Shown: one piece after another, positions 1 to 64,000 of the stretch
Position numbering within the stretch: the stretch's first letter is position 1
Layout of the letters: every line of letters begins with the position of its first letter
From: Candidatus Nomurabacteria bacterium
GTDB lineage: Bacteria; Patescibacteriota; Minisyncoccia; Phycocordibacterales; UBA9973
Reading direction: 5' to 3'
DNA length: 64,000 nucleotides
Assembly: GCA_016699365.1 (NCBI GenBank)
Contig: CP064973.1
Coordinates: forward strand, 429,684-493,683
Made by a program: the position numbers and the translations under genes
Notes under the pieces: model-generated
Told to the model about the DNA's origin: nothing
The model's database searches: none
Seen by the model: the letters and a program-made list of their open reading frames with translations, nothing else

Positions 1-950
1 AGAATCAAGGCAATTGGTGAGGCAATATTTTTTCCTGCAGCAGTTGGCCATGTGCCATGAGTTGCTTCAAATATTGCGCATTTGTCACCGATATTTGCAC
101 CAGGAAGAAGTCCGATACCGTTTTCACCTCCAACGATACCACCGCATAAATCTGAGAGTATGTCTCCATAGAGATTAAGGGTGACAATCATATCAAACTT
201 ATTAGGAATCGATACAAGCTTCTGTGTAGTGTTATCTATAAGCCACACGCTCTCAAGTGTTATTCCCGGATACTCAGACTTCTTTTCTTCAAAAAGTTGC
301 TCACAAGTTTGAGCGAAAAGTAAATCAGTTGCCTTCATGATGTTGCGTTTTGTAACAACAGCAATTTTTTTACGGCCGTGCTCTTTTGCATACTCAAGTG
401 CAGAATTCATAATTCTTCTCGTACCTTCGACCGAAGTAAACTTAATGCTCAATCCGGAATCCATAGGAATTTGATTATTTGGACGTAAAGTGTTTATTGT
501 GTTTATTAAGTCCACAGTTTCCCGGTCGAATACTTTAAATTCTACTCCACTGTATAAATCTTCCACATTCTCACGAAAGATTACAATATCAGTACCCTGA
601 TAATTTTTTACCGCAGCATTCATGCCTTGATAGTATTTTATCGGACGCACACAAGCGTGCAGATTCAGTGCTTTACGCAACATCACATTTGGTGATGTGT
701 CGGAATCATCTGTTGGTGTATTCATTGGCGCTTTTATTGCGACAGGATTTTTACGGATCACATCAAGTACCTCCTTGGGAAGTCGGGCTCCTGTTGCTTC
801 CAATGCCTTGTCGCCTGTTACAAGGGGAATCCAACGTATGTTTTTACCGTCGAGGGCAAGTGCATATTCAACAACTTTTTGCATAGCTGGAACGATATCA
901 ACAGCTGTGCCGTCTCCGAGGAGAATTGGGAAATGTCCAATTATTGTATT
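1..950 (-). CDS. icd: NADP-dependent isocitrate dehydrogenase (partial; C-terminus lies beyond the window's left edge)
   Basis: Minus-strand ORF starts with ATG at 948-950 (MNTIIGHFPILLGDGTA...) and is still open at position 1. It carries ICD-family motifs: FRENVEDLYSG, NLYGDILSDL, GANIGDKCAIFEATHGTA (compare E. coli GANIGDECALFEATHGTA). It is absent from the ORF track because no stop codon falls in the window. Confidence 0.7.
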
Positions 951-1015
951 CATAAATAACGTTTATTTTTTTATATTTTAGCATAAATAACTCTACTTGT
1001 CAAAATAAGGTTTTT

Positions 1016-1963
1016 TTGTTAAGCTCTGCTAAAATTAAGCACATGAAATTACATTTTGATAAAGATTTAAAGAAACTTACACTTTCTGCTTTTGGTAATG
1101 AGTTAGCTCAAATTATGGGGCACGATACTGATGAGAATGGTAATCGAGTATATATGAGAGATGAGCAAGAGGAGATAGAAGTAGTAACTATAGATAGTCC
1201 AGTCTTGGTAACAGATAACTACAAGATTGCGCAATTGGATCCAATAAAGCGAGATACAGTCTTTGCTCTATATAGCGCACCTACCAAGATTACAGATTAC
1301 GATGGGACAGTGATTCGATTTGAACAGAAGCGTTTTCCGGGAGTATGGGGTCCGTCTATAGATACGCTATTATTTTGTCGTGCGCTTTCAAAAGTCGATT
1401 TATCTGGAGTAAAAAAAGTTTTAGAGATTGGTCCAGGTTCAGGATTTATTTCAAAATATATTTTGGATCATGTACCTGGAGTAGAGAAGCTTTATGCAAT
1501 TGATTTAAATGAAAAGGCTGCGGAGTGTACTCGAGAGAATATTCCAGATTCGCGTGTGGAGTCCGCTGTAGGAGATGCGCTTGAGTTTATCAAAGACAAT
1601 ACCTTCGACTTAATAGTCTGCAATCCACCATATATTCCACGTCCGAAAAGTATCGACGATAATCCATATGAAGGTGTTAGTTTACTCGCGTATTTATTAG
1701 AAAGAGGGAAGGAACATTTGAATCCAGATGGAGTTATTGTGACAAATATTTCTAGTCTTTCTGATTGTGTGATTGATCCATTGTTGCAAGAAAAAAATAT
1801 TTCTGTGTCCGAGATTGATTCGATGATTGTTCCGCTGAAAGTCTACAATGTTCTGAATAATACTACTTGGATGGAATATCTTTTAGAAAACAAAGGATTG
1901 ATTCAGGATTCACATGATGGATATGACTTCTGGCACAAATTGAAAATAGTCTTGCTCAAATAA
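1016..1963 (+). CDS. Class I SAM-dependent methyltransferase with NPPY motif (HemK/PrmC-like or rRNA m2G MTase-like)
   Basis: SAM-binding motif LEIGPGSGFIS, acidic DLNE, and catalytic DLIVCNPPYIP, which is typical of N5-glutamine/N6-adenine/N2-guanine methyltransferases. The N-terminal ~100 aa are not recognised. Start may be 1043. Confidence 0.6.
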   Translation: MLSSAKIKHMKLHFDKDLKKLTLSAFGNELAQIMGHDTDENGNRVYMRDEQEEIEVVTIDSPVLVTDNYKIAQLDPIKRDTVFALYSAPTKITDYDGTVIRFEQKRFPGVWGPSIDTLLFCRALSKVDLSGVKKVLEIGPGSGFISKYILDHVPGVEKLYAIDLNEKAAECTRENIPDSRVESAVGDALEFIKDNTFDLIVCNPPYIPRPKSIDDNPYEGVSLLAYLLERGKEHLNPDGVIVTNISSLSDCVIDPLLQEKNISVSEIDSMIVPLKVYNVLNNTTWMEYLLENKGLIQDSHDGYDFWHKLKIVLLK

Positions 1964-1964
1964 A

Positions 1965-1995
1965 ATAAAACCTCGCATTATGCGAGGTTTTTTTA
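1965..1995. terminator. Rho-independent terminator between convergent genes; hairpin flanked by A and T runs, so it can act in both directions
   Basis: Hairpin CCTCGCATTATGCGAGG flanked by an A-run and a T-run. Confidence 0.6.
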
Positions 1996-2733
1996 TTTTA
2001 ATCCTAATTGTTTTAAAAAAGTTTCGAGCTCTGCTCCCATTATAGATCTATGTTGACCTGGCTTTAGATTGCCCAATTCTATATTCATTATTCGGAAGCG
2101 CACAAGTTCACTTACGTCGAATCCATAGGCCATTGCCATACGTCTGATCTGGCGGTTTTTCCCTTCAGTTAGCACTATTTCAAGTGTTGTAGGGTCTACC
2201 TTTCGAACTAGAGCTCTTCGGGTATTTACTCCTGCGCCGATACGAATACCTTCCTTCATTCCACGCAGAAGATTATTTGTTACAGGCTTGCTTACAGTTA
2301 TGCGGTATTCTTTGTCATGATTTTTCTTTGGATCAAGTAATGCTCCAGTTACACGTCCATCGTTTGTAATTATGATTAGTCCGTGTGAGTCTTTGTCGAG
2401 TCTTCCAATAGGGAACATTCCTTCTCCAAAATCTTTGACTGGTATTGCTCTTTCGCCTGGGTTTGGTCCTACGGTTACAATTCCAACTGGCTTATGATAT
2501 GCGATGTATTTGTAATCGCTAGTAGTGTCTTTTAAAACTTTTACATCATCTTGATCAGTAACTTTCATTCCTATAGTAGCGACTTTTCCATTCACCAAAA
2601 TAACACCACTTTCGATTAGCTTGTCTGCTCCACGACGAGTTGCAATATTTTTTATTGCAAGATAATGATTTAGTCTGATTGGATCACTGGTTTTATTTTT
2701 AACTTGTTTTTTTGTCTTTGAGTTTATGGGCAT
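1993..2733 (-). CDS. rRNA pseudouridine synthase, RsuA/RluB family
   Basis: S4-like N-terminus (RLNHYLAIKNIATRRGADKLIESGVILVNGK) and catalytic GRLDKDSHGLIIITNDG. Start moved to the internal Met (MPINSK) to reduce the overlap with the upstream MFS gene (2699-3856); about 35 nt of overlap remain. Confidence 0.75.
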   Translation of the reverse strand: MPINSKTKKQVKNKTSDPIRLNHYLAIKNIATRRGADKLIESGVILVNGKVATIGMKVTDQDDVKVLKDTTSDYKYIAYHKPVGIVTVGPNPGERAIPVKDFGEGMFPIGRLDKDSHGLIIITNDGRVTGALLDPKKNHDKEYRITVSKPVTNNLLRGMKEGIRIGAGVNTRRALVRKVDPTTLEIVLTEGKNRQIRRMAMAYGFDVSELVRFRIMNIELGNLKPGQHRSIMGAELETFLKQLGLK

Positions 2734-3856
2734 AAAAAATTCCTGACAATACAAATACTCCGAGTACTATGTAAAGTGTTTTAAATGGTAATGTTCCTAT
2801 AATAAGTGTTCCAAATATTGGTGCAACCACGAAAGCTAGTGGTGACATATCTCTGAAGATGCTTATGAAGTTGCTTTCCTTATCTGTAACTTTTTTGAAA
2901 AAATGAACCTCTATCATAACTTCTGTTATAGCTGCTCCAACTCTAGTTAGGAAAAGGAAGAATGCCCATAGAATTATATTTTTAGGTAGAGTAGGTAGAA
3001 ACAGAGTTGCTACTCCCATAATAATCAATCCCAAAATTAGAAATGTTTTTTCACCATGTCTATCGGACCGTCTTCCAAGTGGTAACTCTAAGAGTATGAA
3101 CGGTAGAAGCATTATGGTAAATATGATTCCTATGTTTTCCCAGGAAAACCCTATGTGTTCATGTAGATATATCGGCGTATATATAATCATCCATGCATAA
3201 AAGAACTGTAGGACAAAGTTTAGCACAGTAATCGATCTGAGCTCATGCTGGCTCCACAGTAGATTCAATGTTTTTACAAACGGGGCTCGAACATATGGTG
3301 CGTCATGATAGTTTTTTATTTGAGTCAAAACAGTATAAAAAACTATAAATATAAACATCATTGATACTCCATAAAGCAGAGGGTATCCGCCGTTACTCAT
3401 AAGTATCCCAGCAATTACAGGGGATATTACCCAAGCTGTGTTAATAACAGTTAGATAAAATCCTCTCATCTTGCCGATTTTTTTACTATCGGAGAAATGC
3501 TGAACAAATATATCAAATGAAAATACTATTACGTTGTTTGTTACTAGATAAAATATGAACCCTATAAGTTGCAGCGTTGGTCTTCCGAAAGATGTTAAAG
3601 CTACTAAAGATAAAAAACTAATCACAAGCAATCCAAGTAAGGTAAATTTATTCCCAAATTTACTAATTACTTTTGGTATCAGAGAAAGTGCTAGTAGTGT
3701 AACTATTGCACTAGCAGTGAAGATTATACCCACGATTGATTCCTGAGTTATTTCACTTACAAATGTCGAGTTTATGTATGAAGCTATTGCGATCTGAAGC
3801 GCAAAGAAAAAACTTGCTATATAAACTGTTTTAATTATCTTTATAGGCGCGCTCAT
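2699..3856 (-). CDS. MFS-type transporter
   Basis: 385 aa with ~12 predicted TM helices and MFS-like loops (GRRSDRHGEK between TM halves). Confidence 0.55.
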   Translation of the reverse strand: MSAPIKIIKTVYIASFFFALQIAIASYINSTFVSEITQESIVGIIFTASAIVTLLALSLIPKVISKFGNKFTLLGLLVISFLSLVALTSFGRPTLQLIGFIFYLVTNNVIVFSFDIFVQHFSDSKKIGKMRGFYLTVINTAWVISPVIAGILMSNGGYPLLYGVSMMFIFIVFYTVLTQIKNYHDAPYVRAPFVKTLNLLWSQHELRSITVLNFVLQFFYAWMIIYTPIYLHEHIGFSWENIGIIFTIMLLPFILLELPLGRRSDRHGEKTFLILGLIIMGVATLFLPTLPKNIILWAFFLFLTRVGAAITEVMIEVHFFKKVTDKESNFISIFRDMSPLAFVVAPIFGTLIIGTLPFKTLYIVLGVFVLSGIFYAHKLKDKKTS

Positions 3857-3881
3857 TTATAAGCTAGTATAGCACGACTGC

Positions 3882-5864
3882 TTACATACTTAAGAGGACA
3901 GGTATTACAAGAGGACGTTTAGCTGTTTTTTGGAACAAGAATTTTGATACTTCATCAGTTACAGCTCCTTTTATGTAATCAAAGTTTATAGGATTTGCTC
4001 CGTTCGTTGTTTCTTCGATTGTTTTCTTGATTATTATACGAGCTTGTCTTAGTAGTTCTTGGTTTTCTTTTAGATATACGAATCCACGAGAGATTAAGTC
4101 TGGAGATTTTTTTAGTTTACCTGTCTTGCCATCAACTATTACCATAACTATAAACATTCCGTCTTCTGCGAGCATTCGGCGATCACGTATGACCACTTCC
4201 TGTTCATCTCCTACAGAGAAACCGTCCACCATCATGTTTCCTGAAGGCGCTTTCTCTTTTCGTAGAACCATTTTTTCTCCATTTTCATTTATCTCTATAA
4301 TTGATCCATTGTCTGGAACAATAACATTACTCTCTGGCATACCAAGAGACATAGCTAATTCTTTGTGGAGCTTTAGCATGTAGTGATTTCCATGTATTGG
4401 GATAAAGAATTTTGGGTGAGTCTTTCTGTGCAACCATTTTATTTCAGGGACGTTCCCATGCCCTGTAGAGTGGATCGATACTTCACTTGTTCTGTAGTGG
4501 ATTATTCTAACTCCTTGGCGAGCAAGATTGTCTTTTAGTTTTTGAACAGCGAGCTCATTTCCAGGAACAATCGATGCAGATAGGACAATAGTATCTCCTT
4601 TTCCGAGTCTAAAGTTTTTGTGAGTTTTATTTGATGCGCGCATCAATGCTGAAAATTCTTCTCCTTGTCCTCCAGTAGAAAGAATAATAATACGATCTGG
4701 TGGGTAATTTTCAACTTCTTCAATAGATATGATAGTGCCTTTCTTTGGATTTAGTAGACCTGCTTGGATTGAAACCTCCATGTTTGTTTTCATACTTCGC
4801 CCTTCAAGTACTATATGTTTGTTTAAGCTTTCGGCTATCTCTACAACTTTTATCAATCGTTCAATATGAGATGCAAAAGCTGCGATAATAAGTCTTCCTT
4901 TTACACTTTTTATAATACTTTCGAGTCCTTTGTGCACTTCAGTTTCAGGAATTGCCCAATCTGGGTTCTCTATATTTGTAGAGTCAGTCATAAGAAGCAG
5001 TACTTTAGCTTCATCAAAAATACTATATTCTTTTTCTTCTCTATCAGAAGGTATTCCGTTTTGGTGTTCTAGTTTGTAGTCTCCAGGGGTTACTATCCAT
5101 CCGTAAGGTGTCTCTACTATTATTCCCATTGAATCTGGAACAGTATGAGTCACTCCAAAAAATCGCACTTTTATATTTCCAAGTGTTATGACACTTTCAT
5201 TTTCAACTATGTGTGCGTCTAGAGGTTTTAGGTGAGGGAATTCAGATTGACGCTTCTTCATTAGAAGTACAGACAGATTTCGTGAATAGATTGGTGGGTT
5301 ACCAATACGATCCATTACTATAGGCACACCTCCAATGTGGTCTAAGTGTCCATGTGTAATAATCATCGCGCGGATTTTGTCTTTGCGTTCTTCTAAATAA
5401 GTTGTGTTCGGGATGATGTAATCGATACCTGGAGTATCATCAGTTTTAAATTGCATACCTGCGTCGATGACAATTATATCGTTTCCGATTTCAATCGCAG
5501 TCATGTTCTTTCCGATTTCTTCAACTCCACCTAGAGGTATGATACGTACTACTCCTGGTCCAACTGGTGGTATGTGATTTGTTTGTTTAGGTTTGTTTGT
5601 TGGTAGGTGAGTAGTTACACTTTGGATTCCGTTTTTACGGGATCCATGTTTTTGGTATCTATAACCACCACTTCTTTTTGGTGCACCTTTAGTAAAAGGT
5701 TTTTTAGCATCTTTGCTTGTTGTATTTGTATGTGTCGCATGTGTATGTGGTGTATGTGATCCACCATGTGCTTGTATGTGTGCTGGGTGTCGAGCAGGAG
5801 CTTTTAAATCTCTGCTACTGTGCGGAGCATCTTTTTTTTGTATTGGTTTTTGTATTTTTTGCAT
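3882..5864 (-). CDS. rnj: Ribonuclease J (beta-CASP metallo-beta-lactamase RNase) with an N-terminal His/Thr-rich basic extension
   Basis: Core motifs IIPLGGVEEIGKNMTAIE, HGHLDHIGG and a beta-CASP domain. The first ~100 aa are low-complexity (HIQAHGGSHTPHTHATHTNTTSKDAKK...). No alternative start codon precedes the catalytic core. Confidence 0.8.
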   Translation of the reverse strand: MQKIQKPIQKKDAPHSSRDLKAPARHPAHIQAHGGSHTPHTHATHTNTTSKDAKKPFTKGAPKRSGGYRYQKHGSRKNGIQSVTTHLPTNKPKQTNHIPPVGPGVVRIIPLGGVEEIGKNMTAIEIGNDIIVIDAGMQFKTDDTPGIDYIIPNTTYLEERKDKIRAMIITHGHLDHIGGVPIVMDRIGNPPIYSRNLSVLLMKKRQSEFPHLKPLDAHIVENESVITLGNIKVRFFGVTHTVPDSMGIIVETPYGWIVTPGDYKLEHQNGIPSDREEKEYSIFDEAKVLLLMTDSTNIENPDWAIPETEVHKGLESIIKSVKGRLIIAAFASHIERLIKVVEIAESLNKHIVLEGRSMKTNMEVSIQAGLLNPKKGTIISIEEVENYPPDRIIILSTGGQGEEFSALMRASNKTHKNFRLGKGDTIVLSASIVPGNELAVQKLKDNLARQGVRIIHYRTSEVSIHSTGHGNVPEIKWLHRKTHPKFFIPIHGNHYMLKLHKELAMSLGMPESNVIVPDNGSIIEINENGEKMVLRKEKAPSGNMMVDGFSVGDEQEVVIRDRRMLAEDGMFIVMVIVDGKTGKLKKSPDLISRGFVYLKENQELLRQARIIIKKTIEETTNGANPINFDYIKGAVTDEVSKFLFQKTAKRPLVIPVLLSM

Positions 5865-5873
5865 ATTTAATAT

Positions 5874-7628
5874 CTATTCATTCGAACGGGCAAATATTTT
5901 CCATACTGCATCGCTCTCTATATACCACTTGTAAACAGTGGCAAGCCGATCATGAGGTTCGACAATATGATCGACAGTTAATCCTTTTAATTTTTTTGGT
6001 AATACATAAATAAAGTCAGGGGAGTATATAAACACAGCAGCATTATCATCTTTTATAACTTGTTCAAATTTTACATAATTGGTAAGTCTATCTTCACTAG
6101 AGAGTAACCCTTGGGCTTTTTCTAAGTAAGTATCAGCTTTAGTGTTTGTGTACAGTGCTATGTTTAGTCCAGGATCATTTCTCTGGGATGAATGCCAAAA
6201 AGCAAATAGGTCATTTTCAGTACTTATTATTTGACCGAAAAGTAATACATCATATTTTCTAGGACGTATAACATTTTGATTTAATACGCCAATTTCAAAT
6301 ATTTTTAATTCTACATCTGCTCCTATTGCTTCTAAATTCTCTTTTATAATTTCTCCAGATCTTTTCAATTCTGGTGCATCACCGGTGGAGATAGAGAATT
6401 CTAATCTTGTATTTCCAGATTTACCTTTTTTTATCATTATCCCGTCTTCTCCTCTAGACCATCCATTCTTCTCTAATATGCTTACAGCTTCATCTATCGA
6501 TGCCATTTTTGTTTCTTCAGTATTAAATGATGTTCCATCTAGAAGTGTTTTTGGAATAGGGCTATCAATTGTTTGACCGTAATTGTATAGAACCTCGTTT
6601 ATTATTCTATCTTTGTCGATAGCTGTATTGAATGCACTGATTACTGATTTATCTAAAAATACAGGAGATTGATTTTGATTAAAGAATAAGCCGAATATTC
6701 TAGGTAGGGTAGTGGTTTCAATTCTCGCTCCGCTCTCTTCTAATTCTCGGGCTTTCTCTGGAGTTATAGCACTCATACTTTCTATGGATCTGTTTTTATA
6801 AGCACGAATCATATCATCTTCGTTTACATAGAAGTTAAATGTGATGCGATTTACAAAAGGTTTTCCAAGAGTAAATTTACTGAATGATTTTAAAGTATAT
6901 GAACTAGGTGCTCCAGAACTTTTTTTATCTATATCTTTTACTAGATAAGGACCAGAACCAATTGCTTTTGAATTATACTCACTAAAATTCCATTCCTCGA
7001 TAGGTATGTCTTTCCATATATGATATGGAAGTATTCCTATTGTTGCGTTGTCCAAGAAAGATGCGAAACGCTGTCTAAGTGTAAATGATATTGTGAGATC
7101 GTCTATTTTTTCGACTTCAACACCTTCCCATTCAACTCTCCTAGGGCTTTTCAATAGAGGATCTTGAATTTTCTCTATTGTGAAGATTACATCATCGGCT
7201 GTTAGAGGTTCTCCGTCATGAAAAGTTAGCTTTTCATGAAGTTTGAAGGTGTAAGTTAATCCATCGCTTGATATCTCGTAGCTTTCAGCTAAATCAGGAA
7301 CTATAGATCCATCTGGCATCTTTCTTACAAGTCCAGAAAAAACCACGCTTACCAAATCATCGTCGGTGTCGGAAAGTGCTAGTACTGGGTTAACGAATCT
7401 CGGAGTACCCACTATTCCTTCTGTTATTGATCCACCACTAGCTGGAACTTCAATAATAAAATTAGAATTTATTTTACCTAATATGATAAAAGTCGTAATT
7501 ACGAGAGCGGTCAAAATAGTAACAAAAACAACCCATTCTTTTCTTGTTAAATAGTGTGGGATTGCCGCCAACTCTTGTTTCTTTGGAAAACGAAGTCCAC
7601 GAGCTTTTCTAAATAAGTTTTGGAACAT
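5874..7628 (-). CDS. ABC transporter substrate-binding protein, family 5 (peptide/nickel type), membrane-anchored
   Basis: N-terminal TM anchor followed by an SBP_bac_5-like core (TYTFKLHEKLTFHDGEPLTADDVIFTIEKI). Confidence 0.65.
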   Translation of the reverse strand: MFQNLFRKARGLRFPKKQELAAIPHYLTRKEWVVFVTILTALVITTFIILGKINSNFIIEVPASGGSITEGIVGTPRFVNPVLALSDTDDDLVSVVFSGLVRKMPDGSIVPDLAESYEISSDGLTYTFKLHEKLTFHDGEPLTADDVIFTIEKIQDPLLKSPRRVEWEGVEVEKIDDLTISFTLRQRFASFLDNATIGILPYHIWKDIPIEEWNFSEYNSKAIGSGPYLVKDIDKKSSGAPSSYTLKSFSKFTLGKPFVNRITFNFYVNEDDMIRAYKNRSIESMSAITPEKARELEESGARIETTTLPRIFGLFFNQNQSPVFLDKSVISAFNTAIDKDRIINEVLYNYGQTIDSPIPKTLLDGTSFNTEETKMASIDEAVSILEKNGWSRGEDGIMIKKGKSGNTRLEFSISTGDAPELKRSGEIIKENLEAIGADVELKIFEIGVLNQNVIRPRKYDVLLFGQIISTENDLFAFWHSSQRNDPGLNIALYTNTKADTYLEKAQGLLSSEDRLTNYVKFEQVIKDDNAAVFIYSPDFIYVLPKKLKGLTVDHIVEPHDRLATVYKWYIESDAVWKIFARSNE

Positions 7629-7701
7629 AAATTATTTGGAGTTTGTTTTAATGTGAAATTGTTTTCACATTTTTAGTTTTAAGATACAGTTTTAAACTAT
7701 A

Positions 7702-7932
7702 CTAGACTAGAACAGCAGCAAGACTTGCCAATGTCAATAATACAGCTGTGATAATTGCTGTATAAAAGAGTACTTTCTCAAACCCGCGTCGTGTGTGGAA
7801 TGTGGATAGGCTGTCTGAGCCACCAAAAGTGCCACCCAAGCCTGCGCTTGATTGCTGGAGAAGTATTGATATGACTAGAATAATAGATAGAAAAATCTGT
7901 ATGTAAGGCAATGCCTCAGTGATCGTACTCAT
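7702..7932 (-). CDS. secG: Preprotein translocase subunit SecG
   Basis: Two TM helices with SecG signature LLQQSSAGLGGTFGGSDSLSTF. Start set at the internal Met (MSTITEALPY...). The ORF-track start at 7968 probably reads through the promoter region. Confidence 0.55.
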   Translation of the reverse strand: MSTITEALPYIQIFLSIILVISILLQQSSAGLGGTFGGSDSLSTFHTRRGFEKVLFYTAIITAVLLTLASLAAVLV

Positions 7933-8071
7933 AGATATGAGCATAGCAGATTGACGTATTTTTGGCAAACTATAACTGTGTTTATAGTGTTTTATTTTGT
8001 CCTAAAAACTGCTAAATAATTATATTTAACATAGGTTTAATAGGGGATTTTTATCAATTTGCCCTATGGGG

Positions 8072-8100
8072 TTGACATTGCTTTGCACCTCGTCTATACT
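8072..8100 (+). promoter_or_regulatory. Near-consensus sigma70 promoter upstream of the 16S rRNA gene
   Basis: TTGACA (8072-8077), 17-nt spacer, TATACT (8095-8100). Confidence 0.5.
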
Positions 8101-8305
8101 ATCCTTACTCTACATATAAGTAGGGTAACTAACAGACATATGAAAAACTAACTTTTTTAATCTAAACAAGTAAAGTTTGATTGCGCCTGTTGGACGCTTT
8201 TTTCTTTGAAAATTCAAGAAGCTAAGTAATGTAATAATCTGAGTCTAAAAATAGTTTATGTTTTCTTTTGTTTCGTTCTATTTCAAAAAGACAGAGCAAT
8301 CTGTT

Positions 8306-9856
<1,551 letters not shown>

Positions 9857-10118
9857 TGAAACCCCTTCATATTTATATGAAGTTAAGGTGTCGGTATTGT
9901 ATGCCTCAATTGAGCATACAATGGTCAGTTAAGCGCGGACCTAAAAGCAGCTTTGACAGGAGGGAAAGCCACCCCAATAGAACGAAACAAAAGAGTATAG
10001 AAACTATTAGATTTTACATATAAAAACGCCCACATCGGGTTGTTTTTTGTTTTTAGAAAGAAGCTTAAACGGATTGACTTTTTGTATATTTGTGATATTA
10101 TAAGGAAAACGTACCAAA

Positions 10119-10724
10119 ATGGAAAAAAACTTATATTTATTTGCTTTTACTGCATTTATTGCCTTTATGGTTTCGTGTGATAAATACGAGATTCCGGAGC
10201 CAATTGAGTCGATTCCTTACCAGGGAGAGACAGGTGATACTGTCGATATTCCGGGTGGAGAGGATACTATTCCACCAACTGGAGAAGAAGACATTTTAGC
10301 TCCGTTTAAGGCGGACGCAGATGTATTTTTTGTGGATTTCCAAATGGCATTCATTGCCGATCCAACTGCTGATTCGCTTTTACGAATCCCGATGCTGGAT
10401 TCGATATATGATCGTTGGGCAATCTACAATGCAGGATTTATTGACGGATATTTTGCTTCGATTGTTGGAGCAGAGGTCCCAGCTGACTCACTAATCCCGA
10501 CATTCTTGCCGGATGAAGTGTGGGATACGTTGGTTACAATTTACCCAGCTTTGTTTAGTGGATTTTTGTCAGACATCCAGATTGATTTACTCGATCCGGG
10601 TGAGGCCGAGGAAATCTTTAATGAAAGGTGCAACGTAATCATCGATATCGTCATGAATAGACGATGTGATGAGTGGGTTGATAAATACTTTGGCCGTTAT
10701 GCCAATCCTCGTAAAATCCATTGA
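10119..10724 (+). CDS. Hypothetical acidic lipoprotein
   Basis: Signal peptide plus lipobox (FMVSC). Acidic and Pro/Glu-rich. GC content (~44%) is above the local average. Confidence 0.45.
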   Translation: MEKNLYLFAFTAFIAFMVSCDKYEIPEPIESIPYQGETGDTVDIPGGEDTIPPTGEEDILAPFKADADVFFVDFQMAFIADPTADSLLRIPMLDSIYDRWAIYNAGFIDGYFASIVGAEVPADSLIPTFLPDEVWDTLVTIYPALFSGFLSDIQIDLLDPGEAEEIFNERCNVIIDIVMNRRCDEWVDKYFGRYANPRKIH

Positions 10725-10749
10725 TAAATAAGGCCAAAAAAGTTTTTTA

Positions 10750-10786
10750 AAGCCCCGCACCCGCGGGGCTTTTACTATTTTTTAGG
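10750..10786 (+). terminator. Rho-independent terminator
   Basis: Hairpin GCCCCGCACCCGCGGGGC followed by a T-rich tract. Confidence 0.55.
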
Positions 10787-11053
10787 TATAAAATTTTAAT
10801 ATCAACCAACACTATACACTTGGTCATGGTACGGCCAAACAAAACAAGAGTGATTATTTTTATCTTTGAAAAAATATTTTTACGACACTAAATAAGTCTT
10901 TGTTATAAGGCTCGTGCGACACACATCTTTACAAGAAAATTTTTTTGTTTTACGGATATAAAAAGTGAGTTATCCACTACGACAAGAAAAAAAAATTTAG
11001 GTACAATGAATACCACAAGTTAGAACTTTTTATTAATTTATTTTTTATTGCGC

Positions 11054-13372
11054 ATGACAAAAAAAATCACCCTCAGTAAACAAGATCTTGCAAAGATCAA
11101 AGAAATTCGTAACCGCGAATTTAACATAATAGCTTTTGATCTAAGTAAGATTATTGAAGCTATCAATAAAGCTTTTGCTTCAACTGGCGAGGGAGAACAT
11201 GCCGATGCTGAATATGTTGGCAAGAAGGTTTTCAAAGAACTATTGGCTATCAAAACAGAAGCTAAAGACAAAAACTTTACTCCTACAGTAGAGCTTATAC
11301 AGGATTTGGTAGAAACTGAGCTTATTCGTGAGAAATATGTGCATACAGCAAAGGCTTATATTCTATATAGAAACAAGCGCGCAGAACTTCGTCGTGAGGT
11401 TGGTCCAGTTCCAGAGAAGGTTAAAAAGATGGCCGAAGAGAGTAAGAAGTATTTCAGAAATCCTCTTGCTGAGCTCGTGTACTACAGAACATACGCACGT
11501 TGGATAGATGCAGAAGGTCGTCGTGAGACTTGGATTGAGACTATCGATCGTTATATGGATTTCATGCGTGAAAACATAGGCAACAAGCTAAAAGAATCAG
11601 AGTATGCTGAAGTTCGTGAGGCAATTCTAAAACAAGAAGCGATGCCTTCAATGCGCCTTATTCAATTCGCAGGCGCTCCAGCTCGCAAGACAAACGTTTG
11701 TGCATACAACTGTTCATTTATCGCACCATCTACATTTCAAGATTTCGGAGAGATTGTATATATATCAATGTGTGGAACTGGAGTAGGTTACACAGTTGAA
11801 TCAAAAAATATTCAAGCACTTCCACAGATTAAACTTCAAGATGGGAAAAAACTTCCTACTTTTATAGTACCTGACTCAAAAGAAGGTTGGGCTGATGCTC
11901 TCGTGCATGGTATGAAGACTTGGTTCGGTGGAAATGATGTTGAATTTGATTTTTCACTTCTTAGACCAGCCGGTGCTCGTCTAAAAACTATGGGTGGAAA
12001 ATCTTCAGGTCCACAACCTCTAGTTGAGCTTCTCCAGTTTACTCGTGAGCGTATCTTGCGCCGACAAGGAAGACATCTACGAAACATCGATGCGCACGAT
12101 ATTATCTGTAAAATAGGTGAGTGTGTTGTTGCTGGAGGAGTACGTAGAAGTGCTTTGATATCACTTTCAGATTTGGATGATGAAGAAATACGCGATTCAA
12201 AGAAAGGTCAGTTCTATCTCACAGAAGGTCAGAGATCACTAGCAAACAACTCAGCTGTATATGAAAACAAGCCTTCAGCTATAGAGTTTATGGATGAATG
12301 GGTAGCTTTGATGAAATCAGGATCTGGAGAGAGAGGAATCTTCAATCGTGGATCACTTCATGCAACTCTACCAGAACGTCGTATAAAACTTTGGCAGAAA
12401 GAGTACAAGGGTTACTTCTCACCAGATGGACGCGTAGTCGGACCGATCGGAACAAATCCTTGTGGAGAGATTATTCTCCAATCAAAACAGTTCTGTAACT
12501 TATCAGAAGTAGTAGCGCGCGCAGATGATACAGAAGAAACTCTAATGAGAAAAGTGCGTATAGCTGCAATACTTGGAACATACCAATCAACACTTACAAA
12601 ATTTGGATACCTCTCAAAAGAGTGGCAAGATAATTGTAGAAAAGAATGCTTGCTTGGAGTTTCTATAACAGGTCAATGGGATTGCGGGCTTGCTCGAGAT
12701 GGCAAGATGCTTGAAAAACTCAAGAAAGAATCTATTCGCATTAACAAGATCTTTGCAAAGCGTTTTGGAGTAAATGAATCTACATGTATTACTTGTGTTA
12801 AACCTTCTGGAACCGTTTCTCAGACTGTAGACTGTTCAAGTGGTATGCATCCTCGTCATGCTCCATACTACATCCGACGTGTACGTATATCTGCAACAGA
12901 TGCACTTTTCAAAATGTTGAAAGACCAAGGCGTACCTTACTTCCCAGAAGTTGGTCAGTCAGTTGATACTGCTACTACATATGTACTTGAATTTCCAGTT
13001 GCAGCACCAAAAGGTGCGATATGTAAAGACGATGTGTCTGCACTTGCTCAGCTAGAACACTGGAAAGTTGTAAAAGTTAACTACACAGAACACAATCCAT
13101 CAGTAACAGTTTCTGTGGGAGACGATGAATGGATTGAAGTGGCTCATTGGTTGTATCAGAACTGGGATATCGTAGGAGGTCTTTCATTCCTTCCTCGATC
13201 AAATCACGTGTACCAACTTGCTCCATATGAAGAGATTACAAAAGAGCAATATGAAAAACTAAAGCCAACAGTTGCAAATATTGATTTCTCAAAGATTGTT
13301 ACTTATGAAATCCAAGACGAAACTGAAGTTAAAAAAGAACTCGCATGTGTGTCTGGAGTCTGTGAAATCTAG
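11054..13372 (+). CDS. nrdJ: Class II (adenosylcobalamin-dependent) ribonucleotide reductase with N-terminal ATP-cone
   Basis: ATP-cone-like N-terminus; active-site block NPCGEIILQSKQFCNLSEV; C-terminal redox-active Cys pair CVSGVCEI. The ORF track starts at TTG 11048. ATG 11054 (MTKK) is more plausible. Confidence 0.8.
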   Translation: MTKKITLSKQDLAKIKEIRNREFNIIAFDLSKIIEAINKAFASTGEGEHADAEYVGKKVFKELLAIKTEAKDKNFTPTVELIQDLVETELIREKYVHTAKAYILYRNKRAELRREVGPVPEKVKKMAEESKKYFRNPLAELVYYRTYARWIDAEGRRETWIETIDRYMDFMRENIGNKLKESEYAEVREAILKQEAMPSMRLIQFAGAPARKTNVCAYNCSFIAPSTFQDFGEIVYISMCGTGVGYTVESKNIQALPQIKLQDGKKLPTFIVPDSKEGWADALVHGMKTWFGGNDVEFDFSLLRPAGARLKTMGGKSSGPQPLVELLQFTRERILRRQGRHLRNIDAHDIICKIGECVVAGGVRRSALISLSDLDDEEIRDSKKGQFYLTEGQRSLANNSAVYENKPSAIEFMDEWVALMKSGSGERGIFNRGSLHATLPERRIKLWQKEYKGYFSPDGRVVGPIGTNPCGEIILQSKQFCNLSEVVARADDTEETLMRKVRIAAILGTYQSTLTKFGYLSKEWQDNCRKECLLGVSITGQWDCGLARDGKMLEKLKKESIRINKIFAKRFGVNESTCITCVKPSGTVSQTVDCSSGMHPRHAPYYIRRVRISATDALFKMLKDQGVPYFPEVGQSVDTATTYVLEFPVAAPKGAICKDDVSALAQLEHWKVVKVNYTEHNPSVTVSVGDDEWIEVAHWLYQNWDIVGGLSFLPRSNHVYQLAPYEEITKEQYEKLKPTVANIDFSKIVTYEIQDETEVKKELACVSGVCEI

Positions 13373-13380
13373 TTTTAAAT

Positions 13381-13412
13381 AAAAAGAAAAACCGCTCAGT
13401 TGAGCGGTTTTT
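13381..13412. terminator. Rho-independent terminator between convergent genes (hairpin flanked by A and T runs, usable in both directions); a near-identical copy recurs at 14381
   Basis: AAAAACCGCTCAGTTGAGCGGTTTTTTTT. Confidence 0.55.
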
Positions 13413-13413
13413 T

Positions 13414-13743
13414 TTATAAAATCCAGATATATTCTCCTATGTTTTTTGATTCTGCAATTTCAAGAACCTTTTTATGATAATCATGTTCTTTATACCTTTC
13501 CTTGATGAAATCATATATTTTTTTCCACGCCTTACGGTTACCAATCGCAACATCTTTCATAAGTTGTTTTGTTTCCCATCTCCAGTTTTCTTGATCAGAT
13601 TCCTTTTCTCCAACCCAGTAATTTTCTAGGGCTTTATGAAGGCGTTCCCTGTTTTCTTCATTGGTATCTTTTAGATAGGCGATCCACGCATCTGCGAATT
13701 CTTTCCATTCAGTAGTAAGACCCTTATTCTTTTTAGTTGCCAT
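13414..13743 (-). CDS. Hypothetical protein
   Basis: 109-aa ORF rich in charged residues, flanked by terminators. No recognisable motif. Confidence 0.4.
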   Translation of the reverse strand: MATKKNKGLTTEWKEFADAWIAYLKDTNEENRERLHKALENYWVGEKESDQENWRWETKQLMKDVAIGNRKAWKKIYDFIKERYKEHDYHKKVLEIAESKNIGEYIWIL

Positions 13744-13827
13744 ATTGAATTTTTCCTCACTCTACTCTCCGAGAGCCTAGTTGTCAAACCAAACAAAAAT
13801 CCGCCAAAAAAGCGGATACGTATTTTA

Positions 13828-14307
13828 CTACTCGGAATCATAATCATAATGGAAACTTATTTCGTTATTAAGCGACCTATTCCGCTTCCTTTGTGCTAGG
13901 CGAGAGAAAAAGCCTGGAATCATGGAAGTTACTCTTTTTCTAAGGATTTGGGTCTCTCCCTTAGTCTTATTTTCCAAGGTGGTTGTTGGAACAACATTTT
14001 TCTGTACGGATCCTTTTAGTACAAGCACATACACATATGCGCGTTGTTGTGTAGATGTAAAAGGATAAGGTGGTCTCCATATATCTTGAAGCACTTTCCT
14101 TTCAATGTTATGGTTCGGAAAAAGTTTCTGTACTGTATCATCGGCCAATTTTTCACTTTCTATTGCTTCTGTCTGATCATTAGGCAGAACGTGTCCGATA
14201 TAGACGGCCAATCCAAATCTTATTTTACCATCAGTTCTTTGTGGCAAGACCGTAGGATATCGTAAGGTACCTGTATTTGATAACCTCCTGATATTTTTTT
14301 GTTCCAT
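13828..14307 (-). CDS. Hypothetical protein
   Basis: 159-aa ORF with no recognisable motif. Confidence 0.4.
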   Translation of the reverse strand: MEQKNIRRLSNTGTLRYPTVLPQRTDGKIRFGLAVYIGHVLPNDQTEAIESEKLADDTVQKLFPNHNIERKVLQDIWRPPYPFTSTQQRAYVYVLVLKGSVQKNVVPTTTLENKTKGETQILRKRVTSMIPGFFSRLAQRKRNRSLNNEISFHYDYDSE

Positions 14308-14380
14308 AAAGTTCAGTTTTCTTTACCTTATCAATCTTACGGATTTTGTCAAACTCTACTTGACGGGAGGGAGAAACAAA

Positions 14381-14408
14381 ATAAAAACCGCTCAGTTGAG
14401 TGGTTTTT
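14381..14408. terminator. Terminator hairpin (A and T runs on both flanks); near-identical repeat of the 13381 hairpin
   Basis: AAAACCGCTCAGTTGAGTGGTTTTTT. One mismatch relative to the 13385 copy. Confidence 0.45.
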
Positions 14409-14411
14409 TAG

Positions 14412-14654
14412 TTATGTTGCTCCACCTACTCTGTATACCTTGTATCGGGTAGGTAATCTGTCGCCAGATGTATTTTGATCGTTTTCAATTGCAACCATAA
14501 GCTCTTGGGTCTTCTGGTTGTCTTTGAATATTTCATAGCACTCGTCGCTATAAATCTGAAATGACGTATCAAAAAACTTTACGAACTTTTTGAGTAAATT
14601 ATTTATTATTTTTTTTCCCATAATTATTATATTTTTTAAGTAGGTAAATAACAT
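14412..14654 (-). CDS. Hypothetical small protein
   Basis: 80-aa ORF. Weak support. Confidence 0.25.
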   Translation of the reverse strand: MLFTYLKNIIIMGKKIINNLLKKFVKFFDTSFQIYSDECYEIFKDNQKTQELMVAIENDQNTSGDRLPTRYKVYRVGGAT

Positions 14655-14662
14655 CTATCGTA

Positions 14663-14902
14663 TTACATGAGTAAAAGTAATCCAATAAATATTCCCATTA
14701 AAAGAAAAAATATTCCGAGAATTGCCCTTGATATATCGTTGCTTCTTTGGATATCTTTTATTTGTTGCCTCATTGCATGATTATCAGTTCGATAATATAG
14801 TCGTAATTTTTCAAAGGCTTTGGAGACTTTCTTGTCTGCAAAATAATACCCAAAGATACATCCAATTAAGGAAATAGAAAGTACTATATAAATATCCTTC
14901 AT
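14663..14902 (-). CDS. Hypothetical small membrane protein
   Basis: 79 aa with two hydrophobic segments. Confidence 0.3.
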   Translation of the reverse strand: MKDIYIVLSISLIGCIFGYYFADKKVSKAFEKLRLYYRTDNHAMRQQIKDIQRSNDISRAILGIFFLLMGIFIGLLLLM

Positions 14903-14941
14903 ATGTATATGTTTTTCCTTAATATATCATAAAATATCGCC

Positions 14942-14970
14942 TTGTCAAATATAATATGATGTTATATACT
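14942..14970 (+). promoter_or_regulatory. Sigma70-like promoter for RNase P RNA
   Basis: TTGTCA, 17-nt spacer, TATACT, ending 4 nt before the P1 helix strand (14974). Confidence 0.5.
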
Positions 14971-14974
14971 ACCT

Positions 14975-15305
14975 TTGTTGTACTGGATGATCGCGCTTGT
15001 CGAAAGGCAGGTGAGGAAAGTCCGAACACAGGCTTATGAAAATAAGCAGCAGGGTAGTGGGTAATTCCCATCCATAGCAATATGCGAGGTGCGAGCAGTG
15101 ACGTCTAATCCGAAAGGAGAGGAATTCCCTTGGGAATAATCCAATGGAGACATTGGGGTGAAACGGCTAAATCCTTACTTCTGTGCAAGACCGTGTCCTA
15201 GCTTGCTAGGGAGAGTCGCTTGAGGGTATTGGCAACAATACTCCTAGATAAATGATTGTCGTCTATCGCAAGATAGATACAGAATTCGGCTTATAGGTAC
15301 AACAA
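14975..15305 (+). ncRNA. rnpB: RNase P RNA, bacterial type A
   Basis: P1 pairing TTTGTTGTAC (14974) with GTACAACAAA (15298). Conserved GGTGAGGAAAGTCCGAACAC (P4 5' strand) and ACAGAATTCGGCTTATAGGTAC (P4 3' strand). Followed by the terminator at 15317. Confidence 0.75.
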
Positions 15306-15316
15306 AAAATATGAAA

Positions 15317-15341
15317 AAACTCTGCGAAAGCAGAGTTTTTT
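15317..15341 (+). terminator. Rho-independent terminator for rnpB
   Basis: CTCTGCGAAAGCAGAG followed by TTTTTT. Confidence 0.5.
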
Positions 15342-15358
15342 CTGTTATAATTTTTTAT

Positions 15359-16732
15359 ATGTCAAAAAACAATTCACCATGGATTCATCAACTTGCTCGA
15401 ACGAGACCTATTTCAAAAGGTAAGATACCTGAAAAGACCGATGTTGTTATTGTTGGTGGGGGAATAGCGGGTATTTCGACTGCGTATGAAATATTGAAAA
15501 ATACAGATCTGAAAGTTGTTTTACTAGAAGCTACAAAAGTGGCTCACGGAGCGACTGGTCACAATGCTGGTCAGATTACAAGTTATTTTGAAAATCCATT
15601 TCAAGATTTTGTAAATAAATTTGGATTGGAGCAGTCAGCCGATGCAGTAAGAGCTATCGAATATGATGCACGCATGATTCTAAATGAGATCATGCGCGAC
15701 GCAAATATAAAAACCCCTCTATCAGAATTTGAAGGATATGATGGACTGAAAGATAAAGACTCTGTTTTGTTGTATTTAGAAGATCTCAAACTAAAATCCG
15801 AAGCAGGTTTGTCTATTCGTAAAATGTATATATCCGAAGAATGGAGTCATAGTATGCATTTGCCTTCTGAATACAAATCTTTTTATACAAAAATAGGGCA
15901 CAGTGATGTAATGTCTTTGCTCGAAACTATTGATAGTGATTATATAGCGGCTTTGCCATTTTTATCAGGTTGTATGAATAGCGCTCTTTTTACAGAAGAG
16001 TTGGCGGTTTTTATACTAAATAACTTCAAAGATCGTTTTGTCTTGGTTGAAGAATCTCCTGTTTCAGTTTGTGAACTTCATAAAGATTTTGTTTCTCTAA
16101 AATCAAAGGATATTTCTATTCTTACAGATCGAGTCGTATTGTGTACAAATGGATTTGAAAATATAAAAATAGACAATAAAAATGGTGTAGATATAGATAC
16201 TAAATTTCACCATAAAGTATCAGGTCTTATTGGTTATATGGCTGGCTTTACCGAAAATCCAGACAAGAAGCCTTCTGCTAGTATTTACACAAAATCTATA
16301 GGTATGAATGGGGGAGAGTATTTTTATGCGACTCGTAGACCATATGAATTGAGAGATAACAAAGTAAATCTAATATCAATCGGTGGGCCTGAGGAGGTGA
16401 TAGAAGATACAAGTAAATACGATAGAAATATGCGTATCCCTTCTTCTGCTATTGGTTCTATATTTAGTTTTATTGAAAAAACTTATAATACAAAAAGTAA
16501 AAATGATATTTTTGAATTTATTTGGCACGGGCTGATGGGGTATACACCAAATGGAGTTCGATTGATTGGTATAGAACCTTGCAATCCATTGCTTTTATAC
16601 AACTTAGGTTGCAATGGAGTTGGAATATTACCTTCAATATATGGAGCCAAGAGAATTTCAAAAATATTAAATAATGAAGTATTGAAACCTTCGATATTTG
16701 ATCCCAAAGATCAAACTTGTCCCATAGAATAA
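15359..16732 (+). CDS. FAD-dependent oxidoreductase (DAO / glycine-oxidase family)
   Basis: Dinucleotide-binding motif VVIVGGGIAGISTAYEI. Start moved from the track's 15311 to ATG 15359 (MSKNNSPW), because 15311-15341 overlaps the rnpB end and its terminator. Confidence 0.6.
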   Translation: MSKNNSPWIHQLARTRPISKGKIPEKTDVVIVGGGIAGISTAYEILKNTDLKVVLLEATKVAHGATGHNAGQITSYFENPFQDFVNKFGLEQSADAVRAIEYDARMILNEIMRDANIKTPLSEFEGYDGLKDKDSVLLYLEDLKLKSEAGLSIRKMYISEEWSHSMHLPSEYKSFYTKIGHSDVMSLLETIDSDYIAALPFLSGCMNSALFTEELAVFILNNFKDRFVLVEESPVSVCELHKDFVSLKSKDISILTDRVVLCTNGFENIKIDNKNGVDIDTKFHHKVSGLIGYMAGFTENPDKKPSASIYTKSIGMNGGEYFYATRRPYELRDNKVNLISIGGPEEVIEDTSKYDRNMRIPSSAIGSIFSFIEKTYNTKSKNDIFEFIWHGLMGYTPNGVRLIGIEPCNPLLLYNLGCNGVGILPSIYGAKRISKILNNEVLKPSIFDPKDQTCPIE

Positions 16733-16773
16733 GCTTACTAATATTTATAGTATAAGTATTTTGTATTAGGGGG

Positions 16774-16802
16774 TTGACTTTTTAAATCGAATCTGCTATA
16801 CT
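16774..16802 (+). promoter_or_regulatory. Consensus sigma70 promoter driving a short transcript
   Basis: TTGACT, 17-nt spacer, TATACT. Confidence 0.5.
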
Positions 16803-16808
16803 CTTTTT

Positions 16809-16889
16809 GTGAGTGAATAACTTCGTCTCGTTATTAATGAGACACAAGTGCCTCGCAAATCCCGGCTTCGGCCGGGATTTTGCGTTTTT
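16809..16889 (+). ncRNA. Candidate small RNA (~80 nt), unclassified
   Basis: Starts ~7 nt after the -10 box. Contains hairpin GTCTCGTTATTAATGAGAC. Ends in a strong terminator hairpin CGCAAATCCCGGCTTCGGCCGGGATTTTGCG followed by TTTTT. No ORF. Confidence 0.4.
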
Positions 16890-17355
16890 AGGCTACTAAA
16901 TAAAGGCTTTTATATATGAATCCCTTTGTGTCTATTGCTATTATTTTGTTATCCGCATATAATTTCTATTGCAGATCGCTTGTCTGTGTTTATAGCGAGC
17001 GTCTGCACTCACATAGGCATTTGTGTTGGAGTTAGCACACGCTCGCTTTAAACGCAGATAAAATAAAAATCTCCCCACAAGCACGGGGAGATTTTTATTT
17101 TTAATTATTTTTAAAATAATTTTTATTTTATTATTTATTTTTTTATAAAAAATATTTTATTTATAATTTTTTTTATAAAAAACTTTTTTGAGTTATCCAC
17201 ATATTTTTTGTAAATAATATTGTTATTAGTTTTTTTCTGTAAGATAATATATACAGTGATGCATTGATTGAAATCACAAAATATTTTTTTATAAATTTAT
17301 TTTGTGTGGTCGGATCATTGCAGAAAACGTTAATAGCTTAACCCACTAAAATATA

Positions 17356-17421
17356 TGGCAGCAAAGAAAAAGAAAAAGGCAGCTCCTAAGAAAAAGGCAG
17401 CTAAAAAGAAGAAGAAATAGT
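17356..17421 (+). CDS. Micro-ORF encoding a 21-aa Lys/Ala-rich peptide ([21 protein letters not shown])
   Basis: ATG at 17356 and TAG at 17419. Immediately followed by a terminator hairpin (AAAATCCTCCCTATCAGAGGATTTTGTTTTTTT). May be a spurious low-complexity ORF. Confidence 0.2.
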
Positions 17422-17524
17422 TTCTACTTCTCAAAAACAAAATCCTCCCTATCAGAGGATTTTGTTTTTTTATATCTCGATAAAATTTGCCTTTTATGCT
17501 ATACTCTGTTTTTATATAGAAATT

Positions 17525-20008
17525 ATGGCCTTAATTAGCAATATATTTGGGAACGCAGATTCCCGTTTTATAAAATCAGTAAAACCACTTATAGAGAAGA
17601 TAAACTCTCTAGAAGAAGGCCTTTTGTCCTTACCTGATGAAGCTTTTCCTGAAAAGACTCGGGCTCTCAAGGAGCGTCTCGCAAAAGGGGAAACTCTAGA
17701 TAATATTTTACCGGAAGCTTTTGCGCTTGTTCGTGAAGCTTCACGAAGAACTCTTGGGCAACGCCACTATGATGTGCAATTGATTGGAGGTATTGTTTTA
17801 CACAAAAATAAAATAGCCGAGATGCGCACAGGAGAAGGTAAGACCCTCGTTGCTACCTTACCTGTTTATTTGAATGCATTAAAAGGAGATGGTGTGCATG
17901 TTGTTACTGTAAATGATTATCTAGCGAGTCGTGACGGAGAATGGATGGGACAGATATATGATTTTCTTGGTCTTAGTGTGGGGGTTATAAACTCACAACA
18001 AATTTCATATTTGTATTCAAAGAAAGAAGGTGACTTGGACAAAGAACACGACGAGACAGGATCTTTCAAGGTGATGTATGAGTTCCTTAAAACTTGCACC
18101 AGAAGAGAGGCTTATGCAGCTGATATTACATATGGAACAAACAATGAATTTGGGTTTGATTATTTGAGAGACAATCTAGTGGTAAATTCTTCCCAGATGG
18201 TTCAAAGAGGTCACCCTTTTGCTGTTGTTGACGAGATAGACTCTATACTTATAGACGAAGCTAGAACTCCTCTTATAATATCTGCTCCGACATCTGATTC
18301 CGAGAAACTTTATCAGACATTTGCTAGTATTGCTCGCAATTTAAAGATAGAAGAGGATTATACAGTTGAAGAGAAGCATAAATCTATATCCCTAACAGAC
18401 GCTGGTATAACTAGCGCTGAAAAATCTTTAGGAATTGAAAATATATATTCAGAAAAAGGCATAAAGTATGTTCATCATCTAGAAACTGCTGTACGTGCCG
18501 AGGCCTTATACAAGAAAGACAAGGATTATGTAGTAAAAGATAATGAGATTATTATTGTTGATCCTTTTACTGGGCGTATGCAACCAGGACGTCGTTGGAG
18601 TGAGGGTCTGCATCAGGCGATTGAAGCCAAGGAAGGTGTTATGGTCCAAAAAGAGTCTAGAGCCGCAGCTTCTATCACTTACCAGAATTATTTTAGACTA
18701 TATAAGAAGCTTGGCGGTATGACTGGTACTGCGAAGACTTCAGAAGAAGAATTTTTTAAAGTTTACGGACTTGAGGTTATTACTATACCTACACATAGGG
18801 ATATAAAGAGAATCGACAATTCAGACCTAATTTACCAAAGCGAAATTGGTAAATGGAAAGCTATCGCAAAGAAAGTAAAAGATCTTCACAAAAAAGGTCA
18901 GCCGGTACTTATCGGTACAATTTCAATCGAGAGAAACGAACTTCTGTCTGAATTTCTAAAAGCAGAGGGTGTTCCACACACACTTTTGAATGCAAAGAAT
19001 CATGAGCGCGAAGGTGAGCTAGTATCAGAAGCAGGAAAACGTGGCGCTGTTACTGTTGCAACAAACATGGCAGGTCGTGGAGTTGATATAAAACTTGGAG
19101 GCGCATTGGCCACAGAAGAGGAGAGACAAGAAATACGCGATCTTGGTGGTTTGTTTGTTTTGGGTACAGAGCGCCACGAGGCTAGACGCATAGACAACCA
19201 GTTACGAGGAAGATCTGGTCGTCAGGGAGATCCAGGCGAAACTCAATTTTATGTATCACTAGAAGATGATCTTATGCGCGTGTTCGGTGCTGAGAGTATA
19301 AAACGTATGATGGGTACATTTGGTATTCCCGAAGATGAACCTATTACAAATCGTTTGATTAGTCGCGCTCTAGAGAGTGCTCAAGCAAAAATCGAAGGTT
19401 TCCATTTCGATGCTCGAAAGAACACTCTTGAATATGACGATGTATTGAATCATCAGAGAAAAAGTATATACAACAGACGCAAGACCCTAATAGTTGGTAC
19501 TTTTGATGAAATAAAGAAATATATAGATGAATATGTGTCTTCTGATACAGAACTTTCTAATCTAACTGATGAAAAAAAGACTCTAACTACTGAAGAGAGT
19601 TTCTACGAAACACTTCGTAGGATAATTCTACATGTTACTGATACGCTCTGGGCTGAGCACTTGGAGACTATGGATTATTTGAGGTCTTCTGTTAACTTGC
19701 GTGCGTATGGTCAAAGAGAACCTTTGGTTGAATATAAAAAAGAAGGCTTGATTTACTTCAAGAATATGGAACAGGCAGTTTTACGGGAAGTGTGTGAAAT
19801 TCTAAAAACTGTAGAAATAAAGACCCCCGCTAGTGTTAAAGAGGAAGAAGTGAAGCAGGATTTTGTTATCACAAGTGCTGGGTCGCTTGATTCTGATACT
19901 ATGAGCCATAAATCTGAGGCTGAAAAGAGCGGTATTCCGAAAGTTGGGCGAAATGATACATGTCCATGTGGTAGTGGAAAGAAGTACAAAAAGTGTCACG
20001 GAGCCTAA
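17525..20008 (+). CDS. secA: Preprotein translocase ATPase SecA
   Basis: SecA DEAD-like motor motifs ([33 protein letters not shown]) and C-terminal zinc finger [14 protein letters not shown]. Start set at MALISNIFG. The track start at 17462 adds a non-SecA leader. Confidence 0.9.
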
Positions 20009-20293
20009 AAGTCACTAAAAAGCCAAAAAGGCTATCCACAGCCTAAAATAACACCACACTTTAACTATACTTGTCAAGTTAGAACATCAAAAATACCCTT
20101 ATAAATAAGGGTATTTTTGATTTGACACTCCTAAAAATAGTGGTATAACTATTGACTTTATCTTCACAATATGCTACTATATGCTTGTCTCCAAAAACGT
20201 TATGTTTATGGAGTTTTTCTTTTAAAGCCGAGGTTTTATTACTTACCGGCAAAAAAATCAGTTACGTAGTTTGGCGGAGCAGAACCGCTAGTT

Positions 20294-20905
20294 ATGAATA
20301 AAGACAGCATTTTACGCTCTCTACAGTCATTTGTCGTACTTCCTATTTTGGCGACAAACATGTTAGTACTCCCAGCGGGTACAATCATGCTTCCAACTGC
20401 TAGAGTATCAATGACAGAACAAAATGGGCCCCTTATCGAGACGATCACTGATAACCAACAGAAGACTCGAATCGATACGGCTAAAAATATAGATACATAC
20501 TTTGCTAATCACGACATGCCACTCGAAGGAACTGGTATGAAAATGGTTATCGAAGCAGAGAAAAATAATATTGACCCCTACTTGATCGCAGCTATTGCAG
20601 TTCGCGAATCTACTGGTGGAAAACACCAATGTAAGAGTCAGGCTTCCCTAGGTAAGGTTAATCCTTTCGGATGGGGAGGTTGTAAGCTCGGTTTTGAATC
20701 CTATGATGCTGCAATTGAAACAGTTGCTCGTAACCTAGGAGGTAACAACCCGAAGACTGCTCATCACTATGGTGATAAGTCTACGATTGAAAAACTAGAA
20801 GCTTATAATCCTCGTACTGTGGTGGCTCGCTACCCAGAACAAGTTATGGATATTATGAATGATATGGCCTCTCTCGAGTTCACATCAGCAGAAAAGTCCG
20901 CTTAA
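20294..20905 (+). CDS. Putative secreted peptidoglycan hydrolase (lysozyme-like / glucosaminidase-like)
   Basis: Hydrophobic N-terminus; block DPYLIAAIAVRESTGG resembles lytic transglycosylase/glucosaminidase active-site regions. Preceded by two promoter-like elements at 20107-20180. Confidence 0.4.
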   Translation: MNKDSILRSLQSFVVLPILATNMLVLPAGTIMLPTARVSMTEQNGPLIETITDNQQKTRIDTAKNIDTYFANHDMPLEGTGMKMVIEAEKNNIDPYLIAAIAVRESTGGKHQCKSQASLGKVNPFGWGGCKLGFESYDAAIETVARNLGGNNPKTAHHYGDKSTIEKLEAYNPRTVVARYPEQVMDIMNDMASLEFTSAEKSA

Positions 20906-21024
20906 CAGCTGGGCTTTTTTGTTTGAGGTGTATTTAAATTTTTAGTATACAATTTGACGTTTAACTGTTTTTGTTATATAAATTAGTATCTAAATGAGTT
21001 CTTTTCACTAAAAAAATAAATTAT

Positions 21025-22098
21025 ATGAAGTTAGCTTTTAAGATCATTTTATTGATGATTGTTTTTACTCCGTTTACATCTAGCGCCCAGAGGTGTGTTA
21101 TAGACATGGATAATTTACTTGCTCATATGGCGCAAGTAAAATTTAATAAAATTGGTAGTATTACTTACGCAGAAATACTCGTCAATGAAATTGACGCAAA
21201 TGGTGATAGAGGCAAGCCGACACTGGTTTACATTGATGCAAGTTACTTAGACTTGATAAAAATTTTACCTACACCAGTTTATGTAAATACTGTAGTAGTT
21301 AAATACAAAAAAGGTAGATTTGTACAGGCTGCTGCAAATGATAATAATTCTGCTAGGTTAGTATGTGGCTTTGGTGAAGAATTGGTATTCCCAGTATTTA
21401 ATGAACTTTCTACTGAAAAAGGTAGAAGTATTGGTTATTTTGATTTACAGTACAACATCTTCTACGAAGTACCTTTCAAGCGCCCCGGCAAGGATACAGT
21501 TATATGGCAGGGCGCCATGACGCTGATTGATACAAGTGATCGCACAGCTAAGGTTACCAGGAAAATGAAGCTCATAACCCTTAAAAGCAAAGAGGATAGG
21601 GAGTTGTTCGATACACTTCTGTATTCTGCTAGGGTTGAAGCACTGGCTTCAGTCTGGAGTAATGAAAAAAATAAGTTTGTTATTCCCGATGAGACTCCAT
21701 ATATAGATGATAAAAATATCCATAGACCGGAGATTTTTGGATTATCCAAGACTGATCGTATGACAAATCTTGTTGTGTGGAATGCGGATATTTATACTAC
21801 ACCTACCGTAAGTACTCAGCCAGATTCAGATTCTATTGAGTTTACGGTTGATGCTACAGTAGCTTCAATACAAGTTGAAGCTGTATTGCTTGGTGATAAC
21901 GTAGTTTTACTAAAGTGGGATAGTGTTGGTACGGACTGGAGTTTGTACACCATCACTCTGATTTATCCTAGTGGTAATACCAGGAAGTTTCCTGCAAGTG
22001 ATGCAAGTATAAAATTGAAAAACCTACCCAAAGGTGGAACTTTCAAAGTTTTTGTTGAAGGTCCCAATGGTACAGGGGAAACAACGTTCGAAAATTGA
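21025..22098 (+). CDS. Secreted protein, paralog A, with C-terminal FN3/Ig-like domain
   Basis: Signal peptide present. Shares blocks with 22261-23319: YFDLQYNIFY, SVWSNEKNKFV, VVWNADIYT. FN3-like tail: LKWDSVGTDWSLYTITLIYPSG...NLPKGGTFKVFV. GC ~35%. Confidence 0.55.
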   Translation: MKLAFKIILLMIVFTPFTSSAQRCVIDMDNLLAHMAQVKFNKIGSITYAEILVNEIDANGDRGKPTLVYIDASYLDLIKILPTPVYVNTVVVKYKKGRFVQAAANDNNSARLVCGFGEELVFPVFNELSTEKGRSIGYFDLQYNIFYEVPFKRPGKDTVIWQGAMTLIDTSDRTAKVTRKMKLITLKSKEDRELFDTLLYSARVEALASVWSNEKNKFVIPDETPYIDDKNIHRPEIFGLSKTDRMTNLVVWNADIYTTPTVSTQPDSDSIEFTVDATVASIQVEAVLLGDNVVLLKWDSVGTDWSLYTITLIYPSGNTRKFPASDASIKLKNLPKGGTFKVFVEGPNGTGETTFEN

Positions 22099-22103
22099 TT
22101 TCT

Positions 22104-22136
22104 AAACCCGCGCATTTTGCGCGGGTTTTATTTATT
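22104..22136 (+). terminator. Rho-independent terminator
   Basis: AACCCGCGCATTTTGCGCGGGTT followed by a T-tract. Confidence 0.55.
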
Positions 22137-22175
22137 TAGGCTTGTAAAATAAGGGTTTTTTCAGTCTCTAAAGCA

Positions 22176-22204
22176 TTGACATTTTATATAAAATCTGATA
22201 TAAT
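22176..22204 (+). promoter_or_regulatory. Perfect-consensus sigma70 promoter
   Basis: TTGACA, 17-nt spacer, TATAAT. Confidence 0.5.
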
Positions 22205-22260
22205 ACTCAGGTAACGCACAAAGCGTAAATGTTCATTGTTAAACTCAAAAAAAAGAAGAT

Positions 22261-23319
22261 ATGAAGAAATTATTAGTTTTAATTTTATTTATCGGTTCTG
22301 TGTCCATGGTCCATGCGCAAGGTGCGCGTGCAATCATGGACTTTAACACCACCTTCAGCTATGGAGCTGAGGTGAAGATGGATGTGATAGGAGACCTCGA
22401 TCTTAGTGAGGTGTCTGTTGGTGAGATCACTACTTCCGGTTCAGATGGTGCTATATCATCTGTGTTGGCGTATGTCGACCCAGCGCATCTGGCAAACTTG
22501 AAAAGCTTGCCGAAGCCTATTTTTATTGATTACGTTCTCGTGAAATTCGAGAACGGTCGCTTTGCTCCGGCAACAGCCGAAGATAAAAATGCGGTTAGGT
22601 TAATTTTTAAGTACGGCAAGAGTTTGCCGAAGCCCAGTTATACACCAGCTATTGTGAACTATGATGACCGCACTATTGGTTATCTGGATTTACAATATAC
22701 AATTTTTTATCCCATGACCTTTGAAAAAAAAGGCAAGGATATCGCTGTGTGGCAGACTGCTGAGACGCTTGTTGACACCTCAAACGGGTCAATCTCTATG
22801 AAGTTAGTAAACTTCATAAATGAAAGTGACTTTAGTAAGTTGAAAGCGTTGAGTGTAGAATCAAGGCTCGAAAGTGTAAGTAGTGTTTGGAGTAACGAAA
22901 AAAATAAGTTTGTTACTCCTTCTGAAAGTCCATGGAAATGGGCAAGTAGGAATGAAAAAAACACACTTGAAGTTGTGTGGAATGCGGATATTTATACCGT
23001 GGCCGCACAAGCTCCGACGACTGGAGCAACTTCAGGTTCTACAAACATGGGGCAGTCGGGTAACAACACTCCACAGTTCAGTATCTCCGCTACAAAAGGT
23101 AGTGGAAATATTACCACTGTAAAGTGGACTGAGACTGCTGGGGCAACAGGTTACAAACTGAGCCTGACGTATCCTAATGGAGGTTTGAAAGATTTCAATT
23201 CGAGCAAAGGCTCGATTGATCTCAAGAACCTTCCTCCTGGGGTTTATAAAGCCATCGTCACAGCCACTTCGGCTAGCGGTGCGACTCTGTCTACCGGGAG
23301 TGGTCAGATCACTAATTAA
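22261..23319 (+). CDS. Secreted protein, paralog B, with C-terminal FN3/Ig-like domain
   Basis: Signal peptide present. Same conserved blocks as paralog A: YLDLQYTIFY, SVWSNEKNKFV, VVWNADIYT. FN3-like tail: VKWTETAGATGYKLSLTYPNGG...NLPPGVYKAIV. GC ~47%, clearly higher than paralog A. Confidence 0.55.
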   Translation: MKKLLVLILFIGSVSMVHAQGARAIMDFNTTFSYGAEVKMDVIGDLDLSEVSVGEITTSGSDGAISSVLAYVDPAHLANLKSLPKPIFIDYVLVKFENGRFAPATAEDKNAVRLIFKYGKSLPKPSYTPAIVNYDDRTIGYLDLQYTIFYPMTFEKKGKDIAVWQTAETLVDTSNGSISMKLVNFINESDFSKLKALSVESRLESVSSVWSNEKNKFVTPSESPWKWASRNEKNTLEVVWNADIYTVAAQAPTTGATSGSTNMGQSGNNTPQFSISATKGSGNITTVKWTETAGATGYKLSLTYPNGGLKDFNSSKGSIDLKNLPPGVYKAIVTATSASGATLSTGSGQITN

Positions 23320-23334
23320 TTTTTTTCATTTTGT

Positions 23335-23365
23335 AAACCCGCCAATCCGGCGGGTTTTTTTTATT
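23335..23365 (+). terminator. Rho-independent terminator
   Basis: AAACCCGCCAATCCGGCGGGTTTTTTTT. Confidence 0.6.
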
Positions 23366-23410
23366 TTGATTTATTCAAAAGCCCGCTTTGCGGGCTAAGT
23401 CTTTTTCTTA

Positions 23411-23757
23411 TCGTTACTTTTTCAAAAAAGTAACGCAAAAACCTCTTTGCATTTCTACCCACAAATATTCACAAGACTCGGACTCACTAAAAGCATTAAC
23501 TCGCCCCACAGACTCAAAGCGGGGCTCAAACAGAATACTTTTTCCTAACGGAACATTCGTCCTCATCTGTTCATATACTTGTGGGTAGAAAGGGCAAAGC
23601 CTGGGTTCAAGAATTTAAAACATCCAAATCCTCACTATTAAAAAGACTAGCGAGTGTGACGACACGAGCTCGAGGAATTTTCTAGCAAGAAAATATCCGT
23701 GCTTTTTAATAGTGAGGATAAAAAATAGTTTTCCAGAAACCAAACAATAATTAACAC
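23411..23757. ncRNA. Unclassified structured element, copy 1 of 2 (candidate ncRNA family)
   Basis: Shares nucleotide blocks with 48654-48992. Paired stems differ between the copies by compensatory changes (CGTTACTTTTT/AAAGTAACG versus CACTACTTTTTT/AAAGTAGTG; CTACCCACAAG/CTTGTGGGTAG versus CAGTACCAAG/CTTGGTACTG). Conserved TAGCAA loop and 3' hairpin GGTTTTCCAGAAACC. Confidence 0.4.
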
Positions 23758-23772
23758 AGAAGGTGATAGGAG

Positions 23773-24537
23773 TTATAAAACAAAAAACAAAAATACGAGT
23801 GCTAGGAGTATGCGATATATTCCAAATCCAATAAAATTATGCTTCTCTATAAAACGGATAAATATTTTTACAGCAAACAGCGCTGATACAAATGCACTTA
23901 CAAAACCAATTCCGAGCAACGTCCATTCGCTTGAAGAAAAAGTAAAACCAGTTTTGATTAGGTCGAGACCTGATGCTGCGATAAGTGTAGGTATGCCTAG
24001 TAGGAAAGAGAACTCAACAACATTTTTCCTTGTGATTCCCATCGAGAGTCCGCCTATAATCATCGCTCCTGAACGCGATACTCCAGGGATAAAAGCTAGG
24101 GTTTGAAACACTCCGAGCAATATTGCGTTTTTAGTTGTGATTTCTTTTGGTTCAGATTGAGCTCTTCTTTTGAACCAGATCTCAAAAAGTATTATGAGTA
24201 TCCCACCAAACAGTAGTGAATATATGACTACGTAAGTGTTAGAGAGCAAGAATTCTTTTATAAATGGGTATAGTACTATTCCGATTATTGCAGTAGGGAT
24301 AAATGCTAGGGCGATGTTCTTCATCAAGTCCCAGTTTTGGATTAACCTTTTTGTAAATAAAAAAAGGATAGCTATTAGTGCTCCGACTTGGATTGTAATT
24401 GTGAAGCTTTCTACAAAAGGCGTTGACTCTATTCCTAGTGTGCGAGTGGCAAGTATCAAGTGCCCAGTAGAGGATACTGGTAGGAACTCTGTGACACCTT
24501 CTATTATTCCTAAGACGATTGATTGGAGTATTGTCAT
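23773..24537 (-). CDS. uppP: Undecaprenyl-diphosphate phosphatase
   Basis: BacA/UppP signature LQSIVLGIIEGVTEFLPVSSTGHLIL, ~8 TM helices. Confidence 0.8.
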   Translation of the reverse strand: MTILQSIVLGIIEGVTEFLPVSSTGHLILATRTLGIESTPFVESFTITIQVGALIAILFLFTKRLIQNWDLMKNIALAFIPTAIIGIVLYPFIKEFLLSNTYVVIYSLLFGGILIILFEIWFKRRAQSEPKEITTKNAILLGVFQTLAFIPGVSRSGAMIIGGLSMGITRKNVVEFSFLLGIPTLIAASGLDLIKTGFTFSSSEWTLLGIGFVSAFVSALFAVKIFIRFIEKHNFIGFGIYRILLALVFLFFVL

Positions 24538-25229
24538 TATTTTTTATTTACAAACAAGAAGCTAGATATTATCGCAGCTGTTTCAGCTCGGAGAGTTGAG
24601 TTTCCAATACTAACAATCTGTACACCTGTGTCTTTTGCGGTTTGTATTTCATTCTCAGCCCACCCACCTTCTGGTCCTACAAATATTGAAACTTCCTCTG
24701 GTATTTCTTCTAGGTCATCAAAAGGAATTCCAGTCATATCAAGCAAATACTTCTCTCCGGGAGAATTTTTTAGAGCTTCTATTAAATTGGTCTTTTCTTC
24801 TAGTGTGGGTAAATATGATCCGCCAGATTGTTCGAGTGCCTCCTTGATAATAGTTTTCAGACGCTCTTCTTTGAGGCCAGTTTTAACGGTCCTGTCAGAT
24901 TCTATTGGATTTATACTTGCTACTCCAACCTCAGTTACTTTTTGGGCTACAAGTTCAAAGTTTTCTTTTTTTAATATCGATAGATATAAATGCACTTTGT
25001 GTGAAGGTTTTTCTGAAATTACTCTCTCTACAACACTGCCCACAATAGAATCTTTTGATATTTCAGTTAGGGTGATGTGTATATTTTTACCCACCCCGTC
25101 AGTTAGAATTATTTTTTCTCCCATGCGGAGCTTTAGTACATTTTTGATTTGATGAATTAGGTCTGTATTTTCTATAAATACATTGTTTCCGATTTCTTTG
25201 TATTCAGTTAAAAAACGGTGAACCTTCAT
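24537..25229 (-). CDS. rsmE: 16S rRNA (uracil1498-N3)-methyltransferase, RsmE family
   Basis: PUA-like N-terminus and C-terminal GPEGGW...LRAETAA motif. Start set at MKVHRF. Confidence 0.65.
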   Translation of the reverse strand: MKVHRFLTEYKEIGNNVFIENTDLIHQIKNVLKLRMGEKIILTDGVGKNIHITLTEISKDSIVGSVVERVISEKPSHKVHLYLSILKKENFELVAQKVTEVGVASINPIESDRTVKTGLKEERLKTIIKEALEQSGGSYLPTLEEKTNLIEALKNSPGEKYLLDMTGIPFDDLEEIPEEVSIFVGPEGGWAENEIQTAKDTGVQIVSIGNSTLRAETAAIISSFLFVNKK

Positions 25230-25230
25230 A

Positions 25231-25785
25231 TTACACTCCGACAAATATAGTGTAAAAGAATTTTACAACTGGATCTACATCAGGTCCATATACGAGTGCT
25301 CCGCCTAAAGATCCTGCGACTGTTATAAAAAACAGTCCTACGATTGCAAGCAAGATTAAAATTCTTTTTTTCCAAAATATAGCCTTGATTTTTAGTAGTA
25401 AATTCCAGATGCTTTGACCTACACCACTACTTGTGTATTTTATGAAAGATTGAGTTTTTTCGATCAGCCAGATTAGATACACTATCGCAAGTGCTCCAAA
25501 TATATAACTTGCTCCAACTGCAAAAAATGCATGAGTCTCTAAAAGTTTTCCCTGAGGTCCGCTCTCCATCGCCTCACCGACAAGTGCACCTGTTTGTACA
25601 GCAAGAATAGAAGATAGAGATCCGAGGATTAAAAATGCGGATTTGATATAAGTGATTGTGTCAGTAGCCTCAAATCTTTTGATACGGATAATCTCAAAAA
25701 GTGCATAAATAGTAAAAAGCGCAATAGGGAAGTGAACAAAAATTGGGTGTATATTTATCATATATTTAAGTATAACATGACTCAA
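25231..25785 (-). CDS. Membrane protein (DUF2231-like)
   Basis: Four TM segments. N-terminal block HPIFVHFPIALF is typical of DUF2231 proteins. Confidence 0.4.
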   Translation of the reverse strand: MSHVILKYMINIHPIFVHFPIALFTIYALFEIIRIKRFEATDTITYIKSAFLILGSLSSILAVQTGALVGEAMESGPQGKLLETHAFFAVGASYIFGALAIVYLIWLIEKTQSFIKYTSSGVGQSIWNLLLKIKAIFWKKRILILLAIVGLFFITVAGSLGGALVYGPDVDPVVKFFYTIFVGV

Positions 25786-25973
25786 TATACGTTGTCACAA
25801 AAGTATATTTGGTTCGTCATAAAGTATAGACGCTAAGTCAAATAATCCTTTCGACAGGGGAATTATTATCACAAAACCGCCCTAATATCCTTGGGCGGTT
25901 TTGTATTGACTTTTAAAGCATTTTATGCTATTATTAGGGTTCACAAATAGTTCATCTCAAAATTTAAGATAGC

Positions 25974-26543
25974 ATGAAAAAATATTTAACCTTACTTGTT
26001 TCATTTATTTTCGGCCTGACAGCTTGTCAGAAAGACCCGATGCCGGGGGACCTTTTCAATAAAATTGACGGCACCTGGTTCGGGTACAAAGTGTACTTCG
26101 GCCAGGCTCCGGTGCTCGATGTGAGCGACCAGGGACTTGCCGATTTATTTATCACCTTTGATCTTGACGGCATCGTTACGATGCAGTTCATGTCATACGG
26201 TGGCACCGACCCGAATTCGGGTGGTGAAGCTTACTGGTCTGATCAAACCTTTACTGGAGATTACTGGCGCAATGAAGATGGTAGCTGGCATGTGCAGTTC
26301 AGCAATTATGATACCTTGCATGTCACAACCAACCGCAAATTTGCGTTGGACTGGACCAATGGTGACTACAGCTACACTGCTGGTGGTGCACCAAGTGATG
26401 AGACTCGCGAGAGTTTCACACTGACTTCGCTCAATGGTGAAAATCACGGTTCAAGCTGGACGTTGATTTGGTACTCCAAAATAGGATGGCTTAAAGCCCG
26501 TACTGTCGAGGATGCTGCACCAACCGATACATATTATCGGTAA
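25974..26543 (+). CDS. Hypothetical lipoprotein (compositionally atypical; GC ~48-50%)
   Basis: Signal peptide plus lipobox LTAC. Rich in Trp/Tyr/Gly. All six frames are open across it, reflecting elevated GC. Confidence 0.45.
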   Translation: MKKYLTLLVSFIFGLTACQKDPMPGDLFNKIDGTWFGYKVYFGQAPVLDVSDQGLADLFITFDLDGIVTMQFMSYGGTDPNSGGEAYWSDQTFTGDYWRNEDGSWHVQFSNYDTLHVTTNRKFALDWTNGDYSYTAGGAPSDETRESFTLTSLNGENHGSSWTLIWYSKIGWLKARTVEDAAPTDTYYR

Positions 26544-26563
26544 AGGTAAAAAAATATTTTCAC

Positions 26564-26600
26564 AAACCCGCTCAATCTCGAGCGGGTTTTATTGTTTTTA
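26564..26600 (+). terminator. Rho-independent terminator
   Basis: AACCCGCTCAATCTCGAGCGGGTT followed by TTATTGTTTTT. Confidence 0.55.
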
Positions 26601-26610
26601 AATTATAAAA

Positions 26611-26645
26611 TTAAATCCCCCATATATATGGGGGATTTTTATTAT
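26611..26645. terminator. Terminator hairpin with A and T runs on both flanks, so it can serve the minus-strand AAA gene as well
   Basis: AAATCCCCCATATATATGGGGGATTTTT. Confidence 0.55.
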
Positions 26646-28315
26646 TTATGACGTGAAAAAGTTATCAATCTTTTTCCTGAGTCTTCTATTATCTCAGCAA
26701 TCTCATCATTGTGGTTTAAATCGAGATTTTGCTTGTAGAGATTTTCCACTGCTTCTTCAACATCACTTGCTTGAATACCTGTCTTTGTGTTGTTGGCTAA
26801 GTCTCTTTTCATTGCATTCGATATGGACATATCAACAGCAGAGACAATCATTGCTCCATTGCATATATGATGAAGAAAAAGATGACCCTCTGATTCTGTG
26901 TATTTTATGTCACACAACTTTAAGTCTTCACTAAAGAATTTTTCTACAAAAACTTTCGACAAATCATCTTCTGCTGAATTTGATTTTGGAATCTTTTTGA
27001 TATTCTTTAGGAAAATCTCGCCTGCACTTTTCTGATCAGGTCTAGTGATTTTGACTTTACGATCTATTCTACCGTCTCTTACAATAGCAGGATCAAGCAT
27101 GTCAGGTCTATTGGTAGCTAATATTATAAAAGCTCCAGAATCTTCAAGCCCATCCATTTCTGTCAGAAACATTGGTACTATTGTTTTTTCAACATCAGAA
27201 CTTACACCGGAGCCTCTTTTTGAAAGTATTGCTTCAGCTTCATCTATGAAAAGGGTGGCAGGATAGTTATATTGTGCATTGTGCTTACGGGCTCTATCGA
27301 AGATTTCTCGAATAGTTTCTTCAGCATTGCCAACATATTTATTTAATATCTCTGGGCCTTTTATATATATGAAACCACTTTTAAATCCTTTTTTATCGTA
27401 ATTTTTTGCCAGAGAAGTAGCAACTGCTTTTCCAAGCATTGTCTTGCCACATCCTGGAGGTCCATATAACAGAACACCCTTTGGCATTTTACGATTGTAG
27501 AATTTAAACAAATCAGGATTTTTGAATGGAAGTTCTACGAGCTCTATCATAAGCTCCTTGGCTTTATGTAGTCCTCCGATTTCATCCCAAGATACATTCA
27601 ATTCTTCGTTCAGTGAAAAATCTTCCTCACTCTTTCCTAAATTCTTGAGAATTATAGAAGAGGAGGGATCAAGTACGATGTGATCTCCTGATTCTGCGTC
27701 TTTGTTTATTTTCCCTGAAAAGACGACTTTCTTGGTTCCGGATATTTCCACTTCACAATGGTTTTCATCCATTAACTTTCGGAAGACGCATACAGGTCCA
27801 AGTGTTACTGTGGCTGATCTGTTTACAATTTGTTTTGTTTTAGAAGACAAGGTACAGACATCACCGGGTTCCACATCAATTAAAGGCTTGTTTATTTCAA
27901 GAAATTGCCCATTGATTACAATAGTGATTGTTTCCTTTTCTTCTTTTACTTCCTCAGTCAATTCTAATTCGAAAGATTTGTTTATTCCTCCGATGTCGAA
28001 ATTGTTTTTGTAACCATTTTCAAATTCAGCTTGTACGCATCCATTTAAATCAATTTCTTTGGTTACTTTTCCTTTTGTGTTTAAGTTTTTTAAGTAATCA
28101 GGATGAGAGATAGATAATCTAACTTCTTTTCCTAATGAAAAGTCTGATGGTCTGGGAAGTCTCTCAACAAGAGTTTTATTTCCTGTTTTTACAACAACAC
28201 AGTACTCAAGAGGGGAGCTAGAGATCGTGTCTATCAAATCGGCTTGAACTGCAATTTTCTTGCGAGCATTTTGTAATGCTTCGCGTAAAATTTCTATCAC
28301 TTGTTTAGAATCCAT
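26642..28315 (-). CDS. ARC/Mpa-family AAA+ ATPase (proteasome-associated-ATPase-like: coiled coil + double OB fold + AAA)
   Basis: Walker A GVLLYGPPGCGKTMLGKAVATSLAK, Walker B ATLFIDEAEAI, RGSGVSSDVEKTIVPMFLTEMDG, NRPDMLDPAIVRDGRIDRKVKI. The pre-AAA block VSWDEIGGLHKAKELMIELVELPF and the N-terminal coiled coil/OB region match ARC/Mpa (Mpa, the mycobacterial proteasomal ATPase of the ARC family) architecture from memory. C-terminal ~100-aa extension. No GQYL-type tail. Confidence 0.65.
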   Translation of the reverse strand: MDSKQVIEILREALQNARKKIAVQADLIDTISSSPLEYCVVVKTGNKTLVERLPRPSDFSLGKEVRLSISHPDYLKNLNTKGKVTKEIDLNGCVQAEFENGYKNNFDIGGINKSFELELTEEVKEEKETITIVINGQFLEINKPLIDVEPGDVCTLSSKTKQIVNRSATVTLGPVCVFRKLMDENHCEVEISGTKKVVFSGKINKDAESGDHIVLDPSSSIILKNLGKSEEDFSLNEELNVSWDEIGGLHKAKELMIELVELPFKNPDLFKFYNRKMPKGVLLYGPPGCGKTMLGKAVATSLAKNYDKKGFKSGFIYIKGPEILNKYVGNAEETIREIFDRARKHNAQYNYPATLFIDEAEAILSKRGSGVSSDVEKTIVPMFLTEMDGLEDSGAFIILATNRPDMLDPAIVRDGRIDRKVKITRPDQKSAGEIFLKNIKKIPKSNSAEDDLSKVFVEKFFSEDLKLCDIKYTESEGHLFLHHICNGAMIVSAVDMSISNAMKRDLANNTKTGIQASDVEEAVENLYKQNLDLNHNDEIAEIIEDSGKRLITFSRHK

Positions 28316-28428
28316 ATTCTTGTTTTTAATGTTTATTAAATTATATTATAGATTTACAAAATGTCAATGGTTTATTTTCATTACTTGACTTTATGTATGA
28401 TTAGTGTTATTTTTTCAAAAAAAGTGAA

Positions 28429-28734
28429 ATGAAAAAAATCTTGATTAACCTTCCTGCAATTGCATTGATTATTCTTGCAGTTGTCTTTTCTGCTGTAATC
28501 ATCGCAGTATTAAATGATTCAAAATTTCTGATGATTTTGATCGATGTTTGTTTTGGTGTTTTGTTGTTCTTTTTCTTGAGTGGTAAAGAGAAAATTTTTA
28601 AGAAAAAAACCTTTTCACTCCTCCTGCTTTTTGCTGTTTTGATGATCCTAAACACCATAGCCGCAATCTGGAATCCTTTTTTTGCTATTGGTATATTTTT
28701 GATGGCTAAAAGCCTTAAAGAAAACATAAAATAA
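28429..28734 (+). CDS. Small membrane protein, hypothetical
   Basis: 101 aa, ~4 hydrophobic segments. Followed by terminator AAAACCCCTTCAAATGTAGGGGTTTTT (28741-28767). Confidence 0.35.
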   Translation: MKKILINLPAIALIILAVVFSAVIIAVLNDSKFLMILIDVCFGVLLFFFLSGKEKIFKKKTFSLLLLFAVLMILNTIAAIWNPFFAIGIFLMAKSLKENIK

Positions 28735-28771
28735 AGTCTAAAAACCCCTTCAAATGTAGGGGTTTTTACTA

Positions 28772-28800
28772 TTGACAAAACTAGTCTAATATGCTAGTAT
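28772..28800 (+). promoter_or_regulatory. Sigma70-like promoter
   Basis: TTGACA, 17-nt spacer, TAGTAT. Confidence 0.4.
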
Positions 28801-28901
28801 GCGCGCATAGGTGTAAAAACCAATTGTTCATTCAAAAATCAACAAACATTAAAGAATGAATAAACAGAAAAACTATTTCATCACAAAAAAACTTAAAAGA
28901 C

Positions 28902-28994
28902 ATGGGATTTAAAGATTTTATGAAAAACGCCATTTACAAAGGGGGAGAGGATGAAGATCCTTACTCTGATGTGAATATGAAAAAATGTTCCTGA
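28902..28994 (+). CDS. 30-aa ORF (MGFKDFMKNAIYKGGEDEDPYSDVNMKKCS), possibly the frameshifted N-terminus of the next gene
   Basis: Ends 8 nt before ATG 29002 in a different frame. An A6 homopolymer at 28979-28984 lies at the junction. The N-terminal amphipathic MGF..F style resembles PspA/Vipp1-like starts (weak). Confidence 0.25.
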   Translation: MGFKDFMKNAIYKGGEDEDPYSDVNMKKCS

Positions 28995-29001
28995 GAGCAA
29001 G

Positions 29002-29607
29002 ATGGTTGTACCGCTTGTTCAAAATGTAAACCAGGCAGGTGACAGTGTGTCCCTGGACCCGGAGTACATCGAACACTTCACAGAATTTCTCGAATCTGTT
29101 GACCTTCCTGGTCCGGATTACTTCGAGTTTGCGCAAGTTGTGCGAGCTATGGAAAGTGAGAACTCTGGGATGTCAAAAGAGCAAATTTACCGCATGGCCT
29201 ACATTGGGTTCAAAGCCCAAGGTCATCCTGCAAAGATGTTTATAGATACTGCTATGCAGTACCTGTCGTACTTTGAAGAACATAAGGGTAAATTTGAACA
29301 GTATTTGTCCAGCGAGACCGATACTGCTATTGGCACAAAGAGATCTGAGAATATCGCTCTCACAAAAAAGAACGGAGAAAATCTGCAGAAAATTGCTGAT
29401 CTGAAAGCTCAGATTAAGGCGATCGAAACAGAGAATTCTCAAAATTCTCAAAAGATTAAAATCAATGAAGAGGCCATAAGTAATGAGGAAGAACGTATAC
29501 GTAAAAAACGTACTCGTTTTGAAACTACATACGAATGGTTCAAAGAGTTGATCAATACCGACATTGCAAACATGAACAATTTTCTATCACAAAACCAAAA
29601 ACCATAA
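29002..29607 (+). CDS. Coiled-coil protein, hypothetical
   Basis: 201 aa. A globular N-terminal half followed by a heptad-rich C-terminal half (KIADLKAQIKAIETENSQNSQKIKINEEAIS). GC ~46%. Confidence 0.4.
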   Translation: MVVPLVQNVNQAGDSVSLDPEYIEHFTEFLESVDLPGPDYFEFAQVVRAMESENSGMSKEQIYRMAYIGFKAQGHPAKMFIDTAMQYLSYFEEHKGKFEQYLSSETDTAIGTKRSENIALTKKNGENLQKIADLKAQIKAIETENSQNSQKIKINEEAISNEEERIRKKRTRFETTYEWFKELINTDIANMNNFLSQNQKP

Positions 29608-29610
29608 AAA

Positions 29611-30603
29611 GTGGAAAAACCAAACAGTATTCTTAATTCCAAGGAAAAAGTTGTCGGTCTTATAACTGGCCTGATGATTTTAGCCGGTATTGGTGTGGGG
29701 CTGTATTACATCCTCCCGCCTTTATTATTGATTATCACAAACCTGTTGAGGCTCGGCCTCCTGGTAGGTGGTACATTACTGGTTACGGTGGCTTTATTTA
29801 AAGCTCGTAAATTAATCCGTGCCTCGTATGAAGTCTTTATTCAAAAGCTTTGGCGAGCTCTTGCCAACAACGATCCTATTGCGTTGATGAAAATCAAAGT
29901 AAAGGATTGGTGGGAATCACTTGAAGTTGTAAACAAGCGAATACAAACTCTGCGCGGGTCAGAAGCGCTGCTTGAAGCAGCTTGCAATGACAACGCTGAC
30001 GACGCTGAACAATTTATGCAACTTGCTAAAAAAGCTGCATCGGGTGATAAGGGCAAACAATCTCCTCAGGCCATATTGAAAACAAGACAGGCGCTTCGTA
30101 GGCTACAAGCCAACAATCAGTTAGTACCGCGATTACAAGCCGTAAAACAGGCGATCGCGTTACTTGAAAAACTGTACGAGCGTTGGGAGCTTGATATCAA
30201 GGATCTTGAGGATGAGATTGAAGTGCGGAGTATCAGCTTAAAAGCTGTTCGTGACGTATCATCAGCTCTTGAAGCTGCTGAAAGTATTATGAACGGAACA
30301 CCTGATCAGCGTGCAATGGAAGAACTTGCCAATCAAGCATATGCCGAATTGGTAAGCCAACATGTTGGGAAGGTGAAAAGATTCCTCTCGAAATCCAAGG
30401 GTTGGATTGAGGAGTCAGACTTAAAAGAAGCAGTGCTTACTGATGAGGGATTAAAACTCCTTGATTACGACGAGAAATCTTTTAAGCAACTGGTAGATTT
30501 CAAGCAACAGCTTGAAAATGATCCAGTACTGTCTCAGAAAGTAGTGCTCCCAATATCGAAAAACGCCGACGCGGTGATCGAGTCATTTAGTAAATTGAAG
30601 TAA
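29611..30603 (+). CDS. Membrane-anchored coiled-coil protein, hypothetical
   Basis: Two N-terminal TM helices followed by a ~250-aa helical/coiled-coil domain. Translationally coupled to 29002-29607 (4-nt gap). Confidence 0.45.
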   Translation: MEKPNSILNSKEKVVGLITGLMILAGIGVGLYYILPPLLLIITNLLRLGLLVGGTLLVTVALFKARKLIRASYEVFIQKLWRALANNDPIALMKIKVKDWWESLEVVNKRIQTLRGSEALLEAACNDNADDAEQFMQLAKKAASGDKGKQSPQAILKTRQALRRLQANNQLVPRLQAVKQAIALLEKLYERWELDIKDLEDEIEVRSISLKAVRDVSSALEAAESIMNGTPDQRAMEELANQAYAELVSQHVGKVKRFLSKSKGWIEESDLKEAVLTDEGLKLLDYDEKSFKQLVDFKQQLENDPVLSQKVVLPISKNADAVIESFSKLK

Positions 30604-30642
30604 TTTTCCTTTTCATTTTTTAAACAAAAAACAAATAAGCAA

Positions 30643-32490
30643 ATGAGTATCATTAGCACTTGGAAACGCTTAGGATGGTTGACACAGTTCATCATCCTCG
30701 CAGCAATTTTCACTTACCCTACAATTTTGGGTTTCAATTACCTGAACAGCAAGGGAATCATAGGTGGAAAAAACAAAGAAACTGTGCAGCTTGAAAAAGC
30801 TACGCAGGAACAGAACATAATCTTAACTTCAGCACCATCGAACTACAAAACAGTTGGTTTGACAATGATGCCCTTGCCTTCTTCAACAGTCGTACGCGAC
30901 GCAACACGCGTTAGTATCGAATACTGGGGAATGGCATGGCAGTCACAGGCCGGGTTTGCTCTTGCAAACGGAGGACCGCTTACCACTGAAGGTAGTATGT
31001 ACGACAAGGCGAAAATAAATTTTAATTTTATTCGTCAAGATATGTATGACAAAATGTCGGAAAAAATGCTAGATATCGCAAAGCAATTTGAAGATGATCC
31101 GGAAGGAACACCAATCTATTTACTCGGAATTATGGGTGATGGAATGGTTACCTTTGGGGCACCGCTTATGGCTCGATTGCAGGAAATCAATCCCGACTTT
31201 CGTCCTGTGGGTATATTTACCCCAGGATTCTCAGACGGAGAAGATAAATTTATCGGACCATACGAATGGAGAATTGATCCTCAAAAAGCTCGTGGTGGAA
31301 TCTGCGTTGTATATTTAAAGGATGGTGATCATAACCTTGCGCTCAAATGGGCTGCAGACAATGGAGTACCAGTGAATCCGGATCCAACAACATGGAGTGC
31401 GAATGCACTTAATTTCGTATCTGCCGAGGATTTCCTCGATGCAGCACGAAAATATAATGCACGCAAATCCAACAAGGTGGAATTAACAGAGGTTATAACT
31501 GATGAAAATGGAAAAGTCATTAAACGTGGCGACAAAGTTTTCAAAGAAATTAATTGTGTTTCTACTTGGTTGCCGGGAGACGAAAAAGTTTTCAGCGGTT
31601 CACCGAATGATGACATTATAAATTTGATGTCCACTCGAGAAAATCGTATGCAGATGCCTTGTTTGGTTATTGGATTAAACAAACAACTTGAGATGCATCG
31701 AGGAGATGTTGAAAAATTCATTTGGGCAAGCTTACAAGCATCAGACCAGATAAAGACCTATGACGGAGCACTTCGTTTTGCCTGCAAGGCGCAAGCAGAA
31801 ATTTATAAAGAAGGAGCTGAAGAGAATGGTAAATTCTGGTACGACTATTATCGGGGAAAAACAATTACAACTTCGTTTGGTCGCCAAGTAACATTGGGTG
31901 GATCACGAGCTGCAAATTTAGCCGACAATGCTGAACTGTTTGGGCTCTCTGGTGGAGTTAATCGTTACGAAGCTGTATTCAATTACTTCGGTAATTATAT
32001 GGCTAGATTATATCCTGAAGACGTTCCGACAGTTCCTGATATTAACGAAATGCTTGATTTGTCATATTTGCAGAATGTATATAGTAAATACAAAGGCAAT
32101 ATGACTACAGCAGATGAACCTCAAATGACTCCTGGTGGAATTGTCGACAAGGTTTCTGAAAGAAACTATAAAGTCGAATTTGCCAGTGGTTCAGCACAGC
32201 TAACAGCGGAAGGCATTAAAACTCTCAATGAGATGTATCAATCACTCGCTGTTTCTGATCTCAAAATTCAGGTTTATGGTCACACCGACAGTGATGGTGA
32301 TGATGGTCCCAATATGGAGCTGTCACAAAAGCGAGCCGATGCGGTCAAATATTTCCTGATTAAAAAGGGGATTAACCCAAAAAGGTTTACTGATGTGATG
32401 GGCTACGGAGAATCAAATCCTATTGCGGAAAACACATCTGCAAACGGGAAGCAAAAAAACCGTCGCGTGGAGATTGAGACCGGTATGTAA
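30643..32490 (+). CDS. Membrane-anchored protein with a large central domain (possibly NMT1/SsuA-like solute-binding) and C-terminal OmpA-like peptidoglycan-binding domain
   Basis: N-terminal TM helix. C-terminal OmpA_C motif: VYGHTDSDGDDGPNMELSQKRADAVKYFLIKKGINPKRFTDVMGYGESNPIAENTSANGKQKNRRVEIE. Lies directly upstream of the NitT/TauT-type permease and ATPase. Confidence 0.5.
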   Translation: MSIISTWKRLGWLTQFIILAAIFTYPTILGFNYLNSKGIIGGKNKETVQLEKATQEQNIILTSAPSNYKTVGLTMMPLPSSTVVRDATRVSIEYWGMAWQSQAGFALANGGPLTTEGSMYDKAKINFNFIRQDMYDKMSEKMLDIAKQFEDDPEGTPIYLLGIMGDGMVTFGAPLMARLQEINPDFRPVGIFTPGFSDGEDKFIGPYEWRIDPQKARGGICVVYLKDGDHNLALKWAADNGVPVNPDPTTWSANALNFVSAEDFLDAARKYNARKSNKVELTEVITDENGKVIKRGDKVFKEINCVSTWLPGDEKVFSGSPNDDIINLMSTRENRMQMPCLVIGLNKQLEMHRGDVEKFIWASLQASDQIKTYDGALRFACKAQAEIYKEGAEENGKFWYDYYRGKTITTSFGRQVTLGGSRAANLADNAELFGLSGGVNRYEAVFNYFGNYMARLYPEDVPTVPDINEMLDLSYLQNVYSKYKGNMTTADEPQMTPGGIVDKVSERNYKVEFASGSAQLTAEGIKTLNEMYQSLAVSDLKIQVYGHTDSDGDDGPNMELSQKRADAVKYFLIKKGINPKRFTDVMGYGESNPIAENTSANGKQKNRRVEIETGM

Positions 32491-32563
32491 TGTTTGTTGA
32501 TTAATTTGTGATTAAAAGCAGGTCTTTAAGACCTGCTTTTTTATTTGACAAATTGTTAAATCT

Positions 32564-33391
32564 ATGTTAGATTTAAGGCAAATTTCACCAAAACTAAATA
32601 AAGAAATGAAAGAATTAAAGCGTTTTTTCGAACCTAATGCAAAGATTTCAAGGAGGTCAATGGCACTGATGACTTTTTTTCAGGTAGCCGTACTTCTTAC
32701 ATTGTGGCAATTCTTTGCCGCAGAAATTATCCCTAAACCCACTGATATTTTTAAATCACTGGGTTGGCTTATATCCGACCGAAACATGCTCGGTGAACTG
32801 GGTAGTACAACAATACTTACATTGAAAGCAATGTTTTTTGCGACATCAATCGGTATGGTCTTGTCTTTCCTTGCACCTGTAGCATTTTTCAAGCCCACAG
32901 TCGGACTTGTGGCAAACTTGAGATTCCTAACACTTGTTGGTTTTTCAGTTCTTATTCGTTTATACACATCGACCGGTGAAGAGTATAAAGTTGTACTTTT
33001 GATATTTGGTATGTTGCCGTATATCGTGACCGCAATGTCTGTAGAGGTAATAAGAATAAAAAAAGAAAAATACAATTATGCACGGACTCTTGGCTATGGT
33101 CCGTGGCAATCTTTATGGAACGTAGGCGTGAGAGGGCTTATGCCGAAAGTTCTTGAGGTGGTTCGGCAAAACTTCGCTATTGCTTGGATGATGATAACGA
33201 TGGTTGAAAGTGCTAATCGTGAAAATGGTGGCATAGGTGCATTACTCTATGATCAAAATAGGTTTGCACATAACTTTGATCCTGTGTTCGCTATTCAACT
33301 AGCCATCTTTATTGTTGGTATGTCAGTTCATGTTTTGTTGAACTACGTGAATACCAAGACTTTTAAATGGGCTTATATTTCTAAATCTTAA
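32564..33391 (+). CDS. ABC transporter permease (NitT/TauT sulfonate/nitrate/taurine family)
   Basis: 6-TM BPD_transp_1-like topology. Start may be the internal MALMTFFQ. Confidence 0.6.
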   Translation: MLDLRQISPKLNKEMKELKRFFEPNAKISRRSMALMTFFQVAVLLTLWQFFAAEIIPKPTDIFKSLGWLISDRNMLGELGSTTILTLKAMFFATSIGMVLSFLAPVAFFKPTVGLVANLRFLTLVGFSVLIRLYTSTGEEYKVVLLIFGMLPYIVTAMSVEVIRIKKEKYNYARTLGYGPWQSLWNVGVRGLMPKVLEVVRQNFAIAWMMITMVESANRENGGIGALLYDQNRFAHNFDPVFAIQLAIFIVGMSVHVLLNYVNTKTFKWAYISKS

Positions 33392-33407
33392 AAAACAAGC
33401 ATAAGCA

Positions 33408-34280
33408 ATGGAAGAATATAAAATTACCGATGAGACCCTTCTGCAAATTGAGGGGATAAACAAATCTTTTACGGATTCATCTAACGGTCAGGTTAATACC
33501 GTATTGAAAGGTGTTGATCAGAAAATTTTCGATATTGTTCGTCCCGGTGTTTCTCAGGGGCAGGTTGTGAGTATTCTCGGTCCGTCAGGGATTGGGAAGA
33601 CAACTCTGTTTGAAATTATTGCCGGTATAGAAAAACCTGATTCAGGTCAGGTCATGGTTCGCAACCCACTTCGCATGGCGAGTGCTGATGATAAAGTACC
33701 CCTATTAGTTCCTGTAAATCCAGGAATGGTTGGGGTTGTGTATCAAAGTTATCCCACATTCGAATATCTAAAAGTGCATGAAAATCTTATGCGGGGAGCG
33801 AAGCTTGGTGGAATTCGTGGCAAAGAAGCCATTGAGAAAGTGAAGTACTATCTTGAACACCTTGGTCTTCTTGAGTCTCGTAATAAATTTCCTGCTCAAC
33901 TCTCTGGCGGACAACGTCAAAGGCTTGCAATTGGCCAGCAGTTATTGTGTTCATCAGTTATTTTATTGATGGATGAACCATTCAGTGGTCTTGACCCAAA
34001 TGCCAAGAATGATGTCATGAGGCTCATTGTCGATTTATCGAAAACAAATGAGCTTATCACGTTTATTGTGGTGACACACGATATTCAATCTGCTGTTGCG
34101 ATCTCCGATACTGTCTGGATTATGGGTAAAAACCCTAACGATGTAGGTGCAAGTATTATCGAGTCATACAACCTGATTGAAATGGGTCTTGCTTGGCATC
34201 CCGAAATTAAAAAGATGCCCGAATATCATAAATTTATCGGAGAGATTGAGGAAAACTTTCCAAGATATGCCGGTAAATAA
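33408..34280 (+). CDS. ABC transporter ATP-binding protein
   Basis: Walker A GPSGIGKTT, signature LSGGQRQR, Walker B LLMDEPFSGLD, and a C-terminal extension. Confidence 0.75.
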   Translation: MEEYKITDETLLQIEGINKSFTDSSNGQVNTVLKGVDQKIFDIVRPGVSQGQVVSILGPSGIGKTTLFEIIAGIEKPDSGQVMVRNPLRMASADDKVPLLVPVNPGMVGVVYQSYPTFEYLKVHENLMRGAKLGGIRGKEAIEKVKYYLEHLGLLESRNKFPAQLSGGQRQRLAIGQQLLCSSVILLMDEPFSGLDPNAKNDVMRLIVDLSKTNELITFIVVTHDIQSAVAISDTVWIMGKNPNDVGASIIESYNLIEMGLAWHPEIKKMPEYHKFIGEIEENFPRYAGK

Positions 34281-34357
34281 TTCGTTCTTTGTTTAATGTT
34301 TTTTTATCCACGTTGAATGTGGACATGTAGACCCGAGGTTAAACACCTCGGGTTTTT

Positions 34358-34978
34358 TTATTTCTTCTTTTTGGGTTTAGCCCATTCCGTCATCTCACTT
34401 GAACGTCTTTCAATTTCACTTAACTTACGAAGTTTTTGGATTTGTTTTTTTGAAAGTATTTTTATATGTGGACTCTCATCGAGCGCGATTGCTAGATCCC
34501 AGAGTTCTTCTTCGTCGGTTACCCAAGCAGGATCAACTTTTGATAAATCAAAGGGTTTGGAATAATCTCGCAGGGTCTTTACTCCATTTTTTGATATTGC
34601 ATATTCGTGGAAATACGACATCACGAGTTCACGTACGGATTTGTAGACTGGTTCACGAAAACGTAGAACTGGGTAGTTTGTCTTGCTGATTGCACCCCAG
34701 AATCCATCTATTTTATATAAAGCAACAACATGGTCGAAATCTTTGCTTGAAGCACGTAGGTCTAATATAAGAGGTTTTTCCCCATGATAGGCGAGTGCGA
34801 GCGCAGCGAAGATTGCGCCTTCTATACAATGGGCTTTTTTGTATTTCATAACTCTACGTGGCGAGAGGAGGGTTTCATCGAAGTTTTGTGGAATTGAATT
34901 TAACCAATCCTGAATTTTGTAAGGATTGCTCAATTTCTTTAGCAGTTTTACTTCATTTTTTGTCAGATCTTTAAACAT
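34358..34978 (-). CDS. Hypothetical protein, possibly transglutaminase-like/papain-like cysteine peptidase fold
   Basis: Putative catalytic Cys in KAHCIEGAIFAALALAYHG, His in DFDHVVALYKIDGFW, and a downstream Asp. Lys-rich C-terminus. Confidence 0.3.
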   Translation of the reverse strand: MFKDLTKNEVKLLKKLSNPYKIQDWLNSIPQNFDETLLSPRRVMKYKKAHCIEGAIFAALALAYHGEKPLILDLRASSKDFDHVVALYKIDGFWGAISKTNYPVLRFREPVYKSVRELVMSYFHEYAISKNGVKTLRDYSKPFDLSKVDPAWVTDEEELWDLAIALDESPHIKILSKKQIQKLRKLSEIERRSSEMTEWAKPKKKK

Positions 34979-35016
34979 AGATTAAATTATAGCAATTTTT
35001 ATGTTATTATTTCACA

Positions 35017-35475
35017 ATGCAAAAAACAAAGGAAAAAAACAAAGACAGGAAACATGTTGTGCCTCGTACAAAAGTCGGACGCTCAAAACATAGTGGTTTT
35101 GGAATATTTGCAGTGGACCCTATAAAGAAAGGTCAGTTCATAATCGAATATGTCGGAAAGATTTGTACAAACAAAGAGGTTGAAGACAATGTGGGTATGT
35201 ATCTTTTTGAATTGAATAACAAATTTACAATCGATGGTACTACTCGTAAAAATAAAGCTCGATATGTGAATCACTCATGTCGTCCCAATGCAGAAAGTGA
35301 TGTGAAAGGTTTGCGTGTTTTTATATCTGCAATAAAAGATATTGCTCCAGGTGAAGAGGTGACATATGATTATGGAAAAGAATTTTTTGATGAATTTATA
35401 AAACCAAAGGGTTGTCAGTGTGGGTTCTGTGACGGGAAAGGAAAGAAAATACCACTAAATAAAAAGAAAAAATAA
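35017..35475 (+). CDS. SET-domain protein-lysine methyltransferase
   Basis: SET core (GFGIFAVDPIKKGQFIIEYVG, RYVNHSCRPNA, EEVTYDYG) and post-SET Cys cluster CQCGFC. Basic N-terminal and C-terminal tails. Confidence 0.7.
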   Translation: MQKTKEKNKDRKHVVPRTKVGRSKHSGFGIFAVDPIKKGQFIIEYVGKICTNKEVEDNVGMYLFELNNKFTIDGTTRKNKARYVNHSCRPNAESDVKGLRVFISAIKDIAPGEEVTYDYGKEFFDEFIKPKGCQCGFCDGKGKKIPLNKKKK

Positions 35476-35483
35476 CATAAAAA

Positions 35484-35511
35484 TACCCCGCGCCTGCGGG
35501 GTATTTTTTTA
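35484..35511 (+). terminator. Rho-independent terminator
   Basis: ACCCCGCGCCTGCGGGGT followed by ATTTTTTT. Confidence 0.6.
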
Positions 35512-35574
35512 GTTTGACTTTTATGTATTTTTGGGGCATCATGGGGTGTTCTTTTAAAAAACAGAACTAAATAT

Positions 35575-36129
35575 ATGCAAAGAGCTCTCATTGAAAGATT
35601 AAAAAGAGAGATCAGGACTGTTCCTGATTTTCCAAAACCAGGTATTGCATTTAAAGACATTTGCAGTATCCTAGAGAACCCAATTTTGATGCAAGACGTG
35701 TGCCAAGGTCTATATCATGACCTTGTCCCACTTAAGGGTAAGGTTACGCATGTCGTATCACTCGAATCCAGAGGTTTTATCTTTGGTACAGTGATGGCGC
35801 TGTATTTGAAAGTTCCGATGATTATCGTAAGGAAGCCAGGAAAACTTCCCGGTGAATTAGTCTCGGTTGATTATAAAAAGGAGTATGGCGTAGATACGCT
35901 TACTGTTGAGTCGGATTCATTTGGGAAAGGTGACCAGGTTTTGATCCACGATGACTTGCTTGCTACTGGAGGTAGTGCTGTCGCCGCTGCAAAACTTGTA
36001 CACAAATGTGGAGCCGAAGTGTGCGGTTTTAGCTTCATTATGGAGCTCAATGAGCTTGAAGGTCGCAAGAAATTGCAATTGTTTTCTGACCATATAAATT
36101 CTGTTGTTAATTTTGAGAAAGGGGAATAA
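35575..36129 (+). CDS. apt: Adenine phosphoribosyltransferase
   Basis: PRTase type I motifs VVSLESRGFIFG and VLIHDDLLATGGS. Confidence 0.8.
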   Translation: MQRALIERLKREIRTVPDFPKPGIAFKDICSILENPILMQDVCQGLYHDLVPLKGKVTHVVSLESRGFIFGTVMALYLKVPMIIVRKPGKLPGELVSVDYKKEYGVDTLTVESDSFGKGDQVLIHDDLLATGGSAVAAAKLVHKCGAEVCGFSFIMELNELEGRKKLQLFSDHINSVVNFEKGE

Positions 36130-36343
36130 TCTCCCTTTCTGACCTTATAAAACCACCTATTTGGGTGGTTTTCTTATATTTAGGCAAAACCCTTGCAAAA
36201 TATAGAAAAATGTGTTATTCTAAAAGGGTCAAATATTTGTTCTATAGATTCCGATTTATTACTTACTTCGATGTTCTATACAGCAATTTTGAAGTAATTA
36301 ATATAACTGATTCTGTTAAATCAGGATCTAAAAAAGAATTTAT

Positions 36344-37576
36344 ATGGAACACTCCAAAAATCGGCGTTATGCGCCAAAGCGGTCTTTTAGTAGTTCTCGT
36401 CCGAGCGGTTCACGTTCTCGCGCTCCACAAGGTGGTGGTCGCAGAGGTGGTGGTCGCGGACGCGGTCCTGCTATAGACATAGTAGGCTTTATAAGAAAGT
36501 CTACAGAAACTAAACATACAGAGAAAAAAATCGCTCCGGTCACGAGTACTTTTTCAGATTTCGCAATTAGTGAAAATCTAAAAGTAAACTTAGCAAAGCG
36601 TGGTTTTACTACACCTACTCCAATCCAAGACCAGGCAATCCCTGCGTTACTTGATGGTAGAGATGTTGTTGGACTTGCTTCTACAGGAACAGGGAAGACT
36701 GGTGCATTCTTGCTTCCTCTTATTACAAAAATCGAGAAAGATAAGTCACAGAAAGTTTTGATTATGGCTCCAACTCGTGAACTTGCCTTACAAATAGAAC
36801 AAGAGTTCAGATTGTTTAGTACAGGTATGAAAATCTACTCAGCTTTTTGTGTAGGTGGTATGCCTATATCTCGTCAGATAGAAAACTTGCGTTATCGTCC
36901 ACACGTTGTGATCGGCACACCAGGTAGACTTAAAGACTTGGCTGATCGCGGATGTATTCGTTACAACGAATATCAAAACGTGGTTCTAGACGAGGTTGAT
37001 CATATGTTAGACATGGGATTTATAGAACCTATCACAAAGATCATGAACTCTCTTCCAAAAGAACGTCAAACACTTTTCTTCTCAGCTACTATGCCTACCC
37101 GTATCCGAGCTCTAACAAGTCAGTTTTTAAAAGATCCTGTATTGATTGAGATATCTAGTGGCTCTACAGCAAGTAACGTAACTCAAGATGTTATTCGTGT
37201 AGACGGTGATAGATCAAAGAAATTTGATATCTTGCATGATATGCTTTCAACTCCTGAACTTACAAAAGTTTTGATTTTCAGTGAGACAAAGCGTGATGTT
37301 GAAAAACTTACTATAGACTTGCGGAATCGCGGTCACAAGGCTGTTTCTATACACGGAGACAAGCGTCAGCGTGAGCGTGCTCGAGCACTTACAGATTTCA
37401 AGACAAATATAGCTACAATCCTAGTTGCAACTGATGTTGCTGCTCGTGGTATAGATATCAAAGAAGTTTCTCATGTTATAAATTTCACAATTCCTCAGAC
37501 ATTTGATGATTACGTACACCGAATTGGTCGTACAGGTCGCGGAAGTCACAAGGGAACTGCACTGACATTTATTTAA
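36344..37576 (+). CDS. DEAD-box ATP-dependent RNA helicase with N-terminal Arg/Gly/Ser-rich tail
   Basis: Q motif, motif I ASTGTGKT, motif II DEVD, motif III SAT, and HRIGRTGR. N-terminal RRGGGRGRGP low-complexity region. Confidence 0.85.
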   Translation: MEHSKNRRYAPKRSFSSSRPSGSRSRAPQGGGRRGGGRGRGPAIDIVGFIRKSTETKHTEKKIAPVTSTFSDFAISENLKVNLAKRGFTTPTPIQDQAIPALLDGRDVVGLASTGTGKTGAFLLPLITKIEKDKSQKVLIMAPTRELALQIEQEFRLFSTGMKIYSAFCVGGMPISRQIENLRYRPHVVIGTPGRLKDLADRGCIRYNEYQNVVLDEVDHMLDMGFIEPITKIMNSLPKERQTLFFSATMPTRIRALTSQFLKDPVLIEISSGSTASNVTQDVIRVDGDRSKKFDILHDMLSTPELTKVLIFSETKRDVEKLTIDLRNRGHKAVSIHGDKRQRERARALTDFKTNIATILVATDVAARGIDIKEVSHVINFTIPQTFDDYVHRIGRTGRGSHKGTALTFI

Positions 37577-37615
37577 ACAAACAAAAAACTGCGTTACGCA
37601 GTTTTTTGTTTGTTT
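37575..37615. terminator. Rho-independent terminator; palindromic hairpin with symmetric flanks (the + strand has the proper T-tail)
   Basis: AAACAAACAAAAAACTGCGTTACGCAGTTTTTTGTTTGTTT (palindromic). Confidence 0.55.
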
Positions 37616-37657
37616 AAATTAGCTGTTTTGATAGAATTGAATTAAACACATTTCAAT

Positions 37658-37996
37658 ATGAATATTCAAATATGCTGTATCAGATGGGATGGGTATCCTA
37701 TTACAAGAAGTATAAGAGAGGTGTTGTATAGCATTTCTCAGGATCTGTATAAACTTAAAATTCCTTACATTGAATTTGATCTAGGTTGGTGTAAGGGAGA
37801 AGTTTTTACTGAATGGCAAATTTTAGAAATCGAAAAGACGGTCGGCTGCGTATTTTATTCTACGATATATGTGGGCAACAAGAAGACCATAATAGAATAT
37901 TTGGCAGAAGAGTATTTTGAGGAAAAATATGAAATAGAATTTCTCATTAATCAAGCAATTGTTGGAACAGAGTTTGGATATATATGTAGAAATTAG
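37658..37996 (+). CDS. Hypothetical protein
   Basis: 112-aa ORF, very AT-rich. Followed by a terminator at 38005-38030 (AAAGCCACATGATTGTGGCTTTTTGTTT). Confidence 0.3.
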   Translation: MNIQICCIRWDGYPITRSIREVLYSISQDLYKLKIPYIEFDLGWCKGEVFTEWQILEIEKTVGCVFYSTIYVGNKKTIIEYLAEEYFEEKYEIEFLINQAIVGTEFGYICRN

Positions 37997-38030
37997 AAAT
38001 TTTAAAAGCCACATGATTGTGGCTTTTTGT

Positions 38031-38837
38031 TTATGTTCCTCGATTGAACTCCGCTTCTTCCAGGAGCTCTTTGTTTGTGAACTTTTTTCTTTCTATTCTT
38101 GTCCACGCATCTTCTGTTTCACCTCCTCCTGCCGGACGAATCATTCTTACAAAAGCAAAACTGTTTGCTAGGATAGGTTTTTCTTCGAAGGGTATTTCTC
38201 GTGTGTAGTGTACTATAGAGCAGTTCGGTACACGACCCCAGCTTTCGGTGTTCATCAGATATTCGTTCGCTTTTTTCAAAGACATTCGTTCCAGTATGAT
38301 TCGGAAAGCTCGCATCACGTGTCCATGACATACAATAATTACATTTTTCCCATCACATTCTCTTGCGAGTGTATCCAGGATAAGTTTTATTCTATCGCAT
38401 AAATCTGCAACACTTTCACCTTGGAGTGGGCGATACAGAAATGGCTGAGTGTCATAAAATTTTTGCTCATTTTTGTAGAACTCATCTCTTTCAGATGGTG
38501 TGATACTGTTGAATACACCTCCGTCACGTTCGCGTAATTTTGCGTCTTGCATCCAGAGAGCATTCGGTAGATTAAGATGTGCAGCGGTCTGCATGGCTCG
38601 CACATTGTTTGAAACAAGCATCCTGTCGAATGCGTAGAGTTTATTTTTCTTGAACCATTCACCAGCAAGTTTTGCTTGTTCTATTCCGAGTTCAGTGAGT
38701 TGATATTGAGACTCATGCAGCTCCAAGAATTCTTCGCTGAAAAAAGACTCGTCACCTGTTTCTTCGAACTTTTTGCGTGCGAGGTTTCCCTCAGATTGTC
38801 CGTGTCGGACAAGAAATAAATTTTTTGGCATTCCCAT
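38031..38837 (-). CDS. Histidine phosphatase superfamily protein (phosphoglycerate-mutase-like, branch 1)
   Basis: RHG catalytic motif LFLVRHGQSEGN. Start set at MGMPKNLF. The track start at 38960 adds a hydrophobic leader that may also be real. Confidence 0.5.
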   Translation of the reverse strand: MGMPKNLFLVRHGQSEGNLARKKFEETGDESFFSEEFLELHESQYQLTELGIEQAKLAGEWFKKNKLYAFDRMLVSNNVRAMQTAAHLNLPNALWMQDAKLRERDGGVFNSITPSERDEFYKNEQKFYDTQPFLYRPLQGESVADLCDRIKLILDTLARECDGKNVIIVCHGHVMRAFRIILERMSLKKANEYLMNTESWGRVPNCSIVHYTREIPFEEKPILANSFAFVRMIRPAGGGETEDAWTRIERKKFTNKELLEEAEFNRGT

Positions 38838-39005
38838 ATTTTCTAGATTAGTTATTTTTGTTGCCAATAACTTCGCGACAAAAACAACTAATCTAAAATA
38901 GGAAATAGTAAAAAGATCCTTATTTATCAACATAATAACGGATTTTTTGTGTTTTGTCAAACTTTGGTTTTTTGCCAGAAATGCTAGTATTAGAAAAAAT
39001 TAAAT

Positions 39006-39353
39006 ATGGAAAATTTTGCGCAAGAGCTTTATGATATTAGCTTAAAATATCAGAACAGTCCTAAAATTAAAAAGATTCGCAAGGCTACATCCGAGATACA
39101 AGCAAAATCTTTTTTAAAAGAAATTAAAGTTCGGCTTATGCATGCTGCTGAACAGGGTAAGTTTGAACTTCCTATTTTACAGGTGGAATATTCTAAACAA
39201 TCTGTGGAGCAGTTGAATAAATATGAGACACTGATCTTCGAAGGTTGTAAAGCTATGGGATTAAAGACTGAAGTAAGAGAGCTTTATGAAACTGAAATGG
39301 GGAACAGAGAATCGATCGGTTTTCATATATATGTTCATTGGAGAAAAGAATAA
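39006..39353 (+). CDS. Hypothetical protein
   Basis: 115-aa ORF followed by terminator AAAACCGCCAAACTTGGCGGTTTTAATT (39359-39385). Confidence 0.35.
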   Translation: MENFAQELYDISLKYQNSPKIKKIRKATSEIQAKSFLKEIKVRLMHAAEQGKFELPILQVEYSKQSVEQLNKYETLIFEGCKAMGLKTEVRELYETEMGNRESIGFHIYVHWRKE

Positions 39354-39385
39354 AAAACAAAAACCGCCAAACTTGGCGGTTTTAA

Positions 39386-39637
39386 TTATTGGTTATTTTT
39401 CTGCCATCTTGGAGCAAAACGTACTAGCCAGGTATAAAATCGGGCTTTTAGTTTTGGTACACCAACCCCGAGCATTCCTTTGTAGACAAATTCTTTAAAT
39501 CCTTTTAGGTCTCCTTCGTAAGTAAATTTTCCGTTTTTGAAACAGTAGCTACAATACTTGTCACTTTCCCGAACTCCAGGATCTTTCGAAAATGGCATTA
39601 GGCAACTTTCGCACGCATCTTTACAGTTTTTTGTCAT
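39386..39637 (-). CDS. Zinc-ribbon-type small protein, hypothetical
   Basis: Cys pairs: CKDACESC...CSYC. Confidence 0.35.
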   Translation of the reverse strand: MTKNCKDACESCLMPFSKDPGVRESDKYCSYCFKNGKFTYEGDLKGFKEFVYKGMLGVGVPKLKARFYTWLVRFAPRWQKNNQ

Positions 39638-39645
39638 AAATTATT

Positions 39646-40008
39646 TTATCCGTTTAGTTTGTGATAAGAGTTATATGAAAGTGCGAGGATGATGAATGCT
39701 ACTACTGGCAATGCAAGACCTGCGTTGAACCCAGCGACAACCCATAGACTGACAAACGCACAGATGAAATCGATACCAAATCCAGCATATGCCCACTCTT
39801 TAACACGAGCAGGGAACTTGGGCACGATAAGGACTATAGATCCGAGGACTTTGAATACTGTAAGTAGTGTGACGAAATAGAGTGGATATCCGAGACCTAC
39901 AATGCCTTGGATAGACATTTCGCTTTGTGAAGTGAGGGCGGGCATGACTCCTTCGAATATAAAAATAAGACTAGTGGTGACCCAGAAGATAATTTTGTGT
40001 TTTTTCAT
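39646..40008 (-). CDS. DoxX-family membrane protein
   Basis: 120 aa, 4 TM, DoxX-like. Confidence 0.45.
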   Translation of the reverse strand: MKKHKIIFWVTTSLIFIFEGVMPALTSQSEMSIQGIVGLGYPLYFVTLLTVFKVLGSIVLIVPKFPARVKEWAYAGFGIDFICAFVSLWVVAGFNAGLALPVVAFIILALSYNSYHKLNG

Positions 40009-40029
40009 GAATTTATTGTTTATATAATA

Positions 40030-40245
40030 CTAATTTGTAGGTGATCCGTTTTTTAAATATTTACCTGCAATACTGAGTGCAAAAGAGGGCAGTATTATAA
40101 ATACCGTTACTTGTAAAAGTCTTGCCAATACCTCGCTTAGGACTGTTTGCTCTCCGTCCAGACCTCCTGTCACGGCCATAATAATACCGATAATCCCAAA
40201 GGCGATTGACGCTCCGATAAATATTTTTGTTGCTATTTTTTGCAT
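40030..40245 (-). CDS. Small membrane protein, hypothetical
   Basis: 71 aa, 2 TM. Confidence 0.3.
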   Translation of the reverse strand: MQKIATKIFIGASIAFGIIGIIMAVTGGLDGEQTVLSEVLARLLQVTVFIILPSFALSIAGKYLKNGSPTN

Positions 40246-40298
40246 TGGTTTATTATAACAGTAAAAATATTACCACCAAATTTGATAGAATATATTGT

Positions 40299-40532
40299 AT
40301 GAAAAACATGCCACATAAAATGCCTCCGGATTTCAAAAAAGCAATATCTTCTTCAAGGAAGGCGAGAGAGGTGTGGGAAGTTGTAACACTGCTTGCACGG
40401 AACGAATGGATTTGTTGGGTGACATCGGGTAAAAAAGAAGAGACGAGAGGTATTCGCATCGAGAAAGCTATTTCAAAACTTGAAGGCGGAATGCGCCGAC
40501 CATGTTGCTGGGCAGGGTGTCCACATAGATAA
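40299..40532 (+). CDS. YdeI/OmpD-associated (DUF1801-like) family protein
   Basis: C-terminal RPCCWAGCPHR-type motif. Start set at internal MKNMPHK. Confidence 0.35.
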   Translation: MKNMPHKMPPDFKKAISSSRKAREVWEVVTLLARNEWICWVTSGKKEETRGIRIEKAISKLEGGMRRPCCWAGCPHR

Positions 40533-40556
40533 AAATTGATTAATTACTATTGGATA

Positions 40557-41960
40557 CTAAATATTTTCTATAAGCATCAAATTTGTAGAACCAGATTTTC
40601 CTTGTTTTAGACCAGCAGCAATAACATATTTTTCACCCTTTTTTAGATTGCATTTTTCTTTTGCAATTTCTATTGCTATTTTTCTAGCTTCATCAAAAGT
40701 TTTTGCACCAGTGTGATATATCGGCAGTACCCCAAAAGAAATCATGAGGGATCGTAAGGTTTTTTGTGAAGAAGATATTGCATAGATAGGGAGACTAGAT
40801 TTATATCTAGAAAGCATTCTAGCAGTAAATCCAGATTCGGTAAGAGCGATGATCGCACTTGCGCCTACTTGATTTGCATTATGAACAACAGAAGAAGATA
40901 CAGAATCAGCGATATTATCTTTCATAACTTCAATCTTTTTGTAATTAGGTAGATTTTCTTCTACAACACAAGCTACTCTCTGCATAAGAGAGACAACTTT
41001 TTTAGGATATTTACCAATTGCTGTTTCTTCGGATAGCATGATTGCATCTGCACCGTCATATATTGCGTTTGCTATATCAGAGATTTCAGCTCTAGTTGGT
41101 GTCTCATTTTCAACCATAGACAAAAGCATTTGTGTTGCAACAATAACAGGCACTCCTGCGGTGTTACACTTTTCTATAATCATCTTTTGGATTGTAGGAA
41201 TCTTTTCTATTCCAACCTCGATGGCTAGGTCTCCGCGGGCAACCATGATTGCATCTGTTTCTTTTATTATTTCATCTATACAGGAAACTGCTTCAGGGGT
41301 TTCTATTTTTGCTACGATTTTAGCACTGCTTTTGTTTTTTTGTAGAAGTCTTTTTAGATCTTGTATATCTTTTACAGATCTAACAAAAGAAAGCGCAACA
41401 AAATCAACATCTTGTTTTATACCAAACAAAAGATCCTTTTTATCTTTTTCTGTAATTGCAGAAATTTTTAGATTTGCACCTGGTATATTTACACCGCGTC
41501 TACCGCGTATCATCCCACCCATTTCTACTTTTGTATTCACATAGTCCTCGCCTATAGAAGTAACACACAGAGATCTTTTTCCATCATCTAGTAGTATGAT
41601 TGCTCCCGGTTTCAATTCTTTTCTGAGGCCTGAATAATTTATATAGAGATTGTTTTCATCTCCAATAATTGGTTTGAAAACAATTTTTACAGAATCTCCC
41701 TTTTTCAATGTTATTTGACCGTTTTTTACTTCTCCTGTTCTAATCTTTGGACCAGATAGGTCTAGAAGTGTAGCAATTAGAGACTTAGATATTTTCTCTG
41801 CCTCTCTAATAGCGGTAATCCTTTTTGCGTGTTCTTCATGGTTTCCGTGACTCATGTTTAGCCTGGCAACAGAAAGCCCATTTTTCATAAGGTCTGCCAG
41901 TATTTTTGGGTCTTCAGTTGAAGGGCCTAGAGTTGCAACAATTTTTGTTTTGTTTTTCAT
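40557..41960 (-). CDS. pyk: Pyruvate kinase
   Basis: KIVATLGPSTEDPKILADLMKNGLSVARLNMSHG, plus barrel and C-terminal domains. Confidence 0.85.
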   Translation of the reverse strand: MKNKTKIVATLGPSTEDPKILADLMKNGLSVARLNMSHGNHEEHAKRITAIREAEKISKSLIATLLDLSGPKIRTGEVKNGQITLKKGDSVKIVFKPIIGDENNLYINYSGLRKELKPGAIILLDDGKRSLCVTSIGEDYVNTKVEMGGMIRGRRGVNIPGANLKISAITEKDKKDLLFGIKQDVDFVALSFVRSVKDIQDLKRLLQKNKSSAKIVAKIETPEAVSCIDEIIKETDAIMVARGDLAIEVGIEKIPTIQKMIIEKCNTAGVPVIVATQMLLSMVENETPTRAEISDIANAIYDGADAIMLSEETAIGKYPKKVVSLMQRVACVVEENLPNYKKIEVMKDNIADSVSSSVVHNANQVGASAIIALTESGFTARMLSRYKSSLPIYAISSSQKTLRSLMISFGVLPIYHTGAKTFDEARKIAIEIAKEKCNLKKGEKYVIAAGLKQGKSGSTNLMLIENI

Positions 41961-41977
41961 AATAAAAATTTTCAGAC

Positions 41978-42400
41978 TTATGCAGTAAATTCAATTAACC
42001 ACTCAATACCGTATTTATCTCGAAACATTCCAGCATATGACCCCCAAGGGCTGTCTCCCATAGGCCCTTCGATTTCTCCTCCGATAGATAAGCTATTGAA
42101 CAATTTCTCAGCCTCTTCTTTACTTTCTGTATTTATTAAAATTTTACTTCTATTTTCATGTTCATTTACAGGTCCCATAAACCCTGGAACATCGTTTGCT
42201 ATCAATACGCTGCCATTACCGATAGGTAGGGAGATATACATAATTTTTTCTGTCTCATTTTCTGGGACAGGGAATTCAGCACTTGCCAGATCTTTGAAAC
42301 GAACGATTTTTTTAAACTCACCACCAAATACCGATTTGTAAAAGGTTAAAGCTTCGAAAGCGTTCCCGTTGAAATTTATCCAAGGATTTATTGTTGTCAT
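41978..42400 (-). CDS. VOC-family (glyoxalase/PhnB-like) protein
   Basis: MTTINPWINFNGNAFEALTFYKSVFGG matches the PhnB-like N-terminus. Confidence 0.55.
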   Translation of the reverse strand: MTTINPWINFNGNAFEALTFYKSVFGGEFKKIVRFKDLASAEFPVPENETEKIMYISLPIGNGSVLIANDVPGFMGPVNEHENRSKILINTESKEEAEKLFNSLSIGGEIEGPMGDSPWGSYAGMFRDKYGIEWLIEFTA

Positions 42401-42440
42401 ATGGCAATCATACCAGATATGACAACCAAGACAAAAATGC

Positions 42441-42463
42441 TTTTTTATGTTGCTCGGGAGGTA
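42441..42463. repeat. Partial duplicate of the tRNA-Asn 3' flank and acceptor (23 nt, 1 mismatch), in direct orientation ~170 nt from the gene
   Basis: TTTTTATGTTGCTCGGGAGGTAG versus TTTTTATATTGCTCGGGAGGTAG at 42611-42633. An inverted copy of the T-arm (TTCGATCCCTAC, 42539-42550) and of the acceptor end (CTCCCGAGCAATATAAAAA, 42575-42593) lies between them. Confidence 0.5.
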
Positions 42464-42621
42464 GAGTGATCTCGACTACTGTCGCGGGTAACTTTCCGAA
42501 ACTCTCAGAATATATTCTTCGTGTTTCAGGAAAGTTCTTTCGATCCCTACACGGAAAGTTTCCCAAACTTTCCTCTCCCGAGCAATATAAAAAACGCCAA
42601 CAAGTGGCGCTTTTTATATTG

Positions 42622-42693
42622 CTCGGGAGGTAGGGATCGAACCTACGACCAATCGCTTAACAGGCGACCGCTCTACCGCTGAGCTACTCCCGA
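42622..42693 (-). tRNA. tRNA-Asn (GTT)
   Basis: Folded by eye. Acceptor TCGGGAG/CTCCCGA, D-arm GCTCAGCGGTAGAGC, anticodon loop CTGTTAA, T-arm GTAGGTTCGATCCCTAC, discriminator G. CCA not encoded. Confidence 0.8.
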
Positions 42694-42773
42694 ATATTCA
42701 TATAGAACAGACAAAATATACCAAAAATACAGAAAAAAGCAAAAGGCGCTCCAGATTGGCGCCTTTGTGTTAT

Positions 42774-43223
42774 TTATTGGCTGGGGTAATAGTAGCTTAT
42801 CCAGCTATTACCATTCCACCATGTGTAACCTATAACTACTTGCCCGTAGACCCATTCAGTGCCGTTCCAGGTGTATTTCCAGCCCAAAAGGGGTGTGGTA
42901 GTAGTCTCGTAAGTCATATTGTTTTTTTGCCAGACAACCTTTTGTTCCAAAATATTGTCATATATAGCATAACTAATCAGGCTTACAACAGTTTGCCCCA
43001 GCAGTGTTCCTAGGCTTGGGTAGTAATAATTGTAATTTTGATTTTCGTATCTGTAATTTCTGTGATAGTAGTATCGATAACCTCTGTAGTATCCATAAGT
43101 TGTTCCGTATCCATTGTTGAATATATAGTAACTTGTGTTTATGGACGTTGGAGGTATAGATACCTGTCCTTTTGTGATATTAGACAATAAGCATAAAATC
43201 AATATGTAAATGAACTTTTTCAT
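42774..43223 (-). CDS. Secreted Tyr/Asn/Arg-rich low-complexity protein
   Basis: Signal peptide. YYRGYRYYYHRNYRYENQNYNYYYP-type repeats and a Trp-rich C-terminus. Confidence 0.45.
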   Translation of the reverse strand: MKKFIYILILCLLSNITKGQVSIPPTSINTSYYIFNNGYGTTYGYYRGYRYYYHRNYRYENQNYNYYYPSLGTLLGQTVVSLISYAIYDNILEQKVVWQKNNMTYETTTTPLLGWKYTWNGTEWVYGQVVIGYTWWNGNSWISYYYPSQ

Positions 43224-43336
43224 ATTTACCCGTTTTATTAATTAAACCACTGTTTAATATCTTAAACAATAGCGCTTGGTAGTTCGTTGGCGTGATATAA
43301 TACATATGTGAGATTATTAGTTTAACCAATAAAAAA

Positions 43337-43723
43337 ATGCTCAACATAAATATAAAAACAACAAATATGGAGCTTACTTCTGCAATCCGTGAGTATACAG
43401 AAAAGAAAATTGAAACCTTAGAGAAAGTTATGAAATCTTCACCTGAGGTGATAAATATTGAAATTGGTAAAACCACAAATCATCACAAACAGGGCGATGT
43501 TTATAAAGCAGAATTGAATATGGCTATTGGTGGATATAAATTTCATACTGAAAGCGAAGAAGAAGATTTATATGCTGCAATAGATGCAGTTCGTGAAGAT
43601 ATGTTCCGTCAGCTTACTGAGAACAAAGATAGAAATGAAACACTTTTCCGACGCGGTGCTCGTAGTGTAAAGAAAATGCTCAAAGGTCTATCAGACAGAA
43701 ATCCGTTTACATCAAAATATTAA
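43337..43723 (+). CDS. hpf: Ribosome hibernation promoting factor (HPF/RaiA)
   Basis: N-terminus NIKTTNMELTSAIREYTEKKIETLEK matches the YfiA/HPF fold family. Promoter TTGGTA-16-TATAAT upstream (43289-43316). Confidence 0.75.
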   Translation: MLNINIKTTNMELTSAIREYTEKKIETLEKVMKSSPEVINIEIGKTTNHHKQGDVYKAELNMAIGGYKFHTESEEEDLYAAIDAVREDMFRQLTENKDRNETLFRRGARSVKKMLKGLSDRNPFTSKY

Positions 43724-43727
43724 AATA

Positions 43728-43760
43728 TAAAACTCCCCAGGTAGGGGAGTTTTATATTTT
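43728..43760. terminator. Terminator hairpin flanked by A and T runs (usable in both directions)
   Basis: AAAACTCCCCAGGTAGGGGAGTTTTATATTTT. Confidence 0.55.
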
Positions 43761-44573
43761 ATAATCAGTTTCTTTTTTACCTTCAGGTATTACTCGTTCG
43801 ATTATGAATTCTCCATTTTCGAATCTCGCTTTTGTGATCTTGATGCGTCTATTATTCTCATCAAAGAAATAAATTCCTGGCCAAGTGAAATACGCTTTGT
43901 ATTTTGCGTATTTTATTTTCGGTTCATCAGAGAGTTTTATTTCACCGTCATCTTTGGATATTTTTTTACAGTATGTAGCATTTTCGTGATTTTGTTCGAT
44001 TGGGATTATTTTTCCATCGAGCCATTCTGGGATGGTGTCAGCAAGTAGTTCTGCTCCGATATGTGTGAGTCGCTCTCGCAGATGTGGTGTAGTCTCATCA
44101 GAGTCAATTTCAGCACGAGACATAGCAAGTATCGGGCCAGTGTCCATTTTTCGCGCCATTTTTTGTATGGTGACACCAGTCTCAGTGTCTTGGTTTAATA
44201 TTGCGGATTCAACAGGTGAGGCACCTCTATATTTTGGAAGTAATGAATAGTGAATATTTAAGGCTCCCAGAGGAAATAAATTGATCAACTCTTCTGAAAA
44301 AATCTTTCCATAAGCGACAACAATTCCTAGATCTAATTCATGAGATTTTATTTCAGACATAAATTTCTCGTCAATTTTCTCTGGAGTTAATAATGGAATA
44401 TTATTTTTCTCTGCCCAAACTTTTACAGGAGTAGGAGTGATTTCAAAATGTCTTCCAATTGGCTTGTCTGGAGAAGTTACTACAAGAGCAGGTAAAAATC
44501 CACGGCTTTTCAATATCTCAAGCGTCACGCTCGCAAGTTCTGGTGTTCCAAAGAATACAAATTTTTTATCCAT
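43752..44573 (-). CDS. fmt: Methionyl-tRNA formyltransferase
   Basis: Formyl-transferase N-domain with NIHYSLLPKYRGASPVESAIL. Confidence 0.85.
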   Translation of the reverse strand: MDKKFVFFGTPELASVTLEILKSRGFLPALVVTSPDKPIGRHFEITPTPVKVWAEKNNIPLLTPEKIDEKFMSEIKSHELDLGIVVAYGKIFSEELINLFPLGALNIHYSLLPKYRGASPVESAILNQDTETGVTIQKMARKMDTGPILAMSRAEIDSDETTPHLRERLTHIGAELLADTIPEWLDGKIIPIEQNHENATYCKKISKDDGEIKLSDEPKIKYAKYKAYFTWPGIYFFDENNRRIKITKARFENGEFIIERVIPEGKKETDYKI

Positions 44574-45105
44574 TGGTTTTTTCAGGAATTATTTCTTCTA
44601 TATCTGTTGCATGGTCTATGAACAATATTCCATCTAAATGATCGATTTCATGTTGGAATATTTGCGCTAGTAGACCACCACCTCCTCGAGTGAATTTCTC
44701 GCCATTTTCGTCATAGGCTTCTACAGTGGCGTTTTTGTAACGTTTTGTTTTTCCATACAACCATCGGACTGAGAGGCATCCTTCTGGAACTTTCTTTTTT
44801 TCTTTGGAGCTTTTTATTATTTTTGGATTTATAAAGACAAGGTCTTTTGGCCAACCACCCGCTGGTTCTTCAGGGTTTTCACTTTTTGCAAAATCTGGAT
44901 GGAATATTTTTCCTGAAATAATAAATATGCGCAACGGAATTCCAATTTGTGGACAAGCTAAAGCCACACCATCACTTTCTCTATGAAGTGCAGTTTGCAT
45001 GTCTTTGATAATCTTTTTTATTTTAGGAGTTTTAATCTCTTTCTGCTCGACTTCTAGTGCGGTATCGCGTAGTACAGGATCATCTTTTTGCACAATTTTT
45101 ACCAT
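44566..45105 (-). CDS. def: Peptide deformylase
   Basis: Motifs EGCLSVR and QHEIDHLDG. Overlaps fmt by 8 nt, the classic def-fmt operon arrangement. Confidence 0.85.
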   Translation of the reverse strand: MVKIVQKDDPVLRDTALEVEQKEIKTPKIKKIIKDMQTALHRESDGVALACPQIGIPLRIFIISGKIFHPDFAKSENPEEPAGGWPKDLVFINPKIIKSSKEKKKVPEGCLSVRWLYGKTKRYKNATVEAYDENGEKFTRGGGGLLAQIFQHEIDHLDGILFIDHATDIEEIIPEKTNG

Positions 45106-45109
45106 AGAT

Positions 45110-46420
45110 TTATTTTAGTTCTTTTATGTATTCGAGAAGGTTTTTTATTTTGACTGTTTCTTGAGATCTAGTAGCCATATCGCGTACGAGTACTGCGTCC
45201 TCTAGAGCTTCTTTTTGTCCAAATAGTATTGCGTAGGGGATTGCAAGTTTTTCAGCGATAGCAAGTTGTTGAGAGAGGGTGTCTTTTGATAGAGATTGAG
45301 CGATAGGGATATGTGCTTTGCGTAAAATTTCAATTACATTTAAACTTTTTAGTTTTGCATCAGCTCCGAGTTGAATGAAATATATTTTAGGTTTCTTCAT
45401 GATACGAGGAGTAAGCTTTTTGTACCAAGGTGCGACGATTATTCGATCTACTCCGATTGATATTCCTACAGCAGGGACGTCTTTCTTGCCACCTAGGTGC
45501 TTTGCTAGATAGTCATATCTTCCTCCTCCTGCGATCGTTAGTCCACTTCCATCTTCTGATATACCTGTATCTATTATCTCAAATACAGTGCGTGTGTAAT
45601 ATGAAAGCCCGCGAACAAGACATTTGTTTATGTTATATGGGATTCCCATTTCTTCTAGATACTCCAAGACTTCTTTGAAGTGTTTTTTACAGTCATGACA
45701 TAGATATGCGATAGAGTCTGGAGCTCCTTCATTGAGTTCTTTTGTCTTTGGATCTTTTGAATCAAGTATTCGAAGAGGGTTGGTCTTTAGTCGTTCGCGG
45801 TCTATAGCAGGCAAGACATTGATATGCTTTTTGTAGTAGTTTGTAAGCTCTCGAATATATGCACCTCGGCATTCTTTGTCGCCAATTGAGTTTATATCTA
45901 CAGACAAGTTACTAGCTCCTGCTTCTTCGAGGATTGTTATACCTGTTCGGATAGCGAGTGCGTCCATTATACTTTTTTCACTTCCTAGTATGTCTGCATC
46001 AAATTGCCAGAATTGTCGGTAACGTCCTTTTTGAGGATTGTCATGACGAAATACTGGTCCATACTGATAATGCATAACCGGCTGGGGCATATTTTGCATT
46101 CCATGTTCTATATATGCACGCATAAGAGAAGCTGTGTGTTCTGGGCGCATAGCAAGCTTGTCACCGCCTTTAGTTTTAAGAGTGTACATTTCTTTGTCTA
46201 CAATATCTGTACCTTCTCCAATTGAAGATGTGAATACTTCTTCTTGTTCTAATATTGGTGTTTCAATTGGTTTGAAACCATAGTACATAGAAACTTCTTG
46301 AGCTTTTTCGAAGAATCCTTGGAATAAATAGTATTCATCTCCAGCAATATCACGCATACCTTTTGGGCTTGCGAGAGGTTCTTTCTTCACTTTTTTTGTT
46401 TGTTCTTTTGACATAGGCAT
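45110..46420 (-). CDS. hisS: Histidyl-tRNA synthetase
   Basis: Class II aaRS motifs (MRPEHTASLMRAY, GGGRYDYL) and a C-terminal anticodon-binding domain. Confidence 0.85.
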   Translation of the reverse strand: MPMSKEQTKKVKKEPLASPKGMRDIAGDEYYLFQGFFEKAQEVSMYYGFKPIETPILEQEEVFTSSIGEGTDIVDKEMYTLKTKGGDKLAMRPEHTASLMRAYIEHGMQNMPQPVMHYQYGPVFRHDNPQKGRYRQFWQFDADILGSEKSIMDALAIRTGITILEEAGASNLSVDINSIGDKECRGAYIRELTNYYKKHINVLPAIDRERLKTNPLRILDSKDPKTKELNEGAPDSIAYLCHDCKKHFKEVLEYLEEMGIPYNINKCLVRGLSYYTRTVFEIIDTGISEDGSGLTIAGGGRYDYLAKHLGGKKDVPAVGISIGVDRIIVAPWYKKLTPRIMKKPKIYFIQLGADAKLKSLNVIEILRKAHIPIAQSLSKDTLSQQLAIAEKLAIPYAILFGQKEALEDAVLVRDMATRSQETVKIKNLLEYIKELK

Positions 46421-47019
46421 TAGTTTACTTGTTCATAATTATGATAAATTCCTGGTGTTACTGAAATTGTAGAAAAAGGGAATAGACGTAAAAATGTCTT
46501 TCCTACGATATGATCTTCGGGCAATGTTCCCCAAGTTCGTGAGTCAGAACTAGCTGGACGATTGTCTCCCATAACAAAGTATTCTCCTGCTTCCAATGTG
46601 TAACTAAGTTCTACTTGTTTTGGAACATTTCCTTTTATATAAGGTTCATTTAGATTGAATCCTTCTGGGTTGGATTCATTTGTTATAGTAACTTTTCCAT
46701 TTTCAGCTACATGAACACTCTCACCCGGTAAACCTATAATTCTTTTTATAAAATATTTTGTTTCATCTTTTGGATATTTAAACACAATCACATCACCGCG
46801 CTTTGGTTCACTGACTCGATATGATATCTCATCTACTATCAAATATTCTCCATCTTGGAATGTTGGTACCATAGAACTTCCAGAAACTATAAAAGGCTGT
46901 GCAACAAATGTGCGCACAGGTATTACTATAAGTAGAGCAATTATTGCAAAGCGTACTACATCCCAAATACTCTCTTTTTTATTTGGTGTAGCGACTTCTG
47001 TAGATTGGTTTTCTTCCAT
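46420..47019 (-). CDS. lepB: Signal peptidase I
   Basis: S26 boxes: SGSSMVPTF, GDVIVFKYP, GDNRPASSDSR. Confidence 0.8.
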   Translation of the reverse strand: MEENQSTEVATPNKKESIWDVVRFAIIALLIVIPVRTFVAQPFIVSGSSMVPTFQDGEYLIVDEISYRVSEPKRGDVIVFKYPKDETKYFIKRIIGLPGESVHVAENGKVTITNESNPEGFNLNEPYIKGNVPKQVELSYTLEAGEYFVMGDNRPASSDSRTWGTLPEDHIVGKTFLRLFPFSTISVTPGIYHNYEQVN

Positions 47020-47267
47020 AAAGTGTGCTCATTGTACTATGGATTTGAGCTTGACACAAATGCTCACTTTGTTGTGTTTTGAAAGGCACGGATATTTTCT
47101 TGCTAGAAAATTCCTCGAGCTCGCGCCGCCGCGCTCACTAGTCCTTTCAAAACACAACAGGCGCTCGCTGAGAAAAAACAAAAATATGCACAAGGTATTT
47201 AATTAGGTAATTTCCAATCACTTCTATATAAATTCGGATTCTATATGTTTTTTGTTATACTCCATAC

Positions 47268-47855
47268 ATGAAAATTATTGTAGGACTAGGGAATCCTGGG
47301 GTGGAATACGAAGGCAGTAGACACAATACTGGCCGGTCTATTTTGATGGTACTCGCAAAGAAGTGGGAATTTTCGCCATGGAAGACTGATGTGAAATTGA
47401 AAGCTCTGACTTCAATAGGTTCGATTGAAAAGAAAAAAGTTATGTTTGTGTTGCCGGAGACTTTCATGAATCTTTCAGGTAAAAGCGTTGCTCCACTTAT
47501 TGGATCGAAGAAAGCTCTCGATGACTTACTTGTCATATATGATGATTTGGATTTACCTCTTGGACGTATCAAACTTTCACACAACCGTAGCGCTGGTGGG
47601 CATAACGGAGTCGCTTCAATTATTAAGTCTGTAAAATCAGAAGCTTTCACACGTATACGTGTCGGAGTGTCACCAGAAACTCCAGGAGGTAAGCTGAAGA
47701 AGCCTACGGGTGAAAGTGTAGTGGTAGATTTCCTGATGAAGAAATTCCGCGAACCAGAAATGGTAGAGTTCAAAAAGATTATTAAAAAAAGTGGAGAAGC
47801 TATTGAGACTTTTGTGACGGAAGGTCGTGAAATGGCTATGACCAAACATAACTAA
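47268..47855 (+). CDS. pth: Peptidyl-tRNA hydrolase
   Basis: KIIVGLGNPGVEYEGSRHNTG and the HNGV motif. Confidence 0.85.
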   Translation: MKIIVGLGNPGVEYEGSRHNTGRSILMVLAKKWEFSPWKTDVKLKALTSIGSIEKKKVMFVLPETFMNLSGKSVAPLIGSKKALDDLLVIYDDLDLPLGRIKLSHNRSAGGHNGVASIIKSVKSEAFTRIRVGVSPETPGGKLKKPTGESVVVDFLMKKFREPEMVEFKKIIKKSGEAIETFVTEGREMAMTKHN

Positions 47856-47867
47856 AGAATAAATAAT

Positions 47868-48605
47868 ATGGAAGACAAAGAATATATTTTCGGGAAGCAT
47901 CCAGTAGAAGAATTTCTCGCACGCACACCAAAGCGTATACAAAAGATTTTTATGAAAGAGGGAATCGAACCAAGGTTCGGGTCTTCAATCAAAGCTTTAG
48001 CAAAGAAATATAAAATATCAGTCGTTGAAGTTGATTTAAAGAAGCTTGCGTTATTGTCCGAAGGTGAACAGCATCAGGGTGTGGTTGCTCTAGTTTCTCC
48101 GACACCAATGTTTGATCTAAAAGAATGGATCGCAAAAATAAAGATTGAAAACAATCCATGTGTGGTTTTGATGGATGAGTTGGAAGACCCGCACAATGTC
48201 GGAGCGATAATTCGTTCTGCTGCAGGTTTTGGCGCGAGTGCTATTTTATTAGCAAAGCATCGTCAAAGTCCGATTACTGGTGTAGTAACAAAAGCTAGTG
48301 CTGGTACCATAGATAGAGTTCCATTGGTGCGTATTGGAAATATAAATGACGCAATTGTTAAATTAAAGGAAAAAGGCTTTTGGATTTTAGGACTTGATGG
48401 AGATGGGGATCAATCGCTTTTTGAGATAGATATGAAAATGCCGGTTTGTATAGTTGTAGGAGGAGAAGGAAAGGGAATCAGAGAGAAAACTTTGGACAAT
48501 TGCGATATAAAAGTTCGTATTCCGATGGAGAATAAAGTTGAATCTTTCAATGCATCAGTTTCTGCAGCGCTTGTGTTGTATGAATGGAGGAAGCAAAACA
48601 AATAG
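47868..48605 (+). CDS. rlmB: 23S rRNA 2'-O-ribose methyltransferase, SpoU/TrmH family (RlmB-like)
   Basis: SPOUT motifs: LMDELEDPHNVGAIIRSAAGFG, IVVGGEGKGI, SLNASVSAA. Confidence 0.75.
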   Translation: MEDKEYIFGKHPVEEFLARTPKRIQKIFMKEGIEPRFGSSIKALAKKYKISVVEVDLKKLALLSEGEQHQGVVALVSPTPMFDLKEWIAKIKIENNPCVVLMDELEDPHNVGAIIRSAAGFGASAILLAKHRQSPITGVVTKASAGTIDRVPLVRIGNINDAIVKLKEKGFWILGLDGDGDQSLFEIDMKMPVCIVVGGEGKGIREKTLDNCDIKVRIPMENKVESFNASVSAALVLYEWRKQNK

Positions 48606-48653
48606 AAATCTTAGAAAAAATCCCCTCTGGGGATTTTTTCTTTATTTATTTAA

Positions 48654-48992
48654 TCACTACTTTTTTGAAAAAGTAGTGCAAAAACTTCTTTGCATTCAGT
48701 ACCAAGAATACTCACTAAATTCAAGTTCACTAAAAGTATTAACTCGCTTTGCTCAAACAGAATACTTTTTCCTTACGGAACGTTCACTTTCATTTGTTCG
48801 TATAATCTTGGTACTGAAAGGCAAAGCCTAGACTCAGGAATTCAGAATTCCCGTATAACTAAATCCATACTTTCTAAAAAGCCTTGCGCAGCCGGGTAGG
48901 CGAGCAGAGCAATTCGCTAGCAAGCGAATATGTGTGCTTTTTAAAAGTATCGATAAAAAAAGGGTTTTCCAGAAACCAAGCTCTGATTAACC
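48654..48992. ncRNA. Unclassified structured element, copy 2 of 2 (candidate ncRNA family)
   Basis: See copy 1 (23411-23757). Followed by terminator AACCCGCAGGGTGGGTTTTTT (49018-49045), whose G-U pairing favours the + strand. Confidence 0.4.
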
Positions 48993-49059
48993 GCAAACTG
49001 AATTGAAGTTATAAAAAGAAAAAACCCGCAGGGTGGGTTTTTTCTTTTGAAATGTTTTT

Positions 49060-50160
49060 TTATTTCTTTTCTTCTAGGAAAGCTAGAGTCATTCTTTGCT
49101 CCTTTGGTTCAAAGAGTGTGATTTGGAAATTGTAAGTTTTTCCAAGTTCCAAAACTTCACGAAGTTTTGCTTCTGAGCCAAATAGGGAATTGTGGACTAG
49201 TCCAGCTACACCCTCTTTGATTGAAACAAGAGCTCCATGACGGTTGTACTTGATTACAACTCCTTTTATGATATCTCCTTTTTTAAGTGATCCATCAAAT
49301 TCGTTCCATGGATTTTCTTTCAATGCTTTTATAGATAGAGAAATTTTTCCGTCTTTGATTTCAATTATCTTTGCTTTGATTTTGTCTCCAACTTTGAACA
49401 TACTGCGCAAGTCTTCAACTAGACCCCAATCAACTTCAGATATATGAACCAATCCTTCTAGTCCCTCTTCTATTTTCAAGAATACTCCGAAGTCTACGAT
49501 ACCAGCTACTGTTGCCTCTAGTTCATCACCAACTGTGTATTTACCAACGATTTCTTTGCGTTCTTCTGGGTTGTTGTCTTTTTCAGAGAAAATAAGTTTA
49601 CCTTCTTTTGGTAGGGCAGAAATTATGATTACTGAAAGTTTCTTTCCAACAAGTTTCTTCAATTCTTTTAGAATCTTATCTTTATCAGAATCTTCTACAC
49701 GAGGGTAGTGTTCAGGCTTTAGTTGAGATGCTGGTAGGAAACCTGCAATACCTTGCCACTCCATTATAAGACCTCCCTTGTTTGCTTCTTTTACCAAGAT
49801 GTCCATAATTGTTTTTTCCTTGATTGCAACATCTGCTTCACCCCAAAGTAGAGCTTGTTTAGCTTCTTTTAGAGAAAGTTCTGTATAACCATCTTCGTTT
49901 TCTACTTCAACTATTTTTGCCTTGATAACATCTCCGATATTTATCTTTTTGATTATATCTCGAGCGTTATTGTATTCGCGTCCGTAAATAACTCCAGTTC
50001 CAAATGGTTCTAGTGCTACATAAACAGCACTTTTTTCAATTGCAATAACTGGTCCCTCAACAAGAGATTCAACTTCTGGTCTTGGTTGTGCTGTATCTAG
50101 GATAGCGTCAGTTCCTGTAAGAACTATAGCTTCTACTTTTTGTTCTGTTTTTTTCTTCAT
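49060..50160 (-). CDS. rpsA: 30S ribosomal protein S1 (four S1 domains)
   Basis: Repeated S1-domain blocks (GDVIKAKIVEVENEDG, VGDKIKAKIIEIKDGKISLS). Start set at MKKKTEQKVE. The track start at 50250 runs through an upstream hairpin. Confidence 0.8.
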   Translation of the reverse strand: MKKKTEQKVEAIVLTGTDAILDTAQPRPEVESLVEGPVIAIEKSAVYVALEPFGTGVIYGREYNNARDIIKKINIGDVIKAKIVEVENEDGYTELSLKEAKQALLWGEADVAIKEKTIMDILVKEANKGGLIMEWQGIAGFLPASQLKPEHYPRVEDSDKDKILKELKKLVGKKLSVIIISALPKEGKLIFSEKDNNPEERKEIVGKYTVGDELEATVAGIVDFGVFLKIEEGLEGLVHISEVDWGLVEDLRSMFKVGDKIKAKIIEIKDGKISLSIKALKENPWNEFDGSLKKGDIIKGVVIKYNRHGALVSIKEGVAGLVHNSLFGSEAKLREVLELGKTYNFQITLFEPKEQRMTLAFLEEKK

Positions 50161-50394
50161 ATAAAATAAAAAATCCGCCGCAGCGGAAAATCCTTTTTGA
50201 ATATGGGTATTTTGGGTTTTTTCTCCCAAAAGGGTTATTCCATATTTCACGCCCTGCTCTACTAAACGTAGATTAACAAAGCGACTGCTAATACGGACAA
50301 TAATACCAGAAATAATACTAAATGCAAGGCAATTTGGTTATTTTGTTGATATAAAAAACTAGTCACACATCCTACTTTCTGGTATACTTCCTGC

Positions 50395-51012
50395 ATGATT
50401 ATTACATATTACGGAAAGCAGTTTTTCAAAATCACTCAAGGTGATCTTGTAATTGCCTATAATCCAATCTCCAAATCTTCAAATTTTTCTCCATCTCGCT
50501 TTGGTTCAGATATTGCAATTTCTTCAGTTTCAATGGGAGATTATTCTGGTATTGAAACTGTAACTTATTCTGGTAAAGAGCCTTTTGCTATTAGAGGTGC
50601 TGGAGATTATGAGGTAAAAGGTGTTTCTATAAAGGGAGTAGGAAGTGAAGTTTTGATTGATAATAAAAAATACATCAACACTGCCTATACTGTTACTCTT
50701 GAAGGTATTAAACTTGCTTTCATAGGTGCGCTAACAGAACTAAATGATGCAACTCGAGAATTGGTCTTGAGTGCTGATATACTTTTTGTCCCTGTTTCAG
50801 ATAAATTTTTACCTCCAGCAAAAGCTTATAAGGCCGCTCTATCACTTGAGCCACTTATAATTATTCCAATGGAAGATGCTAGCGGTGCGCCACTAAAACA
50901 ATTCTTAAAAGAGGGTGGGCAAGAAGACGCAGAAATAGTTGATAAGCTTACTATAAAGAAAAAAGATTTTGACGGAAAAGAAGCTGAGATAATAGTATTG
51001 AAGGAAGCTTAA
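50395..51012 (+). CDS. Hypothetical protein, possibly degenerate MBL-fold (UPF0173-like)
   Basis: N-terminus MIITYYGKQFFKITQGDLVIAYNP resembles the MKITYLGHS-type MBL-fold starts but lacks the His motif. Confidence 0.3.
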   Translation: MIITYYGKQFFKITQGDLVIAYNPISKSSNFSPSRFGSDIAISSVSMGDYSGIETVTYSGKEPFAIRGAGDYEVKGVSIKGVGSEVLIDNKKYINTAYTVTLEGIKLAFIGALTELNDATRELVLSADILFVPVSDKFLPPAKAYKAALSLEPLIIIPMEDASGAPLKQFLKEGGQEDAEIVDKLTIKKKDFDGKEAEIIVLKEA

Positions 51013-51023
51013 TAAAAAATTAG

Positions 51024-51284
51024 ATGATGTCCCAAATAGAAAAACTAAGACAGAAGTCAGAAAGCACACGCAAGCAGATTGCGTTACTGAGCACTTTTGT
51101 TATTACAGGTATTATAGTTATGTTCTGGGTTTATACCTTAGGAGAGCGTTTTAGTAATAGCTCAAGTAGTATAACCAAGGAAGCTTCATCTGATAAGCCC
51201 CTAAATATTCTGATTGGTTCTGTGGGAAATCTTTCTTCTGATATTAGAGCCAATGTAAGTGATGCACTGAATAATACAAATTAG
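51024..51284 (+). CDS. Small membrane protein, hypothetical
   Basis: 86 aa, 1 TM. Confidence 0.3.
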   Translation: MMSQIEKLRQKSESTRKQIALLSTFVITGIIVMFWVYTLGERFSNSSSSITKEASSDKPLNILIGSVGNLSSDIRANVSDALNNTN

Positions 51285-51304
51285 ATTTAATTTTTTAGAT
51301 ATAC

Positions 51305-53770
51305 ATGCCAAAACCAAAAGCAAAAGAAAATACTGCACCAATCGGAGAGCCTAGACAAAACGTAGTGCCGATAAATATCACAACTGAGATGAAAGATTCG
51401 TATATTAGTTATGCGATGAGTGTTATAACTGCGCGTGCATTGCCTGATATTCGTGATGGACTAAAACCTGTGCATCGTAGAATTTTGTATTCAATGTATG
51501 AAAACGGTCATACATCAAGCGCAAAAACAGTTAAATCTGCGCGTATTGTTGGAGACGTGCTAGGTAAATACCATCCGCATGGTGACTCTTCAGTTTATGA
51601 CGCAATGGTGCAAATGGCTCAAGAATTCTCTACTAGATATCCATTGGTTATCGGTCAAGGTAACTTCGGTACTATAGATGGAGATGGTGCAGCGGCAATG
51701 CGTTATACAGAGGCAAAGATGTCAAAGGTTGCTAGTGAGCTTTTGCGTGATCTAGACAAAGAGACTGTAGACTGGAGCCCAAACTATGACAACACTCGTA
51801 AAGAACCTAAGGTTTTACCTACTGCAGTACCGAACCTTCTTTTAAATGGAACTCTTGGTATCGCTGTTGGTATGGCAACAAATATACCTCCACACAATTT
51901 GGGAGAGGTTATAGATGCAACACTACACTTGATAGACAATCCTGATGCAACAACTGACGACCTACTTGGTTTTATACAAGGTCCAGATTTTCCTACAGGA
52001 GGAATTGCTTTTGGTGCAAAAGACATGCTTCATGCATATGCGACAGGACGTGGTGGAGTGGTGTGTCGAGGAGAAGCTGAAATTGCTGAACAAAAGTCAG
52101 GTCTTGCTCAAATCATAATTACTTCAATACCTTATCGTGTAAACAAACAGGATTTGGTAGTTGCTATTGCAAATCTTGTTCAAGAAAAAAAACTTGAAGG
52201 TATAAAAGGCCTAAGAGATGAATCTACAAAAGATATACGAGTTGTTATAGATTTGAAAAATGGAGTTCATCCACAAAAAGTTTTGAATTATCTCTACAAA
52301 CACACTCAACTTGAAAATACATTTCACTTCAACTTAGTCGCTCTAGTCGATGGTATTCCTCAGACTTTGGCGCTAAAAACATTTTTATCTGAATTCGTAT
52401 CTCATCGAAACGAAGTAGTTCGTCGTAGAACTATATACGATCTACGCAAGGCCGAGGAAAGAGAGCATATACTTCTAGGTTTGAAGAAGGCGCTTGATCA
52501 TATTGATAAAGTTATCTCTGTTATCCGTGCATCAAAAGATACTGCTGTTGCAAAGGCTAATTTGATGAAAGAATTTAAGTTTACTGAAATCCAAGCAACT
52601 GCAATTTTGGAAATGAAACTCCAGAAACTTGCTGGTCTTGAACGTAAAAATGTTGAACTTGAGTTAAAAGAGAAGCAAGAATTGATTGCCTTCTTGAAGG
52701 ATTTGCTAGCTCATCCAAAGAAAATTCTCAAAGTTATTTCTGACGAGTTAGTAGAAATAAAATCAAAATATAACGACGATCGTCGTACAAAGATTGTCAA
52801 AGGTGGAGTAAAAATGATAAATGACGAGGATCTTATTCCTGAAAAAGAGTCTGTTCTTGTCTACACGGCTGGTGGTTATGTAAAACGTACAGATCCAATT
52901 GAATACCGAGCACAGAAACGTGGCGGTGTTGGTGTTGTAGATCTAGAAACAAAAGAAGAGGATTTTATAACTCAGCTTCTAAATGCAAACACACATAGTG
53001 ACCTGCTATTCTTTACTAATCTAGGTAAGGCTTATCAGATAAAGATGTACGACATACCAGAAGGTAAGCGTGCTACAAAAGGAAAATCTATAATGAACTT
53101 CCTCGCACTAGGAACAGATGAACAAGTTATGTCTATTTTGCCTGTTTCAAAAGAAAAGAAAGCAAAAGAACAATACCTGATGCTTGTAACTGAAAATGGT
53201 ACTGCAAAGAAGATGGCATATTCTCACTTCAAAGACGTTCGCAGAAGTGGCTTGATTGCTATAAAGCTCGATAAAGATGATTCTCTAAAGTCTGCAAAGT
53301 TGGTAGAAAAAGGTGACGATATGATGCTTGTTACAGCCGACGGTCAGTCTATTCGATTCAAAGAAAGTGATATTCGTGAAATGGGGCGCACAGCAGGTGG
53401 TGTACGTGCAATGAAAGTTGATAAAGGCGATTCAATAATCGGCGTAGATGTAGTATCAAAAGATTCTAGTACTTCTGTATTGCTTACAATGAGTTCAAAT
53501 GGTCTTGGTAAATGTACTAAACTAACAGAATATAAAGTTCAGAAACGTGGAGGTTCAGGTATAAAGACTGCAAAAGTTACAACCAAAACAGGAAAGCTAA
53601 TCGTAGCAAAAGTTGTTACTGACGAAGAAGAGCTAATCTCTATGTCTAAAAAAGGTCAAGTTATAAGAGTTGAATTGAAATCAGTTCCAAGACTCGGTCG
53701 CGACACCCAAGGAGTTACTATTATGAAACTTAGAGCGGGGGACGGCATAGCATCTCTCACATGTTTTTAA
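51305..53770 (+). CDS. gyrA: DNA gyrase subunit A
   Basis: Motifs [44 protein letters not shown], and C-terminal beta-pinwheel repeats. Confidence 0.9.
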
Positions 53771-53774
53771 AATT

Positions 53775-54305
53775 ATGGATATAGACTTTGGAGTTCCAGC
53801 AAGCAATTTAAAACAATTTGGTTTAGGGAGCACTCTACATGTTGCTGATTTAGGTGCAGGTTCTGGGCATTACACAAGAGCTTTGTCTGGCATGCTTAGT
53901 GAAGGTAAAGTTTATGCTATAGAAGTTCAAAAAGAGATACTAGAGCGTTTAAAGAATGATCTCTCTCGTGAAGGTAAAACAAACGTAGAATATATCTGGG
54001 CAAATATAGAAAAAATGGGTGGTACAAAATTGGCTGACAATTCTCTTGATGCAGTTGTAATTTCTAATGTATTTTTTCAAATTGAAGATAAAGTAACTTT
54101 CATAAAAGAAGTTAAAAGAATTCTTAAGCCAAAAGGTAGAATACTTTTGATAGATTGGTCAGGCTCGTTTGGTGGCATGGGTCCAACAAGTGAATCTGTT
54201 GTTACAGAAGATAGTGCGCGAAGCTTGTTTGAAAACAATGGTTTTGTTTTTGAAAAAAATATAAACGCTGGAGCAAATCACTGGGGGATGGTTTTGGTGA
54301 AATAG
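53775..54305 (+). CDS. Class I SAM-dependent methyltransferase
   Basis: VADLGAGSGHYT motif I and ILLIDW motif. Confidence 0.6.
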   Translation: MDIDFGVPASNLKQFGLGSTLHVADLGAGSGHYTRALSGMLSEGKVYAIEVQKEILERLKNDLSREGKTNVEYIWANIEKMGGTKLADNSLDAVVISNVFFQIEDKVTFIKEVKRILKPKGRILLIDWSGSFGGMGPTSESVVTEDSARSLFENNGFVFEKNINAGANHWGMVLVK

Positions 54306-54374
54306 TCGCTTCGTTAGAAAAAACCACAAGATTTCTTTGCACAAAAAACCTTAAAGGGTATAATTAAACTACTA

Positions 54375-55673
54375 ATGTCGAATTTTCAAATTGCGCTTTC
54401 AGTAATATTTGGTTTTGCTTTTTTGCTAGCCGTAGCAATATTTTCTGGTTTCATAAAAATTCCAGATAGAAATGCTGGTGGAATTGAAGGTGCGACTGGT
54501 CAGGTTGTAATGTGGGGAACTATTGATGATGGGGCTTTTAGAGATACGATAGAAGATTTCAATAGAAACAAAGATTACTCACTGCGCTATATAGAAAAGA
54601 AGTCTTCAACTTTCGATGCAGAGCTAATAGAAGCATTGGCTAGCGGTAAAGGCCCAGATCTTGTGCTTGTTTCGCAAGATATGTTATGGAAATATAAAAA
54701 CAAAGCTTACGTAATACCTTATGAAGGGTATAGTGAGCGTGTCTTTTTAGATACTTTTATTCCCGAGTCTGAAATATATTTGGTAAAAGAGGGAATACTC
54801 GCTCTACCTTTTACTGTTGATCCACTGGTCCTCTATTACAATAAAAATACTTTTACATCTACTGGGATAGTCTCCTATCCAAAGACTTGGACTGAACTTG
54901 TAAATATTGTTCCGCTTCTTGTTGAGAAAGATGCTAGTGGAAATATAATTCGTGGAGCTATAGGTATGGGATCTTTTACAAATGTTACTCATGCAAAAGA
55001 AATACTCGCTACACTTTTTTTACAATCAGGTGTTGATATTACATCATACGACCGTACTACTGGGGAACTAGACGCAGCTATAAAATCTACATCAAATAAT
55101 TCATCAGTTGCAGAACAAGTAACAGAATTTTTCACAAATTTCACAGATCCAGTATTGTCTACTTACACATGGAATACTGCTCTCCCAGAATCTCGTGATG
55201 CATTTATAGCGGGCGACCTGGCTATGTATATAGGATATGCTAGTGAGGTGGAAAGTATCAGGGCAAAAAATCCAAATCTAGATTTTGATGTTGCTCCGAT
55301 TCCGCAATTGGACAATACAAAGACTAAGGTCACTTTTGGTGATATGAAGGGAATTATGATAATGAATGCTTCTAAAAACCGAAACACAGCATATGTTGTC
55401 TCAGCATTGCTGTCAGGCAATGAATTCCTGTCTTCTTTTACCCCAAACCTAAATCTTCCGCCGGTTCGCAGAGACTTGCTTGCTAGTAGACCAACAGACC
55501 CAATACTTTCCATATTCTATACAGAGGCTCTTATATCTCGTGGTTGGATTGATCCATCTAGTATAAAGACAACAGACATACTTAGTCGTCTAACTTCTGG
55601 AATCTACGAACCATACCAAGCAGTTTCTCTTGCTAACGAAGAATTATCTTTATTTATAAATAGCGGAATATAA
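54375..55673 (+). CDS. ABC transporter solute-binding protein (family 1, sugar type), membrane-anchored
   Basis: N-terminal TM helix followed by an SBP_bac_1-like domain. An orphan gene: no permease or ATPase is adjacent. Confidence 0.55.
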   Translation: MSNFQIALSVIFGFAFLLAVAIFSGFIKIPDRNAGGIEGATGQVVMWGTIDDGAFRDTIEDFNRNKDYSLRYIEKKSSTFDAELIEALASGKGPDLVLVSQDMLWKYKNKAYVIPYEGYSERVFLDTFIPESEIYLVKEGILALPFTVDPLVLYYNKNTFTSTGIVSYPKTWTELVNIVPLLVEKDASGNIIRGAIGMGSFTNVTHAKEILATLFLQSGVDITSYDRTTGELDAAIKSTSNNSSVAEQVTEFFTNFTDPVLSTYTWNTALPESRDAFIAGDLAMYIGYASEVESIRAKNPNLDFDVAPIPQLDNTKTKVTFGDMKGIMIMNASKNRNTAYVVSALLSGNEFLSSFTPNLNLPPVRRDLLASRPTDPILSIFYTEALISRGWIDPSSIKTTDILSRLTSGIYEPYQAVSLANEELSLFINSGI

Positions 55674-55677
55674 TTTT

Positions 55678-56079
55678 ATGAAAAAAATACCTTCTATATT
55701 TTCTGGTTTACTAATATTTTCATTTATATTTATATTTAGTTCTGTGCTTTCTCCTGATTTTGCATCAGCCGAATCTTTGATTCCATGTGACGGTGGTCCT
55801 ACAAATGGATGTGACTTCAACGATCTTATGGCTTTGGTAAACAATGTGATCAACTTTTTGATATTTGACCTCGCACTACCTATTGCGGCTGTGGTTATAG
55901 CTTATGCTGGTTTCTTATTTCTCACTAGTGGAGATGAGCCAGGCAAGCGCACAAAGGCAAAGAACATGCTTGTGAATATAGTTATAGGTTTGGTACTTGC
56001 ACTTGCGAGTTGGCTTATAGTGCAAACAATACTTTTATCACTCGGCTATGATGGACCACTCTTTCTTAGTAACGATTAG
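55678..56079 (+). CDS. Small secreted 2-helix hairpin protein, paralog 1 of 5 (VirB2/TrbC pilin-like topology)
   Basis: Signal peptide, Cys pair (PCDGGPTNGC), then hydrophobic helix, charged loop GDEPGKRTKAKN, hydrophobic helix. Confidence 0.5.
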   Translation: MKKIPSIFSGLLIFSFIFIFSSVLSPDFASAESLIPCDGGPTNGCDFNDLMALVNNVINFLIFDLALPIAAVVIAYAGFLFLTSGDEPGKRTKAKNMLVNIVIGLVLALASWLIVQTILLSLGYDGPLFLSND

Positions 56080-56097
56080 TAATATATAATTTTAAAT

Positions 56098-56571
56098 ATG
56101 AAAAAGAAGATTTTTGTTTCTATAATTTCTCTGAGTTTCTTGTTTGCTTTCTTTCCAAGTATCAATGTTTACGCTGCGTGTCCGCCAAATTGTGATACAG
56201 GCGATATAACTGCAGGGGGAGATGGGGATATAACTGCTGGTGGTGACGGTACTGGTACAGCTGGAGGTGATACTGGATCTGGAGATTTTAGCTTAGATGT
56301 TACAATCGACAATCCTCTCGCAACTGACATAGATACTCTACCAGAATTCGTGGAAGAGGTTTTGCGAATAGTTTTGAAAGTTGGGATTCCAATAGTTACA
56401 TTATTTATAATCTACGCTGGCTTACTATTTGTTATGGCAGCTGGTAATCCTGAAAAGCTCAAAAAGGCAAAGGAAACACTTCTGTGGACACTTGTGGGAG
56501 CTGCGGTACTGCTCGGAGCGTGGGTTATAGCAGAGGCGATACAGGGCACACTTGTACAACTAGGAGCTTAA
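56098..56571 (+). CDS. Small secreted 2-helix hairpin protein, paralog 2 of 5 (VirB2/TrbC pilin-like topology)
   Basis: Signal peptide, ACPPNC, GDITAGGDG repeats, helix, loop GNPEKLKKAKE, helix. Confidence 0.5.
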   Translation: MKKKIFVSIISLSFLFAFFPSINVYAACPPNCDTGDITAGGDGDITAGGDGTGTAGGDTGSGDFSLDVTIDNPLATDIDTLPEFVEEVLRIVLKVGIPIVTLFIIYAGLLFVMAAGNPEKLKKAKETLLWTLVGAAVLLGAWVIAEAIQGTLVQLGA

Positions 56572-56590
56572 TATTTAATCAATAAATTTT

Positions 56591-56905
56591 ATGGGAGGAA
56601 CAGCAACAACATCATCATTTTGTCCGGTCACTATCAACACAATTGCAGATTTTTTGAATTTTTTTACATGTCTTATAAGTAAGTCTGTAATACCACTACT
56701 CATTGCTCTTGCTGTGATTGTGTTTATATGGGGAGTGCTCAAGTTTATTATGAATGCTGATGATAGTACAAAGCGTGAAGAGGGAAGGAATTTCATAATC
56801 TGGGGTCTTGTAGGACTTTTCGTAATGGTCTCTATTTGGGGTATTGTAAATATACTAAACAATACATTTGGAGTAAGTAATGTTATTCCACAGTTGCCTA
56901 TGTAG
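56591..56905 (+). CDS. Small 2-helix hairpin protein, paralog 3 of 5
   Basis: No signal peptide. Cys pair, helix, loop DDSTKREEGRN, helix. Confidence 0.45.
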   Translation: MGGTATTSSFCPVTINTIADFLNFFTCLISKSVIPLLIALAVIVFIWGVLKFIMNADDSTKREEGRNFIIWGLVGLFVMVSIWGIVNILNNTFGVSNVIPQLPM

Positions 56906-57018
56906 TGTGTGTTGTTTTTGCTCCTAGCTACTGTATAATTTACGTATAGCAAATTTGCACTTGTTCCACGGTCTGGGATAGGGCAATATTATAAATTAGT
57001 AATTTTTAGAATCATTTT

Positions 57019-57321
57019 ATGGATATTACAGATGTTTTAGCTAAAATAGGTGACATATTAAATGTTATCATCCCACTTCTTATAACTCTTGGAGTTATAT
57101 ACTTTATTTGGGGTGTTATCAAATACGTTACAGCAAAAGATGAAGATGCGCAGAAAGAAGGTCGCAATACTATCATCTCTGGAATCATTGGCTTGTTCGT
57201 TATCGTAGCTGTATGGGGTCTTGTAGGAATCCTACAGAACACATTTGAAACAGGAGACAATACTATCTCAAACGATGATATTCCTTGTATCCCTGGTGTT
57301 GGAACAAACGGAGATTGTTAA
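57019..57321 (+). CDS. Small 2-helix hairpin protein, paralog 4 of 5
   Basis: Helix, loop KDEDAQKEGRN, helix. C-terminal CIPGVGTNGDC. Confidence 0.45.
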   Translation: MDITDVLAKIGDILNVIIPLLITLGVIYFIWGVIKYVTAKDEDAQKEGRNTIISGIIGLFVIVAVWGLVGILQNTFETGDNTISNDDIPCIPGVGTNGDC

Positions 57322-57331
57322 TCTATAATAC

Positions 57332-57649
57332 ATGCCGGCACTTTTTCACAAAGCTTTGGCATCGACTACAGATTGTACATCTAGTATCGATGGGCTCCTT
57401 GCAAAGATAAATCAATATTTGATAAATCCTCTTATTGTGTTTATGTTTGCGGTAGCACTAGCATACTTTATGTTTGGTGTAGTACAGTTTCTAACTCATC
57501 AAGAGAGTTCAGACGAACGCGCAAAAGGTCAGCAGCACATGCTATACGGAGTGATTGGAATGTTTATAATGATCGCCGTGTTTACAATCATGAGAATACT
57601 TGCAAACACTCTCGGTGGAGATACAACTTGTCTGCCTACTACAGTCTAG
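57332..57649 (+). CDS. Small 2-helix hairpin protein, paralog 5 of 5
   Basis: Helix, loop QESSDERAKGQQ, helix. C-terminal TCLPTTV. Confidence 0.45.
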   Translation: MPALFHKALASTTDCTSSIDGLLAKINQYLINPLIVFMFAVALAYFMFGVVQFLTHQESSDERAKGQQHMLYGVIGMFIMIAVFTIMRILANTLGGDTTCLPTTV

Positions 57650-57664
57650 TTTAAAAAAGCATAG

Positions 57665-57700
57665 AAAAAAACTGCTTCACAATTGTGAAGCAGTTTTGCT
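57665..57700. terminator. Terminator hairpin flanked by A and T runs, ending the five-gene array
   Basis: AAAAAAACTGCTTCACAATTGTGAAGCAGTTTTGCTTTG. Confidence 0.55.
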
Positions 57701-57716
57701 TTGTGCTTAAAATCTT

Positions 57717-58139
57717 TTACCATGGATTCCATGTGATGGCCAGCACGAGACCATCTTCATCTACTTGGCATTTGCCGGTAAACGTATACGTGTAGTTGAT
57801 CCAATCGGCATCATACAGGGCATCAAGCTTAGCGTTGATGTTATCGCGGGTGGCTCTTCCTGCTTCCTGCCAGAACTTCATCTCGGCGGTATTTGCATAT
57901 CCGCCTGTGAAAAGGTCAAGCATGTCCACTCCTACGCCTTCCTGCAGGCGATTGTCTTCTTTCGAAGCTGAAATCGTCCTGGTAAAGGTATAAGTGAAAA
58001 CTGTTCCTTCAGTTACGTATTGGTTTCCCACTACTACTGTATTTTCCGGAGTTGGAGGAACGGTTGGCATCATGCCGCAGCTGGTCATACCCATAACTGC
58101 AGATAGAATAATCGTTGAAATCATCATATTTTTTTTCAT
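57717..58139 (-). CDS. Hypothetical lipoprotein (GC ~47%)
   Basis: Signal peptide plus lipobox MTSC. Rich in aromatic residues. Confidence 0.45.
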   Translation of the reverse strand: MKKNMMISTIILSAVMGMTSCGMMPTVPPTPENTVVVGNQYVTEGTVFTYTFTRTISASKEDNRLQEGVGVDMLDLFTGGYANTAEMKFWQEAGRATRDNINAKLDALYDADWINYTYTFTGKCQVDEDGLVLAITWNPW

Positions 58140-58239
58140 TTTGTTGAGTTTTTAATTTAAATTGTTCCTTTATGGTCTCGCAAGGGGAGGCACTAAAGGA
58201 ACAATTCAAACCAAAACTCTAAAGATCTCATTTGTCTAA

Positions 58240-58268
58240 AGTATAGCATATACTGACCCAAATGTCAA
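58240..58268 (-). promoter_or_regulatory. Consensus sigma70 promoter for the 57717-58139 gene
   Basis: Minus strand: TTGACA, 17-nt spacer, TATACT. The downstream 5' UTR holds a 13-bp inverted repeat (58160-58215). Confidence 0.45.
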
Positions 58269-58368
58269 GCTCTAAGGTATTTGATATATATGACTTAAAG
58301 CCTACAAAAACCTTGTAAAATAAGGCAAAAGAAAAAGGCGGGAATTTTCCCGCCTTTGTTTATTGGTA

Positions 58369-58695
58369 TTATTTAGTGAATTGTTTAATTATCTTGCCAA
58401 TATCGATACCAGCGATATTGAAGAATTTTTCCCCAGTCCTCTGCTTCAGGATTCGCTGGGTTTGTTCTTCAGCATCTTTTTCAGAGAGCCCTTTCCCAAT
58501 AACCTTTCCATTTTCATCTCTACCGCTCATTAGCATGGCTTTGATTTTTAGGAAGGTTTGGGCTTCATAGGCCTGGGCATTTCGCTCACGCTCCTCAACC
58601 GGGCTTTGATTCAGTGCCTCCAACAGTTTTGTATCTGTTGGTAATATTTCCTGAATTACAGCAAGTTTCACTTTGAATCCAAATTTCGGGAACAA
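58369..58695 (-). CDS. Hypothetical 108-aa ORF, possibly the frameshifted C-terminal part of the upstream SPFH-like gene
   Basis: TTG start overlapping the end of 58668-59426 in another frame. Helical, charged sequence typical of SPFH C-terminal regions. Confidence 0.3.
   Translation of the reverse strand: MFPKFGFKVKLAVIQEILPTDTKLLEALNQSPVEERERNAQAYEAQTFLKIKAMLMSGRDENGKVIGKGLSEKDAEEQTQRILKQRTGEKFFNIAGIDIGKIIKQFTK

Positions 58696-64000: not shown

Follow-up and report, generated by a model that had tools for sequence, protein, structure and literature searches.

Organization of the element in the window

The window (the whole 64-kb stretch of DNA analyzed here) belongs to a CPR bacterium, Candidatus Nomurabacteria/Paceibacterota, and contains two copies of one non-coding element, at 23399-23783 and 48642-49020, which are ~75-80% identical in the alignment. 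Both lie between convergent genes after terminator-like hairpins, copy 1 at the bacA site and copy 2 at the SpoU-S1 site. A first-pass annotation had placed two diverged ~340-nt copies with shared blocks at or within a few bases of where they were found, and had also recognized their 5' hairpins (HP in Table 1), the terminator that follows copy 2 and an RNase P RNA elsewhere in the window (14975-15309). Copies 1 and 2 have in common a 31-nt block, GCTCAAACAGAATACTTTTTCCTNACGGAAC, which is present at 23524-23554 and 48751-48781 and nowhere else in the window; shuffles lead one to expect no occurrence. Along the + strand, the modules follow the order terminator hairpin, AT-rich hairpin HP, long-stem domain D1, three-way-junction domain D2, D3, and tail.

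In copy 1, a U-run directly follows the termB hairpin on the minus strand only (GCGGGCUUUUGAAU); the upstream gene has another terminator of its own at 23335-23357. The D1 domain, whose long-range stem pairs 23452-23468 with 23575-23591, ends in a conserved three-way tip (TCACTAAAAGYATTAACTCG ... CTCAAACAGAATACTTTTTCC-loop-GGAAC) with a variable apical hairpin insert. This insert (23506-23521 region), previously noticed as an extra hairpin of copy 1, is real and recurs in a copy from another genome (L089). The three-way junction of D2 joins an AU-rich outer stem (23628-23645/23702-23719), a GC-rich hairpin, and a hairpin with a CTAGCAAG loop. Tail and uppP/bacA overlap at the stop codon of the gene (23773-23775, minus strand), and no terminator lies between uppP/bacA and copy 1. 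In copy 2, the long-range stem is formed by 48695-48710 and 48803-48818, and one outer pair of D2, intact in strains L104 and L107, is lost to a G-to-C change at 48951.

Though both of the copies reported at first are real, the family is larger, and nhmmer and covariance model (CM) searches found four D2 copies within the window. One of the two D2 units that had been missed (47069-47162, minus strand) occupies the spacer between a divergent lepB-like gene (46420-47019, minus strand) and pth (47268-47855, plus strand). Its position is kept in L107, L102, L108, and L106, and as far out as a relative with 62% identity in SpoU the unit's outer stem stays perfect, the changes in it being compensatory. 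It stands between two divergent promoter-like sites, assigned by eye, where transcription is not expected. The other, a diverged D2-like unit (62992-63083, plus strand), directly follows tRNA-Cys and lies between the two halves of a perfect direct repeat of 48 nt (62948-62995 and 63071-63118), in which the tRNA-Cys 3' end plus a hairpin is duplicated.

Table 1. Modules of the element and further D2 units in the window
Feature	Position	Strand	Remarks
Copy 1 termB, terminator-like hairpin AGCCCGCTTTGCGGGCT	23380-23396		adjoins HP end
Copy 1 HP, AT-rich perfect hairpin CGTTACTTTTT-CA-AAAAAGTAACG	23412-23435
Copy 1 D1	23445-23599		closing stem CTTTGC/GCAAAG, then long variable stem
Copy 1 D2, subtype A	23626-23719		CM R1 101.8 bits
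Copy 1 D3 (GTTTTCCAGAAACC hairpin) and tail (GGTGATAGGAGTTATAAAAC)	23720-23783
Third copy, D2 alone, subtype A core	47069-47162	-	CM R1/nhmmer family search
Copy 2 termA, bidirectional terminator hairpin and T-rich spacer before HP	48613-48641
Copy 2 HP, hairpin CACTACTTTTTT-GA-AAAAGTAGTG	48655-48678
Copy 2 D1, short apical tip	48688-48826
Copy 2 D2, subtype B	48861-48954		CM R1 84.1 bits
Copy 2 D3, tail, and terminator common with the S1 gene (49014-49048)	48955-49048
Fourth copy, diverged D2-like unit	62992-63083	+	CM R1 19.3 bits, E ~0.02

Conservation of the fold

A two-sequence fold of copy 1 and copy 2 revealed 23 pairs altered on both sides, bearing out the compensated stems first read by eye (the 5' hairpin, the long-range stem, the TAGCAA-loop hairpin with its different stems, and an outer stem). 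Covariation was likewise strong once homologs were added. Across six independent full copies, D1 and the hairpin have 97.2% of their cells paired, with both sides changed in 31 of the 59 pairs; none of 500 shuffles reached the observed pairing, and slid controls were 38-50% paired. With relatives added, D2 is 93% paired, and 15 of its 29 pairs are changed on both sides. Only 1 of the 59 pairs in D1 varies on one side alone, and flips of AU<->UA and GC<->CG are many. The stems stay complementary through almost exclusively Watson-Crick pairs, G·U pairs being rare whichever strand is read, and the loops and junctions are conserved in sequence. D1 has 6 C·A versus 3 G·U, D2 in the plus sense has ~15 G·U versus 4 A·C, and folding z-scores are equal in both senses. 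The inconsistent G·U bias and the almost purely Watson-Crick stems therefore fix no transcribed strand.

The small ORF shared by the copies (NRILFPxGTFxxICSY) shows 98, 90, and 73 differences at codon positions 1, 2, and 3, with no third-position excess. Moreover, a 1-nt deletion in L084 disrupts its frame, as does a gap of 16 nt in copy 2 when set against copy 1, and neither ORF boundaries nor start codons are the same between copies. Judged by these sequence features, the element is non-coding, as had been proposed. The further proposal that it belongs to no known RNA family agrees with the Rfam comparison of both strands, which gave no match at gathering thresholds or at E<=10.

Distribution and recombination among relatives

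The nhmmer and CM searches recovered seven independent full copies and nine D2(-D3)-only copies. The element is multi-copy in at least three Paceibacterota/Nomurabacteria MAGs, amid housekeeping genes and beside terminators; in the genome scan, the three MAGs with copies were DALYDX (4 places), CAZWJU (4 places), and CAYTVX (1 place). Copies per ~0.7-Mb genome are apparently low in number, from a few to perhaps tens. Contigs of metagenome assemblies break within the element in L103, L105, L108, and L109, as is expected of a repeat. The neighboring genes tested, which are most of the neighbors, are housekeeping genes, and the check for TnpB, IscB, reverse transcriptase, and integrase genes suggested at first pass found none beside the copies surveyed; no IscB, TnpB, or IS110-sized gene adjoins any of 16 copies. 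No transposase or recombinase was seen in ~240 kb from carrier genomes, in which flanking genes are partly annotated. A 115-aa ORF in L102 has a faint HNH match. Neither clean terminal inverted repeats nor target-site duplications were found for the full unit; the sole signs of end repeats are a 17-38-nt inverted repeat in L084 and weak TRYAACCC ends.

The copies are reshuffled by DNA recombination, which is seen as chimeras, subtype swaps, truncations, inversions, and loss at the same locus. At the bacA site, the window and L092 have the copy, L084 has it in inverted orientation, and L086 has none; the element body is also absent in L083, whose bacA is 92% identical in DNA. At the SpoU-S1 site, the window, L104, and L107 carry a full copy and L106 none. 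The copy in CAZWJU (L102) is truncated there, so that D3, tail, and terminator are all that remains, and L108 has the start of a different left-end type, its contig ending inside HP. Modules also stand alone (D2-D3 only in L097, D3 and tail only in L102, HP only in L083), and L087 and L098 each hold two D2-D3 units head to head. D1 of L092 is a chimera of L095-type and L093-type arms in which the structure is lost (z ~0), and at the orthologous lepB-pth site the D2 core is of subtype A in the window versus B in L102 and L108. These rearrangements repeatedly have their junction in HP: in L083 the left flank of copy 1 is connected with that of copy 2 through a hybrid HP, and L095 carries an inverted partial HP plus a terminator at its far end. 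The 60 nt at window positions 48616-48675 (termA into HP) match the sequence that follows bacA in L083 with 100% identity, against a background divergence of ~8%.

Discussion

In this study, we tentatively interpret the element as a family of intergenic repeats that is lineage-specific, non-coding, modular, and rich in palindromes, and not as a fixed RNA gene, a view that we hold at somewhat under even confidence. We would place it, with similar reserve, as a structured, non-autonomous repeat that recombines and is akin to ERIC, BOX, and MITE elements, some copies of which may be read through as 3' extensions of upstream genes. As with ERIC/IRU and pneumococcal BOX, these are dispersed non-coding intergenic repeats of 100-350 nt close to gene ends, with modules in varying combinations and a structure conserved through compensatory changes, and they encode no protein and have no known transposase. 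ERIC/IRU and BOX are thought to act in RNA as stabilizing or terminating structures. However, the element shows no sequence relationship to them, resides in a CPR host at low copy number, and has two three-way-junction domains with invariant loops as well as its own terminator hairpins. It shares with MITEs, REP/BIME, and Rickettsia palindromic elements a palindrome-rich, multi-copy, non-autonomous nature, presence/absence and orientation polymorphism in close relatives, inverted unit pairs (L087 and L098), and assemblies that break at copies. In contrast to these elements, the full unit is without consistent terminal inverted repeats or short target duplications, and no RAYT or transposase is seen with it; it is much longer than REP (20-40 nt), and its freely varying stems and conserved loops are the opposite of transposase-bound terminal inverted repeats. 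Finding no clean terminal inverted repeats, target duplications, or transposase in the sequence surveyed speaks against the repeat reading, as does a multi-domain fold that, with its two three-way junctions and invariant loops, is more elaborate than known MITE, REP, ERIC, or BOX repeats and looks like a functional RNA or a protein-recognized fold.

The first-pass annotation had proposed an unclassified ncRNA family. The missing Rfam match, the covariation, and the non-coding character stand, whereas a fixed ncRNA gene with two paralogs does not agree with copies that are modular, polymorphic, and in one case chimeric, at which no promoter-like site was found and whose strand signals conflict, nor with the D2 unit that stands between divergent promoter-like sites. 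The proposal, taken as a new multi-copy family of trans-acting structured ncRNA genes of ~330-400 nt, each with its own promoter and terminator, the partial copies being decayed or specialized paralogs, seems to us rather unlikely. The very strong covariation with conserved loops and junctions would suit such genes, and so would the lack of an Rfam match, subtypes that are common to several genomes and hence long maintained, and the terminator-like hairpins that bracket every full copy and could delimit its own transcription unit; one tetraloop reads GUAA/GACA/GUUA on the minus strand, where tandem G·A pairs can form. Yet no sigma-70-like promoter was found on either strand, the strand signals conflict between D1 and D2, with equal z-scores in both senses and few G·U pairs on either strand, and polymorphism, inversion, and chimerism in close relatives, lone modules, and inverted pairs are atypical of an RNA gene. 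Likewise, the large "ornate" bacterial ncRNAs ROOL, GOLLD, OLE, and raiA have a multi-domain fold, strong covariation, a non-coding nature, and a restricted phylogenetic range in common with the element, but they are fixed genes, one or a few in number, whose strand is defined, whereas it is modular, recombining, and variably present, and their models do not match it. The element could be a mobile or multi-copy structured ncRNA of a new kind.

The symmetric, nearly all Watson-Crick pairing with no consistent G·U strand bias, the many base-pair flips, and the near absence of one-sided variation in D1 would also be expected of an element that acts purely in DNA. Its single-stranded or cruciform hairpins would be substrates of a putative HUH/Y1 transposase or site-specific recombinase, with complementarity kept by the enzyme's requirement or by hairpin-templated repair and with no RNA role. 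HP acting as a crossover point, the persistence of D2 between divergent promoter-like sites, and the direct repeat around the tRNA-Cys unit, as after integration, point the same way. We nevertheless regard this as improbable, given that a candidate enzyme gene was not seen in the carrier DNA surveyed, that transposase ends do not usually have asymmetric internal loops and three-way junctions that are conserved, that several copies are most likely transcribed by read-through, and that the lepB/pth promoters were assigned by eye only. An orphan guide-type RNA (IscB/IsrB/TnpB omega-RNA, HEARO-like, or IS110 bridge RNA) whose nuclease or recombinase is lost or acts in trans seems very unlikely. 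The element resembles HEARO/IscB omega-RNA in its ~300-nt, highly structured RNA-like fold, its several copies per genome, its apparent mobility, and the frequent lack of an adjacent ORF; HEARO RNAs reportedly often occur without one. The faint HNH match would fit as well, but HEARO and related Rfam models do not match, the corresponding nuclease genes adjoin none of the 16 copies, and neither end shows an evident guide segment that is unpaired and differs from copy to copy; what varies is the paired stems. Most improbable of all is a cis-regulatory leader or riboswitch, or else a small-protein gene. Three D2(-D3) units do lie 40-120 nt upstream of co-oriented lepB, frr, and prgI, but full copies are not placed upstream of a co-oriented gene, being found past the ends of genes or between convergent ones, and the lepB unit precedes the promoter-like site. 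The short peptide-like block common to the two window copies is countered by the codon-position counts, the broken frame, and the differing starts.

Returning to the recombining structured repeat, it seems that its fold would be selected in single-stranded form. Copy 1 and those of L092, L087, and L097 begin directly at the upstream gene's stop codon with no intervening terminator. Since a minus-oriented terminator lies past HP of copy 1, read-through of the window minus strand is most likely, and these copies would form a structured 3' extension of the mRNA. The element might spread through recombination or a putative trans-acting enzyme. Against this reading, the kept position and stem of the lepB-pth D2 are hard to square with selfish DNA in a ~0.7-Mb genome. 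Subtypes older than the species splits and 93-97% pairing in almost all copies, which suggest selection on each copy, also speak against it. If the repeat reading holds, then most likely, as proposed for ERIC, BOX, and REP-type repeats, the stable 3' RNA structure would protect the message and may end or insulate convergent transcription.

Results

The two window copies and their fold

The first-pass annotation had read by eye two diverged copies, about 340 nt long, of a likely unclassified ncRNA family. The two regions do align (23405-23765 with 48648-49000), with about 75-80% identity and long identical blocks, and a 31-nt block (GCTCAAACAGAATACTTTTTCCTNACGGAAC) occurs exactly twice in the window where shuffles expect 0. 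Every stem proposed at that stage was recovered (the 5' hairpin, the long-range stem, the TAGCAA-loop hairpin and the 16-18-bp AU-rich stem), as was the extra hairpin of copy 1. Both copies are indeed intergenic and lie between convergent genes with terminator-like hairpins on both sides, copy 1 between a 352-aa gene and uppP (bacA), and copy 2 between genes for a SpoU/RlmB-like methylase and ribosomal protein S1. The 352-aa gene belongs to an adjacent paralogous pair whose products are 34% identical and have no Pfam match. Orthologues of the pair occupy the same place in the related genome CAZWJU (L092; L numbers denote loci collected in the searches), a distant 328-aa relative is present in the genome DALYDX (L084), and the C-terminus of the 352-aa protein has, by eye, the look of a surface or secreted protein.

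At gathering thresholds, Rfam reported in the whole window only 16S rRNA, 5 tRNAs and the RNase P RNA that had already been recognized outside the two copies. The RNase P RNA scores 118 bits, barely above the gathering score of 100, and no 23S or 5S gene adjoins the 16S rRNA gene within the window. Comparison of both copies, on both strands, with Rfam 15 at E<=10 covered HEARO, tmRNA, 6S, SRP, group I/II introns, T-box and ribozymes and returned weak matches only, far under gathering scores and mostly in the flanking terminators.

Positions of the element and of nearby features in the window
Feature	Positions	Strand	Setting or content
Full copy 1 (w1)	23399-23783		bacA site
Full copy 2 (w2)	48642-49020		SpoU-S1 site
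Hairpin termB	23380-23396		copy 1
D2-only unit	47069-47162	minus	between divergent lepB-like and pth genes
lepB-pth spacer	47015-47275		AGCGAGCG as imperfect direct repeats either side of the D2 unit
Diverged D2-like unit	62992-63083		after tRNA-Cys; filter-free CM search
Perfect 48-nt direct repeat	62948-62995 and 63071-63118		brackets the D2-like unit
Paralogous gene pair	21025-23319		357 and 352 aa
16S rRNA gene	8306-9856
Class A RNase P RNA	14975-15309
Five small genes	55678-57649		behind a solute-binding protein gene

On the plus strand, a full copy begins with one or two terminator-like hairpins and a T-rich spacer, followed by HP, an AT-rich perfect hairpin (CNTTACTTTTT-loop-AAAAAGTAANG); a further hairpin upstream of HP (AACCCGCCTCTGGCGGG) belongs to the repeat in three CAZWJU copies and in L108. 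In the next module, D1, CTTTGC...GCAAAG closes a variable stem of about 40 bp that ends in a conserved three-way junction tip with a variable apical hairpin. A short, variable linker leads to D2, a three-way junction with an outer AU-rich stem, a GC-rich hairpin and a (C)UAGCAA(G)-loop hairpin, and the D2 core occurs as subtypes A and B. The copy closes with D3, a GTTTTCCGGAAAC hairpin, and the tail (GTGATAKGGGTTAYAAAA).

The two-sequence consensus fold has 89 pairs when computed for the plus strand and 110 for the minus strand, and the compensatory stem changes first seen by eye are borne out by 23 pairs, in the fold of each strand, that are altered on both sides yet still paired. The covariation held when homologues were added. 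For HP and D1 (6 copies), 97.2% of cells are paired and two-sided changes occur in 31 of the 59 pairs; for D2 (16 copies), the figures are 93.4% (outer stem 97.9%, loop hairpin 99.3%) and 15 of 29. None of 500 shuffles reached the observed values in either case, and slid controls were 38-50% and 36-57% paired, respectively. Conservation is higher in loops and junction strands than in stems, and the stems are overall almost purely Watson-Crick. The D2 outer stem carries a bulged base; this alone prompted the idea of an integron attC site, for which there are no cassette arrays and no intI was seen. In the same stem of copy 2, position 48951 is G in the near-identical strains L104 and L107 but C in the window, where one pair is broken. 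That substitution and one extra A are the only differences from these strains in 454 nt of intergenic DNA, compared with 1.4-1.6% divergence in the adjoining pth and SpoU genes.

Coding potential, leader role and strand

A coding role of the element is rejected. In the small ORF shared by the copies, which might have been translated and selected, codon positions 1, 2 and 3 carry 98, 90 and 73 substitutions with no third-position bias. Moreover, ORF frames, start codons and lengths vary among copies, indels are not multiples of 3, and the frame of the common peptide-like block is shifted by a 16-nt insert in copy 1 relative to copy 2 and by a 1-nt deletion in L084. A riboswitch or 5' leader role is rejected as well: full copies lie between convergent genes or past gene 3' ends, not upstream of co-oriented genes, and the D2 unit at lepB sits upstream of promoter-like hexamers (promoter assigned by eye). 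The D1 and D2 junctions, also read by eye, fit neither K-turn nor hammerhead cores.

Promoter scans around both copies found no promoter-like site, and two candidates picked by eye, TATAAC in the tail and TTGCAT after HP, are not conserved. The balance of G·U and A·C pairs gives a strand signal on which D1 and D2 disagree. Among the pairs common to both strand folds of the full copies there are, in the plus sense, 12 A·C vs 5 G·U, half of them from the chimeric L092; D1 without L092 has 6 C·A vs 3 G·U, and D2 has about 15 G·U vs 4 A·C, much of this in ambiguous register. Folding energy was discarded as a guide to strand, since D1 is 7-17 kcal/mol more stable in the minus sense but z-scores are equal for both senses, and the difference is thus compositional. 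Four copies (copy 1, L092, L087 and L097) have their tail directly against the stop codon of the adjacent gene, and no terminator separates the two. The hairpin termB, just after HP of copy 1 and beside the other gene's own plus-sense terminator, is followed by a U-run in the minus sense only. Judged from this arrangement of stop codons and terminators, read-through from the upstream gene very probably transcribes the minus strand of these four copies.

Distribution and rearrangement of the copies

An exact look-up of the UppP encoded in the window gave no record. Syntenic loci of relatives were reached through UppP homologues, one of which (P0001, 100% identical, on a 705-kb contig) placed the source in Candidatus Nomurabacteria. 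In a genome scan with the pattern CTAGCAAG-N7-11-GTGCTTTTTAA, three Paceibacterota MAGs proved to carry the element, at four places each in DALYDX (GCA_031972835) and CAZWJU (GCA_964634365) and at one place in CAYTVX. Profile and covariance-model searches of the collected loci gave seven independent full copies (w1, w2, L084, L089, L092, L093 and L095) and nine D2(-D3)-only copies. A filter-free covariance-model search for further copies in the window added only the unit after tRNA-Cys, the other matches being plain hairpins. The 82 metagenome loci with the conserved 18-mer AAACAGAATACTTTTTCC were seed-only matches by nhmmer and were all dismissed as chance; two patterns run on viral contigs gave one chance match (L101) and nothing more, and blastn with copy 2 gave no match in phage and plasmid collections. 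Four short metagenomic contigs from separate samples (L103, L105, L108 and L109) stop inside HP, D1 or D3. Such contig ends are what a repeat present in several copies typically produces when it interrupts a short-read assembly.

At the bacA site, three states were found: the body right of HP, the body left of HP, and no body. The window and CAZWJU (L092) have the element in the same orientation. In DALYDX (L084) it is inverted, behind the bacA terminator, with a 17-38-nt inverted repeat at both ends; the other full copies have only a weak TRYAACCC match at their termini. In L083, from a species other than the window source, the bacA DNA is 92% identical and the body is absent, a hybrid HP alone being left between two terminators. 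For 60 nt, the bacA flank of L083 matches the left flank of copy 2 at 100% identity, and the remainder matches that of copy 1 at 97%. A single inversion between inverted repeats linking L083, L084 and the window was rejected, as the flanks do not fit. No element is present at the bacA site of L086, whose UppP/BacA protein is 69% identical. At the SpoU-S1 site, near-identical full copies occur in the window, L104 and L107; in L108, whose contig ends inside HP, a copy begins that differs in its left-end hairpin; CAZWJU (L102) has kept D3 and the tail alone; and L106 has no element.

The L092 D1 is a chimera with a 5' arm of L095 type and a 3' arm of L093 type, and its fold is lost (z about 0). 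Similarity rankings of the copies disagree between D1 and D2, and the copies are therefore mosaics. L097 consists of D2-D3 only, and L087 and L098 each have two D2-D3 units, head to head and of different subtype. The tail end of the full copy in L095 (7922-7969) carries an inverted partial second left end, made up of half an HP, a spacer and a AACCCGCC...GGCGGG hairpin, so that inverted repeats of about 50 nt lie on either side of the body.

D2-only units

The D2 unit between lepB and pth has kept its position in L107, L102 and L108, and also in L106, whose SpoU is 62% identical. In the outer stem of the unit every change is compensated (GTTGTGTTTTGAAAGG, ATGGTGTTTTGAAAAC, ATGGTCTTTCTAAGAG), and the core is of subtype A in the window and L106 and of subtype B in L102 and L108. 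An imperfect direct repeat of 7-10 nt flanks it. It lies between the promoter-like hexamers of both genes (by eye) and therefore need not be transcribed. The L108 spacer (833-1157) is about 110 nt longer than that of L102 (about 310 vs about 200 nt) and has two extra hairpin-like units with CTAAGCGAGCGAA before each. After tRNA-Cys, the 48-nt repeat contains the last 19 nt of the tRNA and a downstream hairpin, and the 75-nt insert between the repeats includes the diverged D2-like core. This arrangement resembles the scar that integration into the 3' end of the tRNA would leave.

Neighbouring genes

The flanking genes tested, most of those adjoining copies, are housekeeping genes (uppP, rsmE-like, rlmB-like, S1, pgk, M23 peptidase, uvrD, tig, frr and holA/holB-like). 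Among them, no transposase, RT, integrase or RNA-guided nuclease gene, TnpB/IscB included, was seen adjoining a copy. Genes of 354 aa precede three copies but are unrelated (M23 peptidase, trigger factor and a surface-protein paralogue), and a linked gene family was rejected. The DALYDX copy L098 adjoins a PrgI-family gene, and the five small genes of the window match T4SS pilin/TrbC families through their orthologues in L102 and L104.

Discussion

These findings fit best with a lineage-specific, modular, structured intergenic repeat. Its copies recombine with one another and are reshuffled, HP being a recurrent junction; its fold would be under selection in single-stranded form; and at least some copies may be expressed as mRNA 3' extensions. 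It is the same kind of element as ERIC, BOX, REP and MITE sequences, but it is far more elaborate and is found in a CPR genome. Like a MITE, it is multi-copy, dispersed, non-coding and insertion-polymorphic, and no cognate transposase (DDE, Y1/HUH or RAYT) was seen among the annotated genes of the collected loci. In the literature we found neither repeat families nor structured RNAs specific to a lineage reported from CPR genomes.

With regard to the ncRNA family proposed in the first-pass annotation, the conserved fold with compensatory changes stands, but no stable orthologous locus was found at bacA or SpoU-S1, and among relatives only the lepB-pth D2 copy is positionally stable. Because the fold is elaborate, the loops are invariant, the subtypes are old and the lepB-pth copy is long-lived, two rivals of the repeat interpretation keep some probability, namely a genuine new structured ncRNA, possibly mobile, and hairpins that act only at the DNA level, as the substrate of a recombinase not seen here. 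A mobile two-domain structured RNA of about 330-400 nt, forming a new class in CPR bacteria with D1 and D2 as exchangeable modules that are even inserted alone (lepB-pth, tRNA-Cys), might act as a ribozyme, or as the RNA that guides a protein in a novel mobile system; we regard such a class as rather improbable. An omega-RNA-like role is unlikely, given that no nuclease ORF was seen among the flanking genes tested and that the variable segments are paired stems, not free ends that would provide a copy-specific guide.

CPR/Patescibacteria genomes are among the most streamlined known. Here, in a genome of about 0.7 Mb, a folded multi-domain element takes up several intergenic regions, is reshuffled among loci and interrupts metagenome assemblies. 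Should it be a selfish repeat, recombination within the genome would be active and repeats would be spreading in genomes that are considered almost devoid of such DNA, and the element would provide a marker for strain-level rearrangements. If it is a functional RNA, it would represent a new class of large structured RNA with unusually clean covariation (46 pairs with two-sided changes) and a candidate for structural and biochemical study.

Follow-up and report, generated by a model that had tools for sequence, protein, structure and literature searches.

A five-gene region of a Candidatus Nomurabacteria genome with a predicted wall-tethered ABC importer, a candidate ESCRT-III-like helical protein and a frameshifted first gene, recurrent in bacteria and huge phages

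Do five adjacent genes in the genome of a Candidatus Nomurabacteria bacterium form one functional unit, and is the first of them a single gene that has been broken? The window, by which we mean the whole analysed stretch of 64,000 nt, harbors ORFs at positions 29002-29607, 29611-30603, 30643-32490, 32564-33391 and 33408-34280, all on the + strand and termed A to E in the following. A previous sequence-only reading of this DNA had listed the same five ORFs, and its gene content and coordinates are essentially correct. We consider it probable that A-B-C-D-E represent one envelope cassette, in which a wall-tethered importer is combined with a membrane scaffold of A and B, which is horizontally mobile, and whose gene A has been split by an indel.

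Gene A is spread over two ORFs. The 5′ fragment, a 30-codon ORF (28902..28994, +) with the translation MGFKDFMKNAIYKGGEDEDPYSDVNMKKCS, encodes a conserved N-terminal segment, MGFKDFMKNAIYKG, and the beginning of an acidic linker. The 3′ fragment of 201 aa (IPJ63_02585, 29002..29607, +) comprises the linker, a helical domain with the motif PGPDYFEF and a C-terminal coiled coil. Its ATG at 29002 is in the +1 frame relative to the 30-codon ORF and is located 7 nt past the stop of the latter. Because TGA 28978-28980 closes the +1 frame and TGA 28992-28994 closes frame 0, the change of frame is confined to 28981-28991, and the likeliest site by its position in the overlap of the reading frames is an A6 homopolymer at 28980..28985 (+), which the sequence-only reading had recognized and placed one base off, at 28979-28984. 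Fusion of both ORFs gives a protein of 234 aa and requires one A fewer or two more in this run. Intact homologues are 232-245 aa long and begin with MGFxxFxxAI, an N-terminal pattern common to 11 family members, as exemplified by MGFWKAFGDAII in locus L001 and MGVFDSFIKAIYKG in L003; furthermore, residues NVPESKMVVP from the +1 frame of the window align with VSGDKKVVRP of L001. In L001, L003 and about 70 other loci A is encoded as a single ORF, and the frameshift is absent from every homologue examined.

By these comparisons, the 30-codon ORF is the true N-terminus of gene A, and the two ORFs are one gene interrupted at the A run, which was among the options considered before. Another of these options, a separate leader or regulatory peptide ahead of the 201-aa gene, could invoke that the 30-codon ORF has its own ATG and ends shortly before the next one; however, its sequence matches the conserved N-terminus of the full-length homologues, so that this explanation was rejected and retains practically no probability. 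A programmed +1 frameshift or transcriptional slippage at A6, setting the ratio between a 30-aa membrane peptide and full-length A, is very improbable as well. The overlap begins exactly at the homopolymer, tRNA-Lys slipping by +1 could re-pair from one AAA with another, and of the suspicious adjacent ORF pairs of the window A alone proved to be a broken gene, the five others being no split genes. On the other hand, none of the homologues has the frameshift, the site falls into a poorly conserved linker and has neither a stimulatory stop nor a rare codon in the A site, and a run of six A is short for efficient transcriptional slippage. As the frameshift is not conserved, we regard the break as an indel rather than a leader peptide or a programmed shift. 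This indel, in the A6 run and within a disordered linker, stems either from an assembly error left uncorrected or from a mutation that inactivated the gene recently; the two could not be separated, since an exact-pattern scan of metagenome contigs gave no independent copy of the junction.

A weak similarity to PspA-type starts had been pointed out for the protein encoded here. The first ~10 residues of A do resemble helix alpha0 of PspA, but not significantly. The hydrophobic moment of the N-terminus (0.51) is not significant alone and lies above shuffles in only some members, hhalign of A against PspA plus Vipp1 aligned residues 1-10 only (probability 1%), and PF04012 (PspA_IM30) matched 0 of 11 A-family members. 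Gene A has no Pfam or PDB family apart from generic coiled-coil matches. Word-indexed protein searches with A and with B returned almost nothing except self matches. The possibility that A is a paralogue of B or PspA was rejected, given that hhalign found a coiled-coil match of only 35 columns with B (probability 45%) and the ten residues with PspA. The PspA/ESCRT-III likeness of the region is present, but it is mainly that of gene B and not of the split gene.

Gene B (IPJ63_02590, 330 aa, 29611..30603, +) encodes a hydrophobic hairpin (residues ~12-66) followed by a long helical domain, in agreement with the two membrane helices read from the sequence before and with TM prediction and the AF2 model. 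The model (pLDDT 75.9) contains helices at 89-145, 152-228 and 239-285, including a long helical hairpin. In a Foldseek search of the PDB, the top 12 matches were all Vipp1/PspA structures, with Shrub, CHMP1B and Asgard ESCRT-IIIB ranking next; the E-values of these 12 (1.8e-3 to 3.6e-2, probability 0.95-1.0) are marginal, and chance matches have to be reckoned with for long helical hairpins. At the sequence level, an exhaustive HMMER search (E<=1e-3) placed B in a family that has no name and comprises 624 representative clusters or more, and which is too divergent for a pattern-based locus search from its alignment. PF04012 was detected below threshold in 34 of 100 family members (best E-value 4.2e-5), the next family in only 7, and B of the window itself had no PF04012 match at E<=1. 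In a profile search of PDB sequences with B, PspA was not recovered and CHMP1B reached no better than E 0.45. With hhalign, B 87-226 was co-linear with PspA 23-152 over 130 columns at a probability of only 6.5%, an alignment that places an Asp-Pro conserved in the B family at the start of the first long helix on the EDP of PspA; the B family against the single PspA of E. coli gave no match. The model is consistent, marginally, with a fold like that of the PspA/ESCRT-III membrane-remodelling family, and membership at sequence level is not established. Compared with PspA, Vipp1 (IM30) and LiaH, the candidate likenesses comprise the predicted helical hairpin and later helices of B, which match Vipp1/PspA structures best, the conserved Asp-Pro, the weak PF04012 signal in one third of the B family, and the short alpha0-like segment, which sits on protein A and not on B. 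In contrast, B lacks the N-terminal amphipathic helix alpha0 and has its own hydrophobic hairpin of 55 residues instead, its similarity stays under every curated threshold, and the cassette is devoid of PspF, PspBC or LiaFSR-type regulators, the anchors in those systems being LiaI and PspB/C.

Gene C (615 aa, 30643..32490, +) combines a TM anchor (~13-34), a disordered linker (40-61), a class II binding domain (~75-490) and an OmpA-like peptidoglycan-binding domain (~505-615). The C-terminus matches PF00691 (1e-22, 80.8 bits, cutoff 27.2) and, in Foldseek, the OmpA-like structure 5wtp (TM 0.79, rmsd 1.3 A), and D549 and R564, the conserved Asp/Arg ligand pair, are invariant in 41 C homologues. 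According to the AF2 model (pLDDT 88.7, pTM 0.84), the centre is predicted to adopt the two-lobe class II fold of NMT1/SsuA/TauA/NrtA-type binding proteins, with Foldseek matches to TauA (6ssy, TM 0.70), NrtA (2g29, 0.66), CmpA (0.63), SsuA (0.63) and ThiY (3ix1, 0.62). Pfam NMT1 did not match C of the window, and weak precomputed NMT1 matches exist in its homologues. Both domains had been proposed by the sequence-only reading and are borne out; its view that such a fusion is unusual is not, as C-type fusions are a recurrent family, to which 43 clusters of the protein database belong and which is present on 74 IMG/VR contigs and in 17 or more species genomes. One of these clusters carries the database name ‘phosphate ABC transporter substrate-binding/OmpA family protein’. 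With the peptidoglycan anchors of OmpA type on bitopic inner-membrane proteins (MotB, TssL/TagL, YiaD and Pal), C shares an N-terminal membrane anchor and a C-terminal OmpA-like domain including the Asp/Arg pair, whereas its middle is a predicted solute-binding protein and not a stator or secretion plug or a linker.

Genes D (275 aa, 32564..33391, +) and E (290 aa, 33408..34280, +) encode an ABC importer permease with several TM segments (PF00528, 33.1 bits, cutoff 26.4) and an ABC ATPase (PF00005, 8e-25) whose Walker A (GPSGIGKT), Walker B (ILLMDEP) and signature (LSGGQ) motifs are all intact. The best NCBIfam matches of D, namely SaoP, SsuC, NtrB and TauC, were all below threshold (scores/cutoffs: SaoP 52.6/295, SsuC 23.6/347, TauC 21.6/342), and none of the SsuABC, TauABC, NrtABCD or SaoABP equivalogs reached its NCBIfam cutoff (SaoA 130/360). 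The NitT/TauT-like assignment made earlier is upheld by Pfam and these sub-threshold matches, which suggest a resemblance at the family level only. As in TauABC, SsuABC, NrtABCD/CmpABCD and ThiXYZ, a centre like that of C is accompanied by single genes for permease and ATPase, but the binding protein of those importers is free or lipid-anchored, while C is predicted to be anchored in both membrane and wall. To our knowledge, the polar and acidic residues that are invariant in C apparently do not make up the set of any characterised NitT/TauT-type binding protein.

The argument that these genes are one conserved module, as had been proposed, comes from synteny. The order A-B-C-D-E was detected in loci L001, L003, L006, L008, L009, L016, L017, L020, L022 and L088-L090, as well as in L007, where A is cut off by the contig end. 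Its carriers include Bacteroidota, Myxococcota and CPR bacteria, and the five genes keep the same tight spacing across 25-65% GC and several phyla. A reordered variant, C-D-E-B′-A′, with or without an AAA+ gene, occurs in L012-L015 and L018. L005 has C-D-E without A and B, and L086 has B alone, beside ribonucleotide reductase and tRNA synthetase genes; consequently, the two halves can function apart. An alternative is that A/B and C/D/E are two independent functions which travel together without physical or mechanistic coupling, A/B being a PspA-type membrane-stress pair with B as its anchor and C-D-E an ordinary nutrient importer. The separate occurrences, the varying gene order and the terminator-like and promoter-like signals between C and D are in line with this, but order and spacing stay constant over this range of GC, over several phyla and in about 64 phage-like contigs, unrelated functions are rarely linked this strongly, and even the reordered variant keeps B′- and A′-like genes beside C-D-E. 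We therefore regard independence as unlikely and retain the single cassette as the preferred interpretation.

The signals just mentioned stem from a consensus scan. A terminator-like hairpin with a 12-bp stem and a T run (32514..32540, +) is located between C and D, where a role in transcription attenuation or in mRNA stability is conceivable, and a second promoter-like match (32545-32573) overlaps the start codon of D. This hairpin is an observation that speaks against the unity of the cassette in the window. Another terminator-like hairpin marks the end of the cassette (34329..34355, +). Upstream of gene A, a promoter-like site TTGACA-17-TAGTAT with a TG-extended -10 (28772..28800, +) lies just 3′ of a terminator-like hairpin (28746-28762). 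The site is present as described before, but the match alone proves nothing, because the region has fewer consensus promoter matches than shuffled sequence (11 versus 16.8). Rfam detected neither a riboswitch nor any other RNA in the 5′ leader of the region, and such an element was rejected on this result.

A similar arrangement is known from in silico work. Ravi et al. 2024 describe operons with the order PspA, PBPB+OmpA, permease, ABC-ATPase, TM+Snf7 and AAA+, for example at OGG56892.1 of Candidatus Handelsmanbacteria, and propose for them a link between membrane remodelling and solute transport, an idea that we follow here. The cassette of the window belongs to this kind of operon: B, C, D and E correspond to its co-occurring components with conserved synteny, and the component sets agree in a divergent ESCRT-III-like protein with a membrane anchor, an OmpA-fused binding protein, permease and ATPase of an ABC transporter, one more coiled-coil or helical protein and, in the vicinity, an AAA+ ATPase. 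L018 reproduces the published arrangement. The window differs by its order A-B-C-D-E and by a first protein without detectable PspA, and its single-AAA ARC/Mpa-like ATPase lies on the opposite strand, whereas the published operons have a double-AAA protein whose N-terminal copy is inactive.

This ATPase (557 aa, 26642..28315, -) is transcribed divergently from the cassette and contains a single AAA domain (PF00004, 1e-35). TIGR03689 aligns over residues 10-552 with 338.4 bits and thus below its cutoff of 504.75, which points to a relative of ARC/Mpa and not an equivalog. Its suggested connection to the module has a precedent in Ravi et al. 2024, and ARC-like genes are located close to the cassette in L132 and in L020 (the latter with 37.5% identity). 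A role as cassette accessory is possible. An AAA+ ATPase is found near only 3 of ~100 loci, and that of the window is of the ARC type and not of the double-AAA type in the published operons, both of which speak against such a role. A 12/12 consensus promoter match is located on the side of this gene (28367-28340).

Taken as one cassette, the genes could act as follows. C, D and E would constitute a NitT/TauT-type ABC importer, in which C is held in the membrane by its N-terminal helix and bound to peptidoglycan by its OmpA-like domain; with C anchored at both ends, its substrate would be captured in the zone of the wall and handed to a D2E2 translocator. B would be anchored by its hairpin and expose an ESCRT-III/PspA-like fold on the cytoplasmic face, and A would be a cytoplasmic coiled-coil protein with a short membrane-binding segment at its N-terminus. 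Both may assemble by polymerisation into a membrane-bound scaffold, physically coupled to the transporter, which stabilises or reshapes the membrane at the site of the tethered importer, and the nearby ARC-like ATPase might recycle this scaffold. The cassette is regarded as horizontally mobile; it was detected in huge phages as well as in many phyla of bacteria.

The base composition bears on this mobility. The region 28772-34300 has a GC content of 40.2% compared to 37.5% in the remainder of the window, lies ~1.9 SD over the mean of 5.5-kb windows and ranks second among them, after the 16S rRNA region at ~7-9 kb. GC3 of the cassette genes is 0.34-0.42 (mean 0.376) versus 0.298 +/- 0.064 in 42 other ORFs (Mann-Whitney p = 0.006). 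The shift is real and modest, so that the GC island described earlier is weak and its 43-47% overstated, 45% being the maximum of any single 500-nt window in the region. Horizontal acquisition, which it had been taken to suggest, is plausible and unproven.

Phages are among the carriers. The full order is found in ~64 of 74 IMG/VR loci, on contigs of up to 578 kb with flanking genes for HNH endonucleases, RNR, DNA polymerase, ligases and a DnaB-like helicase, and the cassette is also present in the GenBank huge phage LR756500.1 (462 kb). No description of this phage distribution was found in the literature searched, and phage copies are not mentioned in the available portions of Ravi et al. 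2024. The cassette might thus primarily be an auxiliary module of huge phages, expressed during infection for boosting the uptake of a limiting solute while keeping the host membrane intact, or for altering the envelope against superinfection. In this view the CPR copy would be a remnant gained by horizontal transfer and perhaps in decay, and the break in gene A would be accounted for. These phage loci, the raised GC3 and the frameshift favour such an origin, but C of the window clusters with loci from cellular genomes (L001, L003 of Chitinophagales and L005, followed by Bacteroidota) and is only ~36-40% identical to the best viral copies, neither side of the cassette in the window carries phage genes, its genes B to E are unbroken, and cellular DNA may have been assigned wrongly in the case of some IMG/VR contigs. 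We judge this origin quite unlikely and keep to the mobile envelope cassette. PADLOC gave domain-level matches only (ZorB/MotB for the OmpA domain, generic ATPases), and an anti-phage defence system was rejected.

A bolder version, which we hold to be doubtful, sees in A and B a two-part anchored ESCRT-III-like machine mechanically coupled to a wall-clamped transporter, and in the five genes a mobile cassette of huge phages exchanged with CPR and other lineages. If true, huge phages would use it to re-engineer host uptake and membrane integrity in long infections, and bacteria and phages would share an ESCRT-III system whose cargo or partner is defined. The bacterial relatives PspA and Vipp1 are known for general membrane repair and remodelling and have few defined partners, so that an ESCRT-III-like B with its own anchor, genetically locked to a wall-tethered importer, would offer a concrete and testable partner system. 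The cyanophage PstS is a phage-encoded uptake component of host type; unlike it, the phage contigs with the cassette carry a whole importer together with two membrane-associated helical proteins, and, if these copies are functional, phages would bring along a complete importer and membrane-stabilising proteins. The features specific to the window, the modest GC shift and the homopolymer frameshift, are ordinary. The carriers of the cassette range from cultivable Bacteroidota (Hymenobacter algoricola JCM 17214, L008) and minimal CPR genomes to dozens of huge-phage contigs.

The cassette under study comprises five genes encoding a coiled-coil protein (A, split, 28902-29607), a helical protein with a predicted membrane hairpin (B, 29611-30603), a binding protein with an OmpA domain (C, 30643-32490), a permease (D, 32564-33391) and an ATPase (E, 33408-34280). 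Since Ravi et al. (2024) described in silico operons combining PspA, TM+Snf7, PBPB+OmpA, ABC and AAA+ components, the window holds a further member of this computationally defined kind. Compared with those operons, the gene order in the window is more compact, its first protein is not PspA, and the neighbouring ATPase is of the ARC type.

Synteny, which the sequence-only reading had proposed to test, proved to be conserved. The order A-B-C-D-E with short gaps was found again in Bacteroidota, Polyangiaceae, Saccharibacteria and other loci, namely in an unclassified metagenome contig (L001), Chitinophagales (L003), a Bacteroidetes MAG (L006), Hymenobacter algoricola (L008), Longimicrobiaceae (L009), Polyangiaceae (L016), two Saccharibacteria (L017 and L022), a Lloydbacteria MAG (L020) and metagenome contigs (L088-L090). 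A MAG labelled Janthinobacterium (L007) has the cassette with A lost at the contig end, and L005 carries C-D-E without A and B. In L090, B and C are separated by an extra gene (8055-8783) for a beta-rich protein of 242 aa that has a signal peptide and ends in Phe. It resembles an outer-membrane beta-barrel, perhaps a channel by which the same solute crosses the outer membrane. In a reordered form (L012-L015, L018), the ATPase gene is followed by genes for a TM-plus-helical protein distinct from B (B') and for a protein resembling A (A'). The gammaproteobacterial MAG locus L018 (5199-13307) has, in addition, a weak PspA on the upstream side and an AAA+ ATPase of 582 aa on the downstream side, so that it reads A-like, weak PspA, C, D, E, TM-helical protein, AAA+ ATPase; this arrangement matches the operon of Ravi et al. 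A solitary B-family gene at L086 (3520-4545) lies between genes for ribonucleotide reductase and arginyl-/glutaminyl-tRNA synthetase, in surroundings that resemble those of a phage, and no transporter gene is closer than 7 kb.

The domain assignments made for C, D and E from sequence held up. The model of C is confident (pLDDT 88.7, pTM 0.84): a TM helix (~13-34) is followed by a disordered linker (40-61), a binding domain of two lobes (75-490) and, as the fourth part, an OmpA-like domain. The binding domain, suspected to be of the NMT1/SsuA type, superposes as a predicted structure on TauA, NrtA, CmpA, ThiY and SsuA. The OmpA-like C-terminus is supported by Pfam (1e-22) and by a match to 5wtp at an rmsd of 1.3 A, and the Asp/Arg pair typical of such domains is invariant in 41 homologues of C. 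Further invariant residues of C are W99, N100, Q102, D166, E200, D201, D227, D229, W309 and D313. As expected for a NitT/TauT-like system, D is a BPD_transp_1 permease nearest to SaoP, SsuC, NtrB and TauC, and E is an ABC ATPase of the standard kind; scores against equivalog models all fall far short of the cutoffs.

Protein B belongs to a sizeable family without an assigned Pfam family, for which an exhaustive HMMER search (E<=1e-3) returned 624 representative clusters, almost all of them 320-360 aa in length. Residues ~12-66 of B form a continuous hydrophobic stretch, interpreted as a hairpin whose two ends lie in the cytoplasm, and long helices follow; the putative cytoplasmic domain spans residues ~85-330. 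Sub-threshold matches to PF04012 occur in 34 of 100 family members (best 4.2e-5; runner-up family 7 of 100). The AF2 model (pLDDT 75.9) folds helices 89-145 and 152-228 into a hairpin, followed by 239-285, and in Foldseek searches against PDB folds (E ~2e-3) its best 12 matches are all Vipp1 or PspA, followed by Shrub, Asgard ESCRT-IIIB and CHMP1B. Alignment by hhalign to a PspA+Vipp1 pair places B 87-226 on PspA 23-152, with a probability of only 6.5%, and sets the nearly invariant Asp-Pro of B on Glu-Asp-Pro of PspA. These four observations point to the PspA/Vipp1/ESCRT-III superfamily, each weak alone. Because of this weakness, and because sequence searches of the PDB with B did not recover PspA, we term B ESCRT-III/PspA-like in predicted fold and no proven member.

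Proteins of the A family begin with a short segment of amphipathic pattern, continue through a linker rich in Pro/Ser/Thr or acidic residues and a helical domain bearing a PGPDYxEF motif, and end in a coiled coil. Searches of A against Pfam families and solved structures gave generic coiled coils only; compared with PspA, its first ten residues alone align with helix alpha0, without significance, and the hydrophobic-moment test of its N-terminus was weak.

In the window, gene A is read as two ORFs on the forward strand, one of 30 codons (28902-28994) and one of 201 codons (29002-29607), the latter shifted into the +1 frame. A TGA at 28978-28980 closes the +1 frame upstream and a TGA at 28992-28994 closes frame 0 downstream, so the frame change is confined to 28981-28991 (the A-run plus TGTTCC); deletion of one A yields a 234-aa protein. 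From the sequence alone, this had been taken for either a leader peptide or a gene split at the A-run, possibly by a programmed slip. The homologues found by synteny are single ORFs (L001, 245 aa; L003, 232 aa) that start MGFWKAFGDAII and MGVFDSFIKAIYKG, respectively, matching MGFKDFMKNAIYKG of the 30-codon ORF, and the +1-frame residues NVPESKMVVP of the window align with the L001 protein. A is also one ORF in ~70 further loci. A leader peptide is contradicted by these matching N-termini, and a conserved programmed event is rejected since the homologues encode A unsplit; what stands is one gene broken by a frameshift. The break is best explained as a homopolymer indel within a poorly conserved, disordered linker, either an assembly error or a real mutation. 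If real, it would cut off the N-terminal membrane-binding segment of A from the protein body. A second copy of the junction DNA was absent from the metagenome collection, and no broken gene turned up among the window's other suspicious ORF pairs. That one sequence can be whole in one assembly and split in another, through artefact or strain variation, is seen in a metallophosphatase gene (3414-4544), which is a single 376-aa ORF in one of L003 and L004 and broken into 109 and 257 aa in the other.

The divergent 557-aa ATPase beside the cassette aligns with ARC/Mpa end to end, with a score under the equivalog cutoff. ARC-like genes are likewise found close to the cassettes of L020 (37.5% identity, 1.2 kb downstream) and L132, which are otherwise divergent; such an ATPase beside the cassette in three of ~100 loci is suggestive only. 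Ravi et al. proposed ATP-dependent membrane remodelling tied to solute transport. For the window, the analysis establishes folds, domains, predicted topologies, conserved linkage and the frameshift; the mechanism built on them is a proposal. C, clamped to the wall, would capture a small solute and feed a D2E2 importer, B with A would assemble into a scaffold along the inner leaflet, at the transporter or close to it, and an AAA+ ATPase may remodel this scaffold. We regard the identity of the parts as highly probable and their coupling as a tentative, rather doubtful proposal. Just upstream of the ATPase start (28315), a perfect 12/12 sigma-70 consensus match (TTGACA-16-TATAAT, 28340-28367, minus strand) points away from the cassette promoter. 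Between ATPase and cassette lies a putative hydrophobic 101-aa ORF (28429-28734, plus strand) that has promoter-like and terminator-like sites of its own and no family match.

Scanning IMG/VR with the C alignment gave 74 loci (L093-L166), in which the same gene order holds for C in 72, D in 69, B and E in 68 each, and A in 64. Their contigs, classed as viral, have a GC content of 27 to 65% and reach 578 kb, many being 100-578 kb long, and dozens of them bear all five genes; some may be cellular. Around these loci, most ORFs lack annotation and run in the same direction, and recognisable genes encode HNH endonucleases, ribonucleotide reductase, DNA polymerase, DNA and RNA ligases, endonuclease VII, a DnaB-like helicase and one arginyl-tRNA synthetase. 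A full cassette is present in GenBank LR756500.1 (L167; uncultured phage, 462 kb, 25% GC), with A at 5987-6748, B at 6753-7859, C at 7893-9707, D at 10063-10833 and E at 10852-11676. Among BFVD structures, the fold of B is matched best by a viral UniProt protein (E 3e-7). In the literature searched, the cassette was not found described in phages, and the available main text of a huge-phage survey does not mention ABC transporters, OmpA or PspA.

The window itself belongs to a contig of 705 kb in a MAG that bears the label Candidatus Nomurabacteria (locus tags IPJ63_02585, IPJ63_02590). Its genes for 16S rRNA, RNase P RNA and tRNAs mark it as cellular DNA. When 91 C proteins were placed in a neighbour-joining tree, the window copy clustered first with L001, next with L003 (Chitinophagales) and after that with L005; just outside these came a group of the Bacteroidota L006 and L008, L007 and one viral contig. 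A recent phage insertion does not fit this grouping with cellular loci, the identity of only 36-40% to the best viral copies of C, or the lack of phage genes flanking the cassette. The proposed GC island (28772-34300) is real but much weaker than the claimed 43-47%, with 40.2% GC versus 37.5% in the remaining window, ~1.9 SD over the mean of equal-sized windows and second in rank to the rRNA region. GC3 of the five cassette genes is 0.34-0.42 versus 0.30 +/- 0.06 in 42 other ORFs (Mann-Whitney p = 0.006). Given the tree, the low viral identity and the raised GC3, the window copy fits horizontal exchange between cellular lineages.

Beyond the island, the most compositionally atypical of the 47 ORFs measured is 25974-26543 (plus strand; 47% GC, GC3 0.51), which is lipoprotein-like (signal peptide and Cys) and deviates more than the genes of the island do. 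The 16S rRNA gene (8306-9856, plus strand) marks the GC maximum; as no 23S rRNA was detected anywhere in these 64 kb, the two rRNA genes seem to be unlinked. An adjacent paralogue pair at 57019-57321 and 57332-57649 (plus strand) matches the type IV secretion system pilin family (PF18895).

Follow-up and report, generated by a model that had tools for sequence, protein, structure and literature searches.

A row of five small membrane proteins encoded on the chromosome of a Candidatus Nomurabacteria bacterium is probably a VirB2-like pilin array of the kind found in Patescibacteria, in the form that it takes in Paceibacteria; its products would feed a T4SS to build a heteromeric structure for contact with the host. 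The array lies in a stretch of 64,000 nucleotides, called the window here, and its source belongs to the class Paceibacteria of the CPR/Patescibacteria. Tandem arrays of VirB2-like pilin genes in Patescibacteria are already published, so the one in the window is not new in kind. Wang 2023 described six PF18895 pilins, SEML1_0014-0019, in S. epibionticum, where the array is called essential (PMC10633639, and a later review), and the survey of Quinonero-Coronel 2025 lists 441 such arrays in Patescibacteria, with 2-11 genes each (PMC12102498). What may be added is a conserved order of five genes, a gene for a substrate-binding protein (SBP) upstream, and the lack of a VirB4 gene within 10 kb in the related loci. 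Why should such additions matter? Few systems have been shown to be essential when a cultured Patescibacterium lives as an epibiont, and T4SS genes with their pilin arrays belong to them. The comparison among species suggests that the five pilins act as set components of a single machine and not as interchangeable variants, and that in Paceibacteria their companion is a substrate-binding protein instead of a secretion ATPase; both points are relevant to the idea that the T4SS connects epibiont and host as a conduit.

Five two-helix hairpins and their family

The five open reading frames, P1 to P5, occupy 55678-57649 of the + strand, and the spacers between them are 18, 19, 113 and 10 nt in order, in agreement with the original prediction of five consecutive same-strand genes of 100-157 aa separated by gaps of about 10-115 nt. 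The cassette and its flanking elements are as follows; signal peptides are predicted.

54336..54364, + strand: promoter-like site, TTTGCA-17-TATAAT, matching the consensus at 10 of 12 positions, shortly before the SBP gene
54375..55673, + strand: gene of the membrane-anchored SBP homologue, 432 aa, PF01547 SBP_bac_1 at 77 bits, ending 4 nt before P1
55678..56079, + strand: P1, 133 aa, signal peptide, pilin-like, the most TrbC-like of the five
56098..56571, + strand: P2, 157 aa, signal peptide, Gly/Asp-rich tail of GDITAGGD repeats N-terminal to the hairpin
56591..56905, + strand: P3, 104 aa, without signal peptide, C11 and C27 in the N-terminal tail
56906..57018, + strand: non-coding gap of 113 nt between P3 and P4, in-frame stops upstream of the P4 ATG
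57019..57321, + strand: P4, 100 aa, without signal peptide, C-terminal Cys pair C90/C100
57332..57649, + strand: P5, 105 aa, without signal peptide, the most divergent paralogue
57668..57697, no strand assigned: perfect palindromic hairpin of 13 bp with 5 G-C pairs, between the convergent P5 and lipoprotein genes

P1 to P5 are paralogous two-helix membrane hairpins, each built around a helix-loop-helix of about 70 residues. Hydropathy gives two segments of transmembrane length in every one of them, as had been claimed, and the five loop strings quoted earlier are all present verbatim. The sequence signatures proposed for the core fared less uniformly. A proline is indeed shared by all five proteins at the start of helix 1, but the proposed (I/V)IP(I/L) is too strict since the real residues are ALPI, GIPI, VIPL, IIPL and INPL; the Trp/Gly said to be conserved in helix 2 is a Trp in four of the five and a Phe in P5. 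It is to be noted that the shared proline and the Trp were read by eye from the five sequences, while the only invariant positions of the automatic alignment are M1 and G104. The cysteine pairs expected to flank the core are found: each protein has exactly two cysteines, all outside the hairpin (C37/C45 in P1, C28/C32 in P2, C11/C27 in P3, C90/C100 in P4 and C15/C100 in P5). Similarly, only P1 and P2 have an N-terminal signal-like segment by hydropathy, which is the predicted division into two members with a signal peptide and three without, and the member with GDITAGGDG repeats is P2, which has two copies of GDITAGGD and a degenerate third one. An AF2 model of P1 (mean pLDDT 71.5) consists of a signal-peptide helix at 4-24 and a long hairpin with helices at 47-83 and 88-121, in favor of the pilin reading.

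The relationship among the five is beyond chance as judged by BLASTP. P3 and P4 are 59% identical over the hairpin (E 1e-24), and the other identities range from 19 to 33%: 32% for P1-P2, 32% for P3-P5 and 33% for P4-P5 (the last two with E of 1e-14 to 1e-15), and 21-29% for P1 against P3, P4 and P5. P2-P5 is the sole pair among the five without a BLASTP match. Three of the array products are identical to the NCBI proteins KBD26_03685, KBD26_03690 and KBD26_03700, and identical proteins in public MAGs carry the same precomputed families. Activated sludge and groundwater are among the sources of samples with this lineage (SRR11088448 and SRR8640622, for instance).

What family is this? By their profile matches, P1 to P5 all belong, as distinct members, to the T4SS_pilin family (PF18895), which is part of the VirB2/TrbC superfamily. 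The Pfam searches that had been suggested gave PF18895 whole-protein HMM scores of 44.8, 38.4, 39.0 and 44.4 bits for P1 to P4, above the gathering score of 26.6 bits; P5, at 25.2 bits, falls slightly below it and is linked to the family by the family HMM and by sequence identity with P3 and P4 (32-33%). PF04956 (TrbC/VirB2, gathering score 27.9 bits) is passed only by P1 with 31.5 bits, P2 (19.1) and P5 (14.9) being below it and P3 and P4 not listed. Altogether 867 homologues were found; among the 120 listed, PF18895 is present in all but a few, and the organism names given are all CPR/Patescibacteria lineages or simply 'bacterium'. The Pfam matches and the Paceibacteria lineage thus support the original prediction of VirB2/TrbC-like T4SS pilins in a CPR bacterium.

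The proteins resemble VirB2 of the Ti plasmid and TrbC of RP4 in being small, with a short charged loop between two hydrophobic helices, and in the predicted leader peptide of P1 and P2, P1 also passing the Pfam TrbC threshold. The canonical pilin, however, is encoded by a single gene in the virB or trb operon of a diderm, and has a long leader and undergoes head-to-tail cyclisation, whereas P3 to P5 have no leader and the array stands outside any T4SS gene cluster (virB3, virB4, virB6). Their similarity to canonical VirB2 is remote at the profile level: hhalign of a 70-sequence family alignment against a shallow alignment of seven annotated plasmid MPF_T VirB2/TrbC proteins gave a probability of 6.6%, which is not significant, and an alignment confined to the leader region; with so shallow an alignment this is a weak negative. 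A VirB2 sequence checked beforehand was 99.2% identical to annotated virB2. Fold searches returned generic helical hairpins only, and the family profile found no pilin among PDB sequences, its best match being FliL (E 0.24). Known conjugative pilins have basic loops that line the lumen. The loops of P3 to P5, counted manually from the sequences, are net neutral to acidic, a point against the pilin reading.

The cassette in related species

Related loci were collected by similarity to P4 orthologues, a census biased to arrays with a P4-type gene, and 58 of the 80 loci, each from a different species, show the best-match order 1-2-3-4-5. Among the remaining loci, most either have six genes or are truncated where the contig ends. 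Orthologues have a median identity of 43-52% to their counterparts in the window, with a margin of 26-53 bits over the second-best paralogue. This comparison shows the five genes to be ancient paralogues, since in most related species each is represented by a separate orthologue that keeps its place in the row. Arrays of five with this one order are nearly the rule, and the fixed arrangement argues for five non-redundant subunits. There are also natural fusions, such as P0001, which joins a P4-type to a P3-type protein and would predict which subunits are neighbours.

A signal-peptide-like N-terminus is predicted in 48 of 86 P3 orthologues and is missing in this lineage. In 72 of 85 P4 orthologues the protein is extended by about 23 residues at the N-terminus and has a predicted signal peptide, and none of the 76 P5 orthologues has one. 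The 113-nt gap before P4 is possibly a decayed remnant of the segment that encoded the signal peptide. Exactly two cysteines occur in 71 of the 86 P3 orthologues, and the alignment of P4 orthologues has 22 invariant columns.

The order gyrA, methyltransferase, SBP upstream of the array is conserved as a whole across the loci, and the pilin homologues P0117 and P0087 also sit in such a gyrA-SBP cassette. The GC content of the cassette is the same as that of the rest of the window. Since composition is uniform and housekeeping synteny is conserved, the cassette is native chromosomal DNA, downstream of gyrA, the methyltransferase gene and the tightly coupled SBP gene; origin by horizontal transfer or from a mobile element was rejected for the same reasons.

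Where, then, is the secretion system? The original prediction had stated that no VirB4, VirB6 or VirD4 gene lies in the window, and Pfam found none among all ORFs of at least 385 aa and most of the smaller ones. T4SS genes were also not found on near-identical MAG contigs that overlap the window ends (on the left, and to about 6 kb beyond the right end), and none of the 80 related loci has a VirB4-like P-loop ORF within 10 kb of the cassette. This is a point against the pilin reading, and because no T4SS gene lies near the cassette, its link to a T4SS in this lineage would come from family membership and from other classes. In S. epibionticum, genes for VirB4, PrgI and VirB6-like proteins are in the same cluster as the pilins (PMC10633639). 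Of 3,035 Patescibacteria assemblies, 2,417 encode VirB4; VirB2-like genes were counted in 1,948 of those with VirB4, and the VirB2-like family is near virB4 in 1,135 assemblies; in Paceibacteria, virB4 is usually near dnaA/dnaN (PMC12102498).

Compared with the Patescibacteria arrays, the one in the window has the same ingredients: proteins that match PF18895, in some cases together with PF04956, a tandem of genes on one strand for products of about 100-160 aa, low identity among paralogues (25% on average in PMC12102498), and a chromosomal position in a monoderm ultra-small bacterium without relaxase context. With five pilin genes in tandem, it is an array in the sense of PMC12102498 (at least two tandem PF18895/PF04956 genes, or one non-pilin gene between them). 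It differs in lying away from any T4SS cluster, after gyrA, the methyltransferase gene and the SBP gene; the arrays of the published survey were mapped near virB4 (Fig. S9) and are most abundant in Microgenomatia and Saccharimonadia (PMC12102498). Neither a fixed order of five orthologues in Paceibacteria nor a coupled SBP gene is described in the accessible parts of PMC10633639 and PMC12102498.

What the five proteins may build

If the array is what its family suggests, the hairpins would insert in the cytoplasmic membrane such that the charged loop faces the cytoplasm and the two ends face outward. Export of P1 and P2 would depend on Sec and signal peptidase I, P3 to P5 would insert as short-tailed hairpins without a leader, and disulfides may stabilise the exposed tails. 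The subunits would then be used by a chromosomal MPF_FATA-like T4SS (VirB4, VirB6, PrgI) encoded elsewhere in the genome, giving a heteromeric structure at the surface to which each of the five contributes a non-redundant subunit. It would be a pilus or else an extension of the channel through the wall, and this structure would contact the host cell on which epibionts depend. Exposure at the surface is favored by P2, in which close relatives differ in the repeat tail (2-3 copies of GDITAGGD) and the Cys pair but hardly at all in the hairpin. It is also favored by P1/P2-type orthologues, which have Fn3 or CHB_HEX_C_1 domains N-terminal to the hairpin, and by P5-type orthologues, which have long C-terminal tails; all of these would be outside the cell if the topology is N-out/C-out. 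A function as surface filament or in host contact would agree with proposals in the literature (PMC10633639, PMC12102498, PMC12857230), although no Patescibacterium pilus made of such proteins has ever been observed (PMC12857230). As a functional analogy only, the archaeal Ced/Ted pilins (PMC9905601) are likewise VirB2-like components of a chromosomal, non-conjugative T4SS relative in cells with no outer membrane; they import DNA, and no match in sequence or fold was found here.

It might be possible that the hairpins are T4SS components that make no filament, lining or gating the translocation channel together with VirB6 and VirB3, a role already suggested for the small pilin-like proteins that conjugative elements of monoderms encode. 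All five proteins match NCBIfam NF045849 (Mbov_0395 family, pilin-like conjugal transfer) with E of 2e-9 to 5e-5, but the scores of 23-37 bits are below its cutoff of 40. For P2 to P5 these E-values are better than those of Pfam TrbC, and for P1 they are similar (3.6e-8 versus 2.1e-7). The name of the model presumably points to Mycoplasma ICEs; Mbov_0395/MMCAP2_0565 is also a two-helix membrane protein of a conjugation system, of 80 residues, whereas it is encoded by a single gene in a mobile element and not in a five-gene chromosomal cassette. The extreme conservation of the hairpin core is what one expects of an intramembrane part, and the VirB4 clade of Patescibacteria branches within MPF_FATA, a group in which the Gram-positive systems form no pilus (PMC12102498). 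However, large Fn3 and carbohydrate-binding-type domains on the outside ends of orthologues suggest a displayed structure, and five or six different subunits are many for the lining of a channel. We consider this channel role unlikely, though deserving of weight.

Are the five genes then redundant versions of a single pilin, maintained to vary host range or antigens? Such a role has been proposed for Patescibacteria arrays, whose members average 25% identity, and several divergent tandem virB2 copies are also known from Bartonella and Anaplasma phagocytophilum, thought to serve antigenic or host-receptor variation in these animal pathogens (cited in PMC12102498). The variable repeat tail of P2 would fit such a use. 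The paralogues in the window are old, and their number, order and identity are kept in 58 of the 80 species with clear one-to-one orthology, in the census biased to P4-type arrays. Families that serve variation normally show lineage-specific expansion and gene conversion. In addition, the S. epibionticum array is essential as a whole, and four of its six pilin genes, those seen individually in the accessible part of the Tn-seq table, are scored essential (PMC10633639). Together with the conserved order and the one-to-one orthology, this essentiality argues for non-redundant subunits, and mere redundancy seems quite improbable.

Still less can be said for a membrane complex independent of any T4SS, in which the five proteins are small anchoring or organising subunits of an uptake system with the SBP, and pilin is a family label only. 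It is the SBP gene that recommends this idea: it is directly upstream of the cassette in 77 of 81 loci, in most of 78 loci P1 follows it by no more than 11 nt, it comes without a permease or ATPase gene, and no locus has a T4SS gene nearby. On the other hand, the whole gyrA-methyltransferase-SBP order is conserved, so that the linkage may be simple synteny in small genomes, and the same family is found inside the essential T4SS cluster of Saccharimonadia and near virB4 in many assemblies (PMC12102498). We regard such a complex as very improbable. Finally, holins, class II bacteriocins or other small toxic membrane peptides, an alternative raised by the original prediction, share only size and two-helix membrane topology with P1 to P5 and are scarcely credible, since no such family was matched in Pfam, NCBIfam or PHROGs (where the sole matches are weak and to families of unassigned function), no phage, lysis, immunity or ABC-exporter gene is adjacent, and the cassette keeps a conserved housekeeping position across the whole class. 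A defence reading of the array was rejected as well, for want of a family match in the same three databases and of a fitting context.

Returning to the pilin array, one may go a step further and imagine a class-wide module of five subunits, each paralogue at a conserved position of its own, translationally coupled to the membrane-anchored SBP-fold protein and apart from virB4, that forms one heteromeric organelle together with this protein. This stronger version is speculative and we hold it to be rather unlikely. If true, it would be a new architecture for T4SS pili, the base or tip of the pilus perhaps capturing host-derived solutes, and an organelle of SBP and pilins would give a concrete handle on how epibionts take host material.

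Borders of the cassette

The SBP homologue has one N-terminal TM segment by hydropathy and weak similarity to MalE and GanS types. The promoter-like site at 54336..54364 is a candidate start of an SBP-pilin transcript; it is a consensus match only, as promoter-like sites in the region are no more frequent than in shuffled sequence. At the other border, a hairpin does follow P5 where a strong terminator had been predicted, but it is not specific to the array: the palindrome at 57668-57697 scores on both strands in a terminator scan and has the better T-tail on the minus strand, and is therefore likely to be a bidirectional terminator. Of the two genes predicted beyond it, the lipoprotein gene has a plausible lipobox, while the SPFH-like assignment of 58668-59480 found no support in Pfam, NCBIfam or PHROGs. 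Further downstream, a glycosyltransferase gene is located at 59995-60672.

Five paralogous hairpin genes

As the original prediction had it, P1 to P5 are five consecutive genes of the same strand in the ORF listing, separated in order by 18, 19, 113 and 10 nt. They are preceded by a gene for a substrate-binding-protein homologue (SBP) that stops 4 nt before P1.

The five pilin-like genes and the gene upstream of them
54375-55673, + strand, membrane-anchored SBP_bac_1 homologue
55678-56079, + strand, P1, 133 aa
56098-56571, + strand, P2, 157 aa
56591-56905, + strand, P3, 104 aa
57019-57321, + strand, P4, 100 aa
57332-57649, + strand, P5, 105 aa

The paralogy predicted for these genes lies far beyond chance by BLASTP among the five products. 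P3 and P4 are the most similar (59% identity, E 1e-24), while P1 and P2 share 32%, P3 and P5 32%, P4 and P5 33%, and P1 shares 21-29% with P3, P4 and P5; P2 and P5 are the sole pair without a match. By hydropathy each protein has two membrane-length segments, and an extra signal-like segment is found at the N-terminus of P1 and P2 alone, just as a signal peptide had been proposed for two members only. Every loop string quoted in the prediction is present, and so are the Cys pairs flanking the core, since each protein has exactly two Cys, all outside the hairpin. The repeats predicted in one member are those of P2, where GDITAGGD stands twice beside one degenerate copy. One motif has to be reworded: that given as (I/V)IP(I/L) is in fact x-(L/I/N)-P-(I/L), the Pro being common to all five (as read by eye, the automatic alignment having no single Pro column). 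Where P5 and the lipoprotein gene converge, at 57668-57697, there is a perfect 13-bp palindrome, scored on both strands in the scan. It is also to be noted that a GGAGG-type ribosome-binding site is absent before all five genes (55638-57331, upstream of each start), and that ATTTT stands directly 5′ of the ATG in four of them.

To which family do these hairpin proteins belong? The Pfam models bear out the VirB2/TrbC-type pilin reading: on PF18895 (T4SS_pilin; gathering score 26.6 bits) P1 to P4 obtain 44.8, 38.4, 39.0 and 44.4 bits and P5, slightly too low, 25.2 bits, and P1 also exceeds the threshold of PF04956 (TrbC/VirB2; 31.5 vs 27.9). NCBIfam NF045849, a model of pilin-like conjugal transfer proteins (Mbov_0395 family), is matched by each of the five, with E-values of 2e-9 to 5e-5 and scores below the model cutoff of 40; these E-values are better than those of Pfam TrbC for P2 to P5 and similar for P1. 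This similarity bears on whether the pilins of Patescibacteria originate from a monoderm MPF_FATA system or from diderm T4SSs. In an AF2 model of P1 (70-sequence alignment, pLDDT 71.5), the signal peptide is a helix, and helices 47-83 and 88-121 make up a long hairpin. With Foldseek, no PDB match to this model had an E-value below 1.2, and the list was headed by designed hairpins and the c subunit of ATP synthase; the predicted fold is compatible with a pilin and not specific for one. The family profile matched no solved pilin among PDB sequences, and when the family was compared by hhalign with seven genuine plasmid VirB2/TrbC proteins, the probability was 6.6%. The basis of the pilin assignment is thus the Pfam models, together with the context in other lineages.

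A conserved cassette and its neighbours

With orthologues of P4 as the query, 333 relatives were found in GTDB species genomes, of which 80 loci were retrieved together with flanks of 10 kb; as the loci were selected via P4, the sample is biased towards arrays with a P4-type gene. Informative record titles name Paceibacteria/Paceibacterota, Nomurabacteria, Wolfebacteria and Minisyncoccia, and many others are generic ('uncultured Candidatus Saccharibacteria bacterium', 'Patescibacteria group bacterium', 'uncultured bacterium'). With the family HMM, five and sometimes six tandem pilin ORFs were found in almost every locus. The best-paralogue order is 1-2-3-4-5 in 58 of the 80; in most of the others the array has six genes or is truncated by the end of a contig. 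Orthologues have a median identity of 43-52% to their window counterpart, which they match better than the second-best paralogue by a median of 26-53 bits. Thus, P1 to P5 are ancient, non-redundant paralogues, forming old one-to-one orthologous groups in a fixed order.

Signal peptides are usual in P4-type and many P3-type orthologues and never present in P5-type ones; those of P3 and P4 appear to have been lost in the window lineage, and the unusually long gap before P4 (56906-57018) may be a remnant of a leader-coding segment. In close relatives the hairpin of P2 is nearly invariant and the repeat tail variable. Some species have P1/P2-type members with Fn3 or CHB_HEX_C_1 domains N-terminal to the hairpin, and P5-type members with long tails C-terminal to it; given an N-out/C-out topology, both would be outside the cell, and such orthologues may be adhesin-like pilin fusions. 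Two hairpins are also fused in one protein of 200-270 aa in some arrays, for example P4-type then P3-type, which hints that the fused types are neighbouring subunits in an assembled structure.

Extended and fused orthologues in related loci (the two kinds of extension listed jointly)
L030 7160-9013, L033 6992-8386, L094 6885-8669, L037 10254-12578 and others: P1/P2 orthologues extended at the N-terminus by 300-650 aa (Fn3, CHB_HEX_C_1 and Ig-like matches), and P5 orthologues extended at the C-terminus by 250-670 aa (no family match)
P0001, P0005 and P0019, and ORFs in L018, L029, L039, L041, L053, L056 and others: natural hairpin fusions

The cassette is conserved together with the SBP gene. 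A TM-anchored SBP_bac_1 gene is immediately upstream of the array in 77 of 81 loci, usually within 11 nt. It has no permease or ATPase gene next to it, and 5′ of it come a methyltransferase gene in 74 loci and gyrA in 72. Linked T4SS genes are absent: no VirB4-like P-loop ORF occurs within 10 kb in any related locus, and two further pilin homologues chosen for possible virB4 context are both in the same cassette. As predicted, no VirB4, VirB6 or VirD4 was found in the 64-kb window, nor PrgI or any other T4SS family, and none was found in MAG contigs overlapping its ends (on the left, and on the right reaching some 6 kb past it).

Downstream of the cassette, the related loci show no conservation. 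The 'SPFH-like' label for the gene region at 58369-59480 (−) is unsupported, no family being matched. Relative to MAG GCA_017991335.1, the window has a 5-nt insertion here, at about 58711-58715, which divides a 350-aa gene in two (ORFs of 270 and 108 aa); a pseudogene and an assembly error are the two explanations.

Possible use of the cassette

According to Wang et al. (2023; PMC10633639), Southlakia epibionticum has an essential T4SS cluster in which six PF18895 genes (SEML1_0014-0019), an array reported as essential, are accompanied by VirB4-, PrgI- and VirB6-like genes; each of the four retrieved Tn-seq rows for pilins is scored essential. The survey by Quinonero-Coronel et al. (2025; PMC12102498) covers 3,035 genomes, with VirB4 in 2,417 assemblies, VirB2-like pilins in 1,948 of the VirB4-containing ones (near virB4 in 1,135), and 441 pilin arrays of 2-11 genes with an average identity of 25%; virB4 of Paceibacteria is usually near dnaA/dnaN. 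A 2025 review (PMC12857230) describes the arrays as remarkable and points out that no pilus has been demonstrated. Since such arrays were published in 2023-2025, the P1-P5 array is a correct rediscovery of a known kind of feature; the fixed five-gene order, the coupling to SBP and the lack of virB4 linkage were not found described in the portions of the literature covered.

How might the five pilins be used? P1 to P5 would be inserted N-out/C-out in the membrane, the leaders of P1 and P2 would be cleaved (a signal peptidase I gene lies at 46420-47019), and disulfides would form in the exposed tails. A T4SS encoded elsewhere in the genome would then use them for a heteromeric pilus or a wall-spanning extension for host contact. 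We lean towards this explanation as a whole, and our doubt is mostly on the filament and the T4SS dependence, not on the family. The main rival, that the proteins are membrane or channel parts of a T4SS without a filament, is suggested by the NF045849 similarity, and we regard it as rather unlikely. That the genes are redundant variants seems quite improbable: one-to-one orthology in fixed order argues against the interchangeable variants considered in the literature, and fits the reported essentiality in S. epibionticum. A T4SS-independent complex linked to the SBP is, in our judgement, scarcely probable. The holin or bacteriocin alternative of the original prediction is hardly credible, as a PHROGs search with P1 to P5 found no holin or other named family.

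The surrounding chromosome

The window is ordinary chromosome, uniform in base composition, with genes for 16S rRNA, RNase P RNA, five tRNAs, SecA, GyrA, ribonucleotide reductase, pyruvate kinase, HisRS, signal peptidase I and similar. P2, P3 and P5 are identical to KBD26_03685, KBD26_03690 and KBD26_03700 of NCBI ('Candidatus Pacebacteria bacterium'), and MAGs GCA_017991335.1 and GCA_018061905.1, as well as several sequencing runs, contain the locus in near-identical form.

The 16S rRNA gene (8306-9856, +) is solitary; 23S and 5S were not found in the 64-kb window, and thus the rRNA genes are unlinked. A bacterial SET-domain protein of 152 aa (PF00856, 89 bits) is encoded in this CPR genome at 35017-35475 (+). 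Three co-directional genes at 29002-32490 (+) encode proteins of 201 aa (sole match a weak ATG16, read as coiled-coil), 330 aa (no family matched) and 615 aa (sole match a C-terminal OmpA-like peptidoglycan-binding domain), which may form a putative envelope-anchored complex. A polytopic membrane ORF of 580 aa without a Pfam match (60652-62394, −) adjoins a GT2 glycosyltransferase gene (59995-60672); as listed, its 5′ end overlaps tRNA-Leu (62327-62408, −), and therefore its true start must be further in.
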